A stretch of 64,000 nt of DNA, taken from the IMG/VR virus record IMGVR_UViG_2757320370_000007, positions 1-64,000 of that record; one strand, written 5' to 3'. Of this stretch, positions 1 through 64,000 are shown one piece after another (positions within the stretch are counted from its first letter, which is position 1; each line of letters begins with the position of its first letter). The stretch comes from a virus. The translations under genes and the position numbers were made by a program. Under the pieces are notes generated by a model. The model was given only the letters and a program-made list of their open reading frames with translations. It ran no database searches and was not told the DNA's origin.

Positions 1-567
1 TCATCTTACACCTCTGTTAGTATATGTATTAATAGCCTCCGTTATAAATTCTTTCATATGATAGTGGTAATTAACTTTCTTTATAATTCCTTTGATTTCA
101 ATTCCAACCTCTTCACAAATTCTGATGGGAATACTACTCCTGTTGATTTTGCTTTTGTATTTATGTTCTTTAATTTGATTTTGAGCAACCTTTTGATAAT
201 CAACGAAATCATTAATATGTATAAAAAACACTCGATTAATCGGCTCTCTAAAATTCATTAGAAATCCAGATATAACATTTTCATATGTACTTGCTTCTAG
301 CAATTTATCAATCTGATGTTGTTTAATGATACTTTCATCGAAACTAAATCTATTCTCTTTAGTTGATTTAAGTTCTAACGTAAACAAGTGAGATCTAGCA
401 AACATCATACAGTCGTAATCGTTCTTCGTAACCTTCACGCGTTGCCTTAAATCGGGTGGTATAAAGGTGTCCTTGATTCTACTAAAAAATATCTTTTCCT
501 CACATTGCTTCACTGACTCTTGCAAGTTATCTTCAAATACCTTTCCTTCCTTTTTCTTCACAACCAT
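1..567 (-). CDS. recU: RecU-like Holliday junction resolvase (PD-(D/E)XK)
   Basis: GKVFE, YDC and LELKST motifs, IKQHQI..L. Confidence 0.8.
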   Translation of the reverse strand: MVVKKKEGKVFEDNLQESVKQCEEKIFFSRIKDTFIPPDLRQRVKVTKNDYDCMMFARSHLFTLELKSTKENRFSFDESIIKQHQIDKLLEASTYENVISGFLMNFREPINRVFFIHINDFVDYQKVAQNQIKEHKYKSKINRSSIPIRICEEVGIEIKGIIKKVNYHYHMKEFITEAINTYTNRGVR

Positions 568-719
568 TCAGACATTACCTTCAACCGTAGCAATTCATCA
601 AATCTACCCTCAACAATAAATCCACCACTATTATATTCGTTCAATTTTTTAATCATATATATTTTCAATTCTTCAACTAGGGCCATATTGTGTCCCACTA
701 AATTCATTAAATCACTCTC

Positions 720-983
720 CTATTCCTCATTAACAATGTCATCCAAAGTAACTGTTCTCGCTTGAACAGCTTTTTTAATGCAAAATATTTCATCGTGTAC
801 GCACATTCCATAGATGTCTAAGATTTCTCCTTCGGACACTTCATTGGGTGTTATGTCCACACCACATCCCGCACAAGTTGAATAATTAGTCACCTCCTTT
901 TCTTGTGGATCAGGGAACGCGTGTTTGTGTAAATCTGACTCAAACCTGTCTAAGTTGTTTGAATTATCATTATATTTATTCAT
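720..983 (-). CDS. Hypothetical protein with CxxC...CxH metal-binding motif
   Basis: ORF track; CAGC and CVHDEIFC. Confidence 0.55.
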   Translation of the reverse strand: MNKYNDNSNNLDRFESDLHKHAFPDPQEKEVTNYSTCAGCGVDITPNEVSEGEILDIYGMCVHDEIFCIKKAVQARTVTLDDIVNEE

Positions 984-1099
984 ATTTGTTCGTTTCTAAG
1001 AGATCAGATAAAACTTCAGTGACCACTTGGGCGTAGTAATCGTCTGTGAGCGGACGTTTTAGCAGTTTTTCAATGTTGGGCTTAGACATTTTGTTGATG

Positions 1100-3127
1100 T
1101 TATTGAGTGATTGATTTTGAGTCATTGTTGTTGGTCTCCTCTTCTTTTATATTTTTATTACTATCAATATATTTTGTGTAACCAGTAATCCATACCTCCA
1201 TCTGATCTGTTTCAATAAACTGTCCATTTCCATCAGGAACAGATTTTAACTTCTTCTTATGTTCAGTGATTTCTATTAAATTACCCTTTTCTATTTTCAG
1301 TTTCTTATCTTTGCAATTAAACGTTTTCTTATCCATTTTGAAAATATATGTATTACCTTTTTGAACATTATACAGTGAAAGTTTTGGACTATACTTGATA
1401 TCAATATCTGTAACAACACACCATGAAGATTCGATTTTTGGATATTTTACATCTGCATATCCCATATGCTCTATTTGGGTCATAACGACATCGTGTGGAA
1501 GGAGTTCGGGAATATCATTCTTTCTTAACTTAAGCTCAATTTCCAATAACTTCTCAATTCTTATGGCTAGTGTTTTTTCTACATAAGTTGTTTTATATTT
1601 AAACTCGCCATTTATAAATTCATCATAAATCTTCAACAGTAGTCCACTATGTCCGAACATATCAAAATAATTTAATTTTATTAATATCTTTATTTGTCTT
1701 GTGTTTACAGACGTATTTTTTGTAAGATGAATTAGTAGTTCGATAAATGTGTCATATGTATTTTCACTAGATTCAAATAGTTCATTTGCTATTTTTGTAC
1801 TCATGAATTTTATTCCTGATAAATCAGCATAAATTGTATTCTTCTTCTCATCGGCAACAAAACTTCTATTATCGGTTCCAAATTTTACACCACCATCAAT
1901 AATGCCAAATCCTTTTTGCATCTCATCTTTCAATAATCCAACTTTTTCTTTATTCTTCTTTTCAGCAAAATGACGTAGAGAAGATTCATAAAAATAAACC
2001 GGATAATGACTTTTGAGATATGCACAATAGACTGAATCTAATGCATAGCTATAGGCATGCGACGCATTAAATCCATATCCTGACGAATCTTCTATAATTT
2101 TCCATACTTTACTACTCATCTCTAAGGCTTCTTCTATCGTCACAGATTCTCTTTCCATAATTTTGTCACTAAACCCTTTAATGAATCTATCCTTGAGAGG
2201 TCTAACAACTGCTGGCTTCTTTTTACTAATCGCTTTTATAATTCCATATGTTTCATCTGACGGGAATCCTGCATAGGCAAGAGTAGCCATCGTTTGTTCT
2301 TGGTATAGTACAAAAGAGTTTTTCATTTCTTCTGTTTGTATAAGATCATCAAAACTACTGATTCCATATGAGAATGGTTTTCTAGATTCAAAAGTGTGAT
2401 ACATTGATTTAAATGAAGGACGAATCGCCGCAATAAATGCTGTTAATTCTGATATGTTAACAGGATGATACTTCTTTACTTTTTGAGTAGTAGAATATTT
2501 CTCAACCTGATTAACTCCTACGGTTAAGCCATTTGCATAAATATCCCATACTTTATTATTGTCTCTGATAACATTAAGCAATTCTGTTTCTGTATGGATT
2601 GGAATCCCGATTCTTTTATATGTATCATGAGTCGTCTTTACAACGTCCACTTTAAGCAAGTCGTTTTTTAGGAATTTATTTCTTTCTGCAATTTCTCCAT
2701 CAATGAGAACAGCAATGACTTCTTTCTTAGTTGATTCACTCTTTATACGAATAAGACCTATCTCTTCTCTGATATTTCCTTGATATAATAAATGCGCACA
2801 AGGATGAGGCTTTTTGTCGGATATAATACCAGTGTATTTTTCACTCTCCTTGATGAGTGGATGATATTTTTCTTCAACAAAATCATAAACATCAATTAAA
2901 TCTTTTTCATCATCTTCTGCATACTTCAATTCGCCCTCATACTTATCGAGTTGCTTTGATATTTCATTGGCAATTTCAAACGGTAGATTTTGAGACTTTG
3001 CATACATTTTAAATCCAGACTTAATTTTAAATGTTCCGTACGCAATCATGGGAAATGCATGACCTTCACCCAATACTTTATCTTGAGCTGCAATGAATAC
3101 TTCTGGGTTTCCTAGATTCAAATCCAA
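1100..3127 (-). CDS. dnaE: DNA polymerase III alpha (DnaE/YorL-like), exon 2
   Basis: Starts LDLN, completing the PD-LD catalytic motif; KNDLL, IRP, LYQEQ, YGFNASHAYSY, YLKSHYP. Confidence 0.93.
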   Translation of the reverse strand: MDLNLGNPEVFIAAQDKVLGEGHAFPMIAYGTFKIKSGFKMYAKSQNLPFEIANEISKQLDKYEGELKYAEDDEKDLIDVYDFVEEKYHPLIKESEKYTGIISDKKPHPCAHLLYQGNIREEIGLIRIKSESTKKEVIAVLIDGEIAERNKFLKNDLLKVDVVKTTHDTYKRIGIPIHTETELLNVIRDNNKVWDIYANGLTVGVNQVEKYSTTQKVKKYHPVNISELTAFIAAIRPSFKSMYHTFESRKPFSYGISSFDDLIQTEEMKNSFVLYQEQTMATLAYAGFPSDETYGIIKAISKKKPAVVRPLKDRFIKGFSDKIMERESVTIEEALEMSSKVWKIIEDSSGYGFNASHAYSYALDSVYCAYLKSHYPVYFYESSLRHFAEKKNKEKVGLLKDEMQKGFGIIDGGVKFGTDNRSFVADEKKNTIYADLSGIKFMSTKIANELFESSENTYDTFIELLIHLTKNTSVNTRQIKILIKLNYFDMFGHSGLLLKIYDEFINGEFKYKTTYVEKTLAIRIEKLLEIELKLRKNDIPELLPHDVVMTQIEHMGYADVKYPKIESSWCVVTDIDIKYSPKLSLYNVQKGNTYIFKMDKKTFNCKDKKLKIEKGNLIEITEHKKKLKSVPDGNGQFIETDQMEVWITGYTKYIDSNKNIKEEETNNNDSKSITQ

Positions 3128-4416
3128 CCTTTATACCGTCCCTTTCGGGATATTTTTATTTGAACATATAAAAATGTTCACGGAGTAGACTATACCATCA
3201 TCTCTTTAAATATGAGATGTCCCTTGGTAGTCGTTGAGACCTTCCCTTTTAAGGGCTATGTCTGCGGATTATCCAATCCTTAATCTTATTACTATACCTT
3301 GGGCATTACCCCTTGCCATCATAAAATTTCTCTTATGATTTAGTAATTAAGGCTCTCAGGAACTTCCCGCATATTCAGGATTTTCACATAACATCACTGC
3401 TATGTGCGACTATTTTTATCAATTATAGAATAATGATAACCCATATATTCTTCGCCAGTTTTTAGTATCTTATTTAACATTTTTTGTCCAATAGAAAGGA
3501 TATCTCTTAATTGTTTTTTAGTTTCATAAATAATGCCATCTTCTAATCTAATAATTGGAATCATATTTGGTGTTTCTATCAAGCATTCTATATAATATTT
3601 TTCTCTATTCGATTCATTACTAAAAAATTCAAGATTTTCGTATTTTATTGATACCCAATGAAGACCTGCACATGTTCTAGTTTTGCAGTCGATGGCTACG
3701 GTAAAACTGGCCTCATGCTTTACGCTATATTTTTCTTTGGCTAATCCTATGTAATCAAATATTTCTCCAGTTTCAATGCACATGACTTTTTTTGCTTTAG
3801 GATTGTTCTTACCCTTTGATAGTTCATTTTGTTTTCTTAACATGCTCAGATGATTTTTTTGTTCTTTTGTCCATCTATTATTAAAATTTCCGTTATTCTT
3901 ACCGCTGGTCTTCTCTGATAATTTCAACCGAAACTCTTTGCTTTGATAAGCACCATTAGGATCATTTCTGTATTGTGTTTGACGACTACGATATGATTCA
4001 TCGTTCCATCTATTTATTGACTTTTCGCTTATATTATTTTTACTTGCTTCGGAATGATGTAATCCAGATACACCGTCTCCTCCATCTGTTTGATTCGTAA
4101 TTCTAAAATCCGAATTATCTCGATAAAATTTTATAAGTTCTTTTTCTTTGCTGAAGGCATCTTTTTCAGAAAGACTATCATAAATTATTCGATGACTCCA
4201 ATCATGGGTAGTCTTCATATCTTCACAAAATTGATTCCTTTTACCTGTGACTGCCCGATTTCCCTTTCCTTTACCAACATAAAACACTTCTTGAGTATTT
4301 TCTATATAATACTCATAAACAAAATAATTATTTTCAACTATCAATTACGCTTATCGATACTCCTATCTTTTGGCGAAGAATATTAGGTTATCAAAGATCA
4401 TAATTGATTCGCGTCA
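3128..4416 (-). ncRNA. Group I self-splicing intron in dnaE (1289 nt)
   Basis: 5' exon ends CCCGAU, intron ends in G (3128). Minus-strand core elements UGCGGGAA, AAUCCGCAG, CUCAACGACUA, GGUAUAGUCUA; P2 hairpin CACAUAGCA-GUGA-UGUUAUGUG; IGS GUCG pairs with exon CGAU. Removal restores SLPD-LDLN in frame. Confidence 0.92.
3400..4344 (-). CDS. Intron-encoded GIY-YIG homing endonuclease with NUMOD-type DNA-binding repeats
   Basis: YFVY...FYVGKG..R, AFSKEKELI, NQTDGGDG, HSEASK, GKNNP, KKVMCIETGEIF. Confidence 0.88.
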   Translation of the reverse strand: MIVENNYFVYEYYIENTQEVFYVGKGKGNRAVTGKRNQFCEDMKTTHDWSHRIIYDSLSEKDAFSKEKELIKFYRDNSDFRITNQTDGGDGVSGLHHSEASKNNISEKSINRWNDESYRSRQTQYRNDPNGAYQSKEFRLKLSEKTSGKNNGNFNNRWTKEQKNHLSMLRKQNELSKGKNNPKAKKVMCIETGEIFDYIGLAKEKYSVKHEASFTVAIDCKTRTCAGLHWVSIKYENLEFFSNESNREKYYIECLIETPNMIPIIRLEDGIIYETKKQLRDILSIGQKMLNKILKTGEEYMGYHYSIIDKNSRT

Positions 4417-5634
4417 ATCGGGTAGCGATTTCGTCTCTAAAATACGACTCTCACTCATAAATCTTTCAGGGTATAAGTGTACTGGAGCAGATATTCTATC
4501 CACCTTAGAGAAGCCCAGAAGCGTATTAGTATAGAAGGATACTCCAGATCCACGACCAGTAGATGTAATGATCCCACCCATATTAACTGCTTCCTTTATG
4601 ATCTCATGATCAATTAGAAAATAATCGGACATTCCAGTGTTAACAACTACCGTTCCTTCTTTTCTAATCTCGTCTACATAATATGCATGTTTCTCTGGCA
4701 GGATTAGCTTCTTTGCCTCTCTCCAACTGTCATTAATAAGCATCTTGTACTTATAATCTCGCTCATCTTGAGTTAGTTCAGGATAAAGTGTGGGAAGTTT
4801 AATATCTTTACTAAAAACTTTAATTATGTTTGAGTCATAATCATCAAAATCCATAAACAATAAAGTGTTATTAATAGCCCTATCAATCTGTTCTTCAGAT
4901 AAGATACCTTGTTCCATAAATCTTCTTTTTAATGTTTCTCCATCTGGATAGTCCATGAACCATCCTTCTTCATTTTCATAAATAATACCCTTTGACTCAA
5001 GCACATTATCTCTATCTATTGCCTGTTCTGGATAGATAAAATGACTATCGCATCCAGCAATCAATTCAATATTGTGTTTAGCAGCCAAGTCTAATATCCG
5101 TCCATGTAGTTCCTTCTGAGGTTCTGTATGATGGGCTTGAACTTCCATCATAAAGTTTTTGCCAAAATATGAATGAAGGTCACTTACAATTTTATCAATG
5201 TCCTCATATTGCCAAAAAGCGATGCATGCAGACGTTACGAAAACTTCATTTGGGTCAACGGTAGATAATAAGTTTAAATCAATCCGTGGTCTGTAATAGT
5301 ATCCTGTCTCATTTGCCTCTGAGAGAATACGGTTAATGTCACGTCTTCCCTTTTCCGATTTTGCAAATATACAGATATGGCCGTTCGTTTTATCTTTCTC
5401 AAGTCTATCCTTAACCCAATATGCCTCAGTTCCAAATATGAATTTAAGATTTTCTCTCTTGGCTACATCATATGTATCAAAATATCTACCTTGAAATCCA
5501 TGTTCCATGCTACATAATATCTTATGATCAAGTTCTTTAGATCGTTTTACATAATCATCAATTTTAACTGAACTGTCTGGTACGAAGATGTTTGAGTAGT
5601 CTCGATGATTATGATAATTACAGTAGATGCACAA
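4417..5634 (-). CDS. dnaE: DNA polymerase III alpha (DnaE), exon 1 with PHP domain
   Basis: YHNHRDYS, EHG, GTEAY, DSHF, GRGSG, PERF, ends SLPD. Confidence 0.93.
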
Positions 5635-5890
5635 GTTAGTTAACGACTCCTTTCTTATATATCTTTACGAAATATTGATTTGATCAAATCTTTAGTTATT
5701 GATCTTTGCTAATTGCATTTGCAAAATAGCTAATAAAATCAACACAATACTCAAATCGGAACGACTGAGAAGAACTAATAAAATTGAAAATGAAGCAACA
5801 ATCCAGAAGTATAAATTTTTGATTAAATTCACCCTCTCTATTCATCATTATATTTATTAATCTATGTATAGAACAGGCGTTACCCCGTTC

Positions 5891-6148
5891 TCATATTCCC
5901 AATAAAAACTCATCTATACTGTTGTCTAAAACTTCATCTGGTATTGATTCAGTGGCTGTATTTAATTCAAACACTTCACTATCAACAACTACACCTTTAC
6001 TCCTAATCCTGTCTCCACCAGAAAACATCAATCTCAATGCCTCTCTAACTACATCACTTCTATCCTTGTGCTTGGGTAATTGTTCAAACGCCTTTATTAA
6101 ATCTTCATCTTTATCCGGTCTCAACCTTGCTCTCGCTACTATTTCCAT
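5891..6148 (-). CDS. Ribbon-helix-helix protein, ParR-like adaptor
   Basis: ARLR...RSDVVREALR; overlaps the 3' end of the actin-like gene. Confidence 0.7.
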   Translation of the reverse strand: MEIVARARLRPDKDEDLIKAFEQLPKHKDRSDVVREALRLMFSGGDRIRSKGVVVDSEVFELNTATESIPDEVLDNSIDEFLLGI

Positions 6149-7083
6149 ATACGAGCACCTATCTTTCCGTATCCTCTAATCTGGGACAATTGATCAAAAA
6201 GGATTTTATTGGGTAGGTTTAAATAGTTGTATATGAACCGTGCAGCACCTCCGCCAATTAAATAATGATCAAATCGAATATTCAAACTCTCAATTTCATT
6301 TTGTATTTGCTGTGCCAACGCTTTGAATGCTTTGTTTATCAGTGGTTTAATATCCATTCCTTCATATACACCGGATACAACGTGTTGATCCATTTCATAC
6401 TTTGCCGGAGACTTTCCTATAGAAGCATGTAAATAACTCTGCAATAACTTGTATGCATTTTCTACACCCAATAGCAAGCCAGCCGATTCTTTCATAATCT
6501 CCATCTTGTCTAAGCCAAGTAATCCAAGAGTATAAAACCCCAAATCCACAGCCAATATTTTTGATTTGGCTACCCTATGTTTTTCTATGCTTCCATCTTG
6601 ATTTAATATATAATCCATAGCAATACCATATCCTTGAGGAACAACTTTACATCTGTTTATGATAAGTTTGATTTGATTGTTACTATTTTTACCTTTACGA
6701 ATATTATATGTACCGACTTCATTCAAACTAATTATCTTATTTTCAAATTCGCTCTTCTGTTTAAAATAAAAATTTAATGGTAATCCGGTTAATAAATTAA
6801 TAGGATTCGATCTGCTGATAGCTCCAATTGCTGTCTTAAGAATGATATCGCTTGTTTTAGCTTCAGCCTTATTATTGTTCATTGAAAAATACTTGATGTC
6901 GCTATGACGTAATGCCAATTTCCCTACGAACATCTCATCATCAAAGACATAATCATCTGCTTTAATGTTCATGTCGAACATCGGTTTTGATTCTCCAATA
7001 ATTGATGGCTGCAAATACGATCTCTTACCGTTTCTACCCTTAGTCCAACTAAATCCTAAATCAATTTCACAATTATCGATCAA
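6139..7083 (-). CDS. ParM/StbA-family actin-like ATPase
   Basis: IDLGFSWTK, TGLP, VVPQG, VDLGFYT, IGGGA; likely TTG start at 7083 after GGGAGG. Confidence 0.85.
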   Translation of the reverse strand: MIDNCEIDLGFSWTKGRNGKRSYLQPSIIGESKPMFDMNIKADDYVFDDEMFVGKLALRHSDIKYFSMNNNKAEAKTSDIILKTAIGAISRSNPINLLTGLPLNFYFKQKSEFENKIISLNEVGTYNIRKGKNSNNQIKLIINRCKVVPQGYGIAMDYILNQDGSIEKHRVAKSKILAVDLGFYTLGLLGLDKMEIMKESAGLLLGVENAYKLLQSYLHASIGKSPAKYEMDQHVVSGVYEGMDIKPLINKAFKALAQQIQNEIESLNIRFDHYLIGGGAARFIYNYLNLPNKILFDQLSQIRGYGKIGARIWK

Positions 7084-7161
7084 GGTATAATCCTCCCATG
7101 TGTATAGATTTGGCTCATCTTGTATAGATGGGTATACATGTAGCCTTAAGCCCATAAGAGA

Positions 7162-7200
7162 ATTATACCACGCATTATTTAATATGTATATGTTTACTTT
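7162..7200 (-). promoter_or_regulatory. Phage-type promoter AAAGTAAACA-TATACA-N17-TATAAT driving parM/parR
   Basis: Same architecture recurs at 14891, 30993, 45027 and 63051. Confidence 0.75.
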
Positions 7201-7260
7201 ATTGATTATTCACTCTTGATAAAATCTGTATTTTACGACATTTTAGTGGTCATAAAACCC

Positions 7261-7647
7261 TTATAAATCAATGGTTTCTATCTTCTCAACATTAGTCATT
7301 TTGAAAAATGAAGGAGTGTAACTGAATTCTTCCATCCATTTTACTAAAACCTCATTCAATCTCTCTTCCAAGATTTCTGAATGTTCGGATTTCACATCGC
7401 ATAAATAATCTTCAGCAATTTCAGAACCAATTTCAGAACTTACATTTTCATGGATGTCCTCTAAGATATTATCAACATTGACTCCGACTCCGCAATTATT
7501 AGGTTCAATCTGTCCTACCCAAAATGATTCTCCTTCATAATAATCAACGCCGAGTTTGATTGCCTTTTCTTTAGTATCTAAATAATCAGATGTCCCCCAA
7601 GCACCATCTTCACATTTGTTATACATCCACTGTCCTTCTTTAAACAT
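7261..7647 (-). CDS. Phage hypothetical protein
   Basis: ORF track; GAGGAG RBS favours a start near MFKEG. Confidence 0.65.
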   Translation of the reverse strand: MFKEGQWMYNKCEDGAWGTSDYLDTKEKAIKLGVDYYEGESFWVGQIEPNNCGVGVNVDNILEDIHENVSSEIGSEIAEDYLCDVKSEHSEILEERLNEVLVKWMEEFSYTPSFFKMTNVEKIETIDL

Positions 7648-7974
7648 AATCTGCATTCTCCTCTTATTTATTACTTTATGCTCCAATATTGTGTAGCACA
7701 GATTCAATTTCGCCAATCAAATCTCTGGTTTCTTTCATTGAATTATCATACCTAGTCCATCCATCTTCTTCCATTACATCAATCCACTCCTCCAAGTCAT
7801 TTTTTGCATTATTCAACAATCTAACAACATCTTCGATTTGGTCAATAAGTCTCATTTGCTAAACTCCTTTTTTTGTTAATTATTTTTAAGACATGGCTTA
7901 AATATTCTTCGGATATTTCGTATTCGATAAATGAATGAGCTACATCCACTAGCACACCTCTCTTAATTTTATAT

Positions 7975-8574
7975 TTACTTTAATTTCAAACCGATTTTAG
8001 TAACAGCAATACCTCTTTTGTTTAATTCATATTTTATATATGCCTCACTAGGATTGAACCAATCTAATTTCGCTTCTGTAAAAGCAGTGAAAATAAAGGT
8101 AAATGTAATTAACCGCTCTCTCTCATTATTCAATAACCGTAAAACTTTTTCGCAAAATGATTCGGTTTTAATGATAATATCCTTTTGATATTCTATAAGT
8201 TTTTGCTCCTTAGTGCTAATATCAAAAGACTCGATATAATTTAATTTTTCTTGATAAATCTTATCCACTTTTAGTTTGTTGTATTTAGGTTTCATACTAT
8301 TAATGTAATGTGATTCATATAAATCAAGCGAGAAATCAGATTCAACATTGCAGGTTCTGTAGTATTTTATCTCTCCACTAAATAAATGTGTATGTGTCTT
8401 TCCATTAATGTGATCATTAATTCTTTTGAAAAGGTTTTTTGTTTTGCCTATATATATTAAATTAATTTCGTCATCAAAGAAGAAATAAAGCCCTCTTTTC
8501 TTAGGGAGAGTATGTCTGAAAATCGCTGAATTATTCAGCATAGTGAATTTAGGTACATCGAAATTCAAATCCAA
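7975..8574 (-). CDS. Free-standing GIY-YIG nuclease (UvrC-N-like)
   Basis: GLYFF...IYIGKTKNLFKRINDH, E and PKYN motifs. Confidence 0.8.
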   Translation of the reverse strand: MDLNFDVPKFTMLNNSAIFRHTLPKKRGLYFFFDDEINLIYIGKTKNLFKRINDHINGKTHTHLFSGEIKYYRTCNVESDFSLDLYESHYINSMKPKYNKLKVDKIYQEKLNYIESFDISTKEQKLIEYQKDIIIKTESFCEKVLRLLNNERERLITFTFIFTAFTEAKLDWFNPSEAYIKYELNKRGIAVTKIGLKLK

Positions 8575-8624
8575 TCATTAATCCTCCTATTTTTCTTTAT
8601 AAAAGCAGCCTTTTAAAACGAAAG

Positions 8625-9140
8625 TTATACCTTTAATTCTCCATTAATATATTTGCCTTTTTCAATCTTCAGATCTAATCCAAGAGACTTTATCTGTGCT
8701 ATTGCAGCATCATCAATTACCCCTCTTACAACTTTTCCGTGTTGTATTTTAATCAGACTGATGTAACATAGATGTCTCCATCCTTCATCTACTATCTTTC
8801 CTTCTCTTCTTAGCGTCTCTATTTCCAGTAAAGTTTTGTATTCGTAATCATTCAAGTTGTTTTCAACACGACAACCATATAAAATTGACTCTCCATTGAC
8901 TTCTATATATGTATTATTCTCCAGCAAGTAATACTCACCAATTTTATTAACTTCATTATATAAGCCTTTAAGCTCTCTTCTAAATGCATAAGCGTCTCTA
9001 TTAGCATAGTGAAAAGTGTGTAGCTGTCCATCTTTCATCGCAACGGTAAAATAGGTGTGATCGCCTTGATCGCTAAACCTTCCTCCCACTCCCCTTACTG
9101 ACGCTATATCTACAATCTTAATTGTGTTCCAATATTCCAT
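8625..9140 (-). CDS. Hypothetical protein (single-gene cassette between sites 8599 and 9165)
   Basis: ORF with GAGGAG RBS. Confidence 0.7.
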   Translation of the reverse strand: MEYWNTIKIVDIASVRGVGGRFSDQGDHTYFTVAMKDGQLHTFHYANRDAYAFRRELKGLYNEVNKIGEYYLLENNTYIEVNGESILYGCRVENNLNDYEYKTLLEIETLRREGKIVDEGWRHLCYISLIKIQHGKVVRGVIDDAAIAQIKSLGLDLKIEKGKYINGELKV

Positions 9141-9444
9141 TTTACTCTTCTCCTCTTCTTTCGTATGAAATCATCTTTCATCACTCATACATATTACATT
9201 CTTTTGTACTTATTTATATTTTTAACACTGATAATTATCATGATTACACTCATAACGCCCCAAAACCAAGGAGTTGTGGTATTGGGTTTCACTACACTCA
9301 GAACAAAACATGAAACACTTATTACAGTAACCAATAAAATTAATACCAAGTCTCCAATATCAAAAAATTTATCAAATTTAGTTCTTCTCACACTCTTTTT
9401 TATCTCCTTTCCCTACTGGTTTACGAAACATAGATTTGGTGAGG

Positions 9445-11277
9445 TCAAGCAATAGCCAGTGTATTAATAATCCGTTCGTATAGATCATCTGGTTTTTTAT
9501 TGTTCTCAAAGTTAATCAAGTGCAGTTCTCGAACAATTTCTTTCAAATTAAACAAAATGAACTTGTAATCCTCGATATCTAAATTATCATCCAAGTCATT
9601 TCTCAAGTTAGTCTTGTCAATAACCGTTCTATCGATATAAATCTTATTATTTTTAGCATCATGAATGGCAGTGAATTTATCTTCAATTGCTTCAATAGTA
9701 TGGTTTAATACCTCTACAGATGTTTCTTTGAGAACCATCAAATCACCAATGGCAAAAACATTTCTATTGAATCCAACCATACGACTAATCATATCAAGTA
9801 GCATCATGGCTCTTCCTTCGGTGCTTTGTAATTCTGTGTTTGATAAAGATGCTCTAATTTTAGTTTTTTCAGTAAGTTGTGAGATATGGACAATGCTTTG
9901 TTCTTTTCCTAAAAGTTCAAGAACACTGCTTTCAAACTTATTTCTCGATACGATGATTTTTAGTTTATAATATTCAGCAATCTTAAATTTGTCCTCTTGT
10001 TCAATTACTTGATCAAACCCTAACCAAAACACTGGCTCGGAGTCAAAATCAATTTGTTTACCCTTCTTCTCTTCTAGTTTATCTCCATCAATTTCAGGTT
10101 CGCTTCGTCCACCAGAGCTACCTTCGTCCCCTCTCCAAGACCGAACGCCTTCTGCTTGTGGGGCTTTACTTTTTACATCTGATTCTATCTCAATTTCGTC
10201 GTAATTAGACTCTGATTGTTTTGCTGCCTTAGAGTTAAGAAATACTTCATACTGGTTGATTGTTTTCATTTCTACATTGTCGCGTTTAGCCAGTGCAATA
10301 CCACTCAGGTATTTTGAGTCCTTTTCATCTTCGGTGTTAAAAATCAAGAATGTCATTTCATTCTTCAATTTTTCTTTGTCTGCATAGTAAGAAATTGAGT
10401 CAATATGATTATCTATGTATTTTTGTTCTCCGGTTAGGAAACTGTTATTTGCTAGTTCTTGAATATATGTTTTAACACTTTTCAAGAAATCATAATATTT
10501 ATTATCTCTGATAATATCTTTGCGATCAGGAGAGGTTAGATTAAGCGTTTTATCTGTGATGTGTAAGTCGCCTTTTACATAGTAGAGATTTTCAAGTTTA
10601 GTTACGAAACGCCCCTTATAAAATACATTCAAATCTTGACAAAATCCGGTATGTAGAGCAATCCAACCTTTAAGCGTTTCATCGTTTATTTTACTATTAA
10701 ACACACTTCCATCACCTTCGGTTAAATCCTTCTTTTCTTGGAGTTTACCATCGCAATAAATATCCAACTCATGAATATATTTACCAAGCATCTCCACTCG
10801 TTCTCGAATGCTTGATGAACTTACTTGACTAAAATCAAAGTTATTTAAGATTAGTTTAAAACCATCGTATGTATCACCAATATCATTTACTTCAATCTCA
10901 GTCTTATTATTCTGGATCATATCGGAAACGTTAAAGATGATATGCTTGTTACCTGTAAACACTTCAATATAGTCGCTCACCGTAATATTGCTAAAGAATC
11001 CCATTCCGAAAGGTGATTCTGATTTTTGAATGTCTTCATCCCATTCCGATTCAGCGATTGAGAATAGTGCTTGTGGATTAAGAAGAATCTTGCCGTTATT
11101 TTCAATGGTAACTTTGTCGTTGTAATAATCGACACTAACCTTTACCTCGGTGGCTTTTGCACGTTGAGCATTTTGAATATCTTCATCTAGAAATGAAAGT
11201 TTGTCTTTGAACGTACTTTGGCGCAAGAGTTTTAACTGATTGATTACATTTACCTTAACTTCTACTGGATTTGTCAT
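9445..11277 (-). CDS. GHKL (HATPase_c/Hsp90-like) domain protein
   Basis: EDIQNAQRA N-box, ENNG, FGMGFFS, long C-terminal region. Confidence 0.75.
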   Translation of the reverse strand: MTNPVEVKVNVINQLKLLRQSTFKDKLSFLDEDIQNAQRAKATEVKVSVDYYNDKVTIENNGKILLNPQALFSIAESEWDEDIQKSESPFGMGFFSNITVSDYIEVFTGNKHIIFNVSDMIQNNKTEIEVNDIGDTYDGFKLILNNFDFSQVSSSSIRERVEMLGKYIHELDIYCDGKLQEKKDLTEGDGSVFNSKINDETLKGWIALHTGFCQDLNVFYKGRFVTKLENLYYVKGDLHITDKTLNLTSPDRKDIIRDNKYYDFLKSVKTYIQELANNSFLTGEQKYIDNHIDSISYYADKEKLKNEMTFLIFNTEDEKDSKYLSGIALAKRDNVEMKTINQYEVFLNSKAAKQSESNYDEIEIESDVKSKAPQAEGVRSWRGDEGSSGGRSEPEIDGDKLEEKKGKQIDFDSEPVFWLGFDQVIEQEDKFKIAEYYKLKIIVSRNKFESSVLELLGKEQSIVHISQLTEKTKIRASLSNTELQSTEGRAMMLLDMISRMVGFNRNVFAIGDLMVLKETSVEVLNHTIEAIEDKFTAIHDAKNNKIYIDRTVIDKTNLRNDLDDNLDIEDYKFILFNLKEIVRELHLINFENNKKPDDLYERIINTLAIA

Positions 11278-12648
11278 TTAGTTCTCCTCTTATTAATATT
11301 TTTAGTCTATATAATCTACCGCCGACCGGAAAATCTCATCAAAAAACTCATTGTTTCCTGCATATCCACTCATATATGACAACATACTTATTAAATCTTC
11401 ATTGCTTTTTTTAAGAATGATCTCATTCATTCTTATTTCATGAAGATCAACATCCTCTACCAACGAGTCATTTTCATTTTGCTATTCTCATAGTTTTGTT
11501 TTATCTCCTTTAAGTTATTATTTAACCGAACAATCTCTTCATCCTTCTCCTTTAGTTTCTTCTGATAATACTCAATTTCACATCCAATACATTGTCCATA
11601 AATGTATGCTGGGTTATCTTGATGTGTCTTGCATACTTTTGACATATGTTCTCCTCCTTATGAATCAGGTATTTGATCAAGAATTTTACTCTTCTTCAAT
11701 ATAAGTTAGTAGATACTTTACATCCTTTTTAATATTCTTACTCTGAACATTCATGATCTGCTGTGCCAATTCAAAACTGATTAATTTTTGATGAGCCATT
11801 TCTGAAACGTTGTTCATTAGGTGAGCATAGTCATAAATGTTCTTTGCACAGCCAGTAAGGTACTTCATCTCTGATTTTGATGGTGACAACATAACATTTT
11901 CTATTTGTTGCTCTTCCGCAATTTTATTGATTGCATTGCTCCAATCAGTGATATCTGCACTCGTTTTATTATTTCGCTTAGTCATTATGCGCTCCCCCAT
12001 CTTTTGATAAATCTAGACTTTCATTAGAATATTAATACCATTCCTCTTCTTCTGAAAAAGCATTGTAATTAACGTTTATTTTCGTATAATCACTAACCTT
12101 TCTCTCTGCTACATTACTTCCCAATTCTCGATGATACTGACAGGACTCATCTTTATGTATGCATATCTGATTGTTCCACATTAATCCTTCTGATGCAGTT
12201 CCTTTATGACTCCAATGTGATTCTGCTGAATAATGTTTGCTTGGATAGCCCCATCCAATACCTACATCACATACCAGCGTCTTTTTGAAAATTTCTTTTT
12301 TCACAAACACGTCTGCGTCTTGTTTAGACTCATTACACTTATTTTGCCAATATGTGCAAAATACATAATCGTCATTACCACTTTTGTTAGCGTAAATGCA
12401 AGTTGAACAATTCAAGATTCTTTCTCCTCCTTCAGCTTCTTAATGTCCCTAAGTAACACTCTGATAAATCTATCTCCGTCAGATGCTCCCCATTCCTTGC
12501 CATTCACCAATAGCGTTACCCAATTTCCATCATCAACATATTTATAAGTACTACCATTGTTTGCGATGGTCTCATACTCAAAAGTTTCTTTAAATCTGCT
12601 CATCATTTTCTCCTTTAGTGTTTTAATAAAACTTGTCTTTGATTAACT

Positions 12649-13494
12649 CTACTTTCGATACACAATCCATTCGCCACAATCAATCTTCTGTTGTGCTTCT
12701 TCTTCTGCTACTGGTCTACCCGATCCATCCGCATAGATACAACGAACCTTTCCTGTCTCATATCCATCGAAATCACGATCCCACGAAATCAGCATCTTAC
12801 CAACAATACGACTATAAACAAACTCACATCCATCAATATCTGTGATATCGAAGTTTTCCACCTGACTCATGTCGCTCCCTTCCTTATTTCCTAATGCTAC
12901 TCTAGCTCGTTTTCCTATATCACGATCCATCAGAGAGAAGAATATTCCACCTTCATATTCGCCCTGTTCCCAGTTGAGAGAATTCGCATACCACATTAAA
13001 GACTCTTCTAACCTCATAGCCCTTTCGTACTGATCGAAGTGCATTTTTTCAAACTCACATCCCTCGTCCTGTAAATGGGCTATGGTCTGCTGTGCCTCTG
13101 CCAATCGTTGAGCTAGTTCTAACGTCTCGTTGTAGTAGTTTTTATAATTGATCGCAGCAATGTTTCGCTGTTGTTGTGCCTCTTCCACCTCTCGTTTCAG
13201 CCGTGCGTTTATCTCACGGAGATGTTGATTATGGGCACGCTCATTGTGGTAGGCATCAAGCAATCTGCGTTTAGGCTGGTCAAGGGCTTGTTTTGCCTCT
13301 GTCAATCTACCTTCAAGCCTTGTTCCAATGTCTAGAGACTCTTTAAGCATCCATTCGCGTTTCGTTAGTTGTTGCTCCGCCTCTTCTAAAGCAGCCAGCA
13401 GTTTTACTGTTAATTCATAGTGTTCAACGTCGCTAAAATCCCATTTTCTTTCCAATGTGTATTCTTTGTACTTTTTGAATTCTTCCGGTATCAT
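12649..13494 (-). CDS. Coiled-coil phage protein, apparently fused in frame to a second small gene starting at 12870
   Basis: EEAEQQ/EEAQQQ/AEAQQT repeats; internal AAGGAAGGGAG RBS before in-frame ATG. Confidence 0.65.
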   Translation of the reverse strand: MIPEEFKKYKEYTLERKWDFSDVEHYELTVKLLAALEEAEQQLTKREWMLKESLDIGTRLEGRLTEAKQALDQPKRRLLDAYHNERAHNQHLREINARLKREVEEAQQQRNIAAINYKNYYNETLELAQRLAEAQQTIAHLQDEGCEFEKMHFDQYERAMRLEESLMWYANSLNWEQGEYEGGIFFSLMDRDIGKRARVALGNKEGSDMSQVENFDITDIDGCEFVYSRIVGKMLISWDRDFDGYETGKVRCIYADGSGRPVAEEEAQQKIDCGEWIVYRK

Positions 13495-13991
13495 TTAGTT
13501 TTCTCCTTTTTGTTCATCAAATTATGTTTTTATGTATTTTCAGACTACAATTTTATAAAACTTCCGTTCATATGACTGTTTGCGATCCTCAGAAACATAA
13601 GCGTAATCACTATTTTTACTCATATTGACAACCGTATCTCCTGAAACAACAAACTGTAAATTATGATATTGAACGATTCTGTAAGGATATGTATTAGTTA
13701 CTCTTCCAGTTTCAACTGCACGTTTAATTTTGAAATCAATTTGATCATATGTATCACATTTATGAGCACTATATGGACAAAGTTCCTGATATTGTTCTCG
13801 AACCAATTGTTTAATCTTCATTGATCAATTCCTCCATTCGAATGAATTTTTCTTTGTCGTATTCACTGAAGGTAGACTCTATATTTTGGTCAAACTTCCC
13901 TTGATTATATGCCATTTGATAATGGTGTCTTCTGATTACATCAAATCGACTGGACCAAATATACGAACAACTAAATTATCGATAATCTTTT

Positions 13992-14543
13992 TCATTGCGC
14001 AATAGCCACCTCCATCAGATTTGTTTCTCCAAACATTTGAGCTAACGCATTTGCAATTTGATTTGCCATATCCATGACCAAACTAAGTCTTGTATTTTGT
14101 AGAACAAAGTATTCCATATATCCTCCAACATTTACAATTCCGCTAATACTATAATCACCCACCCTGCCTAGATCCTTTCCGACTCCAGCACCAGGAGATA
14201 TACCGCCCTTAAATACTTCGATTACTCCAACAGAGGATGAGTTTCCCAGGCAAGCATCAATTGCGATTATGGTTTTATCTAAAGGGATAGAATCAACTTT
14301 TTCTTTCAGATTAACTGCATGAACTGGATTATGTATTGTACCAAGCACGTTGTCGAATCCTAACTGCTCCAGCATTGTTCCAACCATTGGTCCAAGTGAA
14401 TCTCCTGTTGATCTGTCCGTTCCAATGCAGACAAACACGATGTCTTCATTATAAATATCTTTATCAATAACGTGTCTAATCGCTTCAAACAATCCTGTTT
14501 TACCTAACTCCACTCTTCTGAGTCTGGTTCTGTTCTTCTTCAT
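13992..14543 (-). CDS. yyaC: Spore protease YyaC family
   Basis: CIGTDRSTGDSLGPMVG, PVHAVNL, IDACLG, PGAGVGK, LQNTRL. Confidence 0.92.
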   Translation of the reverse strand: MKKNRTRLRRVELGKTGLFEAIRHVIDKDIYNEDIVFVCIGTDRSTGDSLGPMVGTMLEQLGFDNVLGTIHNPVHAVNLKEKVDSIPLDKTIIAIDACLGNSSSVGVIEVFKGGISPGAGVGKDLGRVGDYSISGIVNVGGYMEYFVLQNTRLSLVMDMANQIANALAQMFGETNLMEVAIAQ

Positions 14544-14833
14544 TTAATTTTCCCTCCTGTTATACAAACATCATTATTCACTCTAGACATTTTAAAAGGT
14601 CTGTCCGTTGTTGCTTCATACTTCAGCAGCTCTTCATATGTATCTTCGGTTGGTTTAAATTTATCGCCATTCTTGGTGATATAATCATGTTTGCTATCAA
14701 TTATGAAACTGATTGCTCTTCGCTCATCTTCAACCCAACATTGAGATAGTATTGTTCTGGCTTCATGGCTTAGTTCTGAATTGGTGCTGTTTGTCGAAAC
14801 AATTGATTCTTCTTTACTATTTTTACTTTTAAT
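14540..14833 (-). CDS. Hypothetical protein missing from the ORF track (ATT start); paralog of 52230..52487
   Basis: AGGAGGAG RBS then ATT, 97 open codons, ATGA overlap with yyaC; shared LSxEA...CW...PTEDTYxExLKY. Confidence 0.75.
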   Translation of the reverse strand: MKSKNSKEESIVSTNSTNSELSHEARTILSQCWVEDERRAISFIIDSKHDYITKNGDKFKPTEDTYEELLKYEATTDRPFKMSRVNNDVCITGGKIK

Positions 14834-14936
14834 ATTTATCTCCTCCTATAAAATAAAAGTACAGGCTTTTTGTTTCTTTAACCTGTACTTAGTGTAACAC
14901 TTATTATGTTATTTGTATATATGTTTACTTTATTAA

Positions 14937-15653
14937 TTATGAGAAATATTTTTCTATCCAAGGATCAACTTCAAGGATTGCTGATTTGATTCCTTCTGCT
15001 AGTTGAGTAATTTCATATTGAGCACCTTTTCCCGGCTTACGTTTAGAATAAAAGTCTAGAAGAGTGCGTAGATTACCCGTCATTACGATGTTTGTTGTGG
15101 CTGCGTTAGGGAGAACCATTCGAGCATCTTCTGCTGGCACTCCACATTCACGCAACTCATCGTAAACACCCTGCAAATCATTCAGAGCCACTTCGTAGAT
15201 TCTGTATGCATCCGCATTGTCATCAATAGATCGTGGTACTACGTGTTCAAAACCTCCACTTTTATCATTACTGCCCAATCTAACATAACGTTGACTTTGG
15301 ACACTAAACGATAAATGTCTATGACGAGTCAATTGAGCAAGTAGAGCACGGCTAACTCCTTCTAACGCAAATGTATATGTTAAATGCTCAAGCGTACTGG
15401 TGTGCCCTGAACCAGTTATATGGCGAAATAGACGGTCTGCTTCAGTTCCACCTTGACCGTCAGTAGCTTTGTTCCCAAAGTATTTTTTACCTTCTAGAGA
15501 AATAATTTCAGACGGTTTATTAGGGCTATAGCAACATCGAATAGCGCTAAGAGCAATTGCCGCTCGTTCATTATATTCAAAGTCAATATTATATTTAATT
15601 TCCTCTTTAAATGACTCTGAAAGTTGAGTATGTGCGATAAGTTTAATAATCAT
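14937..15653 (-). CDS. thyX: Flavin-dependent thymidylate synthase
   Basis: GHTSTLEH, RHRHLSFSVQSQRY, EDARMVLP. Confidence 0.95.
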   Translation of the reverse strand: MIIKLIAHTQLSESFKEEIKYNIDFEYNERAAIALSAIRCCYSPNKPSEIISLEGKKYFGNKATDGQGGTEADRLFRHITGSGHTSTLEHLTYTFALEGVSRALLAQLTRHRHLSFSVQSQRYVRLGSNDKSGGFEHVVPRSIDDNADAYRIYEVALNDLQGVYDELRECGVPAEDARMVLPNAATTNIVMTGNLRTLLDFYSKRKPGKGAQYEITQLAEGIKSAILEVDPWIEKYFS

Positions 15654-15682
15654 TTATTAACTCCCTTAAATTTAGTTTAGAT

Positions 15683-15708
15683 AAAAAGGCGATGGATTAT
15701 CCACCGCC
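15683..15708 (-). terminator. Intrinsic terminator
   Basis: GGCGGTGGA-TAA-TCCATCGCC hairpin followed by TTTTT on minus strand. Confidence 0.7.
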
Positions 15709-15719
15709 AGATATAATGC

Positions 15720-16265
15720 TTACTCGAATCTCTTTGCTCCAAGCTCAATTTGATTGTTTGCCTCAATTAGAATCTTTGGTTCTGGAGCATGATCATTTTC
15801 CCAGTTATCGGGCTTAACAACTTTACCAACTTCATTATAATGTGGCTCCCCATCGGGAAATATTTTTCCCATATTGGCCTTATGCACCAGATTAAAAATC
15901 TTATCCGGGATGATGCCTGTCTCAACAAAACCGCCATTTGCGAAATATAAAATATCAGTAAATGCATCAATTTGACCAATTAGTTTGTTGTCAGGGAATG
16001 GTTTCTTGAGTTGCTTATCATATGTTTTCTCTGCATTGAGGATTAGTTCTGCAAAGAATCTATCGAAACGCTCCTTGTCTCCCGCTGTTGCGTATAGCAG
16101 CTCGATTACTTCCTCAAGAATAAATGAAGCTCGATTCATTGAAAGCTTATCAGAAAGTTCAGTTGGGACTTCTGGGGCAGGACAATTGAATGCTTGGTGA
16201 AACTCACGGACTTGTTCGAATTGAGTTTTTTCTGCTTGAAATGGTTGTTTTATCATGTCTGTCAT
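15720..16265 (-). CDS. MazG-like all-alpha NTP pyrophosphohydrolase (dUTPase-like)
   Basis: VREFHQAF, EEVIE, DAFTDILY, VHKANMGK, GKVVKP. Confidence 0.85.
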   Translation of the reverse strand: MTDMIKQPFQAEKTQFEQVREFHQAFNCPAPEVPTELSDKLSMNRASFILEEVIELLYATAGDKERFDRFFAELILNAEKTYDKQLKKPFPDNKLIGQIDAFTDILYFANGGFVETGIIPDKIFNLVHKANMGKIFPDGEPHYNEVGKVVKPDNWENDHAPEPKILIEANNQIELGAKRFE

Positions 16266-16302
16266 ATTTGTTATTTTTCTCCCTTTTTTATGTTTATTTT
16301 AA

Positions 16303-17280
16303 TTAATTCGAGAAGTAAAAATCCTCATCCTTCAGTGCTTCTGTAACCGCTTTTTGATATGAATTTCCTTTTAACGAGAAGAAGTCCATAGACTTTGTTT
16401 TTGTATCTAGTCCATTAATTACAATCTGATTAACTTCTTCTTCATCAAAGTAATTATCGAAGCCAAGGTTTTGTAATGCCTTATTCGCATTGTATCTCAA
16501 GAACTTTTTAACATCGTGGGTCAATCCAAGTCCATCATATAAATCCTCGGTATATCCCAACTCATTATTATAAAGTTGTTTTAGCAATTCGATAGAAAAA
16601 TCATTCAACTCAATCTTAACTACATCTGATTGTTTATTGTAGATTTCCTGTGCGAGTAATCCGATGTACACTCCGTGGATTGCCTCGTCTCGAATTATCA
16701 GATTAATAATTTCTCCACTTTGCATCATTCTTCCTTGACCATAACAGAGTAATGGATAGTAGAACCCGCTGTAAAATAAAAAACTTTCGAGATAAACAGA
16801 TGCCACCATTGCCTTGTAGAGAGAAATTTCATCTTCAGATTTAACATCGTTATAAATATCTACAATGATGTTGGCCTTCCTCTGAAGGTATTTGTTATCC
16901 TTAACCCACTGGAACAAATCTTTAATTTCTTCACTTGGGGAAAGAGTCATAAAGATATTTGAATATGATTTAGCATGAACAGCATTCTCCATCATTGCCA
17001 TAAAGTTTAGAACTGCTTTTCGTTGATGTCCTTCTACTTGTCCTGCGATTAATGGCATACCAGTGTTCCCTTGTTCAGTATCAAGTAATGTTAGCCCTGC
17101 TAAGGCTTTTTTATATGTTTCTTTTTCTTGTAGGTTCAAAGACTTCCAAATCAACAAGTCAGAGTTGAGGCTGATTTCTTCCGGTAGCCAAAACTGTCTT
17201 ACATTTTGATTGTAAAACATCTGTGTAAATGAGTCTTCTTCTGAAGACCAATCAGCAGCATCATATATTTTCTTATTCAA
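16303..17280 (-). CDS. nrdF: Class Ib ribonucleotide reductase beta subunit
   Basis: [31 protein letters not shown]; TTG start after AAGGAG. Confidence 0.95.
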
Positions 17281-17299
17281 TAGATTAATCTCCTTTATA

Positions 17300-19396
17300 T
17301 TAGACTGAGCAAGATAAACAATCATCTCTAGTAGTATCTTTTGTTCGCATGTAATAAAGTGTTTTAATTCCTTTGTGGTGGGCGTATAGGTCGATTCGAT
17401 TTAAATCTCTAGTTGTATGAGTATCTTTTAGAAATAGTGTGAAACTAATGCCCTGGTCAACGTGCTGCTGAATCGTAGCAATCATATCTACAACTTTAAA
17501 CATATCCATATCATAAGCTTCTTTATAGAAAAACCAAGTCTCAGGAGACAGATAAGGCATTGGATAGTATGTCTTGGAGTTTCCATAAGTACGTTCCTCA
17601 ATACGTTCCATAATAGGCATTACGGAGGCTGTAGATGATTGAACATATGAGATGCTTCCTGTGGGTGCAATAGCTAGACGATAAGAATGACGTAGGCCGT
17701 GCTTCATTACTTGGATCTTAAGTTGTTCCCAGTCTGTAACTGATGGAATAGTCATGCCTTCAAATAGAGATTTGATCTTATCAAACTTCGGAGAATAATC
17801 ATTTTCCAAATACTTATTAAAATAATTTCCCGAAGCATACTCACTGTCTTCGAATCTATAAAACTTCTTACCCGTCCCCTTAGCAATCTCCATCGAACGC
17901 TTAATGGAGTAGTAATTGACCATCATAAAGAATGTATTTGCAAAATCTCTTCCCTGTTCACTTTCATAAGAGACTTTATTTTTTGCCAAATAACCATGAA
18001 GATTCATCGCGCCTAGACCAATTGAAGTCATTAATTTGTTGGCTTTACTAACTGCTGGAGCATTCTTAATATCTGTCTTCTCAGAAACAACAGTTAATGC
18101 ATCAACACCAATTCCAACTGTCTCTGCTATTGACTTATTTTCCATTACATTAACAATATTGATTGAACTCAGATTACAAGACACATCAAGACCAAGCTCA
18201 TCCTCTTCTTTGTAGTCATGATAACTAGACACATCTGTCAGTTGGAGAATTTCCACGCATAAATTAGAAAACTTAACTTTGCCGATCTCTTTAAGTGCAT
18301 GAACAGCATTTACATTATCCTCAAACATGATGTATGGATATCCAGATTCAAATCTCAATGCAGCCATCTTCTCCAACAGTTTACGTGGATTAACTTTATC
18401 TTTTCTTACATTGGGATTTTCGGCTAATTTATCATACATTTTGTTCAGATCCATATCATCAAGATGTTGACCATATTCTTTATAAACTGTATATGGATAG
18501 AATATATACGCATCCTTATCTTCTCTGGCTAGTTCGATAAATTTGTCTGGAATGACTACTCCAATGGATAAAGTTTTCACACGAACATCTTCATCGGCGC
18601 TTATTTTTTTGGTGTCAAGAAAGTCGTTAATATCAGCATGAAATACATTTAAATATGTCGCTCCACTTCCTTGTCTCTGTCCCATCTGATCTGCATAGCG
18701 AAATGCGTTATCCAGTAGTTTCATTACCCCTACTACACCCTTAGTGGCATTCTCAATCCCTTTAATGGCCTCTCCTTTTGCTCTAATTTTAGAAAGATTG
18801 ATCGAAACACCACCACCCACCTTACTAAGTTGCATCGACATATCAACTGCTTTTGAGATGTCATTGAGTGAATCATTTACCTCCATCAAGAAGCAACTAA
18901 CCAACTCTCCTCTACGCTTACGACCAGCATTAAGAAATGAAGGTGTGCTCGGCTGTATCTCTTGATTGATCAGTGCTTTGACTAATTTCTGTGCTTTAAT
19001 GTAGTCTCCATCTGCTAAATAAAGTGCAACAATTGAAACCCTATCTTCATATCGTTCAAGAATTTTCTTCTTGTCATTAGTCTTTAATGCATAGTCATTG
19101 TAGAATTTAAATGCACTCATGAAAGATGAGAATCTAAATTTCTTAGAATATGCGATCTCAAAGATATTTTTAATCTGTTCATATGTATACTTGCTCAAAA
19201 ATTCTTCTTCGTAATATTCGCTTTCAATCAGATAATTAAGTTTCTCCTTGAGGTTATGGAAGAAAACTGTGTTTTGATTAATGTAATCAATAAAATAACT
19301 CTTTACTGCTTCTTTGTCTTTATTAAATTGATACTGACCATTTTGCTGAATCATAATCTCATTGTTAAGATTGATATATTTATTTGTGTTAGACAA
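17300..19396 (-). CDS. nrdE: Class Ib ribonucleotide reductase alpha subunit
   Basis: QPSTP, VSCF, SNLCVE, SCNL, APTGSIS, TLYY, C-terminal CxSC. Confidence 0.97.
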
Positions 19397-19751
19397 TATT
19401 TAATGCCTCCTGTTTTATCTTTTCTACGTCTTTTTTATTTCCCGATAGTTCAAACTTATGTAACAGAGGTACTTCGTATTGTTTTGAAATTGTTTCTGCT
19501 GCACCGCAGAAGAATTTTCCCCAATTCATGTTGCCACTTCCGATTACACCTTTAATGTTTTTGTTATTTAGAGATAGAAAACGATCAACAGATTTTGGAA
19601 CTTCTCCAAATCCAGTTGTGTATGTAATTAATACAAATGGTTCGTGGACTATTAAATCAGGAGTAATTTTGATACTTTTCATGTCTAACTTGTCAACAAA
19701 CCTTTGGACATTTCCTGTCAACGAATCATAAACAGTGAGTAATTTAACCAC
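19389..19751 (-). CDS. nrdI: Flavodoxin NrdI
   Basis: YDSLTGNVQRF, TYTTGFG, SGNMNWG, KFELSG. Confidence 0.95.
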   Translation of the reverse strand: MVKLLTVYDSLTGNVQRFVDKLDMKSIKITPDLIVHEPFVLITYTTGFGEVPKSVDRFLSLNNKNIKGVIGSGNMNWGKFFCGAAETISKQYEVPLLHKFELSGNKKDVEKIKQEALNIV

Positions 19752-19756
19752 CTCCT

Positions 19757-20266
19757 CTATTTATCTAAAGATAGAAGAATTGCCTTTCCACATTCTAAAC
19801 TTTCTTTAACGTCCAATATTCTCTGATTCCGACTTCCAGCAAATTTAATTGTAGTGTCCCTCAGTCCAATTTCAAACTTCCCATCAACCAAAACATCGCA
19901 CATTTCCAATAATTTATATTTGTTATCTTTCTTGCCCATCAATTGTTCAATCGTGAACCCCGTATATACCCATATATTAATATCTGGTATTTCATTTTTT
20001 AACTTTATTACAAATTTAATCACTTCTTTTGCTGAGAAAAAACAATCACCTCCAGAAAGAGTTAATCCAGATAGTAGTGGATTTGACTTAATGTCCTCGA
20101 TAATTTCTTGTTGCTTACTTTCTGTAAATTCTTCTCCATAATTCTTATCATGCGTTTGAGGTGAATGGCATCCAAAACAGTTGTGATAGCAGCCGCTAAA
20201 AAACACGACTGCTCTCAACCCCTGACCATCAACAATACTTTCCTTTATGTATCCAGAGATATTCAA
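19757..20266 (-). CDS. nrdG: Anaerobic RNR activase (radical SAM)
   Basis: SIVDGQGLR, CxxxCxxC, GSRNQR. Confidence 0.95.
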   Translation of the reverse strand: MNISGYIKESIVDGQGLRAVVFFSGCYHNCFGCHSPQTHDKNYGEEFTESKQQEIIEDIKSNPLLSGLTLSGGDCFFSAKEVIKFVIKLKNEIPDINIWVYTGFTIEQLMGKKDNKYKLLEMCDVLVDGKFEIGLRDTTIKFAGSRNQRILDVKESLECGKAILLSLDK

Positions 20267-22497
20267 GTGTGACGAACCCTATCACGTTCCTCAGCCCGTT
20301 TTGCTGAGTTGAAATTATTTACATTTCCTGTCAAATACCCTGTCACCCTACGAATTTTAGATATTTTTTCTTCACTGTTTTCACCACAGGCAGGACATTC
20401 TTTATTAATCACTCCGTCATAATAACAAGACATACACTTGTCAACTGGATGATTAATGCTAAAATATCCAATATTTTTACTCAGAGCATATTGCACAATA
20501 TTTTTAAATGCTTCTAGATTATTTCTAGCATTACCATCAAGTTCTACATAGGAAATGTGACCAGCATTTGTTAGTTTATGAAATGGTGCCTCTAGATCAA
20601 TCTTCTTATGAGCAGCAATTTCATAGTATACAGGAATATGAAAAGAGTTGGTAAGATATTCTCTATCTGTTACCCCTTCAATTTTTCCATACTGTTTCTG
20701 AAGCATTCTAACAAACTTTCCTGCTAATGATTCCGCTGGAGATGCAAAACAAGTTACATTCATATCATATTCATCTGACTTCTTATCACAATAATCACGA
20801 ATATATCCGATTAGTTCTTGACCAAAATACCAAACATTTTGATCTTCTCCGTGATGTTTTCCAAACAACGCTTTCAAGCATTCTGCTAATCCAACGAATC
20901 CAATGCTGACCGAACCCATGCGAAGCAAATCTTTAATTTTCTGATTTGGATGGAGTTTTTCTCCGTCAATCCATGATCCATTTTGCATCATAAAATCACT
21001 TGCTTTTGCTGGTTGATTACCTTGAATATCAAAACGATGAAGTAATCCATCAAGTGTAATATCAAGAATCTCATCTAGTTTGCTCCAGAAACCATTAACG
21101 TCAACTTCAGTTCTTCCATTTACTACTCCGTTTTCAATGCCAAGTTTAGTTAGATTAATTGAATTAAACGAAATATTTCCACGACCAGATTGATATACTT
21201 CACCGAATCGATTTGAAATAACTCGGGTTCTGCACCCCATCGTTGCTATTGAAGTATCTGGTTTAGTAGGATCATAATATTGAAGGTTAAAGTCCGCATC
21301 GACATTTACGAAGTTTGGAAAAAGTCTTTTACTGGAGCATTCAATTGCCTTTATAAAAATATCATAGTTTGGTTCGCCTAAATTTTGATTTACTCCTTGT
21401 TTACATTGAAAGATTAGCTGAGGGAAGATTGCTGTTTCTGAATGCCCAAGTCCATTCATAGATGCATTTAGAATAGCTTCAGATATCATTCTTCCTTCTG
21501 TACTAGTACACAATCCAAATGTAATACTTGTGAAAGGAACTTGACCGCCAGCACGTGAGGCCATTGTATTTAGATTATGAATCATACTCTCTGCTGCTTG
21601 TTTCGTTTCCAGTCTTGTTTCTTCTAATGCATATGTATAAGACTTAGGAAAAACTTTCAGAAGATCAGTATTATCAACGTTCAACTCTTCAATGTCCACT
21701 GTTACAAATGTTTCACCGAAATACATTTGACCTTTCTTGAAGTGCTTCACGAATGACTTTGTTACATATGGGGCCAAATCCCAATCGAATTTAGATGCTC
21801 CACAGCCTCCATACTGACTGTTTTGTTGGCACTGGAAGATAATAGCTACCTGAGCCATAGCTGTCATGATAGAGTTTGGAGTGCGTACAGAACCTTTATC
21901 ACTAACCTGGAATCCATCTGCCAATAATTTATCAAATGGAATGAAGATGCAGTTATGTGTTCCAACTGCATAATGATCTAGGTCATGAACATGAATATAT
22001 CCTTCATCTATAGCCTTAACTAATCGTTTTGGAAGCATTACGTTTCTCGCATACATCTTACTATACTCTGATCCAAAACGATTCATTTTTCCACTGTATG
22101 ATTCGCCATTTAGATTAGCGTTTTCTTTAGTGACTTCCTCATTATCTCCAGAAATAATCCCTTCCCCGATCTTAAACAATTCACTTTGTTTTAAGCGCTC
22201 TTCTGTTCTTTTTTGGCGGTATGTTATGTATTCTTTTGCAACATCTTTTCTGCTACTCATCATTAAGTCTTTCTCGATTAGGTCTTGAATCTGTTCCACT
22301 GAATATGTATTTTTACTCTTTTCTACTTGTTGGGTAACTTTCAAAGTGATTTTCTCTGCTAGTTCTTTATCAATTCCTACCTCAGTCATTCTCATTGCCT
22401 TAACAATTGCTTCTGTGATTTTATTTGGATTATATTCACTAAGGATTCCATCTCTTTTAGTAACCTGCGTATCTGCCATCCCCTGTCTATTATTCAA
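20263..22497 (-). CDS. nrdD: Class III ribonucleotide reductase with ATP cone
   Basis: VTKRDG ATP cone, MGCRT, YLTNSFH, CxxC/CxxC, RRVTGYL. Confidence 0.97.
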   Translation of the reverse strand: MNNRQGMADTQVTKRDGILSEYNPNKITEAIVKAMRMTEVGIDKELAEKITLKVTQQVEKSKNTYSVEQIQDLIEKDLMMSSRKDVAKEYITYRQKRTEERLKQSELFKIGEGIISGDNEEVTKENANLNGESYSGKMNRFGSEYSKMYARNVMLPKRLVKAIDEGYIHVHDLDHYAVGTHNCIFIPFDKLLADGFQVSDKGSVRTPNSIMTAMAQVAIIFQCQQNSQYGGCGASKFDWDLAPYVTKSFVKHFKKGQMYFGETFVTVDIEELNVDNTDLLKVFPKSYTYALEETRLETKQAAESMIHNLNTMASRAGGQVPFTSITFGLCTSTEGRMISEAILNASMNGLGHSETAIFPQLIFQCKQGVNQNLGEPNYDIFIKAIECSSKRLFPNFVNVDADFNLQYYDPTKPDTSIATMGCRTRVISNRFGEVYQSGRGNISFNSINLTKLGIENGVVNGRTEVDVNGFWSKLDEILDITLDGLLHRFDIQGNQPAKASDFMMQNGSWIDGEKLHPNQKIKDLLRMGSVSIGFVGLAECLKALFGKHHGEDQNVWYFGQELIGYIRDYCDKKSDEYDMNVTCFASPAESLAGKFVRMLQKQYGKIEGVTDREYLTNSFHIPVYYEIAAHKKIDLEAPFHKLTNAGHISYVELDGNARNNLEAFKNIVQYALSKNIGYFSINHPVDKCMSCYYDGVINKECPACGENSEEKISKIRRVTGYLTGNVNNFNSAKRAEERDRVRHT

Positions 22498-22500
22498 TCT

Positions 22501-22860
22501 CTATTCGCTTCTACTAATTCCTGCATTAGCCCAGAACACGCTCTGCTCAAGGTTCGTCATAGCCAATGATTTTTCACGACCATTTGGAACCATTTCTTCG
22601 ATTAGATAGGCGAGTTCTTTTGCCATATCTCTAATAGACTGATATTTTTCTGGCTGACCCTCTTTTGGAGAGTGGTAAGAAAAGTTATTTTCAATTGTCG
22701 GTCTGAAACGATTCTTCACAAAAAATGCTACCTCGTCGATGATCATGTGCTTAAAAATATAGGTATAATCATCATAAATGTATTCCATATTCCCGCTAAT
22801 TTCAGACTTTTCTACTTCTCCGATATACTTTCCTGTATATAATTCAACACACCTAATCAT
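22501..22860 (-). CDS. Acb2/Tad1-like hairpin domain protein (candidate signal sponge)
   Basis: C-terminal FSYH.P...Y..IR...P.GREKSLAMTNLEQSVFWANAGISR pattern, recognised from memory. Confidence 0.6.
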   Translation of the reverse strand: MIRCVELYTGKYIGEVEKSEISGNMEYIYDDYTYIFKHMIIDEVAFFVKNRFRPTIENNFSYHSPKEGQPEKYQSIRDMAKELAYLIEEMVPNGREKSLAMTNLEQSVFWANAGISRSE

Positions 22861-22902
22861 TTGATCTCTCCCTTTAGTTGATAAATTATTATTTTTACGA
22901 TA

Positions 22903-23379
22903 TTATTGCTCAATCCGAATCTTAAAAATATCGCCATTCTCATTATAGGAATGAATACTGAATACTGAATCAAATGTACTTGGTTCGCCTTCATTACAAG
23001 ATGTAAAGTCAATCGCTCCGTTTGTTTTGGCATTTGGAATATTAAAGTACACTTCCTTATCTTCCTTTGTATCATCAGTACGATAAAGTGTTTTAGCAAT
23101 GAGTTTGCATTTCTTTACTAGTTTTGGATTATAGGATATTTCTTTAAAATCCTTCTCATTATTTAATTCTTTTTCATAGTCGCTTCTATTATTTTTAACT
23201 TCAGCATGAGAAAATTCGAGAAGATCATAATTCAATAAGGCATCTTTAATGTACAGATATGGAGAGTATCCTTGAGATGTCTTGAGATAACTTTGTTTAA
23301 GACTATCTAAGTGAGCAACTTTATTTCCATTTTCGTCAAATACCAGCAGTTCAATTACTTCGCGTGTTCCATAATTCAT
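22903..23379 (-). CDS. Phage hypothetical protein
   Basis: AAGGAG RBS before MNYGTRE. Confidence 0.7.
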   Translation of the reverse strand: MNYGTREVIELLVFDENGNKVAHLDSLKQSYLKTSQGYSPYLYIKDALLNYDLLEFSHAEVKNNRSDYEKELNNEKDFKEISYNPKLVKKCKLIAKTLYRTDDTKEDKEVYFNIPNAKTNGAIDFTSCNEGEPSTFDSVFSIHSYNENGDIFKIRIEQ

Positions 23380-24121
23380 TTTATTTCTCCTTTTAATATG
23401 TATTTTCACTTTATAAAACTTATTTCTTACTTAAGCCGATCATACCAAACTCTCTGATCAAACTCTCTCCAAGCTTCCTTCCAAAACTTCTCATCCAGAG
23501 TATCCATTTTCTTAAATTCCTTCACTCCGATGAATTCCTTTAACTTCTTCTTCACATAAGCATCCTCATGCAAATTCACCTCATTCTCGCTTCCCATATC
23601 ATTCTTGAAACAATCATACAGCGCATCTCCCAAACTTATGTATGTTTTATTTGTCATTGTTTAATCTTTTTAACACCTCCCCATTCTCCAATTTCATATC
23701 CTTCGGGAAGCTCATCGATAATATCCCATCGACTTAATATATTCTCTTTCCTATCCCCTAAACTTTTACAGAAAACATTATTCTCGTCATACCAATGTAC
23801 TGATCCACCAAACATTGAATATTCTAGTGTTCCAAATCTTCCATCTTTCTTATGTTTCAGGATTTCCAATTAATCACCACCTTTTATACTCATATTTTAA
23901 TTATATGTTTACTTTATAAGTCTGTCAACAAGTTTCACAATCGATTCTTTGCTGCTCATAATCATCAGTAAAATATGGGCAACTCGTAGCACGGAATATG
24001 TATTTACCATTGTCTGAGACCGGAGTAATGTTGTCAAACATTCTGAAGTAATCATTGTACTGAAGCTTGTAGAGCATAGTTGGAACCCACTCATCATTAA
24101 CTAGTTTCTGGAATGTTCTCA

Positions 24122-24448
24122 TTAATTCTGAAATAAAAAATCGTTTTCTTCAGTTACAATTTCTTTAATATTCATCATAATTTTATCCGAGGTCATATTC
24201 ACATCAGGAACGAAAGTTAATGCTTCAGCTACAGAATAACTACCATCTCTGTTTGCTTGTTGTGTTGATACTTGAACCAAGCAACCATTGGGCAAATTGC
24301 ACACTTTTGTTGATTTCATCCAGCCTTGAGATTCAGAACTTGCCTTACAAAGTAGAGCGAAAGTATCTCCATCTCCAACAACTTTGATATCTGAAACTTT
24401 CTTTTTTGCATCTTCAATACTATCAACTGACAGGTTTTTATTTTCCAT
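24122..24448 (-). CDS. Conserved phage protein, possibly Acb4-like cyclic-nucleotide sponge
   Basis: GDGD.F.L.CKASS..QGWMKSTK, GCLVQVSTQQ, VAEALTFVP; family assignment from memory. Confidence 0.5.
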   Translation of the reverse strand: MENKNLSVDSIEDAKKKVSDIKVVGDGDTFALLCKASSESQGWMKSTKVCNLPNGCLVQVSTQQANRDGSYSVAEALTFVPDVNMTSDKIMMNIKEIVTEENDFLFQN

Positions 24449-24763
24449 TATTAATCATCCTTTTTATTTTATTTATGTTCTGATCAAAGATACATTTTAT
24501 TTACTTCACATTTTCCCAGTTCTAAAACGTCTTTCCATCATTTTTTTGATTCCATCACTATCTTCTAGTGTTTTCTTCACTTCTTCATTTGTCGACATAG
24601 TATCAATTAGGTCATTAAAGAATTCTAATTCTACTCCCTTAAAAATCTTGCCAGCCTTTGTTCGTAATTCGCTTTTTTTCATTATTGTCTCCTTCATACT
24701 CTTAATAAAATTTGACTTTCGTGTGCTTTTCAGTGTTAGAAATCCCTTATAAAACAAGGTTTT

Positions 24764-26735
24764 TTATTTCAATAGGTTCGCAATCTCATCGAGTTCAAGT
24801 TCAACTTTTTTATCATCGGAGAGTAACTTATCAAGTTTTGATTCCATTGCCTTTAGCTTCTGTTCTTCGTCTTTTCTATTCAGAATTTCAAATTTCAATT
24901 TCAAGTCTGTAATCCAATCCTGGACATGATAGCCGCTAACATTATATGATTCCAGCACTCCTAAATCTTTAGCAGACAGTACATAAGCGTTTAACTTAAT
25001 AAGAAGGTTAAGAATTTGTTCTTTCTGTAGTACTTGAATATTATGTCGTACTCCATCAATTTCAATTGAGCAGTTAGTAATTGGTGTAAACTTTTGAGAC
25101 TTACTTAGTTTCTCTTTCTTAACTTCAATTTGTTTCTTCAGTTCAAGAATCTTTTGATCATTTGGGTTTGCCATTATTCTTCATCTCCACTCTGAAATAG
25201 TTTTCCATTTACAAGATATTGATCTCTGTATCTAGGTTTGTATTGCTCCCACAAATCTTCAAGCGATCCGCTGAATATAGTCACATTTTCCATAGAATAT
25301 CCACCGTAATTCCATTTTGAAGTTACTTTTTTTCTAATTCTTAAGTTAAAAGAATTATTATCTTTTGCATCACCAATCACTTCAGCAGCACTATCTATAT
25401 CATTTCCGATATAAATACTTGTGCTGTAATGCCATGCATAATTTCCAATTTTAGTCCTGATCTTTTCACAGAATCTATCTTTCGTGTAATAGACGAATTC
25501 ATCTTTTGACTCATCTTGTGGAGAATAATATGATTTGTGCTCAAGTAAGTCGAACATATAAGCATATCGTTCAGTACATTCCTCAGACAAACAGCCTATA
25601 ACTCTATCGCCTAATGATTTAAGTTGAATAGCATACAAGTCCGGTTTTTTACGATAATTTGTGGTCTCACTAGCAAAGATATAATGTTTGCCTTTGTTAA
25701 CCACTTTGTATCTACTTTCTTCTCCCTGTTCCCCTCGAATCCACTTTCTATCCCAATAATCAAACCTCCCCATGTACACCAGTTCTTGATTATCTTTTGT
25801 TTTATATGTAGCTCCAATAATCAATTCTTTTGACTTAATATACTCTTTGTTGTGCAGAATCTTATTGAATGAACTTATTTCTTGATAGTCTGGAGATTCT
25901 ACAGGTATCAGCACTAACTCCTTCCCTTCCCAAGCATATACAAATTCTCCTTCTAGTCCCTTCCCTTTGATTGAGTTAGCATTTTCTAGGATGTAAAGTA
26001 AATTCTCAATAGTAATTTCAAACTCAAATCCTCTTGGGTCATATACTCTCACGTATGCCTGTCGATGATTCCAGTCAGACACATAGTCTCCAACCTTCTT
26101 ATTCAACACAAAGCCTGATGTTGGTTCATTCTCATAGTCTACCGGATCGATATTATTGTCTCTCCAGCTTTCCCAGGAAGCTTTCTTTCTCAATACTCCT
26201 TTGTGATCTTCATAAATTACGTAAGCCAATTTCTTGGTATATGTATTATCGCGATTCTGAAATCCAACTTTAATTTTAGTTGGAATGAATATATTTGTTT
26301 TCAATTTAGCACTCCTTTTAAGGATTCCATTTCATTTTGAATCTCAGCAATCTTCTTGTCATAATATTTCATTTTGGATTCTTTGGCAGATTCAAAATCT
26401 ATAATTATTGTTTTACATTGTTTCTTATAATGCTTTACACATTCTTTTTCATCGTAGAAGATATTGAGTGATGTTCCAGTTAGTGATCGATATCCAGTGT
26501 TATCATATGGAGCAATCACTTGTGCTAACGGTTTGCCATTCTTCCCAAATGGCCTAAAGTGAAATTCCGAATAATATACAGTTTTATTACTTGGCAATTC
26601 TTCATTGCTTACGACCATAACTTTGGTGGGCTTAACATGACGGATTGGTTGATTATCAATATCGTTAAATCGATAATCGCATATCCAGACTTCTTCTCCA
26701 ATCTTGACTACTTTGTTATACTCAGTGTGATTCAA
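24764..26735 (-). CDS. Three translationally coupled phage hypothetical genes (24764-25174, 25174-26304, 26301-26735)
   Basis: Overlapping stop/start codons; KVGFQNR...KLAYVIY, DPRGFEFEI motifs. Confidence 0.75.
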
Positions 26736-29426
26736 TTATAAGCCCTCCCAATTATTTATTCCTAACTTCTATTGATTTCTTCAATAGCCACACCACTTAG
26801 CCTCATAATATCCAACAACATATTTGGTATGTTTTCTCTTACACATTCCCATCCATACAGAGTAACACCATAATATGCACCTTCTACTTCAGCATCTTCA
26901 TCAAACATATCTCCTCGAAGTCGAATCATTCTTTCTTTAAAATTTTCTTGTCCAATGCAATTGTATTCTTTATCGTAAACATCATATATTTCATCGTCTT
27001 CTTCTTTGTATTTATATGATGTAATTATCTTACCTTCATTTCCAGCTACTGGATCAGATTTTAGCCATTCATACACTTCTTCATCTGATTTAGCTTGCAG
27101 ATAGGTTACTATTCCGGCTTTACTGTCTTTTGGAGCAAAATGCTCAAACATAATTTTATATAGATTCATTTTTAATACGCCCTTCCTTCATATTAACGAT
27201 CTTAATTATTTCATTATATTTATTGCTATCAAAATGAATACTGTTCCTAATAAATGAGCCATATTCTTTTTGGTTATATAATTCCTTAAGTTCTTTAGTA
27301 CACTTTTTAAAGTTTGAAAGCCCTGCAAACAACACTAGAACTGGGAAAAGAATAGTTGTTAGAGCAATGGCAATATTATTTGTGAAGCTGTGAAGAATAA
27401 CCCCTTGATCACTATAATAATATTCATATTTATCATTCCACTTGATTTGACGATATTTGAATAATGAATTATGCTGCTCCTTTGTTAATTGGAATTTTAT
27501 GTACCCATATTCGGTTGGACATTTATATTTATAGTTAGACACTTAGTACCTCCATTTATGTCTTGCTTTCTGTTCCTCTTGTCCCAATCTTTTAAAATGG
27601 CATTCCAACATTCATCTGATCCCTTTAATAATAGATAGTCTGGAATTTTGTACGTATCTTGTACCCCATATTGACCAAGTTCAATAATATAATGTCCATT
27701 TGTTATCTCCCCCTCCACCCATTTTGCATATTCAATGTTTTTCTCTTTATGCGACAGCTTAGTCCATTGATCATATAACTCTTGTGCGGTGTCAATATAG
27801 TTCAATCTTAGTTTTGAGTACATAACTTTGATCCTCCTTATTATAAAATACGCCTTTTACCGACTTCCTCGTTGATCTACAAGCTCTTTAATTAGCAAAT
27901 CATGCAACTCTCTACTAATACTCTTCCATTCCATGTCTTTATCTGTTCTAATGCCAATGCTAAACGAGTCTGTTACTGTATCTGTACAAATTCTTACCGA
28001 TCCATTATTTACTTTAAGAATCGTCGTCCCTCTTTGTCCTGATAGCACACTACCCCACTCCTTTCCTTCTCTATGAAATCTCTCTTTTACGCAAACTCTA
28101 AATAATTTATTGCCTCAATAACATCTATGTTCATCTAAGCACCAACCTCATGTTGAATCGACTCAATATCTGAAATCAGTTTCGTTGTTTCTTCGATATA
28201 TTCTGGATACTCATTTTTAAGATAATCTACAGCAATCCATTCGCTCAAATCAAACCTTGCTTTTTCAAGCAGATTTAGTATTTCTTTCATCTGATCAACT
28301 ATACCCATCAATCATTCTCCTAAGCCCAATATTCAACTGCATCTTCAAAATCAATCCAGAATGTTTCATTCATCTCCGTATCAGTCTCAACATCATAAAA
28401 TTGAATCAACATTTCATTCCGATGATCTTCTTTAACGACAAAGCCTTCAGGGTGCAATTTCCAGCCGTTAGGAAAGGGTGCTCCCACCTATTGAGTTTCT
28501 GAAATACCTCATTTTCCGTTGAGGCAAGCCTACAAACAAATCCAGTGTAATCTTTTGTATCATTGTATCCTTCAATTCTTTCAGCCATTAATACTCATCA
28601 TCTCCCGACTCTTCGATTTCATCAATTTTTGTTCTCAACAATTCAATGTCATCATCTAATTCCGCAACATTTGCCATCAATAGATTTATTTGAAGTTGTA
28701 ACCTTGTTCTCGTTTCGATTTTGGAGCCTAATTCATCAATCAATAAGTCATAATCATTCATGCCGCCCATTCCTTTCAGTATCAAATATATCTTTCATCA
28801 GTATTAATACCTTATCACAGGTCTATCTTTCCAATCTCTTTTCCTATCAAGAACATATTTACCTCTATACTTGTCAGACAACTTAAGATTTTTCTGGGCT
28901 TCAAGCATGTCAATTTTTTCTGAAATGTCTCTGCGTTGTTTATATAGCTTATCTAGTTGTTCATATATCTGTTCCAATGTTGGATTTAGGTTGATCATTT
29001 CATACACCCTTTATATATTATTGTTTGATTGCTTCTAGCAAACAATCAAGCGCTTCAGCAATATATCCATCCTCTTTATATTCAACGCTTAGTTGTTGAT
29101 ACACACCTTCAATCTGATTATAAGCTCGATACAAAATATCTTTTTGCTCCTTGTTAATGTTCTTGGTTTTGATCACTGTTCATTCCTCCTTTTATTTGAG
29201 ATAAAAGCATTATTTCATTAGTCACACGACTAATCTATAAATTCATAATGCCCATGCTGGACGACATCAGGACCATCAGCCCAAACTTGGATACCTATAA
29301 ATGAGTATATATTTTCATCTCTTACGAGGAATTGTTCCCCAACTTCGTACCAATTGTAATCTTCTCTTTTAATCACTCTAATATTTTTCATTTTATATTT
29401 TCCTTTCTTATACATTATTAATCTGA

Positions 29427-29765
29427 TTATAACTTTATATTTGACCCTTTCTCACATTCTTTAAGATATGCTTCAGCCCAACAACTTTTACAGAATGATT
29501 TTCCTTCTAGTGATTCTGGAAAAGGAAACACCATGCCTCTTTTATATATATTTCTTGTTTTTGTTCCACATTTATCGCATTCATGATAAACAATCTTATC
29601 TGCACTGTAACTAGGTTCAAATTCAACAGTCACTTCAAACTCTTCGTCACATTTCTGACATTCCCAATCCAACTTATTGTCGTCTGATAAACCATCAGTT
29701 AAGGCATGAGACATGTCATTTTCGTATCCACAATAGGGGCAATCCACTGTATCGTAAATATTCAA
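29427..29765 (-). CDS. Zn-finger protein (four CxxC)
   Basis: CPYC, CQKC, CDKC, CKSC. Confidence 0.65.
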   Translation of the reverse strand: MNIYDTVDCPYCGYENDMSHALTDGLSDDNKLDWECQKCDEEFEVTVEFEPSYSADKIVYHECDKCGTKTRNIYKRGMVFPFPESLEGKSFCKSCWAEAYLKECEKGSNIKL

Positions 29766-31040
29766 TTCCTCCTTTCTAAATCAAACTTGTATTCTATCAG
29801 GTTTTTATTTTGCTAATGCAGCAAGTTCTTCCCATCGTTTTCTCACATTTGGACTAGTCATTCCATCATCATTTTCTAGTTTCTCTTTCGCTACTTTCCC
29901 CACCTCAGGTTTCCAATCTTCTATCCATTCACGCACCTGATTAATTAAATCATACTGGGGATAAAGAAGTTTGCTGCCATCAACGATTCCAAAAGGTCCT
30001 TCAATTCCTTTTGTTTTTCTTATAAATTCCATCCCAGACCAACCGCATTGAAATCCAGTCATACCTTGCTTTGAAGCAAAATAATTGAACATTGCAACCG
30101 TTACATTGGCAAGTGATTCAGCAATTGTATTGTAGTCATGACTTTGATTTTCTTGCTCATGTAAATAACTAATTAATTCTTCTTCCGTTGTAGGCCAAGC
30201 ACCATACTTTCCATCTTTCAAATAAATCATCCTTTTTTATATGTATTTTTAGTTACTGATGAAACAGTTCTTTTACGATGGAATGTACCTCTTAAAGCCC
30301 AATAGAATCAATGCTTTCTCAAATCAAATTCCCTCAAAGTATCGGCAATCTCATCACTTGAAGCAAAACTCGGCTTTTTGTGATTAACCTTACCACTCAA
30401 CCTTTTAATGTATTCTACATCTCTGTCTGATCCAACTTCTGGACCAACGTAAATTGTTTTGTCTTTCATATTTCCACCCACTCAACCTAATATGTATAAC
30501 AGCCCTTGCGATACTGTTTTCCTTTGTACTTATATTTAGCAATAAAAGTTTTTACGAGTACTGTTCCGTTGGCAATCTTTTCTAAAACCAATGTTCCATA
30601 CTTTGTCATCCAACGAATCTTGCCCGTAAAGTTTAAACCGGAAACCTCTCTTGCGAGAGATCTCCAATTAACTCCACTTTCGATGCAGCGTTGTAAAGAG
30701 TGCTTACTAAACTTAATTTGTGAGGTATTCATAAGTTTCACCGTTTCTTAGCAGCTTTCAAATCTCGTTGCTTTTTATTTTTGGTGAGAGGGCTGCCTCC
30801 CTTTGCCATAGATTTGTCAGGTAGAATATAACCGAAAATCAATCCTTCTTTTTTACAATGTACTTTGGCTTCATTCTCGGCTCCGAGTCGATCTGTAGAT
30901 ACAAAGTCCTTGATTACCTTACTAGTTCCACTTTGAGTTGTTGCGATTCCGTAGAATTTAGTCATATGTATTTGATCTCCCTTGGTCTCTTTATTATAGT
31001 TTATATTATTTATTTTGTATATATGTTTATTTTATAAATA

Positions 31041-32700
31041 TTAAATCTTTTCTCTGTAATCCTCAATAAATAACTGCATTGTCTTTGTGATTTTAAACTT
31101 TGGCTTATATTGCTTCCAATAATTCATATTCAGTGTTCCAATCGCTTCAATCTCAGTGAATACTGGAACGCTGTCGAAGTACTCTGAATCAGTCTTAAAC
31201 TTCATAAGTTGCAGAGTATCACAGTCAATTTTAACGGTGTTGAGGGACTTGCCCATTAGTTTCTTGTCTGAGATGAATAATCCCTTAATGAGAAATTTGC
31301 CCTCTTTAAAATGATTTCCTGTGACACGATAGAACTCAGACAGGTAATTAATTAGTTTTTCATCAATCTGGTCAACATCAAATTCTAAATCATAATACAT
31401 GGAATTGTCTGCTTCAAAATTATCTAACTTCTCATTCAGCTCTTGACGCAATAATTCGAGATTTGTTTTGTAGATCTGTAGTCCTCCTGCTGCGGGATGG
31501 CCTCCAGTGTAAAATACATTGTCACAGCTATCAAGTAAATCTAACATTGAGAAATCTTCTAGTCCCCGAAAACTTCCTGCGTATGTATCTTCATTGTCAC
31601 CTTCGCCAAGTACGATTGCTGGCCTATTAAATGATTTGGACAATTTCTGTCCCACTAATCCATTCATCCCTTTACCAAGCGTTGGATCAAATACAATTAC
31701 GACTTTATCATTCTCGTCGACAAATGGCTTCAACGCTCTTAACGCTTCTGTCTGGACTTCCTTGCGTCTTTCATTTGCCTTGACAAGTTCTTTTGCTAGT
31801 CCTTTAATCTCAGGACTATCCGTATCGCACATCAAAAAGTCAATTGCTAACTTAATATTATCAAATCTTGTAGCAGCCGTTACAGCAGGGCTTACACCGT
31901 ACAGAAAATCAGTTGCAGATAGATTATTGAGGTCAAAATTCATAGCCTCAAATAACGTTCTAAGTCCTGCATGACGTAGGCTTTTAAGAGACAGCTTGGC
32001 ATAATATCTGTTTTCTAGTTCCATCATCGACATCATATCAGCCATTAGTGAGAATCCTGGCAAGTCATCGAGTTTATTTGCATAGTATGTATCCATGTAA
32101 TCGTCTATTACTTGGCAAACTTTAAAAACCAAGAGTCCACCACAAGCATTTTTATTGGGATACTCGCAACCATTTTGCTGCGGATTCACCAAAATCGCAT
32201 ATGGATTTTCAACAGTGACACTGTGGTGATCAATAATTAAACAGTCAATCCCTTTAGATGTTAGCAATTTCATAGTCTCTACATCATTTGATGAGCTGTC
32301 TACTGCAATCAAAAGTTTAGTTTGTTTGGGTATCTGCTCAATCAATCCCTCAATTGAATGACCTTCAGATCTTTCATTACAGACATAATATACTTCGTCA
32401 GTGAAATTCAATAAATACTTATACATAGTCACTAACGAAGTTACTCCATCGTAATCCTAACTAATCGGGGTCGCCAGTAATCGTAATAGGCTCACGGTTG
32501 CGAATAGCCAGAATGATTCGGCTTGCCAATGCATCAATATTTTTAAGTAAATATGAATCACAAATCACATTAGAGAGTGGATTCAGAAATTGATCAATAT
32601 TAGTGATTCCATTTAGTTTTGCAAGTTTAGAATATGTATTATCATATGAATCAAACGGTGTAACAGGTTTGCGTTGCTTCCATTTCAATGGTTCGATCAC
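31041..32700 (-). CDS. recJ: RecJ/YorK-like DHH ssDNA exonuclease, interrupted by 10 nt at 32454-32463
   Basis: GDPD*...YDG motif I, VDSSS, IDHH, ADMM, GSFR, GGHPAAGG; joined product 549 aa. Confidence 0.88.
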
Positions 32701-34407
32701 TCCTTAATACAAATTTTATCTAATTGTTATTTTGAATTTTTCAGGCATTGTAATATTGTGGTAGTTGTTCATTGCAGCCATGAATTTATACGTAAGCTTC
32801 TTGCTTTCGCGTCCAGTGAATTTGTCGATGATTCTGATATTTACCTTTCTGTTCATATCTATCACTCTCCAGATCAAATATTTAATTACTTAGTACCTAT
32901 ACTTCACTCTTATTGTAAATTCAGCGTTTTTCATTCGCTCAATCTGACTAATGGCGTCAGTAATTTTTTCTTTTATCTTTTTTGATCTACTAAAAAAATA
33001 GATTAATTTATATTTTCTAATCCTCTTTTGTAATAATGACTCAGAAGACCAAATATCAATTTCACTCATTGTTTACCACCTCCATGATTTGATCAAAGAT
33101 AAGTTTTACTTAATTATCTATATTGGACGACCTTCCACATCTTCCGCACTCTTCGCATTGACTAAGCGATTCTTCGTCCAGACATTGAGAACAAGCGTGT
33201 TTAAACCATTCTTCATCTCCCGGTCTAACAAGGAAATCATCTCCGCACTTAGCACAATATAATTTTTCAAACATCTTATGTTTATCTCCTCTCTACGTCC
33301 AATCAGGATTTAAATAATGAGCCAGTTCACTCACATATTTATCGTTTATGTATTCCGGTGTCAATCCTTCCATCAAACTTACTACGACTTCATATAGTGC
33401 GGTTTTGTAATCTGAATTATCAGCAAAATAAATTGCGCTTATTGCAGCATTTAGTGCTTCTCTAGCACTACCACTTAGATCATTGTCGATGAAGTTTTTC
33501 ATTAACTCATCCATTAGCTTCCCATTCTTTCATTGGCTTCATCGATTATTTCGTCAAAAATGCTCTGAAGATTTTTGGCTTGCTGATTCCATGAACGAAT
33601 ACCTTCTGGAGTAATTTCAATATCGCTATTCTGAAAGGTGGATGATAGATGTTGGATATCAATTTGAAACGCTCTAAACCTGTTGAAGAAATTCTGATCT
33701 GTATTGATTTTTGCCATTTCATTTTTCCCCCTTAAAATTTGATCAAAGTATGTTTTCATCGCCTATTCTTGGATGGCATCGCAGAACACTTTCCATTCTG
33801 TCTTCTTATTTCTTTGAACCTTTTTGATCCCCTTGTAATTTTGGCAAGCTCTTACTCCTCCAGGGAATTCACTAGAATAGATACAAGTACATTCCTCTCT
33901 CTTTTCTCCTTTGTTTTTACCAAACAACGATTCCACTTCTCTGCTACCATATTCTCTTTGAACTGGACACTCTGATTTCAATACATGAACCTCTTCAGTT
34001 CCACCACCAATTGCACAGCAGCTTGAGAAAATTTCTTTCTTCATTATTTCACCTCATCATTTGTTTAGAGCTTTAGTATTCGTCATTGTATTTAACAAAT
34101 TCATCTTCAGCACCTTCAAATGCTCTCTCGTATACACTGTCAAGCATTGTCACGATAAAATTGTCACCTGATTCAGTGTCTGCCTCATCGAGCAGATTTT
34201 CAATTAACCACTTAGCAAACTCTTTCCGTTTACCACGTCGAATTTTTGCTTCGTTCCAATTATTTGGGCTTGCATTAAAACCTCTTACAAGATTGCTGAT
34301 AGGCATCTCAATAATTACTTTTTCATTTGTTGATCTTACTGTAAAACCTGTAATGTTCTTATCTTCAATTTTCATTAATGAACTCACCCTTCTTCTGGGA
34401 TATATAT

Positions 34408-34734
34408 TTACATTTTTTTGTTTCCATGTTTATACGGTCTGCTTAGGTTGTACTTCATTTTTTCCTCGATTGCTGATTCTAAATCAATCTTATAATAGCC
34501 ACAAGCATCAAAAATCCTAATAATTACATCAGCAAACTCGATGGGAATGCCACAAGGTTTTTCATCTACATAAAATACATTATCGTATTCTTTACCATTT
34601 CGATGATCCTCAATTGCTTCAGAAAGCTCACTGTGCATAAGTGAAATTAGTTCACCAAAACTCTTAGGATTTTCCCACCAGCCATGATCAATAGCATTCT
34701 GATGAGCATCACTCACCAAATTATTAATATTCAT
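34408..34734 (-). CDS. MazG-like nucleotide pyrophosphohydrolase
   Basis: LMHSELSEAIE, IEFADVIIRIFD, KMKYNLSRPYKHG. Confidence 0.8.
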   Translation of the reverse strand: MNINNLVSDAHQNAIDHGWWENPKSFGELISLMHSELSEAIEDHRNGKEYDNVFYVDEKPCGIPIEFADVIIRIFDACGYYKIDLESAIEEKMKYNLSRPYKHGNKKM

Positions 34735-34796
34735 TCCATCAACTCTTTCATATGTATTTTCAACTCATGAAACTATTCTTTCATCAACACTCTCTA

Positions 34797-35342
34797 CTAA
34801 CCAACATAATTAGCAAACTCATTGCCTCTATCGCAAAACTCTTTAACCATCACCCTCACCAATCCAAATGACATACCTGAGTGACCTTGGCGCTCAATTT
34901 CTTTTTTTGCATCTTCGAGGCTACCATCTTCATTTAAAATTCTGACAATGTCCAAGCAGCATCCCAATTCCATGCCATGGTATAGATCGTTAAGTCTAAC
35001 AGGGACAATCTTATCCCAATAATCCCATTTATCTTGGTCTAGCACTTGTCTACCTCTTACTTTCCACTCTCCAATAAGAGAAGGGATACTTTCTTTGAAT
35101 TCAGCTTCTCTCTTCTCAGAATCCTCTCTCCATTTTCGTTGCGATTCGTCAAATTCATCTTTCGTCTTACCGATGATTTCTTTATATGCTCCGTCCATCG
35201 TAACAGTGTCTGAATATAGGGTGGTTCCATTAAATTCACCACATGCTAAGATGCCTTTATCCTTATATTCTAATAATTTGTGAACAGCACTCTCAATTGT
35301 GTTTTCCCAAGAAAATTCGATCTTCAAATATTGATTTTCCAA
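34797..35342 (-). CDS. Phage hypothetical protein
   Basis: GAGGAGG RBS; RLNDLYHGMEL, QGHSGMS. Confidence 0.7.
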   Translation of the reverse strand: MENQYLKIEFSWENTIESAVHKLLEYKDKGILACGEFNGTTLYSDTVTMDGAYKEIIGKTKDEFDESQRKWREDSEKREAEFKESIPSLIGEWKVRGRQVLDQDKWDYWDKIVPVRLNDLYHGMELGCCLDIVRILNEDGSLEDAKKEIERQGHSGMSFGLVRVMVKEFCDRGNEFANYVG

Positions 35343-36765
35343 AATATTGTCCTCCTCAAGTAGTTAGTTATGGATCGAATTGCTATTTAATCTGCAAACT
35401 TAAAACAGGAATGGTTCCCCTAACAGACAGCTCAATTTCTCCCGTTTCAAATGCCTGGAGATACTTATCAATCTGCTCTTGATCATCAAATTTGTAGTCA
35501 AACCCAATCCATCCAAAAATCATGTTGTCTACACCGCAATGAAACTTTCCTCCAACCATTTGATTGTACCGTATGCCACCCCAAGGCTTCTTTTCACACA
35601 CTGAGTACCGCAGTTTACCAAAATTGTTGCGGATCATCACGAAGTAGTTATCCGATACACCCATTACTCGCATCGGCTTCTTCCAATCGTTAACCCTAAT
35701 GAGATTACCGATACTTACAGTATCCAGAATTTCTTTTGTTATGTTCTCATGTATCAAGCTCATCAACTCCTTTCACGTTATTTAGAATCTCTACATTACG
35801 CATTTTTTTATTTTTCTAACTTTTTTACAAGCCTTTTTAGTTGAAACTCTTTGACAAACGTTTTGATTTTTTCATATAGAAGTCTGATTTTCAAGCATTG
35901 TGTTTTTAGTTTTTCGTAGTAAAGTCTCAACATAATAGCAACCCTCACTCCTATGTGCAGTACACGTCTACTTGTAACCCCATAAAACTTTTATTTCACT
36001 TTGAACTGACTTTAATTCTAATTGTTCCTTTTTCGTAATCTGAGTCAGTATGAACCTTATACTTTTCATTCGTTTGTGTGTGTTTTATAATCTCTTTCCA
36101 AATCGCTTCATCAAGCTCTTCAATGAATTTTTCTTTACTCACAATAATCCCCCCCTTCCTTATGAAATTCTAATTTGACTAAGTCTTATAGATTTAAACT
36201 GACCTTCCATTGTCTACTCGTGTTAAAGTTTCAATCAAAAGCAAACGCTCGTCTTCATCAATTTCTCTTGATACAAAAGTAATCCCATTATCGTCTACCA
36301 GTTCAACGTAAACACCATCTTTTGCATTTCCATAAAAATCAACTCTGCGATTGTCTCCCATTGGTATTTGCATATTCAGCCACCTCTTCCATTCTCCCTT
36401 AATGTGTATTTCGGAGCCAACTCTCACTGACTCCGCGTTATCAGTCCTTATTATAATTTTGTTTATGTATTTATATGTTTACTTGTAAAAGGCTGTGTCG
36501 ATAACTCCCCATCCACTAAACTCAATACCGTCTTCATCCATAATGTATATGTCACCGTTCGAAAAAATATCGTTTCCATACCTTCGACCAATCTCATATA
36601 GTTCACCTTCGTTGAAATTACATCCTCTTAGCTTCTTATATTGATTAGACACTATCAATATGTGAGTGGCACCATCCATATCCTCCGTTTCAGAAAGTTT
36701 CTTTCCTTCTTTCGATATTGCACATGCTTTAGACAATACGATCATTCCCTTCTCATGTCCTGTTC

Positions 36766-36796
36766 TTATTATATTCTCTTAGTTATTAATTTGCAA
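36766..36796 (-). promoter_or_regulatory. SigA-type promoter TTGCAA-N17-TATAAT with upstream AAAGTAAACA box
   Basis: Direct motif match. Confidence 0.65.
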
Positions 36797-36872
36797 CTAA
36801 TATTTATATGTTTACTTTATAAATTTAGTTTGTGAGATATTTATTAATGATAATATCTTGGTCAAAAAACCC

Positions 36873-37199
36873 TTATTTATTCAAGGTTTTTTCTTTCTCT
36901 AAAATATCAATTGCGGCCATAATTATAGCAAATGGCATTGTCTCTTGTACTTCAACTTTTGATTCCTTATTGTTTTTACAATTCCAGAAGTTTGCCAAAT
37001 ACCAGACTCTACCCGACATCTCAATTCGAGGCCACCAATCACGACTAATCATCTCATCCACAACAAGTCTCATTCCTTCCCAAGTTGATGAATATTGTGG
37101 AATGTGACCAAATGAACCATCTATATTAAGACAAGTTGTGAGCGATATGTAGTTAATTAAATTGGCAAATTTTCCGTCTAACTCTTTTCCTGGTTCCAT
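36873..37199 (-). CDS. BC1872-like / phage ABA-sandwich family protein
   Basis: PGKELD, PQYSSTWEGMRLVV, PFAIIMAA. Confidence 0.6.
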   Translation of the reverse strand: MEPGKELDGKFANLINYISLTTCLNIDGSFGHIPQYSSTWEGMRLVVDEMISRDWWPRIEMSGRVWYLANFWNCKNNKESKVEVQETMPFAIIMAAIDILEKEKTLNK

Positions 37200-37890
37200 A
37201 ATCTATGCCTCCTTTTTTCTTGAGAACAACGTCTTAAAAGAAAACTCTTCATCATAATTTAGACATCTGTCATCGCTTCCTGGATCATATCTACAACGCA
37301 ATGTAGCAGTCAATGTTCCATTGTTGTTTCTGCAACCCTTACAGGCGAAAGATTCCAGTATTTTTATTTCAGCCAGATTCAATAAATCTAGTCCGACTTC
37401 TTTTATCTTCATATATTCACTTAAGTTGACAAGGCGCTTCTGTAAACTTTCCCCTTCGATAATATTGAATCTGTGGTATCTTGTTGGTTCATGACAGACA
37501 ATAATTTCTTTATTATCAATGTGTTTTTGTAATTCTTCAATGCTGTCAACTTGATAAATGACATATGTATCTTGTGTCCTGCCACCAAATGCATGTTCTC
37601 CATAAGCATTAATGATTATCATTATTTCACTCCCTTTTAATGTTTTGATAAAACCTATATTTTACAATGTTTTTAGTTCTAAAAAACCCTTATAAATCAA
37701 CGTTTTCTCGATCTCGTTTTGATAATTCATCCATCATTTCGTCCAAGATCTCATCTGTGAGTCCATTCCTGGATTTCCAGTCGTCAAAAAATAACTTAAG
37801 AGTGGGATGTGATAAGTCCCACCATGAAAGATTGTTAAATGCATCAAGTTGCTCCTCGGTATATCTCTTATTTTCCATTACATACCCTCA

Positions 37891-38967
37891 CTAATTATGT
37901 ATTTTGAATTTGTACTCGCTATATAGCCTCTTAAACACCACTTCCCCTAAATCAGTAGGACTATCTTTATTGCTAAACATTCCATCCCTATCCCAAAGAG
38001 CATATACATTTCTGGTCTTACCAAACTTAGCCCCCTGCTTTTTTACAGCTTCAATTGATTTATCTTTATCTAAAGCTATAATTATATCGATCTCAATTCC
38101 AAGACCTTTAATCATACTAACTTGCCAGTCACTTAAATCATCCCCACTTATAGCTACACAATTCCGAAAACCATATTGACTACTCAGCCATGTACTCTTT
38201 TCACCTTCGTATATCAGCACCTCCTTATTCTCAATAATATAAAATAAAGCACGATGCCAATTATACAATTCAACCATCTTGTTAAAGTTAATAAGATAGA
38301 GGAACTTATAAATATCTCGTTCCTCGTAATCATCAAAAATTGTTCTACCTTTGATAGACACAATATCCCCGTAACTATTGTGAATAGGATAAATGATTCT
38401 TTGACTTTTAATATCGTATCCAACTTGGAATTCTATTTGTGTCAAATAATTAATACCTTCGTTAATGTATAGTAAATGTGGAACCATGATGAATTGACTC
38501 AAAATATCATCGCCATATATTTGATTCTCTATGTGGTCAAGATTCCGTTTCTTTTTTCTCTGTTTTTTGACCTCTCTAAGCCATTTAAGATGATCTGATG
38601 TGGGCAATGGGGTATACGATTCATTTAAGAACTCTGTATACCCCAGTTTTTCACATATCCACCGCTTAGACTTAGGTAAATTGCTTCGTCTTTCTTCTTC
38701 AAGAAATTTATCAAATACTATGTATGAGACCAATCCATATATATCAATATCTGATTCTCCAAGCGTTCTGATTCTGCTAGACATGCTCTCATTTAGGTAG
38801 ACCTGAACAGACCTTTTATTTGGAGACTCAAACTTATTGGGAAGTTGTGCCTCGTAGCGATTATTTTTCTTCTCTACATGTTCACAATCCATCAGTTCAA
38901 GTAATTCTCCAACTTTTTCATCTGTTAATATTTTCTCTTTGATCAACTTTAAATCATTATTGCTCAT
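37891..38967 (-). CDS. DNA primase (TOPRIM, YorJ-like)
   Basis: RIIYPIH, SIKGR, LYNW, YEGEKS, ALDKD, KDSPTD; next to the helicase. Confidence 0.88.
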   Translation of the reverse strand: MSNNDLKLIKEKILTDEKVGELLELMDCEHVEKKNNRYEAQLPNKFESPNKRSVQVYLNESMSSRIRTLGESDIDIYGLVSYIVFDKFLEEERRSNLPKSKRWICEKLGYTEFLNESYTPLPTSDHLKWLREVKKQRKKKRNLDHIENQIYGDDILSQFIMVPHLLYINEGINYLTQIEFQVGYDIKSQRIIYPIHNSYGDIVSIKGRTIFDDYEERDIYKFLYLINFNKMVELYNWHRALFYIIENKEVLIYEGEKSTWLSSQYGFRNCVAISGDDLSDWQVSMIKGLGIEIDIIIALDKDKSIEAVKKQGAKFGKTRNVYALWDRDGMFSNKDSPTDLGEVVFKRLYSEYKFKIHN

Positions 38968-39002
38968 TTAAGCTCCCCCATAGGAGTATTTACTGCTATG
39001 TA

Positions 39003-40508
39003 TTAAAACATCGAATTAGATTTCTTGCCCATTTGTGCGTATGCGACTTCTTTGAAACTGTTGATACTGTAGTCCACTTCATAAATAATTTGCTCTGATA
39101 GATCTCCAGAACGATTCTTAGAGATGAAGATTATCATATAAGTTTTTTCTGGATCTAATTCGTATTTTTCTTTCTCCCACACCCCATTGAGAGCATTCTT
39201 GACCCAGTTATATGCAGCGAGAGCTTCTTTTTTCCCTGGCATCTCATCTGCAAAAAGTAATCTTCCCATAAGTATCACGGATGCAACCTCAGCAATCTCT
39301 AGGGACTTCCCTATGGCACTCAGATCAAGATAGCGATACTCTTTACCAATCTTCAACTGAACCGTTGCAAGCAGTCCCACGTTGTTTGCTTCGGGTTTAA
39401 TGCAGTCAAAAATATTTTGAGCCGCATTGCTAAATGATTCCCACCTAGCGGATTCTTGAGCAGAGGCGCTAGGTTTAAAAGTATCAAGCAAGGCATAATT
39501 GTAATTTAATGGTTTCATCATTGTAATGCGGCTAATAACATCCTCGACTCTATACTTCTTTAAATCATAAAACTTGATATGATTTTTCGGAAATTTTTGA
39601 ATCCATTTTTTCGCTGCATCTAATTTATCAAGTGTTTTTTGTTCAAAACTTCCCTCAATCAACTTCTCACGATTAATCGGCTTATGTAAAATTTTAGATG
39701 AAACTGTTGCCAAAACAAGGTTTCTTGTTTTCCAGATATTCTCTTCATTTACGAACATCATTCCTTTTTGTTCGTTTTCGTAGAGCGATAGCACGAATTT
39801 TTCCATACTTATAGATGACTTTCCAACTCCAGAACTCAAAATAAGATACATAAGTTCGCCTTTGCGCCATCCCTTAATCTTCTTACTCAGTCTTGGCGAA
39901 TCGTGCAATGGAATCCCCATTGCTTCACCTTGATTCATTTTGTCTATTGCAATATCAAGGTCATCTCCAAGGTCATATTCAACAACTTCTCCGCAGTTAA
40001 TGTGAGAAAATATTGAACTAGTCTTAAACTGAAAAAATGATTGCATTTGTTTCAGAGTCATTCTTGTTAATTTTCCAATTAAGTCTTTGTTTGTTGTATC
40101 AATTAAGCTTTCGCTTTGAAATTTTCTCAAACTTTCATACTTTTGTATTTCTGAAAAATGGTAATCATCATTACCTTTGTCTTTCTCGCACTCTTCTAAT
40201 AACTCATCTATCAAATTATAACCACCATATTCATTGTAACAATCGAAATATGACTTTCGATTTACTTCTTTGGGTCGTGAAGTTAAAAACGAATATACTG
40301 TCTTATCATCAAACTTTCTAATACTATTCGCATACATCTCATTCCCTATGAAGTAGAAATACCACCAAATAGGTTCAGTGAATGTATCCTCTGATATCTC
40401 ATGATTCCTATATTTTTCATATAGTGACGGCGTACTCCAGAGATAGCCAATAAATAGAGACTCGTGTATTTTTGATGGTGCTACAAATTCATCTATGTAA
40501 TTAATAAT
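39003..40508 (-). CDS. dnaB: DnaB-like replicative helicase (YorI-like), likely ATT start at 40508
   Basis: Walker A SSGVGKS, LLDTFK, TVQL, KNRSG; frame open 57 codons upstream of the ATG to ATT ATT behind AGGGGG. Confidence 0.88.
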   Translation of the reverse strand: MINYIDEFVAPSKIHESLFIGYLWSTPSLYEKYRNHEISEDTFTEPIWWYFYFIGNEMYANSIRKFDDKTVYSFLTSRPKEVNRKSYFDCYNEYGGYNLIDELLEECEKDKGNDDYHFSEIQKYESLRKFQSESLIDTTNKDLIGKLTRMTLKQMQSFFQFKTSSIFSHINCGEVVEYDLGDDLDIAIDKMNQGEAMGIPLHDSPRLSKKIKGWRKGELMYLILSSGVGKSSISMEKFVLSLYENEQKGMMFVNEENIWKTRNLVLATVSSKILHKPINREKLIEGSFEQKTLDKLDAAKKWIQKFPKNHIKFYDLKKYRVEDVISRITMMKPLNYNYALLDTFKPSASAQESARWESFSNAAQNIFDCIKPEANNVGLLATVQLKIGKEYRYLDLSAIGKSLEIAEVASVILMGRLLFADEMPGKKEALAAYNWVKNALNGVWEKEKYELDPEKTYMIIFISKNRSGDLSEQIIYEVDYSINSFKEVAYAQMGKKSNSMF

Positions 40509-40518
40509 TTAATGCCCC

Positions 40519-41088
40519 CTATAGAAAACTTGATATATCCATCTCATCTATCTTATTATGTTTATTCTTTAAAATTTCATTGGATATATTCTTATCTTCA
40601 CTACTAATTTTAGTTCTCTCAAACTGTTCAGTATGCTGCTCACGTCTCTTCTTTCTCGCAAAAGCCTCATTCAACTTATCGATCATGATAGAAACTCCAT
40701 AATTGATTGCTCTCGTATCTCTAGAACCATCCAGTTTGTTGGCAATGCACCATCGAATACTATCTTCTGCCAGCAAATAAGCCTCCAACATCAGTTCAAA
40801 CGTTGGCCCCGTATTCCACTTTCTAACTCTCTGCCCATCCTTAAATTCGAACCCAGCTCTTAAATCCTTCAACCGTGTAATATTTCCCGTTGGTAAAACT
40901 ATGATATCGTGTAGTTTGATTATGTATTGGTATAGATCATCCCATTGTTGATTCTCGATTCGAGTCGCTTCCTTGTCACGTTTCCATCGTTCGTGACAAT
41001 ATTCAACATGGTAATATCGTTTGTCTTCTTGGATCATATTTTCTTTGTGTTCACGCTGACTACAAATAGGACATTTTACTAGTGCCAA
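40519..41088 (-). CDS. YorH-like Zn-binding replication protein (possible helicase loader/initiator)
   Basis: CPIC...H..C; position directly upstream of the helicase. Confidence 0.65.
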   Translation of the reverse strand: MALVKCPICSQREHKENMIQEDKRYYHVEYCHERWKRDKEATRIENQQWDDLYQYIIKLHDIIVLPTGNITRLKDLRAGFEFKDGQRVRKWNTGPTFELMLEAYLLAEDSIRWCIANKLDGSRDTRAINYGVSIMIDKLNEAFARKKRREQHTEQFERTKISSEDKNISNEILKNKHNKIDEMDISSFL

Positions 41089-41888
41089 ATTCTCACCTCC
41101 TTAAGATTTGATATTATGTATCACACTTCAAAGCACTCATAACCCAAGCCGTTTAAATATTGAAATTGTTCGGCAACAACTTTTCCATCCTCGTCTCTGA
41201 GACCAACAACGCTGTCATAATTAAGATCAATATAGATACCGTGTTCGTCTGACAGTTTGTCTAATTCTTTTATAAATTTTGAAATCCTATTTAAATCCAT
41301 TAAAATTCCTCCAATTTTATATTTATACTTCAATTTTGACGACACGATGAAATACCTCTTTCGTGAGGAAATATGGTCTAAAAAAGCCTTATTCTATAAG
41401 GGTTTTTAACTATGTATTTTTAAAATCCTCAATAATACTCTTCTTTGTTCTTTTTGAACTCAACTCCTAGAAATTCGCATACTTCCTTCTTAAAATTATT
41501 ATCAGAATAATCATCTTCGCCAAATTCACCATTTACGAGTCGATGTTCCAGTTCTTCCAACATGACCTCTTCTGGACTCCATTGGTCTTCTAATCCGTAG
41601 CAAGAGCAATGTGACCCATTTACTTCATATAGTTTCCCATCTTTTAAGAATAGAACCCAAGCAGCACCAGAATAATTGTCGTTTCCATACGAGGCAAATA
41701 GTACGGCTTCCTCTTTGTGATTGCTTAGTGCATGATCTTGTGTTTCCCATGACTCAAAACTACCAAACACTTCTTCCATATTGCTCCAATCATGTAGGAA
41801 TATTGGTTGTTGATTGATAATTTCTTCGAATGTTTTCATTTGATTTCTCCTCTTATTATGTATTTTTACTTTTACATTGAACCTATTG

Positions 41889-42249
41889 TTAAAACTCAAA
41901 ATAACTACTAGAATTGCTTCCGTATTTCCAAGATTCAAACATCTCGTCTTCATCATTTAAATATGTAATTTCCATCGATGGTGTTGCCCAACTGCTGCTA
42001 GAACAAACGTCTACATTATCCTGTTTAATGTATCCATTCTTCATGTTCCATACTTCACCGGATGTATACGCCCAGTCTTCTGCAAAGGCCAACTACGACA
42101 GATTTAATATTTTCTTTATTTTTTTCGATATAATCTTTAACTGTTTCCCAGTCAACCTCTTTATACTTCTCGATATTTGAATGGTCTCTGCCCATACCTT
42201 GAAACATACCTTCTGAAAACCCGAGATATCCCTTTTCGATCTTTTCCAT
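41889..42249 (-). pseudogene. Frameshifted hypothetical gene (extra T at about 42085)
   Basis: GGC CTT T GCA GAA GAC TGG joins VVVGL to AEDWAYTSG; the second ORF lacks an RBS. Confidence 0.65.
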
Positions 42250-44136
42250 TTTCGCCCATCTCCTTTAGTATCGTTTTATATTCCTATGTATTAATAAAAA
42301 TCAACAACATGCAATTCATAATCTCCGAATATGTTAGCCTCGATATCTTGTAATTGGTGAGTGTATTTATTTCCCAAGACAACAATATCTTCTGTAATAA
42401 AAGGAATGTTCGCGTTGCTATCCGTTTCATATACTGTCAACCCCACAAGATGCGAAGCAATGAAGCTTTTTCCTCTGTTTGAACTACCCTTGAACACCCA
42501 AACTGGTCTCTTTTCTTTATGTCTGATTGTCTGAGTAAATAAATCCATATTAACGGTATAGTCGCCACACGGATAGTAACTATCTCCACCATCATACGAA
42601 ACCTCGAAAACTTTATTATTGATATATTCACTGTTGTAAGACTCTGGTAAAATGTCATCGATGTATATTTGCTCTTTAGTTGTGTATGTATAGCCTTCAA
42701 ATTTTTCAATTTCTTCTACTTCAACCTTTCCCCACGAAGCGGAGCACCATCCAGAACCACATTCCCCTTGCTCTTCCCATAAAGTGATTTTAACTTTTCT
42801 TTTATCTTCTAGGATTCCAAATAATACATGTCTTTCAAATTCTGTATCAACATATTCAAAATCACAATTATGTCCCGATACGGACTCTCCAATATACTTT
42901 TCAATTCTCAATCCAACAATCTTCATATAAATCCCCTTCAATAATATGTATTTTTATTTTATATTTCTAAATAAAATGAGGGTTTTAAACGGTTTCATTC
43001 TTCACACAATCTTACCTTATGTTTCTGAATCGTCTCTTCGTCCAAATACCATAGAACTGAACCGTGTTCACTTCCAAAATACAGTCCAAATTTATCTTGC
43101 ATACTTTTGCCAACAAAAGCGTATTTAGATCCACAACCGTTCAATCTCACCTTATTAGATGTCTCCAGGTGATTCCCTTCAACATCATAAATACCTGTTG
43201 GTAATCCTATTGGTATCCACTTATCAGATATGTAACATCCATGACCTACGTCCATTAAATCCCTCCTTTACGTAACTTCATAACCAACAATCAGACATCT
43301 AGCAAAGTCCAATGGCTGCAATTCATTAAGGATCTTAAATTCGTCTTTGTAATTTGTACTCATGCAAATACCATTACCAGAAAATCCTTTGCAATGAGAT
43401 ATTAAGTTGAATTGCTTATTCCAATTGTCTATTGGCATTTTATCTAGTGCATCTGCAATTTCCTTAGACACTTTTACTTTGTACAACGATACTCTCCTCC
43501 TTATTCAATTTCTGCCCCATGCTCAACAGCAAGTCTCTAAAATGATTAAAATCTCCATAGTTTGAATATCCACTTGAATATGTATAAGTTCTTGGCTTAG
43601 TTAGATTATGTCTTTGATATTCTATGTATCTCTTAGCTTCATCTAGAATAAAGAAGAATGCAACTGGTTCATAATCATCCTTAATCCATGTAGCAGCATA
43701 CCACTCAATACCATACACTTTAAAATAATCATCATAGTTCATAACAAATATTTCATCATCATTTGCTTCAAATGTCTCATACTCCATCTCTCTATAGGGC
43801 TTGATTTCAAATGGTGGATTCTCTTCTCTTCGTTCAAACCATTCTTGAACCAATTCTTCTTCAGAATCATACCAATGCTCATAGTCATAATCCGTTGTAA
43901 ATTTCAGAGGTAACCCATCATAATATTCAACTTGATCTTGATGATATGGAATATATTCTGGTCGATATGTTTGTACTGCGTGAATAGCATTACTGGTGCA
44001 TACATTATCCTTTGCCCCTGGATATTGCTTTTCAGCAAACAGTTTTAAAAACTGTTCTTGGGGATCTGTTAGCTCAATTTCAATATTTTTCATATTTTCT
44101 CCTTTCTTGATAAAACAGAACTTTTACAAACTCACT

Positions 44137-44988
44137 TCATTCTTCTTCTTCGCTATGTATATATTCACTCATATCTTCTTCATCAAAAACTTTGTCAATA
44201 ACATCGGTAATCCAATCCATCGGAAAATCAAAGCTAGGCTCAGATTCTTTCTTCTGATTAATTGCTTCAATCACCATTCTGAATAGAGTTAAGTCCACTC
44301 CGGTTAACTGATCTTCTAATACTGAAGCATCACTCAGGTCGAGTTTTCCACACTGTAGAATCATTTTGAGATACTGTCCAGCGTTAATCTTCCATCCACG
44401 TTCGATAAACTTTCTCGCACGAATAATAGAAGCTAGAGGATATTTAGAACCAACATATTTCAATTCCTTTGTGATTAGCGACTCTAACGCTTTCTGTGGC
44501 AAAACAAGCTCATTTTCTTTTGGTTGGTAATAACAAGTGCAATGTACAAAATCATAGTTCTCATGAATCTTATCGGGTTCACCGTAGAATCTTGTAATTA
44601 ATTGAACATTATCTGATAATGTGATTGCATTGCTAGATAAGAACACTGGCTTAAACCCTTTTATGTATTTATTCTTAGCCATACCGCTGCTTGGGACATA
44701 GATACTAATCCTACCGTTTTCAGATTCTTTTACTTCAACTTCAAAAGCGTTTCGGTTTGCCTTGTTAAATTGCCCAACATAATATTCAGCTACCTTCAAA
44801 CACGATTCTTTATCTGTAAAATAATAATCATAATCATTAGGTTCTTCATCCTGTAGCAATGATACTATTGCTCCACCAGTAATAAATGTTTTAGTATTAA
44901 TGATTTTAGATATTTCTTCATTATCAATGGATGCAATGAAGTTTCGATGCGCTTCTTGTAATCGTCTTTTAATGCTTTTAATATTCAA
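44137..44988 (-). CDS. Nucleotidyltransferase-like phage protein
   Basis: FITGGAIVSLL...PNDYDYYF, YDFVHC, R..KF.ERGW. Confidence 0.65.
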   Translation of the reverse strand: MNIKSIKRRLQEAHRNFIASIDNEEISKIINTKTFITGGAIVSLLQDEEPNDYDYYFTDKESCLKVAEYYVGQFNKANRNAFEVEVKESENGRISIYVPSSGMAKNKYIKGFKPVFLSSNAITLSDNVQLITRFYGEPDKIHENYDFVHCTCYYQPKENELVLPQKALESLITKELKYVGSKYPLASIIRARKFIERGWKINAGQYLKMILQCGKLDLSDASVLEDQLTGVDLTLFRMVIEAINQKKESEPSFDFPMDWITDVIDKVFDEEDMSEYIHSEEEE

Positions 44989-46152
44989 TATGAACCTCCA
45001 CTAATATGTATTTGTCCTACAAATCAATCATATCACATTATTTAATTATAGTATATATGTTTACTATATAAATATTTTTAACCAGCATCCACAATCACAG
45101 TTTAGATTATGTTCAATCTTTTTCATGTTTGGTACTGGCAATCTAGCTGAAGGAAAACTATATGGCCTATTCGCATATTGTAATCTTCCTTCTTGATATT
45201 CTATTTCTTCAAGAATTTCCTTTAGTTCTTTTTCAAGTTTCCGTTTTGACTTAATTGCAATCTCATCTCGGAGTTCAAGCGCTTTTGTCTTTAGTGTTTT
45301 TGTGCTAACAAGGTATAACATTTCTCCCCAGACACCCATTATTCACCTCTTACTTTTTCATTTTACTGTTAGAACTGTACCCCAATATCTGTTCCAACAC
45401 TCCAACAATCATAGCCTTAAACTCTGGAGTCATTGTTTTCACTTTATCAATTTGACTTTCAAGCTTCTTATCAGCAATAATGTCTCTAATATCCTCTATT
45501 AATTGTGAATTTTCGTCTTTCTTATCAAACAGAGGATCTTTTTCTAATAGAGTAATTAAATATTTCAAGTTGATAAAACGTAAATGCGCGAAGTATATCT
45601 AAAAGTTCTATTGATCCGTCACTTTGTACTGGGACAAGTATGGTTCTTTTCACAGTTAATATTCTCCTCTCTTCGTGAAATCGGGCTTTCATGTGCTTTA
45701 TTTTTCATCGAATCTTGGTCTGTGCATCAATCGGTTAATTCAAATTCGCCAACAACTTTCACATCTTTCAATTCTGTGTTTGACCTAAGAGATTCGTCTT
45801 CTAACATCTCCAAGTCTTCAATATCACAAGGCAATTGCTCTCCAAAACTTTCTTCCCAAACCTCTTTGCTAATCCAAATTTCTCTTTCTAAAGTTACTTT
45901 TATAGCTACTCTTTTCATTTAACACCCTCCTCTTACTTTGTAATTTGTGTCTATTGTTCAGTATCTTCGCACTGTGCATTACTTATCGGAAACATTTCTA
46001 TCAAGAAAAAAACATTAGATGGAAAAATTGTAGACGTTAATGGAACGCCAAAAAGGAAATTCGCTTTATCTGGTCCAATTTTACATATAGTACATAAATG
46101 TGTTATATGTATTATATGTATTATTTATAAATGTGTGGAGGGCGATAATGAA

Positions 46153-46440
46153 ATGAGTAAAAAAAGAAGAGTAAATCGACCATATTCAATTTATTCTGTT
46201 ATAATTGGCGTTTCTGTAGCCTTAATTTTTCTTTTGGATTACTATGCTATAAAAGCTGATCAGTTTGGAGAAGGTATCGGCATTGTTTCTCTCTTTTATA
46301 TTAGTCCTATAGGATTTGTTTTTGGATTAATGGGTCTTATGAATAAAAAAAATAGATATGTCGCTCTTTTGGGGATAGGAATCAGTTTAGCAGACTTTTT
46401 GTTTCCTTTATTCATCATGTGGATTATTCGTGCTCCATAA
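46153..46440 (+). CDS. Small three-TM membrane protein, opposite strand (moron-like)
   Basis: GGAGG RBS, three hydrophobic segments, AT-rich upstream region. Confidence 0.75.
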   Translation: MSKKRRVNRPYSIYSVIIGVSVALIFLLDYYAIKADQFGEGIGIVSLFYISPIGFVFGLMGLMNKKNRYVALLGIGISLADFLFPLFIMWIIRAP

Positions 46441-47159
46441 AATACAATTATACTTCTCCTTTATAAGCATTATTAATTTATAAACATCAATTGAACCTGA
46501 TGCTTAAGTAGGGCTATATAGTTGTTGTACTGTTTTTTTTGTGTCAGCCATTTCCTTCTAATGCGCTATATGCGTCTACTGCTCAGTATCATTAATCGGC
46601 TCTTCCCACAACAAATTAACATTACACAAAGGGCAATTATCAGTCCCAAAAGCTACCTGATGTTTATTATTAAGCAGCTCGCATACAGGACATTCGTATT
46701 TAATGTATGGTTGCTCACCTTTGTTTTCATAATGATTTTCAACCGGTTTTACGTATGCGATTCTTTGGTAAGCATATTTTGAATCTGTTACTTTACCATT
46801 AAGCATATCCTATCCACCTTTCTTTTCTCAATTTGTGTTTACTACACTTGATCAAATCAAGCTTTCATCAGTCATTGTCCTTTCACATAAAAACTCTATG
46901 TTAATTCCTCAACTTTAAATATCTTCTTGTTGCAGTTTATGCAAAATGCCAATTTCCCTGATCTATGCTTTAAATAATCATACACCTCGGTGTTATCAGC
47001 CTCGCTTCCATCAAAATTAGTTCTGTAGTGTACTGTTCCAGACACCTGTTCTTTAATATAATATCCCTCGCTAGAATTGCAATGAGGACATTGAGTTATA
47101 GGTGCTTTAGATTTTCTCAAATTTCACACTTCCATTTCTTTGTGAAAGTAAACTTTGAT

Positions 47160-47891
47160 CTAAAATGTTTTCAAATGATTCTTAACAAGTTTATGTAAGA
47201 TTGTTTTTAGTTGATAGTTTGTTTCCTCATTAAAGGGAACTTCATAATACTTCCCCTCCAAGTCTAAAGCGATCTTCTCATTAAAGTCGGCAATTTCTCT
47301 AAACTCCTCTAGAGAACACTCGCCACGTTTTATACGAAACATGTGATCTCTGCTGGCCCCTTCATATGTAATTGCACCCTTAAAATCCTTAAATTCCGAT
47401 ACATAAAATTTGATTAAGAATGATAAGAAGTGAAGCGACATCATAGCCTTCTTTGTGTTATATCCATATTTAGCAATCAAATTCCTCTGCAATTCAGAGT
47501 TTGGATTCGTAAGGTCTTTCATTTGACCTCTATACATACCATAACAACTATTGAACAGGCTTCTGAGATTGATAGTAGCAATTCTATCTCTGATTTCGAG
47601 TAGTTGTTTAGTCTCAAGATAGCCAAATGTATCAACCTCTACTGAGTAAAGCAATTCTAAAAAAGTTAGATTTGAATTGGTAAGCAATTTTTCTAATTTT
47701 CTCACATCATGAATTTCAATATCTTCTGCATCTGAAGTTTGAAAGTTCTTATAAAGAGATCCTGAATACAAATCATCAAACGTTGGTAACACAAAGAACT
47801 TTACATCTCTGTCTGAATTTTCATCATCTAAGTTTCTATTTCTGCTGCCCGATACAGCCTTAAAAACTGCTTCTCTATTGTGTATCTTCAA
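47160..47891 (-). CDS. Pol-beta superfamily nucleotidyltransferase (RlaP/YcgL-like)
   Basis: GSRNRNLDDENSDRD, HDVRK, N..FLELL, YGYNTKKA, IKRG. Confidence 0.8.
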   Translation of the reverse strand: MKIHNREAVFKAVSGSRNRNLDDENSDRDVKFFVLPTFDDLYSGSLYKNFQTSDAEDIEIHDVRKLEKLLTNSNLTFLELLYSVEVDTFGYLETKQLLEIRDRIATINLRSLFNSCYGMYRGQMKDLTNPNSELQRNLIAKYGYNTKKAMMSLHFLSFLIKFYVSEFKDFKGAITYEGASRDHMFRIKRGECSLEEFREIADFNEKIALDLEGKYYEVPFNEETNYQLKTILHKLVKNHLKTF

Positions 47892-48827
47892 TTAAAATCT
47901 TCTCTCCTCTCTCTCTTTGATAATTTCTTCAGACAATAAAACAGACTCACCTAACTTATCCATACTTTTTCGAATCTGTTCTGCTGTTAAAATTGATCTA
48001 TTGCATTTAAGAAACCGATATCGGTCTCTCACTTTATTTTTGTAAACTGCAAAATAATCTTTGTCAATCATTTCACATCGCTCCATTTCTACGTAAAAGG
48101 AAAAATTGATCAAGAAACTATTCTTCAAACCTTAAAATGTCCAAAGGAACAAGATGTAAGCCCATCCCCGTATCTTCAACAAGAGCAAGTCCTTCGTTTT
48201 CATAGATGTAATAAACACTCAAGTTAGAATATGAGGACAGTTGCTCATAGGCATTAGTGTTAACCGCTGTTTGATTGAGTAGTTTATCTGTGGCATACAT
48301 ACTTAATTGCAAGAGTTTACTGTGCAGCATATCTAAATCGTCTATAAATTTCTTATTCTGAATCTCTGCCTGTTCATTGTTACCGATGTCTTCATTTTCG
48401 TATTTAGTAGAGAGTGCGGCAATTTCTTGAGCAACCTTAAAAGTGTTTTTGATATCCATGTTTTCTATCTCCTATTCGCTATAAAATGTATTGATTCATC
48501 ATTTTTAATAACTGTTAACCATGCCCCAATCGTCGCTTTGACTCATTCGGATACTTGCTTTGCAATTCCCTTGTAATCTCTTCCATGGTTGATTGAAGAG
48601 CGACATATGCTGCGTCTAAAATTGCTTTTCTCTTCAGTTTCTCTTCATTGGGTAAGTCTACTGCATCTAGGATTAACATATCGTACAGAGCCTGTGGATA
48701 CTCCTGCAATTGATCATTCCACATTATAAAATCAAGCTCCGCTGCCGTTTCAATTTCATCATTGCCAATGTCTGCTATCATATTTTTAAAGTTCAATATA
48801 CCTACTCTCCTTTCATTGAAACACTCA

Positions 48828-49058
48828 TCAAAACTTACAATCATTCAAATGATTTACCATATCGTCTAAACGATGATTTACATTCTCTTTGAACGATTCA
48901 ATAATTTCTTCATCGGTATCACCCTCAAGATCGATTGTAATTTCAGAGGTTTCATATGGGAAAAGCATAGATACGGCCTTTTCTTCTAAACTCACTTCAG
49001 TAATTTGTAAATCTCCAACTTCCTTGCACAGTTCCTTTAGTTGCTTTTCGATATTCAT
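48828..49058 (-). CDS. Small acidic protein, paralog 1
   Basis: Near-identical C-terminus to 49286..49516. Confidence 0.75.
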   Translation of the reverse strand: MNIEKQLKELCKEVGDLQITEVSLEEKAVSMLFPYETSEITIDLEGDTDEEIIESFKENVNHRLDDMVNHLNDCKF

Positions 49059-49285
49059 TTTCTACTCTCTCTCCATTTCATTATGAAATATTTGTTTTAC
49101 CAAGATTAATCTAATCTTGTTTGGTAACGACATAGTCCGTAGAAATCCTTTCGCCATTCAAGAGCAAATTCACTCTAATACCAGACCCGCTATAAGATAT
49201 GTAATCTTCTTCTATTTCAATTGAGAGATTGTTCTTTAAATATTCGGTCAACTCTTGTTCGTTCATTCTGTCACCTCATCTTTTA

Positions 49286-49516
49286 TTAAAATTTGCAATC
49301 ATTCAAATGATTCACCATGTCATCCAACCGATGATTAACATTTTCTTTGAATGATTCAATGATAACTTCATCTGTGTCTCCTTCAAGATCAATTAGTATT
49401 GCGCTCGTTTCATAAGGCAAAAGTACATATACACACTCTTCTTGTAGGTTGATTTCAGTAATTTCAATATCCCCAGATTCTTTTAATAGTTCTTTAAGCT
49501 TCTCTTCAATGCTCAT
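49286..49516 (-). CDS. Small acidic protein, paralog 2
   Basis: IDLEGDTDE.IIESFKENVNHRLDDMVNHLNDCKF shared; GGGGAG RBS before MSIEEK. Confidence 0.75.
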   Translation of the reverse strand: MSIEEKLKELLKESGDIEITEINLQEECVYVLLPYETSAILIDLEGDTDEVIIESFKENVNHRLDDMVNHLNDCKF

Positions 49517-51380
49517 CTCTAATTTTCTCCCCTTATGAAATGCCACTTTTATTTAGTCATTCTCTCAACCGACAAGGTGATTTTATCCCCATCTTTCAAA
49601 TGTCCAAATCCCTTAGATGTTAATATTCTGTCTACTTCTTCAAGAAACATTTCTTGACTATATGATCCATCGTTAATTTGGAACTCCCACTCATCAGTTT
49701 CTTCTATGTAAATAACCTCTCCAGTAATTTTGTCCATTTCCCATTCATCTCCATTTTTTTGATAAACTTCACATTTCATCCGATTGTAACTATCCATTCT
49801 TCTGTAGAAGCTCTAAAGACTTTGTGAATTACTTTCCTATTATTTAGTTCTTTGCTAATAGAATTAAGCAATTCTTCTTTATAAACCCTTGTAGCACCTT
49901 GATTGATTATCTGATCAATACCCTTCTTCCAAGTTATCTTGCCCATCAATTTCACCTCCTGATTTTTTGATCAAAGATTCGTTTTTACTTAAAATCCAGT
50001 GATACCGAGTCAAACTTGTTATCAATAAAACTTGGTATAACACTCAAGAACTTATCCCACACCAGTATTGTCAGCTCTAATTTATCGCCAACCTCTCTAA
50101 CCTCTTTCACAACACCAATTGCTTGTTCTTTGTGTACAAAAGGTTTATTCTCAAACGCTACCAAATCTCCATCTCCGTACTTTGGAATCTCTAAAATCAC
50201 TTTCATTTCTCGTCATCCTTTCTAAGTGAAAGATTGGTTTTATTAATATCTCCTTGCCTTATTGCGTATGCTCACAGCTAAAAGATAGTTTTCTTCTATT
50301 TCTTCGTCCGAGTAGTCACCCTCAAAACTGTAGTTCTCACTTGCAAAAGCGTGTCTAATCATTTCCAACTCTTTCTCAGTAAAATAAATTTGTTTACCAG
50401 CCATCTTTCCACCACCCTATGAAAGGCTAATTTCATCTTAGAATTAAACGAACATATTTTCAAATTCACCTTCTGCAAGCCAATATTTAATATACAGTCC
50501 TTCGTGTGGACTGTGATATAATAGATAACCATCGTCTCTTTTATATAAATCTATATCAGAATTGCCATAGGCCCAAACACATCTTTCTCTTTCTCCGGCC
50601 TTCATTTCTTTCAACTGATCGATATACATGCCCTTGCTCATAATCTTAACCTTTTCTTTGTTACCATCTTCAAGGCCAACCATAATTATAATATCATCGG
50701 GGAATTTATCTTGCGTTACACTTTTAATTGTGCAATTTTGATACTCCAGATGTTTAGTATCCAACATAATGTTCGTTGTCTCTCCTTAATCGATCATATT
50801 TTCGAAATGTCTAATTGCTTCTTCCGGATTATAACTTTGTTGAATGCAATCTATGTAAGTATCTCTAAATCCTTCGTTCTCACTAACGCCTATAGCATCA
50901 AACCATCTTTCAATTATGACCTCATATGCTGAGGCTTTTGCTCGATATTCTGCTGCTTTTCTAATTGCATCTTTAATTTCGTTAGGAACCTTGGCGCCTT
51001 CGTCTGTATCATATATGATTCCTTTTATTTCCTTGATTGCTTCATCAAGAGTAATACTTGTTTTCTTGTTCTTCTTTGATCTCAATAAGTGATCAACATC
51101 GCAATACATATCAGAATCTATAATATGTGGCTTATTATTGAATCTTGAAAGATACTCCCCAATTGAAAAATCTCCTTCGCCATACCAAAACTTTCTTCTG
51201 CCATCCCATTTTATAACATGGGCTATTTTATCCAGATCAAATTCCGAAACAGCGCGCGCCTCATCTTCATTATTAGCTACAACAAGTAACTGTCTTTCTG
51301 AATTTTTCGGACGTTTTTCTTCAACAACTAGCCATCCACTCAGCAAACAATTTCACTCCTTTCTGTGTAAAAGACTCACT

Positions 51381-52217
51381 TCATCTAAAAAAATCTCTAA
51401 ATGTGTTTCCTATCGTTCCCCAAAAAGAGTGCGGCTCCTTTGCTAATTTAGATACTTTCTTAAGCACGGACTTCAATTCTGCAATTAGTGTCTTCTGCTC
51501 TTCAATTAGTTCTAAATTTTCATTATAAATTCGTTCTCCGATTTGATTTATTAGATCAGGTAAGCCAATCCTAATTAAGTCGCTCTTTTTTAAATAAATT
51601 GAATACTTGATTTTAGATTCATACAAATACGTAAAGTTGATACCCGCTTCACTCGTTTCTAGCGTTTGGTTCCATTCGTTACGTTTTTCTTCCGACATTA
51701 ACAATACTGGATTTAATTCATAGTATGAGGCTCTTTCATTATTGTTCTCTTCAAAATCTACTATGGTTCTGTATTGTTCTTTTTTAAGAGCAACTCCCCT
51801 CCTCTCCAATACATCAATTACAATATCGCCAGCGCTTTCTGACAATTTAGTAAACTTCCATCCGAATCTTAATGTTCTTTCTTCCAAGTCTACGACTTTT
51901 GAAAATAGAGATCTTGATAACTCTAAACTTTCACCGTTCTTTACGAGTTCTCGACAGTACGGCTTTGACTCCCGAGTCTTCGAATCATAGAACTTATCCC
52001 AGTTAATCGGTTTATAATTTTCAATTCCTTCTTTGAACTTATTGAAATGAGCAAATAACTCTCTATATTTCTCTCTCAACTTTAGTCTCTCAGTTCTTTC
52101 TTTCCCGGATCGAACCCCTAGAGAAAAAGTCACTAAACTCAATCCCAAACTGATTAATGCACTTATTCCTGTTCCATACCAGTCAAAGGAACTACTCACG
52201 ATCTTTCCTCTTTTCAT
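51381..52217 (-). CDS. Hypothetical protein with N-terminal TM helix; start and stop both overlap junction sites
   Basis: ORF track; sites at 52216 and 51367. Confidence 0.7.
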   Translation of the reverse strand: MKRGKIVSSSFDWYGTGISALISLGLSLVTFSLGVRSGKERTERLKLREKYRELFAHFNKFKEGIENYKPINWDKFYDSKTRESKPYCRELVKNGESLELSRSLFSKVVDLEERTLRFGWKFTKLSESAGDIVIDVLERRGVALKKEQYRTIVDFEENNNERASYYELNPVLLMSEEKRNEWNQTLETSEAGINFTYLYESKIKYSIYLKKSDLIRIGLPDLINQIGERIYNENLELIEEQKTLIAELKSVLKKVSKLAKEPHSFWGTIGNTFRDFFR

Positions 52218-52229
52218 AAAAGAATTGTT

Positions 52230-52487
52230 TTATTTTAGCCAGCTTCCATACTCACAATTTCCTTTTACAACTACCCTTTCGTCAATACGATGGACATCAA
52301 ATTGGGGATTCTCTTTCTGGTATTTAAGAACCTCGTTATAAGTATCCTCAGTTGGAATAATCGAAACACCACCGGCTTTAAACTCAGTACCAATAACAAA
52401 ATCAAAAGTCAGTGGACGATTATGATGAATTGACCAACAACGTTCTACAACCGATTTTGCCTCAATGCTTAAATCCTTCCATTCCAC
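52230..52487 (-). CDS. Hypothetical protein, paralog of 14540..14833
   Basis: AAGGAG RBS; PTEDTYNEVLKY. Confidence 0.75.
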   Translation of the reverse strand: MEWKDLSIEAKSVVERCWSIHHNRPLTFDFVIGTEFKAGGVSIIPTEDTYNEVLKYQKENPQFDVHRIDERVVVKGNCEYGSWLK

Positions 52488-52510
52488 ACAAACATCTCCT
52501 TATGAAAGTA

Positions 52511-53167
52511 TTATTTCAACAGCTCATTTATATTGCTTCTAATTTGTTTTTTTACTAATTCTGTAGATGTATCAATGTGTATCCCCACATCACAAATTTT
52601 ACTCACACCATCTGAATTCCCTGATATCTCATCAAAAATATGAAATATATTATTCAATGCTGTTTCTACGGTGTCTGTATGAATATCGTTAAGTTTGTAT
52701 TTTTCTACTAACTCTGTGATCATTTCGTCTCTGAAATCATAGGGATAATCTATGAAATACATAAATTCTTTAACGTTAATAGTTCTGTCTTTTGTTATGT
52801 ACAAAACAGTAGGTTTGAGTTTTCCAGAGCCTAGATCTCTATAAAAAAAGGACGTATATATATTACTTGAATTAATAAACTCTAAGAATTCCGGATTTTG
52901 AACTGAAGTTTCAGAGTATAGATCCTTGGCAATGTCTTCAAAATTACTGATTCCGATTATTGCAGGATTATTGTTAATAATAACTTCGAAGTTATTCAGA
53001 ATACGTGTAAATCCTGCTCCAGTTAACCATCCCAAGGGGTACGGTAGATTCCTTAATTTTTGATAATCATCCATTACTCCATTTTCTTTCCGTCCATTCA
53101 CAAACATTCTGGTGTCGGTAACTAGAATAGAAAAGTCCCTACCAATGTAACCAATCACAACTGTCAT
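52511..53167 (-). CDS. Ntn-hydrolase / proteasome-beta-like protein
   Basis: M-T-VVIG.IG.DFSILVTDTR N-terminus, later K and AG motifs. Confidence 0.55.
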   Translation of the reverse strand: MTVVIGYIGRDFSILVTDTRMFVNGRKENGVMDDYQKLRNLPYPLGWLTGAGFTRILNNFEVIINNNPAIIGISNFEDIAKDLYSETSVQNPEFLEFINSSNIYTSFFYRDLGSGKLKPTVLYITKDRTINVKEFMYFIDYPYDFRDEMITELVEKYKLNDIHTDTVETALNNIFHIFDEISGNSDGVSKICDVGIHIDTSTELVKKQIRSNINELLK

Positions 53168-53219
53168 ATATTCAACTTCTTTCCCTATGAAAATTGTTGT
53201 TTTATTTTATTTAATTCAT

Positions 53220-53657
53220 TCAGTTATAAACCCAAAACTTACGAGTAGATCCAAATGCACCTTTTTCTCTGTATTCAATTTCATTTCGCTCGCAAAATTC
53301 TTTGTATATCTGTAATAGTCGTTCGTTTTCCACTGGTTCTTTTCCTAATGTCTTATTGATTATATCGTTTGTTTCGCGTCCATGTTTATTCTCATTGTCT
53401 TTATGTCTGACAAAAGAATTTTTCTCATATCCAATAAATCGACTTGGAGAAAAAATATGATCACCATTATTATCGAGAGTTACTACAAAACAAATCCCCT
53501 GTACAATATAATCATTGTATTCTTTTCTGTGAGTGTCTAATCTTTTATACACCTCTAATGAATAGATATTTTTATTAATTTGTTCCCAGTTTTCAATTAG
53601 TTTCATTGGTTGTTTTGCCCCTCCAATTTCTTCAATAGAATCTATTCTTTTTATCAT
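53220..53657 (-). CDS. Hypothetical protein resembling N-terminal domains of HNH-type restriction nucleases
   Basis: FSPSRFIGY...HGRETN..I...LG pattern. Confidence 0.4.
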   Translation of the reverse strand: MIKRIDSIEEIGGAKQPMKLIENWEQINKNIYSLEVYKRLDTHRKEYNDYIVQGICFVVTLDNNGDHIFSPSRFIGYEKNSFVRHKDNENKHGRETNDIINKTLGKEPVENERLLQIYKEFCERNEIEYREKGAFGSTRKFWVYN

Positions 53658-53759
53658 AACTATTCCACAATTACTATGTATTTTCCTGCTGCCGAATCAT
53701 CTTCTCTTCACTTATTATATTACTATATTTACTTTATAAAAGCAATCATTATCTTTGCC

Positions 53760-54146
53760 TCATAGACTTCTCATCTCATTAATATCTATACTCAACAACT
53801 CGCATAGCTTCATACTCAAATCTGCTTTCACCCTATCCAGCAGTAGCACCATGCTTCCTGTATATCCTCTGCACAAATATTTAGTTCTGATCTCTACTTT
53901 CGTTCTTTTCGTATCAATTACCTTCATTCCCTTATTTCTCATTTGTTTTCTAATTTCTGCTAGTTCCAACGTTAATTTATCCTGCAATTTAACCAAGTGA
54001 AACAAAAAGATGTCACCCAATCTAAACTCTGCACCTTTCATCTTGGTTATATTGTCCTCCAATATATCCAGCAAGAATGGTATCTCTAAATACTGTTTAA
54101 TAAATTCAAGCTCATCTCCGGTCGGATGTTGTTGCATTAACTTCAC
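53760..54146 (-). CDS. YhjD-like SOS-regulated protein
   Basis: LEIPFLLDILED...YLCRGY pattern; LexA box upstream. Confidence 0.6.
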   Translation of the reverse strand: MKLMQQHPTGDELEFIKQYLEIPFLLDILEDNITKMKGAEFRLGDIFLFHLVKLQDKLTLELAEIRKQMRNKGMKVIDTKRTKVEIRTKYLCRGYTGSMVLLLDRVKADLSMKLCELLSIDINEMRSL

Positions 54147-54153
54147 CTCATAA

Positions 54154-54165
54154 GAACATTCGTTC
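54154..54165. promoter_or_regulatory. LexA/DinR (Cheo) box GAACATTCGTTC
   Basis: Matches GAAC-N4-GTTC, between -10 TATAAT and the RBS. Confidence 0.85.
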
Positions 54166-54204
54166 TCACATTATATAACATTCAACCCCACAGGTAAAGG
54201 CGAA

Positions 54205-54239
54205 AAGAATCGATCCTTATTTATCAGAAATCGACTCTT
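54205..54239 (-). terminator. Probable intrinsic terminator
   Basis: AAGAGTCGAT...ATCGATTCTT stem followed by a T-run. Confidence 0.55.
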
Positions 54240-54713
54240 AGTTCATTAGAAATGTTATCCACTTTTTTCGTATTCAAACATGCTTCTAGTTGCCTTTGTG
54301 AGCAGCATTATCCCCTCTAGCTCTCCGTCTAGATACATTTCAAACTCTTGCCCTAAATATGGCACCAAGAGGATGTGGGCGGGAATGTTGCCATAGTTTC
54401 TAACGTGCTGCTCTCCGCTGGGCAATTCAAAACATGTGATAATTTTTGTCTCGCGTTCCGTTGTCTTCATATGTATGCGAAAAACAAAATCAGTCTTCAC
54501 TGGAAACTCATACTTATTATCTTTACTTTGTCTCTTGCTTTTGCTGATCTTTTTCATCTACATTCTCCTTTATATTGATCGTAAAGCGATACTTTTATGT
54601 CGTTTGAGAATCAGTTTCTAGAGTTGGGCATATTTCAATTATTATTCATTTTATATACTATTTTTTTAATAAGTGATAAAATAACTACATTAAATATATG
54701 GGGGAATTTGGTA

Positions 54714-55472
54714 ATGGGAAAAAATAAACTAATTGCGACATCTTTTTTAATGTTTGCTTTATTGATAGGATGCTCCAACACAAAACAAGCAACAAATGAA
54801 GTGATAATGGACAACGATAGTAGTAGTGAATCTTTCTCAAACGAAAATTCTGTGCGCGCTTCAAAAAACTCTTCAATTGATGTTGAATTAAGTATTAGTG
54901 AAGATGTTGGAGCAGACAACACTGTAACGTTTAATGGTGCGACCAATCTTCCAGATGGAATGGAATTAATGCTCAGTCTAAAGAGTGATTCGAGTTTTTA
55001 TTCTGCGCAAGATAACGTTAGTGTTAAAGATGGATCATTTATAAGCGGTTCATTTTCTAACAATGGTAATGGTCTAGAGTCTGGAGAATACACTTTGGAA
55101 GCAACCTCTCCAACAGCAAATGTTCAACCACCCAATGTTAAAGAATTAATTGGTGATAACGGTTCAAACCTCAAAGGGGCCACTGTTAAGTCAGATGCTG
55201 TATGGGGAAATACTGTATCAGTCACTAAAAATATTACTGTTGGCTCAACAAGTTCTGTGTATACAAAAGAAGAACTTCAAAGTGATTCAAAGGCCCCTTC
55301 AACAAATCCAGAAGATTATGATAGCGATGGACAATTTGTTCCTGAGAATGGGATTAGTGATGAACCGGAAGATTATAATTTTGATGGCGAGTATAAACCT
55401 GTTGATGAAATGACACAAGAAGAAATTCAGGCAGAATTAGAAGAAATGTTGGGCGGATCTTTGGGTAATTAA
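54714..55472 (+). CDS. Acidic lipoprotein in an inverted cassette
   Basis: MGKNK + hydrophobic core + LIGC lipobox; GGGGA RBS; downstream hairpin at about 55478-55525. Confidence 0.8.
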   Translation: MGKNKLIATSFLMFALLIGCSNTKQATNEVIMDNDSSSESFSNENSVRASKNSSIDVELSISEDVGADNTVTFNGATNLPDGMELMLSLKSDSSFYSAQDNVSVKDGSFISGSFSNNGNGLESGEYTLEATSPTANVQPPNVKELIGDNGSNLKGATVKSDAVWGNTVSVTKNITVGSTSSVYTKEELQSDSKAPSTNPEDYDSDGQFVPENGISDEPEDYNFDGEYKPVDEMTQEEIQAELEEMLGGSLGN

Positions 55473-58400
55473 ACCAAATCCATATGAAAGAATAGGAATT
55501 ACTCGCCTCTTTTCTTTCTTATGGATTATTAAAAGCCCAATTTCATCCGATTACTTTTAGTCTTCTGTTATAAAATCTTTACACTCTTTAATTTCATTTG
55601 TATTATCAAAATCTCTTCTAACTTCGATATTGCTTGAATTGCAAAATTCTATACAGATATAATCGCCATCTCCAATATCCACATTGCACTCATGTTCGAA
55701 ATGTTTGCAATTTAAACAAATACTATCAGTGTAAACCTTCATCTTAATTCTCCTTATCCATTAATTCTATTAGCATTTAAATTAAAGAGTGTCTATTCAT
55801 TACCGCGATTATTAAGAAGATGACCAATGAACCCAAATAGTATTGCTTCAGAGAGATAGTCATCTTATTTAATTTATATAGCCACTTGATATGGTAGAAC
55901 AGAATTAACATTGAAAATAGCAAGCCCATGGCTATTTGTAAATAGTTGTGCAGCAAATAACTTCCTTCCTTTCTCTCTACTCAAAATTATATATTACTTT
56001 TTCAATCCAACGGTTCAATTCATTCAAGGTCTGATTCTTTATTTCATCACATTCTTCATTTTCATCATCATTATAAGAACTATATTGTGCTCCATTTTTC
56101 ATGTCTAAAATTTGATAATATTGATAATCACAATCATTCACAACTCTCTTTACGTCTTCAATTGTATTAAACGCAGTGACGATATCATTTAATCCGCCCG
56201 ATGGATAATATGCGTCAAAACCAAAAAGTATATATCTATTCAATTTCAAATCTCCTTTTCTCGATCAAATGTTCATTTTATTAAGAAATAGAAAAGCCAA
56301 ATTTGTCAGTATAAAGACACGCTAACCACTCTGCACCAATTCGTATTCTCAAGTCCAAGTTTAGTGAATTTGCCAATTTTTCAAGGTCTTCATATTGCTC
56401 ATATTCTTCAAGATACATATCATAAACTGGTTCACCTTTTCTCCCTGTCCCTGTATGTATTAAGCGATAAACTTCTTCAAATGGCTCAAGTTTTGCCTTT
56501 GCGTTTTCACCTATAAATCTCCAGACTGTTTCCACTTTTAACTCATCCTTTCTCTTTAAAAAATGTAATTTATACGTTCATTTCAAATTTCTTTTCACCC
56601 AAATAAATAAGGGAAGTAACAGAAGTGCATTGATGCATTAAATTGAAGAATTCATCCCCGTCTAACATATTTTTTTCAACCCACTCACCTTTTGAGATTG
56701 GATAGGAATCATACATCTCTCCGAAAAATCCTGCGGTTCCTGCGGGACCAAACTCATCTGCTCCATCATATTTGTCCGACCTAAATCCACCATCATAAAA
56801 GAGTATCACTTCTTTGTCTATACATTTATCTTCCAACAGCAACGGCAAACAACGTATTGCAGATGATATAGTGCCCAAATAATACGTTTTTTTATCTGAT
56901 GGAACCGCCAATGAATATGTATCTCCCATAAAATCTTCCTCATTTCTCCGTAAAGTATGTACTTCATTCAAACTTATTCATTTAGCACTCTTCCGCACAT
57001 AGGACAGTAATTTATCTTAACACCATGTAATGAGAACTTAGCATTCCAATCTCCAATTTCACTGTCCTCCAGGTAATTGCAACTATTTATAAATACTGAA
57101 TAGTCTCCCTTACCGCTACTCATTAGGCACTTTCTATCTATCAGGGGTTTTTCAGTGCAATAATAACATATTTCCTTGGTTTTACCTTCTTCAATAAAGC
57201 TTAACATATCGTCCATTGCTTGGATTCTTCCTTCGCTCCTAAATGCATCTTCAGACATGATTTGATGATAGTTTAAAATATCGACCACCTCTCTTGCACG
57301 TTTCTTATAATCGTTCGCCCAGGCTATTAATTCTTCAATCATTCTCACTCCTCTCCATATGATTTGATCAATTTTTTAGTTGCTTGAATACCCCAATCTA
57401 ATCTTTCGTTTTCTTTCTGGCACTTTGCTCTCCATTTCTGTAACTCTTTCTTCGTCTTGTCTTCGATACTTATTCCACGCATCGCATCAATAAGGGTCAA
57501 TTTAATATCTACTCTGTCCTGTTGGTTTACTCCTGGTATGTATAATTCAATGACGGAATTGCACTTATCGATAATTCTTACATTTTTAATTCCCCATTTT
57601 CCTAATTCTATCATTGCTCTCCTCCATTATGTTTATCAATTTCAGCAGCCACGTCCAACATCTCTTTAGAAATCTCTCTCAATTTGTCGGCAGTCCTAGC
57701 TGTTCCTCCACGACCACCAAAATTCAATCCACTATGTAATATGTATGAATGATTTGACGAATCTTTGTTACCTTCGTTTTTCTTAATTGTTCCAGATACA
57801 AAGTTTCCTTTTACGATAATCTCATTGCTAAACAAATTCATCTCTCCTTAGATTACTTCTCCGTCATATGGATTATCCATTTTGGCAATGTAGACTTTCT
57901 TTTCTAGATCATACTCCATATAAGCAAATGGATGCTTTTTGTCAGTCTGATAAATTTCCGGTTCAATCGTTAGCTTTGGATTATAATAACAGTCATCGTA
58001 TACTTCAATATAAACACCAGTTTCCTCTGACAATTGATTTAGTTTATCTAAAAATAATTTATACTTCTCTACAGTTATCATTAACCTTTCATCCTCTCTC
58101 TCATGAATTTGCTGTTGCATTAGCACTCTTTAACTTCTACAGAAATGAGTACAAATTTCCCGATGTACTGAGCTAACATGTTTTCAATATTATGTCCTCC
58201 AATAGTCAGGTTCTCTGTACTAAGATAGGATATCGTCAATTCTGAATATCCAATCCAATCTACCTGAACATCTAACTCTCCCATTGAACTTAAAATCTGA
58301 AAGTTAATTGCCTCATTAAGCGTAAATTCTTTTTCATTTAGGTAAATTTGAATAAAGACTAGAGGTGATGAAAAGTGTTTGAAAATCCCATCACCACCAA

Positions 58401-60617
58401 TTTCTTTTCGGTGATAATCACCTTCATAGTCTGGGAATTCAATATCAGTTAGTTGGTTTGCTATGTATTCACCCAAATTTGTTCCATTGATGCTAATACC
58501 ATGGTGGTCTTTCTCAATGATTCCACTTATAATTATTTTACCATTTACCATTTTTCAACCTCTTCTTCCGAAACAACACTAAACCCAAAGTTGACAGTAC
58601 CCATTCTATTAACATAAGCATCTTCATCGGCTTTATAAATGTAATCTTGTCCTCCATATCTAAAAACATCGTCTTTCTTAATATTTTCAGGTTCTATCTT
58701 ATACCACTCCTGATTTTTCAGCACTTCTATTTCCATTCTCGGCACCTCTCTCATTCTTTATTATTCTTCCTTTTAACTCATCTTACTCATTCGTTAACCA
58801 CATGAACCTGATCAGGTGTAAACATTGCATAAATTCTCATCCTGTTTTTCTTTATAATCTCCATCTCTTGTCCAAGTAACTTCTTTATGGCTATTGCTTT
58901 GATTTTGGAACTTCCATCCCAGTTCATTCATCGTTGCAGCATGGACTAAATAATCTTCGAATGACTCATATTCAAACACTCTAATTTCAAACTTCATTTT
59001 TGTCATTTAAACACCTCTCTCATTCTCCTGTTTTCTACCATATTGTCGGTTTTACTTACCAGGGAACCCGATGAAACACGCATTTCATCGTACCAATAGG
59101 CCATCTTTAACATCCATTCCATTACCATCAATAATTCGTCCTTCCCCGTCAGTGATTTTAAAACCTGCCTCTTCAAATAATTCTGTTAATTCATCTTCAG
59201 TTATATTATTTAAAATTTTTTCAGCTCTTTCATATGGTGAATTCATAGTATCCTCCTGCCATGGTTCCCACACATACAACCCATGACCGTCACCCACCAT
59301 TTTATATAAATCCGAACTGTGATCTCCTGAGAATCGTTCATTCAAAAAATCAACGATAGCCTCTCCATAATATTCGTTCACGTTCTCACAAACCAACTTG
59401 TCGTCAACAGACTCTCTATCATAATTACCTACATTAATAATCTTCACTCTTCATTCCTCTCCTTTCTTTTCTAAATTCATTAAAGTAATCCAATCAACTC
59501 TAACTTGATTATATTTTTAGTTTCATCATCCGCAATGTTATAGTATTCCTTTAATTCCTTAACCTTATGTATCGCGTCCCATTTTTGAATATCTTTATTA
59601 ATATTACTCAGTCTATTTGCAGCATTCTCAACATCCTCGATAGTAGTCCTGCTTCGGATAGTAAATTTGTTAAGATAGGACCCATCTCCATTGAGAGTTC
59701 TCATCTTCATCATTAAAATGATCTTCTCTAATTCATATGGATTAGGTTGTTTCATTATTTCACACCTCCATGAATAACGTTAGTCAGCTTCTTAGTTCCA
59801 GTACCAAAATACTCTCCAGCACTTTTAAACTCTGTGTATGTAACTGGATCAAATCCTTGTGATCGTGCATGATTGCAATAGCGACCATACTTCTCTTGTG
59901 CGAAATAGCGTTTGTCTTCTTTCATTTCCCGATATGTAATCATTTGTTTAACCCATCCTTCCTGAACAACCCTACTCGATAAAACATAGAACTGTCACCG
60001 TGCATTATAATTGCACCATGTGTAACATTGCATTTTGGGCAACTCAAATGTGTAACTCTTTTGTATAAACGAACATGTCGCCAATCTTAAATATCCGTTT
60101 CTAAATCATAACAATTACAAGTCACTATGTAGCCCATTTCAACCCTCTTCCCCAACACCTCATTACTGGATTCACAATGATCATCTCTTTGATATCAACA
60201 TCATACACGGGAGGCTCCCCATATGATCCTTCACTCATACACACAAAATCTCCGGCCTCAATTAATACATTTATGTATTTTGCACCAAAATCTTTTTCTG
60301 TGAAATGAACCCTATATTTATAGTCATTCGGATACTTTAAGTGTGATGGATGTAAAACTTCAGGATAACTCACCTGAATTTTTCCATAATCATAATTCAA
60401 TCCCACTTCCCCCTCTTGTCTGTTCTTACATTATCGTAATTAATGGCCCAATGCTCACAAAGTCTTCGATCTATCTTATTTCTCATACGATTATTTTTAG
60501 TCTTAAACATCAAGTAAATTAGCTGCTGCTCTTTTTTATAACTTAACTTGCAGCACTTTCTCAATCTTTTAGGCAACTTTTGACACTGTTGATTTGTTAA
60601 CTGTATTCTGATCACCT

Positions 60618-61076
60618 CTAATTAAATTTATACAATGTGACTTCATAATCCTCAAATACTTCATCAATCATCTTATAAACTTCGTTCCAATCAGCCCCAC
60701 CACGATCTGAACCCATTTTAAAAGGTAGCGCTACTGTAAGTTTTTTCGATTTTGAATAATCCCTTAACTTGTATAGTGCAACCTCTAATGCTAATAAATT
60801 CGTATGTTGTTTATCTCTTCCGAATCCATGTTGTCCAAAAAGATTAGCAACACTCTTCATGTCACAGGATATGATTTGACACTCACCAAGTAAGCCTGTA
60901 GCATATTTACCTTCTAGACACCTAAGACCATATCCAGCAAATACATGAGGATATCTATTCTTGATTTGGAGAGCCAAACCTGATCCCATCATGCCCTTAC
61001 AATTTACTTGGTGGCCTATAATGTCTTCAGTTGCATCAAGCAGATTGCCTTCTATAATCTTAATCATCCAATTCAT
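60618..61076 (-). CDS. Macrodomain (ADP-ribose processing) protein
   Basis: EGNLL, HQVNCKGMMGSGLA, NLFGQ, GSDRGGADW. Confidence 0.9.
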   Translation of the reverse strand: MNWMIKIIEGNLLDATEDIIGHQVNCKGMMGSGLALQIKNRYPHVFAGYGLRCLEGKYATGLLGECQIISCDMKSVANLFGQHGFGRDKQHTNLLALEVALYKLRDYSKSKKLTVALPFKMGSDRGGADWNEVYKMIDEVFEDYEVTLYKFN

Positions 61077-61261
61077 CCACCCTATGTTTTCTTATTTTCA
61101 CCACATCTTCTTCATAGTCATACCAAATATCAAGTACGTCTCCCCCACCAACATCCAGAAGTTTTCTTAATTCTTTTGGTATCACGACTCTACCTAAATC
61201 ATCTAATCTTCTTACTGCTTTGCTACTTATCACAATTATCCCTCCTCATGAAACGTGCCTT

Positions 61262-61954
61262 TTACAGAATTTTGATCTTATCGTTGTACAACAACCTTTG
61301 ATTATCTGGCAGTTCATCATCATGATGAAAATGTCCAAAGAACCATTTTTCATATTCCAATTTGGACTTAATCACGTTAAAGTATTTATGCATCTGGTCA
61401 AGTTCAACGTTGGTGTTGTATCGCTGTATAATCCACGTCAGAGCATCATGAGAACATGTGTGAGTCAAGACATAATCGACAACCCAATGATTCTTATCCA
61501 AGTTTCTAATACCTTCTTGATATTCCTCAGAGCTAGGCATTTCACGTTCCCACCAAGATACATCAACCTTGCGATACTCTTTGTCATGTGAAGCAGACCC
61601 ACCAAATGTGAAGAATTTCTTTCCTTCGATTTCGAATACTTGACCTCGCATTAAATGGATTATACTCGGCGTAATATGATGGACGTTACCACCATTCCAT
61701 TCTGATACAGGATAAGATTCCAGGAGATTAAAATTCTCATGATTCCCATCAATAAAAAGCGTAGTCCAAGGTTTATTTGTGAGCCACTTCAGCCAGAAAC
61801 GATCTTCAGCGTCATCAGCCCATAGCAAGCCAAAGTCACCAACAATAATGATATAATCCTGTTTGGTTAGAGTCTTGCCTTGAGGGAAGTTCTTTGTGTT
61901 AAATCGACTACCTACACTTACTGAACCGTGAATGTCTCCTGTTATGTAGATCAT
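61262..61954 (-). CDS. Calcineurin-like metallophosphoesterase
   Basis: GDIHG, GDFG, DGNHEN, LTHT, FGHFH. Confidence 0.92.
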   Translation of the reverse strand: MIYITGDIHGSVSVGSRFNTKNFPQGKTLTKQDYIIIVGDFGLLWADDAEDRFWLKWLTNKPWTTLFIDGNHENFNLLESYPVSEWNGGNVHHITPSIIHLMRGQVFEIEGKKFFTFGGSASHDKEYRKVDVSWWEREMPSSEEYQEGIRNLDKNHWVVDYVLTHTCSHDALTWIIQRYNTNVELDQMHKYFNVIKSKLEYEKWFFGHFHHDDELPDNQRLLYNDKIKIL

Positions 61955-63050
61955 ACTTTAGGTCTCCCCTTCACCATTAAACTTTGTCGAATAACTTCAT
62001 AAACTCGTCTTTCTTTGACGTTGCATCAATGGTCAACTTTGCAATTTCAGAATTCCTTCCCCATGATGATAATACGGTTGTCATAGCACTTATCTCTTTA
62101 TCTACCTGCTTATCAAACATGTCAATGATTTTCTTGTATTGTGTCTCAGATATCTTTCTCAACTTATCATCACTCCTCTTAGATTGTTATTTCTCTTGCA
62201 TAGATAAGTTCATCTTCTGTTGGATAATCATTTATTATATTTTGATATCCCCAAATCAACTCATGAAATATATCTTCATCTTTCTTCTTCAGTTCTTCAA
62301 CTAATTTCAAATATCCATCCACTTCACAGCGAGTAATTTTGGTTGATAATTCAATCTGCTTTGTTGGTATACAATCAAGTTCTTGGTAACTGTACTTGCA
62401 TACTTCTGATTTGTCGCACCATTCACATGAACAGTCTGCCATATAAATTCTCCTTTCGCATCATAAAATAGACCTTTTATGTTCTAGCCTTCATGCACTT
62501 CAATTCTGCTCATATACAGTCCACAGAGTAATTCAAAGTTTTGTTCAGATTCTGAGTCTAAAAACACTTCATCTTTTTTTAAATCTGCCATTGCTTTATC
62601 GAACACCGTTTTCGCAGTTCTTTCTTCCATGTAATGTCCATGACTTTTTTCTGCTTTACTCCACTCATCATATTCATGAACGTGCCAAATCTCCATTGCA
62701 TATCTCCCTTCTAAATGAAAGAACTATTTCAAGTTATCACAATGATTATCTTTATCCGTTCTAAGTAGAATCTCCAATGTCTTCTGAATTTTTTGTAAAG
62801 TGTTTTTAATATTGTCTTTTCTGTTTTCTTCATTAAATGTAATCGATAACTGAACATCAATTACCATTTTGTCGTTTCCAATGTCAATCTTTTTATAATC
62901 AAAGCCAAACGTCTCATGTGTATTATTCTCTGCTAGTATTTCATCATAAATTCGCTTACTCCAATATTCTCTACTCATTTCTTTTTCTGCTTTATCCATG
63001 CGTATTATCCCCCTCTATAAACTCATAGGTGGTATATAACCACTACAGTC

Positions 63051-63090
63051 ATTATACCACCCATAAATTAATATGTATATGTTTACTTTA
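63051..63090 (-). promoter_or_regulatory. Phage-type promoter AAAGTAAACA-TATACA-N17-TATAAT
   Basis: Near-identical to the 7162-7200 promoter. Confidence 0.75.
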
Positions 63091-63095
63091 TAAGA

Positions 63096-63851
63096 TTACT
63101 CTGTGATTTTCCAATCGTATTTCTCTCCCTGTTTGCTCAATTGAATTGCAGTAACTTCTCTTTCTTGATCATCTTTATAAACCACTTTACCATTTTTATC
63201 TTCCGAAATGAACAGATTCTTTTTAAGTTCTCCCCAGGCAACCTTAATGTCTCGCTTGATGAATTTTGACTCGTATTCACCGTATAAAGTAAATAAATCA
63301 GATAGTTTGATTCCAGACTTATCACTCGCTTTAATATTATCTATAAGGTCTTCAAGATCTGAAACAGGAATGTCTTCAGAGTAGTTAGTATTCACCCATT
63401 GAACTAATTGTTCCTCATCTTTGGTAATCTCGGGCTGCTGAGTACGACAAGTAAGATTTCGGTATGGTAATTTAATGGTCTGGCTAAGTTTCTTTTCTTT
63501 CTTACCTTTTGCAACCAATTCTTTATTTTCTTCTTTTTCAGATCGAACCAATTTTTCATGCCACAAATGAAGATGTGTTTTAAAAAATGTAATTCCATTA
63601 ACATCATTTCTTGTTGAGTTTTCTTTCCACACTTTCAACTTTTCAATCTTAGCTTCCAAAGCAGCAATATTATTATCTGCAATGGCCTCAATACTGGAAA
63701 TTTTAACTTCTTTTTCGTGAATCATTCCATCGGCCCATACAGCTCCAGATAAATCTTTCACACTCCATGATTCATCTTGCATGTAATGTACCGTTTCGTC
63801 CTGATCCTCAATTAACTCTTCTGCTTCATTCTGATAATTGTATGCTGTCAT
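63096..63851 (-). CDS. Mu Gam-like host-nuclease inhibitor
   Basis: WSVKDLSGAVWA, coiled coil, TIKLPY....R.QQPE, VAWGELKK. Confidence 0.7.
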   Translation of the reverse strand: MTAYNYQNEAEELIEDQDETVHYMQDESWSVKDLSGAVWADGMIHEKEVKISSIEAIADNNIAALEAKIEKLKVWKENSTRNDVNGITFFKTHLHLWHEKLVRSEKEENKELVAKGKKEKKLSQTIKLPYRNLTCRTQQPEITKDEEQLVQWVNTNYSEDIPVSDLEDLIDNIKASDKSGIKLSDLFTLYGEYESKFIKRDIKVAWGELKKNLFISEDKNGKVVYKDDQEREVTAIQLSKQGEKYDWKITE

Positions 63852-64000
63852 TATTAAATTTCTCCCTTAATATATGTATTTTTACTTATTAAACTTAATA
63901 TTATTTTCTTGCATGAAGTCCTCTAGAATTGTTCTTTGATCATTTGTTAATTCCAATTCATATGTATAAATCGTTCTATCTTTTGGCAATGGTTTGTTGA

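Follow-up and report, generated by a model that had tools for sequence, protein, structure and literature searches.

Position-specific 18-base palindromes between the early genes of an SPbeta-like prophage as putative recombination joints

Heterospecific lox and FRT sites have inverted arms around a short overlap of 6-8 bp, and the arms of known tyrosine-recombinase sites are 11-13 bp long. Cre and Flp recombine only sites with identical overlaps, so that DNA flanked by two unlike sites can be exchanged between molecules without being lost. The pdif modules of Acinetobacter plasmids carry one to a few genes between inverted-arm sites with a 6-bp centre, and the recombinase, XerC/XerD, is encoded elsewhere. 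In integrons, promoterless cassettes of one orientation have a recombination site at each boundary, the attC site, a folded single-strand structure of 57-141 nt which travels with the cassette. SfiI and BglI recognize constant half-sites around an unspecified centre; they cut in the centre, and the site-specific sticky ends rejoin only in the right order, which permits ordered assembly. In phages, short intergenic repeats have been described as the PeSLs of T4-type phages, which lie in variable regions and shuffle modules between relatives. PeSLs are cassettes of a promoter and a terminator, recombine mutually by homology and form mini-circles (Arbiol et al. 2010, PMC2839356).

The window analyzed here, a stretch of 64,000 nucleotides, belongs to a 176-kb SPbeta-like prophage (G000:C1, about 4,023,800-4,199,500) of a host with an 8.54-Mb genome and 50% GC. 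It contains many copies of an 18-base palindrome, here called the dyad, with the strict pattern RTVAAA-N6-TTTBAY and a 6-base middle of its own in each copy. About 35 copies lie in the window (Table 1) and about 55 in the whole prophage. The 28 strict sites counted by the initial annotation were all recovered in place, and its rough estimate of about one chance hit was close to the 1.14 expected (sd 1.19, maximum 4; 100 dinucleotide shuffles). The whole prophage has 49 strict matches compared to about 3.3 in Markov-1 simulations, which is half of the 97 found across the host genome. The spacing was specific, since TNAAA-Nk-TTTNA occurred 78 times at k=6 and 15-27 times at any other spacing in the range k=2-12. 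The about 23 near matches of the same annotation held up in part. One-mismatch matches in the prophage were in bulk at the chance level (68 vs 63 expected), with 17 of those in the window intergenic or overlapping a gene end, and only about seven relaxed sites, those so labelled in Table 1, had a same-centre partner in a relative. The first coordinate that it had listed, 5667, had none.

The information content of the sequence logo was at background beyond the 6-bp arms. Every centre was distinct in its genome (78/78, 79/79, and 106/106 in three genomes). Covariation was absent at the two variable stem positions (position 3 was Watson-Crick in 10 of 28 copies, with 9.8 expected by chance). The predicted folding varied among the copies, reaching -8.3 kcal/mol in some and staying at 0 kcal/mol in several.

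The placement of the dyads relative to genes was regular. Although non-coding DNA makes up only 10.5%, 44 of the 49 strict prophage sites were intergenic or overlapped a gene end, in agreement with the proposed position behind a stop codon and ahead of the next RBS. On the minus strand, which is the coding strand, a stop codon (-4 to +12 nt) is followed by the site and, after 14-25 nt, by the next start. The dyads sit directly 5' of the Shine-Dalgarno sequence, on the transcribed strand of the minus-strand genes; so constant a place next to the ribosome-binding site might also point to some function in expression. The units between them are promoterless, of a single orientation, and comprise one to a few genes. 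The stop codon coincided with left-arm bases 2-4 at 14 sites prophage-wide, and the stops reported inside the sites at 27857, 49549, 52230, 59085, and 61262 were all verified. The annotation had also seen no sites within thyX-nrd, recJ, or primase-helicase. Strict sites were indeed absent from the window between 13,516 and 24,483 and within the recJ, primase, and helicase genes; however, the nrd region has one relaxed site, at 16,236, and its centre is conserved.

Table 1. Dyad sites in the window and their counterparts in related genomes.
Position	Dyad	Counterpart in relatives
7219..7236	strict	one-mismatch centre, colinear, in G135 and G097
8599..8616	relaxed (last base off strict pattern)	exact centre in G135 and G097
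12626..12643	strict	one-mismatch centre in G135
13516..13533	strict; intergenic, start 21 nt on	no partner found
16236..16253	relaxed; nrd region	exact centre, colinear, in G135 and G097
24483..24500	strict	one-mismatch centre in G097
27843..27860	strict; stop codon in arm	exact centre in G097
28073..28090	strict	one-mismatch centre in G135
28781..28798	strict	exact centre in G135 and G109
29201..29218	strict; intergenic	no partner found
29780..29797	relaxed (one arm mismatch)	same centre in full dyad of G097
30259..30276	strict	exact centre in G097, G109, IMG/VR contig
33092..33109	strict	exact centre in G135, G097, IMG/VR contig
33742..33759	strict	exact centre in G097, G109, IMG/VR contig
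34767..34784	strict	exact centre in G097, IMG/VR contig
35982..35999	strict; stop codon in arm	one-mismatch centre in G097
36162..36179	strict; start 19 nt on	no partner found
37648..37665	strict	exact centre in G135, G097, IMG/VR contig
41347..41364	relaxed (one arm mismatch)	same centre in full dyad of G097, IMG/VR contig
42971..42988	relaxed	exact centre in G097, IMG/VR contig
44110..44127	strict	exact centre in G135, one mismatch in G097
45675..45692	strict	exact centre in G135, G097, IMG/VR contig
46851..46868	strict	exact centre in G135, G097, IMG/VR contig
47142..47159	strict	exact centre in G135, G097, G109, IMG/VR contig
49083..49100	strict; start 24 nt on	no partner found
49535..49552	strict; stop codon in arm	identical 18-mer in G097
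50226..50243	strict	one-mismatch centre in G097
50419..50436	strict	exact centre in G097 and G109
52216..52233	strict; stop codon in arm	exact centre, colinear, in G097
52502..52519	relaxed	same centre in G097 dyad with one degenerate arm
55529..55546	relaxed	exact centre in G135 and G097
56264..56281	strict	exact centre in G097 and G088
59071..59088	strict; stop codon in arm	identical 18-mer in G097; exact centre in G109
61248..61265	strict; stop codon in arm	exact centre in G135, G097, G088
62463..62480	strict	exact centre in G097

The prophage was compared with five relatives (G135, G097, G109, G088, and an IMG/VR contig). Exact colinear matches of the centres numbered 21 in G135 and 29 in G097, while the control, reverse-complemented centres, gave 2 and 1 exact matches anywhere, respectively. 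G109, whose helicase is 55% identical, had 8 centre matches against 0 for the control, G088 had 2, and 9 of the 15 sites of the IMG/VR contig share centres with the prophage; since the relatives are kin, counts over them are not independent events. The centres were kept exactly and in the same order among phages with helicases 52-86% identical. At paired sites, the identity was 0.92-0.98 in the centre, a value inflated because pairs were picked for at most one centre mismatch, 0.53-0.70 at the degenerate arm positions, and about 0.3, the random level, in the flanks. The initial annotation had supposed tolerance of spacer heterology, and the opposite was observed: the centre is exact for each position and none is repeated within a genome.

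The DNA between the conserved centres changed. Slots between consecutive shared centres had less than 15% tblastx coverage in 11 of 24 cases for G135 and 19 of 37 for G097, and were often unequal in length across relatives. For instance, the slot from 46851 to 47142 is unrelated in both of these relatives, the slots adjoining the dyad at 50419 lack tblastx matches and differ in length (175 vs 1259 bp and 1779 vs 489 bp), and a different gene lies upstream of the G097 dyad equivalent to 27843. Five homology-block ends in this family coincide exactly with the outer edge of a dyad, and a G097 block begins exactly at the first base of the dyad at 8599. A gene-level test in the early arm of the prophage was not significant: 13 of 98 ortholog/non-ortholog junctions had a dyad, as did 3 of the 19 conserved adjacencies.

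The element also occurs, as ATAAAA-N6-TTTTAW, in SPbeta and in its relatives from Bacillus, with 24-32 copies per genome compared to 1 in the control. In this clade, the idea that the sites bound exchangeable gene units was borne out, as one flank allele gives way to another exactly at the 18-mer. Both flanks carried unrelated alleles at 23 of 42 shared sites but at only 1 of 400 control 18-mers, and three of the four possible flank combinations were seen at 11 of 42 shared sites and at no control 18-mer. The check suggested by the annotation, whether breakpoints in relatives fall at the sites, also turned out in its favour: 13 of 149 homology-block ends were at most 3 nt from a dyad outer edge, compared with 0.3% for random positions and 1.5% for ORF ends. 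Among only five relatives, 10 of 18 strict early sites serve as a block end. Nevertheless, the dyads account for only part of the mosaic, and 107 of the 149 ends were more than 100 nt from any dyad. Among spacing-specific palindromes, the dyad ranked first in Psychrobacillus phage Perkons and Staphylococcus phage SPbeta-like. It also ranked first, by a TAAAA-N6-TTTTA core and an ATAAA-N8-TTTAT form, in Bacillus anthracis phage Skywalker, which we take to be lytic, the database record giving no lifestyle. Dyad enrichment was absent in phages K, SPO1, BSP10, and A511. In laboratory phi3Ts x SPbeta hybrids, crossovers lay within identical blocks of 1.3-18 kb (bioRxiv 10.1101/2020.05.06.055103). 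Crossovers in such long identity fit ordinary homologous recombination and are not resolvable to a dyad.

Among the described systems, the dyads resemble heterospecific lox/FRT sites in having inverted arms around a short overlap, strictly 6 bp here, and centres that are unique within a genome and common between genomes. By sequence, the centre at a given position is identical in six related genomes, which is consistent with a shared overlap, while the arm wobble and the flanks differ. The inverted arms around a 6-bp centre appear to behave as a recombination core site would, as the initial annotation had proposed. However, the dyads would be some 55 different sites in one natural array, the enzyme is only a candidate, and arms of about 11-13 bp were not found, the sequence outside the 6-bp arms being at background; conserved arms of only 6 bp do not favour a recombination joint. 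The pdif modules are alike in the size of their units, the inverted-arm sites, the 6-bp centre, and a recombinase encoded elsewhere, as is likewise supposed for the dyads. They differ in their 11-bp XerC and XerD arms, and the dyad array is ordered and colinear between genomes; 28-bp sites with both Xer arms were not seen, nothing being conserved past 6 bp per arm. The comparison included Firmicute dif. The PeSLs share with the dyads the short intergenic repeat, the variable regions, and the shuffling of modules between relatives (PMC2839356), but the dyads are 18 bp long with position-specific centres that should block recombination between different copies. Moreover, the dyads do not combine a sigma-70-like early promoter with a terminator stem-loop: promoter-like sites were not enriched (81 vs 82.6 expected), and terminator-like sites (9 vs 7.3 expected) were not linked to dyads.

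We consider it somewhat probable, at roughly 0.6, that the dyads serve as dedicated joints for recombination, with a centre that has to be the same in both partners. The joints would split the early/accessory arm of SPbeta-like genomes into numbered slots. The near-constant 6-bp inverted arms are probably bound by a dimeric enzyme, and the 6-bp centre would act as an address, unique in each genome and common to the joint of the same position in related phages. Since the unique centres are shared by position, two co-resident genomes, either two phages infecting together or one phage and a prophage, would cross over only at joints of the same centre. Because the joint lies between the stop codon, often in the left arm, and the next RBS, such an exchange would keep whole genes and the gene order, and since ectopic joints with different centres would not recombine, the genome would not delete itself. 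The centre may serve a tyrosine recombinase as its overlap region, or a nuclease that cuts interrupted palindromes may turn it into a sticky end, to be joined by ligation or annealing. A nuclease of the SfiI/BglI type, whose sites likewise have constant halves around a free centre, would be an alternative enzymology for the same joints. We infer both the mechanistic need for matching centres and the protein that acts. If true, these phages would swap genes slot by slot, in a natural counterpart of heterospecific lox/FRT cassette exchange.

Alternatively, the dyads may primarily be sites of a dimeric early-gene regulator, an operator- or stoperator-like road-block before each RBS, with the mosaic joints as a by-product. 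We regard this as unlikely, and to the same degree its account of the joints, short-homology recombination, e.g. by a Sak4-type annealase, at the only 18-bp identities left. The constant distance ahead of the starts suits such a regulator, and inverted arms without covariation are what a dimer site in double-stranded DNA should have. The prophage also codes for a Sak4-like annealase with 63% identity to SPbeta YorG; most homology ends lie away from the dyads, and the laboratory hybrids formed inside long homology. However, a regulator predicts kept arms and a drifting spacer, whereas the spacer was the better conserved part, even in relatives with helicases only 52-55% identical; the dimeric repressor or nucleoid protein that the annotation had offered as its alternative does not explain this. 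Neither does the lack of promoter enrichment fit, nor the presence of the dyad in the presumably lytic Skywalker. Stoperators of the gp71 type, from mycobacteriophage L5, are dispersed short intergenic repeats of a temperate phage as well, but they are asymmetric repressor sites in one orientation with no position-specific conserved core, which SPBRE lacks too, while the dyad is symmetric. MrpR, the known SPbeta repressor, binds another, asymmetric box at about 10 promoters (PMC10516654). That the dyads are themselves this SPBRE operator of the integrase-fold repressor MrpR/YopR/SroF is hardly credible, although an MrpR homologue is encoded in the prophage and SPBRE is likewise a dispersed intergenic repeat. 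The box common to the ten published MrpR-bound SPbeta promoters is 22 nt long, asymmetric, A/T-rich, and unrelated to the dyad, and this identity was rejected; the ChAP-seq peaks number 10, not about 30 (PMC10516654). The box of SroF is 26 bp long and is bound by the monomer (bioRxiv 10.1101/2025.11.27.690993).

Integron-like capture, in which a cassette carries its own site, leaves as a circle, and reinserts via a spacer-tolerant integrase, was the mechanism favoured by the initial annotation, and the promoterless one-orientation units of one to a few genes, with the stop codon within the site, recall it. We now find it very improbable. The sites stay fixed and ordered even where the DNA next to them has changed on one side or both, the centres are position-specific and conserved, and, since each centre occurs only once per genome, the two sites that bound a cassette always have different ones. 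Unlike attC, the dyads measure 18 bp, do not all fold, and stay in place; long folding sites moving with the cassette were not found, nor was an IntI-type integrase with attI and Pc beside the head of the array, the integrase-fold genes (YomM-, YopP-, and YopR-type) all being far off. The cassette idea as a whole is partly supported. An RNA element, a hairpin in the polycistronic early mRNA before each RBS for translation control or RNase processing, would agree with the transcribed strand, with the place immediately 5' of the Shine-Dalgarno sequence, and with the copies that fold well. It is nonetheless a highly doubtful explanation, as stem covariation is absent, several copies do not fold, and a position-specific loop kept amid changing genes has no evident RNA function.

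As for the enzyme of the putative joints, a recombinase elsewhere in the genome had been expected, and the search yielded candidates only, YomM-like and YopP-like. The lead candidate is a conserved YomM-family tyrosine recombinase, and the second is a YopP/SroD-like protein; both match PF00589. The YomM homologue in the prophage is 62.5% identical to SPbeta YomM. Its gene belongs to the tail module, where the tape-measure gene follows immediately, and the protein may therefore have some different function. The MrpR homologue is a YopR-like protein (Pfam MrpR_N_CB and MrpR_C_cat). The YopR-like, YopP-like, and YomM-like genes lie about 15, 47, and 72 kb past the window end, respectively. The YomM family retains R, K, H, R/K, H, and Y, and, as a point against this candidate, the second catalytic arginine is a lysine in the SPbeta subgroup.

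The strict 18-bp pattern RTVAAA-N6-TTTBAY occurred 28 times in the window, where 1.14 copies were expected, and 49 times in the whole prophage, where approximately 3.3 were expected. In the host genome G000, 97 copies were found, half of them within the prophage. When the arm spacing was scanned with TNAAA-Nk-TTTNA, 78 matches were obtained at k = 6 and 15 to 27 at other values of k. The excess of sites with a centre 6 bases long, which the initial annotation had noticed, was borne out. The placement that it had described, between a stop codon and the next RBS and often with the stop inside the site, was also recovered. Forty-four of the 49 strict prophage sites were intergenic or overlapped a gene end, in a prophage with 10.5% non-coding DNA. 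On the coding strand, the layout was a stop codon, the site, 14 to 25 nt and a start codon, and bases 2 to 4 of the left arm formed the stop codon in 14 cases. The approximately 23 near matches counted earlier fared less evenly: approximately seven relaxed sites (off the pattern at some arm position) in the window were backed by relatives, but the one-mismatch matches in bulk were at the chance level (68 vs 63 expected in the prophage).

The window forms the left third of a low-GC island in the 8.54-Mb G000 genome (49.7% GC), and this island is a distant relative of SPbeta. Homologues of the SPbeta proteins YotM, YorG/Sak4 (63%), YorF, YorJ, YorK, YopQ, YopR/MrpR, YopP, YomM (62.5%), YonN and YoqD were found in it, and the YopR/MrpR homologue carried the Pfam MrpR domains. 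At the DNA level, the match to SPbeta-like phages was confined to the helicase region (65.7%; Goe11/12/14). In a megablast search with 20 kb of window sequence, the phage collection gave no match, a DNA search among 60 relatives gave few, and a helicase search of genome contigs for related loci gave none. The window starts practically at the left end of the prophage with a yotM-like gene, and yotM of SPbeta is likewise near an end, the right one of that record, with only sprB (yotN) after it. A second island of the same host also carried SPbeta-like genes, including one for a YonO-like single-subunit RNA polymerase, of which the main prophage had no homologue. Its dyad enrichment was weak (13 at N6 vs 5-9 at other spacings), and it had no centres in common with the main prophage.

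Locations of the features in G000 and in reference phages
Feature	Location	Remarks
Window	G000:C1:4,023,839-4,087,838	
Low-GC island	roughly G000:C1 4,023,800-4,199,500	~176 kb, 31-39% GC; genes on minus strand to ~4.136 Mb, on plus strand beyond
YotM-like Holliday-junction resolvase	window 1-567	first ORF; 50% identical to the SPbeta protein
RecJ-like gene	window 31,041-32,700, minus strand	two adjoining ORFs, 31,041-32,432 and 32,461-32,700
Segment resembling distant host chromosome	window 46,070-46,458	~390 bp, 82% identical to G000:C1:1,223,206-1,223,584; could be a small shared gene or mobile fragment
YomM-like gene	G000:C1:4,160,293-4,161,297 (L081:1293-2297)	~72 kb past the window end
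Dyads bracketing the YomM-like gene	136,408 and 137,461 (extended window coordinates)	late region, otherwise dyad-poor
Second low-GC island	G000:C1:3,222,000-3,276,000	~54 kb, outside the window; also YonF-like terminase (50%), YomI-like tape measure, YopP- and YonR-like genes
Block identical in SPbeta and phi3T	SPBc2 NC_001884 ~113,664-115,061	1,364 nt, dyads at both ends
Skywalker dyads with a preceding element	NC_071046 (L103-L110), e.g. 121,013, 146,282, 153,337	

The helicase was used to find prophages related to that of G000 in four genomes and on one IMG/VR contig, and all five relatives showed N6-specific dyad enrichment. Only about 30% of the ORFs were in common with the relatives; nevertheless, the 6-bp centres were kept exactly and in the same order among them. 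Reverse-complemented centres served as the control for centre matching. Matching of 10-mers composed of AA, the centre and TT gave high controls and so was too permissive; the partners that were counted all had full dyad arms.

Exact colinear centre matches between the window's prophage and its relatives, which are kin and not independent samples
Relative	Helicase identity (aa)	Exact colinear matches	Control
G135	86%	21	2 exact anywhere
G097	78%	29	1 exact anywhere
G109	55%	8	0
G088	52%	2	1
IMG/VR contig	77%	9 of its 15 sites	0

Of the 28 strict window sites, 24 had a colinear partner whose centre was either identical (19 sites) or different at a single base (5 sites). Identity in the paired sites was 0.92-0.98 for the centre, a value partly forced since only pairs differing at no more than one centre base were picked. 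It was 0.53-0.70 for the four degenerate arm positions, and the flanks were at the random level of approximately 0.3. The unbiased evidence is the surplus of matched-centre pairs over the controls. Little or no tblastx match (less than 15% covered) was seen in 11 of 24 slots, the stretches between consecutive shared centres, in G135 and in 19 of 37 in G097, and slot lengths between shared centres were often unequal (175 vs 1259 bp, 1779 vs 489 bp). No centre was repeated within any one genome. Moreover, the centres common to different phage families (SPbeta, the G000 family, Perkons, Staphylococcus SPbeta-like, Skywalker, 949 and SEP9) were at the chance level only.

A dyad that serves for protein binding should keep its arms while its spacer drifts. 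The opposite was found, with the centres conserved above the arms, which means that it matters which centre a given position carries. The reading of the dyad as SPBRE, the operator of the SPbeta repressor MrpR, was rejected; the box of the MrpR targets, derived as the sequence common upstream of ten genes found by ChAP-seq (PMC10516654), has 22 nt, is asymmetric and is unrelated to the dyad. SroF of phi3T is described to bind as a monomer to a 26-bp box (bioRxiv 10.1101/2025.11.27.690993). The palindromic arms might also act as a hairpin in RNA or ssDNA, and folding energies of the dyads reached -8.3 kcal/mol. As a general function this was rejected, since the range began at 0, with some copies unfolded, and the two variable arm positions showed no covariation (position 3 was Watson-Crick in 10 of 28 sites vs 9.8 expected). 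A promoter or terminator signal was rejected as well, because neither sigma-70-like promoters nor intrinsic terminators were enriched at the sites. A search of SPbeta papers turned up no description of the dyad.

The SPBc2 form of the dyad, ATAAAA-N6-TTTTAW, lay between the stop codon and the ribosome-binding site at many early-gene junctions, and phi3T, Goe13, Goe11, SPbetaL8 and SPbetaL3 had 24 to 32 forward matches each, compared to 1 in the control. The initial annotation had asked whether the breakpoints of relatives fall at the sites. Homology blocks between SPbeta and five relatives were defined at an identity of at least 88%, which gave 149 distinct ends. Thirteen of these were no more than 3 nt from an outer dyad edge, above the 0.3% expected of random positions and the 1.5% expected of ORF ends, and the majority of the ends were away from dyads. 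Of the 89 block ends in the early region, 19 were at most 20 nt from a dyad edge, and a block end was seen at 10 of the 18 strict sites there. In the flank alignments, the alleles switched exactly at the first and the last base of the 18-mer, in combinations that differed between phages. Among the 42 sites common to at least four of the six SPbeta-clade genomes, 23 had unrelated alleles on both flanks (1 of 400 control 18-mers) and 11 had three of the four possible flank combinations (no control 18-mer). In the G000 family, five block ends were exactly at a dyad edge; at the gene level, dyad enrichment at ortholog/non-ortholog junctions of the G000 early arm was not significant. The crossovers of laboratory phi3Ts x SPbeta hybrids (MT366946-8, PP526179) were inside 1.3-18 kb of identical sequence, which is too long to place them relative to dyads. 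Several further shared blocks, besides the block of SPbeta and phi3T in the table, likewise ended at dyads.

We consider that the dyads are best explained as address-coded recombination joints, with a probability of roughly 60%, and that their enzyme can be named only as a candidate. Consensus arms, centres identical between partners and centres unique within a genome make up a three-part pattern, which has the logic of a core-type recombination site with a matching overlap. By such joints, co-resident phages would reassort their accessory genes slot by slot, with the genes unbroken and their order kept. What keeps the centres conserved could act on the cassette, as a cassette losing its address could no longer spread. 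A cut at the interrupted palindrome that leaves a site-specific sticky end would be an alternative enzymology of equal logic; the enzyme class that we favour for the joints is a tyrosine recombinase. More tentatively, SPbeta-like phages and related large Firmicutes siphoviruses may carry out natural cassette exchange by a phage-encoded Cre/Xer-like tyrosine recombinase (the YomM family or YopP/SroD) at some 30-80 heterospecific core sites per genome, whose 6-bp overlaps would be a conserved coordinate system. Each phage family would then have its own address set, and the set would define the possible exchange partners. The closest systems in function are heterospecific lox/FRT exchange, T4-type PeSLs (PMC2839356), pdif modules and integrons. 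When their defining features were tested on the dyads, at least one was lacking for each. In the engineered lox/FRT exchange, the overlap must match between the partners, as is proposed here for the dyad centres. The overall interpretation of the initial annotation, a candidate gene-cassette system, is partly supported.

Phage genomes are mosaics, and the usual account is rare illegitimate or relaxed homologous recombination with subsequent selection for breakpoints at gene borders. Since Botstein, a mechanism dedicated to modular evolution has been proposed in principle, but to our knowledge it has never been found in the form of sites. If the joint reading is true, ordered joints with position-specific 6-bp addresses would be such a mechanism, and the addresses have stayed the same between phages with a protein identity of only approximately 50%. 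It would account for the turnover, in large temperate phages, of dozens of small accessory genes for defence, counter-defence and host takeover with the gene order kept. Furthermore, the orphan tyrosine recombinases of SPbeta-like phages, and those of related large siphoviruses that are described as virulent, would gain a function, and a multi-site orthogonal recombination toolkit could result. SPbeta/phi3T in B. subtilis is the best Gram-positive phage model, and the reading is directly testable there. Even with a passive mechanism, the conserved address code remains an unexplained and easily measured pattern.

The candidate recombinase family YomM matched PF00589 and kept R, K, H, H and Y; at the second catalytic arginine position, the SPbeta subgroup had lysine, and Skywalker, 949 and SEP9 had arginine. 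In large siphoviruses, such as the Staphylococcus phage SPbeta-like, the B. anthracis phage Skywalker and the Lactococcus phage 949, the YomM homologues were encoded immediately upstream of the tape-measure gene, an unusual position for a recombinase. Some of these large siphoviruses are described as virulent. The literature search on yomM, yopP and SroD returned only Yersinia and unrelated papers. The dyad was the top spacing-specific palindrome in Perkons (17 vs 1.2), the Staphylococcus phage SPbeta-like (17 vs 2.6) and Skywalker (18 vs 1.9), was weak in SEP9 and 949, and was not enriched in phages K, SPO1, BSP10 and A511. Phylogenetic profiling did not discriminate between enzymes: the dyad-bearing phages share a replication-gene backbone along with YomM- and YopR-like proteins, and because of this wider backbone the association with the dyad does not single out YomM. 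In Skywalker, many dyads were preceded by a similar element of approximately 28 nt (GGG..ATTTT....CCC...TTG) and had a ribosome-binding site and start codon immediately after them. In the Skywalker family, the dyad may belong to a longer repeat that perhaps plays a role in expression.

Follow-up and report, generated by a model that had tools for sequence, protein, structure and literature searches.

To our knowledge, programmed translational bypassing is proven only in T4 gene 60 and its relatives, in the mitochondrial byps of yeast and, in part, in phage Hau3. Among gene 60 homologues, an Asp take-off codon, a UAG and landing on GAU or GAC all occur, and the T4 bypass insert protects against the endonuclease MobA and persists after MobA has been lost (10.1101/2022.08.31.505936). 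The 10-nt bypass that Streptomyces phage Hau3 has in its terminase gene was seen by mass spectrometry in E. coli (PMC10732093). Stop codons flanked by matched codons have also been hopped in synthetic constructs (Weiss et al. 1987, reviewed in PMC5009743), and the 2016 review listed no natural in-frame stop-hop (PMC5009743).

The interruption of a phage recJ gene described here is real and conserved and is probably a natural short bypass. As in T4 gene 60 (10.1101/2022.08.31.505936; PMC7026636), a take-off codon is followed by UAG and a matched landing codon, the insert lies within a metal-binding Asp motif, a homing endonuclease gene stands upstream and is often lost, and candidate hairpins occur 5' and 3', at positions in recJ that match the 5' stem-loop of T4 and its forward barrier. 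Two alleles (L002 and L020) even begin UAGCC..GGCUAU like T4, possibly by chance. Unlike the T4-type gap of 20-50 nt, the recJ gap measures 8-10 nt; the gene is recJ and not a topoisomerase, its neighbour encodes a LAGLIDADG enzyme and not the HNH enzyme MobA, and the host belongs to the Bacillota. Moreover, recJ is without the NTE/CTE tails, is not divided into two proteins, and has neither the conserved tetraloop take-off stem-loop nor room for the mini-SD that lies 5-7 nt before the landing site in the T4 type. The recJ gap would thus work alike yet falls outside the MobA family, with no sequence homology shown between the two.

Like recJ, the Hau3 terminase has an enzyme motif whose frame is broken by a 10-nt insert between matched codons, and a +1 stop inside the Hau3 gap, of a kind present in six recJ alleles, doubled recoding (PMC10732093). 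Hau3 uses the rare sense codon UUA, for which developmental control was proposed, whereas recJ has an invariant UAG and no evident control signal. The synthetic stop-hops, as the review summarizes them (Weiss et al. 1987, reviewed in PMC5009743), share the matched codons around a stop, and their exact layout recurs as CCT-TAG-CCT in distant phages (L118-L122); they are artificial and low-level, in contrast to the recJ sites, which are natural and under selection. With the mitochondrial byps of Magnusiomyces, recJ would share short inserts corrected at translation and a tolerance of imperfect landing codons, whereas the byps are 27-55 nt long, number 81 copies and use an unassigned sense codon, recJ having one site per prophage among the 110-150 genes compared. 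The protein resembles SPbeta YorK/RecJ of the DHH family in its family, its motifs and its location near primase and helicase genes; in the YorK-type genes of the cultured phages inspected, motif I is uninterrupted, the Lactococcus 949-group being split elsewhere. In Lactococcus phage AM1 and its group, recJ is split near residue 109 by ~340 nt, and not in motif I (L073:798-2811). Recoding in phage recJ was not described in any paper reached by a literature search of incomplete coverage.

An interrupted RecJ motif in a Paenibacillaceae prophage

The window, i.e., the whole stretch of 64,000 nucleotides analysed (1..64000), belongs to a low-GC prophage of ~180 kb (at ~4.02-4.20 Mb of the genome) that carries SPbeta-type replication genes and resides in a complete 8.5-Mb Paenibacillaceae chromosome, the relatives of which are Paenibacillus; a search of cultured-phage DNA gave no near relative. 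On the minus strand, positions 32475-32445 read GGC GAC CCC GAT / TAG TTAG GAT / TAC GAT GGA, with Gly-Asp-Pro-Asp before the gap and Tyr-Asp-Gly after it, which is exactly the GAT-TAG-TTAG-GAT break of the DHH motif I described in the first-pass annotation. ORF1 (32461..32700, minus strand; 79 aa with GTG 32700 as the start, 75 aa with TTG 32688) contains the first two Asp of this motif and ends in G-D-P-D followed by TAG, and the 18 database proteins of truncated ORF1 type all terminate in GDPD. The take-off codon GAT (Asp79, 32464..32466), by alignment the equivalent of a RecJ motif I metal ligand (role: PMC4846377), is followed by the A-site stop TAG (32461..32463), the spacer TTAG (32457..32460) and the landing codon GAT (32454..32456), all on the minus strand, as is ORF2 (31041..32453), which runs from the resume codon TAC (Tyr80) through Asp81-Gly82 to the DHH, DHHA1 and OB domains. 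The gap sits between the 2nd and 3rd Asp of motif I; in Deinococcus RecJ, the three motif I Asp bind both catalytic metals, and mutants are almost inactive (PMC4846377).

ORF2 lies in the +1 frame with respect to ORF1, and the spacer includes a second TAG, immediately 5' of the second GAT, that closes the +1 frame, so that an earlier +1 shift cannot enter ORF2. Skipping 10 nt yields a stop-free product of 549 aa in which all DHH/RecJ motifs are present (motifs I-IV, DHHA1 and the OB fold), motif I being complete only after the skip; Pfam matches DHH, DHHA1 and RecJ_OB on ORF2. Translation and Pfam confirm the predicted 549-aa skip product with its other motifs intact, and the earlier statement that no other lesion is present is borne out.

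Elsewhere in the prophage, no second interrupted gene was detected among the ORFs common with two related prophages, in a comparison that inserts of >1.5 kb and short ORFs escape, and an Rfam search of the window matched no family. An insert of 1.3 kb (3128-4416, minus strand) breaks the dnaE gene (4414-5634 and 1100-3127) after CCC GAT, within the catalytic P-D-L-D motif; the insert begins with TGA, has a terminal G and group I P/Q/R/S-like words recognized by eye, and contains a 314-aa GIY-YIG-like ORF (3400-4344); searched against Rfam and Pfam, this insert gave no match, and it is probably a group I intron. A free-standing GIY-YIG protein of 199 aa is encoded at 7975-8574 (minus strand), and two ribonucleotide reductase genes, nrdE of class Ib and nrdD of class III (17300-19396 and 20263-22497), are uninterrupted. 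The counterpart of a 138-aa ORF of the G109 prophage consists of two pieces at 56983-57835, 433 nt apart with a small ORF between them, which looks like gene shuffling. The prophage tRNAs are tRNA-Met(CAT) and tRNA-Leu(TAA) only (G000:C1:4099478-4099639, outside the window).

Gap alleles in relatives and selection on the joined protein

Protein, pattern and truncated-protein searches gathered 15 gap loci, compared with 19 intact loci read at the site; truncated-protein searches favour broken alleles, and the resulting counts are not frequencies. The 15 loci display ten gap sequences, 10 nt long in nine loci, 9 nt in five and 8 nt in one, so all three frames are represented. The identical 10-nt gap of the window is found in the independent contigs L001, L038 and L112, with related gaps in eleven further loci. 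Every gap opens with TAG directly after GAT, both triplets being the same in 15/15 loci, and closes with GAT (11 loci), GAC (2 loci) or GGC (2 loci, L002 and L020), i.e., with GAT/GAC in 13/15. The 2-4 nt between TAG and this last triplet are free to vary, and no earlier GAY triplet occurs inside the gap in any of the 15 loci. In each allele, the same protein is restored only when the last triplet substitutes for the take-off codon. The host has tRNA-Asp with the single anticodon GUC; one tRNA reads both the codon of take-off and that of landing in 13/15 loci, GGC being near-cognate in the other two, and the GAT/GAC swap leaves decoding to this one tRNA-Asp yet breaks the DNA repeat. The alignment of homologues, proposed earlier as a check, thus reveals conserved Asp-stop-gap-Asp breaks with a spacer variable in both sequence and length.

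Selection acts on both sides of the gap. Eight gap genes, with 70-92% protein identity and synonymous sites near saturation (pS ~0.7), have a median dN/dS of 0.05 before the gap and 0.065 after it, not above that of intact genes, and the L002/L020 pair with its GGC triplet also gives a dN/dS of 0.05. In the same eight genes, the TAG is constant while just 6/88 four-fold sites are invariant; raised synonymous conservation around the gap was not found. Codon 80 alternates between Tyr and Phe, likewise in intact genes, codons 81-87 show synonymous change apart from one Val-to-Ile, and Asp81-Gly82 is retained with synonymous changes in 15/15 gap loci.

In present annotations, gap-containing genes figure as pairs of fragments or as pseudogenes. 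A recent inactivating insertion or an assembly error had been listed as alternatives in the first-pass annotation, and the host does carry its own intact recJ, in favour of inactivation. However, the gap alleles come from complete isolate genomes (G109, P. polymyxa, GCA_031757035.1) as well as from metagenomes, which excludes an assembly error, and the same gap persists in independent isolates and metagenomes despite the divergence and synonymous saturation given above, with no other lesion, a dN/dS of ~0.06 and no other shared prophage gene broken. Selection and recurrence rule out both alternatives, to which we assign practically no probability.

The same data bear on a split gene, in which ORF1 would terminate and ORF2 re-initiate a few codons on, the pieces then assembling or the large piece working without motif I. 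The window offers GTG and ATG codons 8 and 10 codons past the gap with GGAG upstream, and there are precedents for phage enzymes split next to homing endonucleases. Yet no downstream start is conserved, the first candidates lying 7, 8, 10, 21 or 47 codons past the gap, so that codons 81-87 must be reached from ORF1; in the window, neither a start codon nor an open frame leads into them. Asp81-Gly82 would go untranslated in a split gene despite being kept in every gap locus, and the added terminal extensions seen in the split T4 topoisomerase are missing. Splitting of the gene is, in our opinion, very improbable.

A probable translational bypass, its rivals and candidate RNA elements

The distribution of the alleles argues for a short programmed translational bypass spread by a homing cassette, which we consider likely from the comparison of sequences. 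The bypass suggested in the first-pass annotation is supported by the conserved matched-codon gaps of the homologues, from which we infer the hop. We propose that the ribosome would pause, its peptidyl-tRNA-Asp paired to GAU and its A site occupied by a UAG awaiting release factor 1. Some ribosomes would terminate and yield a 79-aa fragment; in others, the peptidyl-tRNA would leave GAU, slide 10 nt and re-pair on the second GAU, and translation would resume at UAC, resulting in full-length RecJ whose D-x-D-x-D-G motif is intact. A single bypass mechanism would account for all three frames, for the alternation of GAU with GAC and for the Pro case presented below. Several observations count against it: the GGC landing in L002 and L020 requires a middle-position G-U pair; in these two alleles, a perfect GAY stands two codons later, and landing on it would remove Tyr-Asp; read-through could serve instead in the six in-frame cases, namely CCT-TAG-CCT and the five 9-nt gaps; and unstimulated stop-hops are low-level.

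Recoding could instead be allele-specific, with UAG read-through of the in-frame gaps, read-through combined with a frameshift for the 8- and 10-nt gaps, and 2-3 extra residues in motif I. This would accommodate the five in-frame gaps, the GGC alleles, which suit re-pairing poorly, and the CCC-TGA +1 sites in the same motif of distant phages. Nevertheless, a separate mechanism would be required for each gap length, the added residues would break the D-x-D-x-D spacing of the three metal ligands, the matched last triplet would go unexplained, and read-through would have to proceed without a suppressor tRNA, none being present in the host genome. We regard such recoding as unlikely.

Quite unlikely, in our view, is the removal of the gap from RNA or DNA before translation, whether as a micro-intron, by a polymerase jump between short repeats or by excision upon induction, the gap being maybe the stump of a group I intron. 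GATTA is indeed repeated around the gap of the window, a cut after GA and before the last base would restore the Asp codon in every allele, GGC included, and the prophage dnaE has its group I-like intron after the same CCC-GAT. On the other hand, 8-10 nt is too small for a ribozyme core and Rfam gave no match; the gap ends are variable (G or A) with no fixed terminal G; the repeat is down to 2 nt in GAC alleles, and a TA repeat is missing in TTT alleles; and the gap is present in all 15 assemblies. We know of no bacterial machinery for removing such 8-10-nt gaps. A TA-flanked transposon footprint was also considered and dropped, as TTT alleles lose the TA.

Returning to the translational bypass, possible stimulators were sought by a whole-gene folding scan against synonymous shuffles in six gap and six intact genes. 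In the gap genes, codons 85-100 rank first among 264 segments of 16 codons (-8.3 kcal/mol versus a mean of -0.3, sd 1.3), and codons 67-75 rank first among 535 segments of 8 codons (-4.0 versus a mean of -0.1, sd 0.7), while the six intact genes give no signal at either hairpin position in the same scan. In the window, the candidate 5' stem-loop (32479..32499, minus strand) ends 12 nt before the take-off codon with 7/8 pairs formed, and the candidate 3' stem-loop (32394..32439, minus strand) begins 14 nt past the resume codon with 11/11 pairs. The 3' helix retains 11/11 pairs in seven gap genes against 5-8/11 in sixteen intact genes, and double third-position changes, compensatory and synonymous, are found in L006, L013 and L049. 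The hairpin registers were defined on mutually related sequences; seven held-out alleles gave a mean z of -1.5 (3') and -1.9 (5') versus ~0 in intact genes. The two hairpins flank the gap in one clade, that of the window, and are the gene's most stable conserved ones; L103 and L106 are without the 3' helix. The hairpin behind the ribosome may push and the one ahead may block overshoot, and both look like tuning that came later and is not essential.

No conserved take-off hairpin was found, natural spacers being no stabler than random ones (median rank 0.33), and an upstream Shine-Dalgarno was either not conserved or not specific. A hairpin reaching from the UAG as far as the resume codon seemed compensatory across the first 8 alleles but was rejected: it is impossible in TTT alleles and folds in L002/L020 only. 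Arg69 (32494-32496) is present in 15/15 gap alleles, with His or Asn instead in 7 intact GDPD alleles; it could serve as a nascent-peptide signal, belong to the 5' hairpin or be there through linkage.

Homing endonucleases and recurrent breaks in motif I

A gene encoding a LAGLIDADG protein of ~300 residues overlaps the recJ start in 4/15 gap loci (L038, L049, L102 and L103), and no such neighbour was seen in the 19 intact loci read or in 12 further open-frame loci. The gap relatives L100, L101 and L110 adjoin other genes. The junction that holds a 303-aa LAGLIDADG endonuclease gene in L038 is empty in the window, where this junction and a 53-aa ORF lie upstream of recJ (32701..32877, minus strand), and no LAGLIDADG endonuclease was found anywhere in the window's genome. 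L038 corresponds to the intact L004 arrangement plus an insert of 0.9 kb, its recJ being diverged in the 5' part as far as ~codon 96, beyond which the two are near-identical. On the downstream-protein tree, the gap requires five changes, and each of the four endonuclease loci occupies a separate place with a different downstream background, whereas the upstream DNA tree requires 1-2 changes (both trees exclude the long or partial rows L043, L052 and L113, together with L111 and L112 downstream and L021 and L023 upstream). This contrast would fit a cassette spread of the gap, although general mosaicism complicates it: recJ genes are mosaic throughout, and the cassette borders are therefore clear only in L038.

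Judging from these neighbourhoods, a LAGLIDADG homing-endonuclease cassette probably brought the gap in, and in the lineage of the window the endonuclease has probably since been lost and the gap kept. By analogy with T4, the gap may act as a protein-silent mark that spoils the endonuclease target and so provides immunity. The regulatory switch put forward in the first-pass annotation is unsupported, the neighbours pointing instead to a by-product of a homing-endonuclease cassette.

More distant recJ breaks were reached by following the endonuclease neighbour. In the distant phages L118-L122, motif I reads Asp-Thr-Asp-Pro, TAG, CCT, Asp-Gly, which is the CCT-TAG-CCT layout of a six-base hop (L118:2210-2230); this allele was seen in 10 contigs, with the DNA read in five, and an HNH-NUMOD3 endonuclease gene lies upstream of recJ in L118. 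The matched triplet thus tracks the codon before the stop (GAT or CCT), which is the best argument for tRNA re-pairing; for the CCT-TAG-CCT match, a duplication origin or in-frame read-through would also fit. In L109, L113 and L114-L117, a one-base insert results in CCC-TGA within motif I, at two different motif positions (L109:3630-3650; L113:3645-3665), and eight truncated proteins end in D-x-D-P, the DNA having been read for two. CCC-TGA is a known +1 shift site in Listeria phages (PMC5009743), and the recJ sites are candidate programmed +1 frameshifts. They stand mostly beside endonuclease genes, with related LAGLIDADG genes upstream in L109 and L113 and a GIY-YIG-like ORF in L115-L116.

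It is quite possible, although we would stop a little short of calling it probable, that recJ motif I is a recurrent, natural and efficient minimal recoding site across Bacillota phages, with 6-10-nt hops of tRNA-Asp or tRNA-Pro as well as +1 shifts at CCC-UGA, and that homing endonucleases of unrelated kinds (LAGLIDADG, HNH and GIY-YIG-like) each installed them independently as immunity marks silent at the protein level, flanking hairpins tuning them later. The recJ site constitutes a natural allelic series, with gaps of 8, 9 and 10 nt, cognate and near-cognate landing codons, and alleles with and without hairpins, that is found in cultured Paenibacillus strains, which makes both the minimal requirements for bypass and the proposed immunity role directly testable. 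If this recurrent recoding is true, stop-hopping would join introns and inteins as a general third way in which selfish nucleases alter a catalytic codon.
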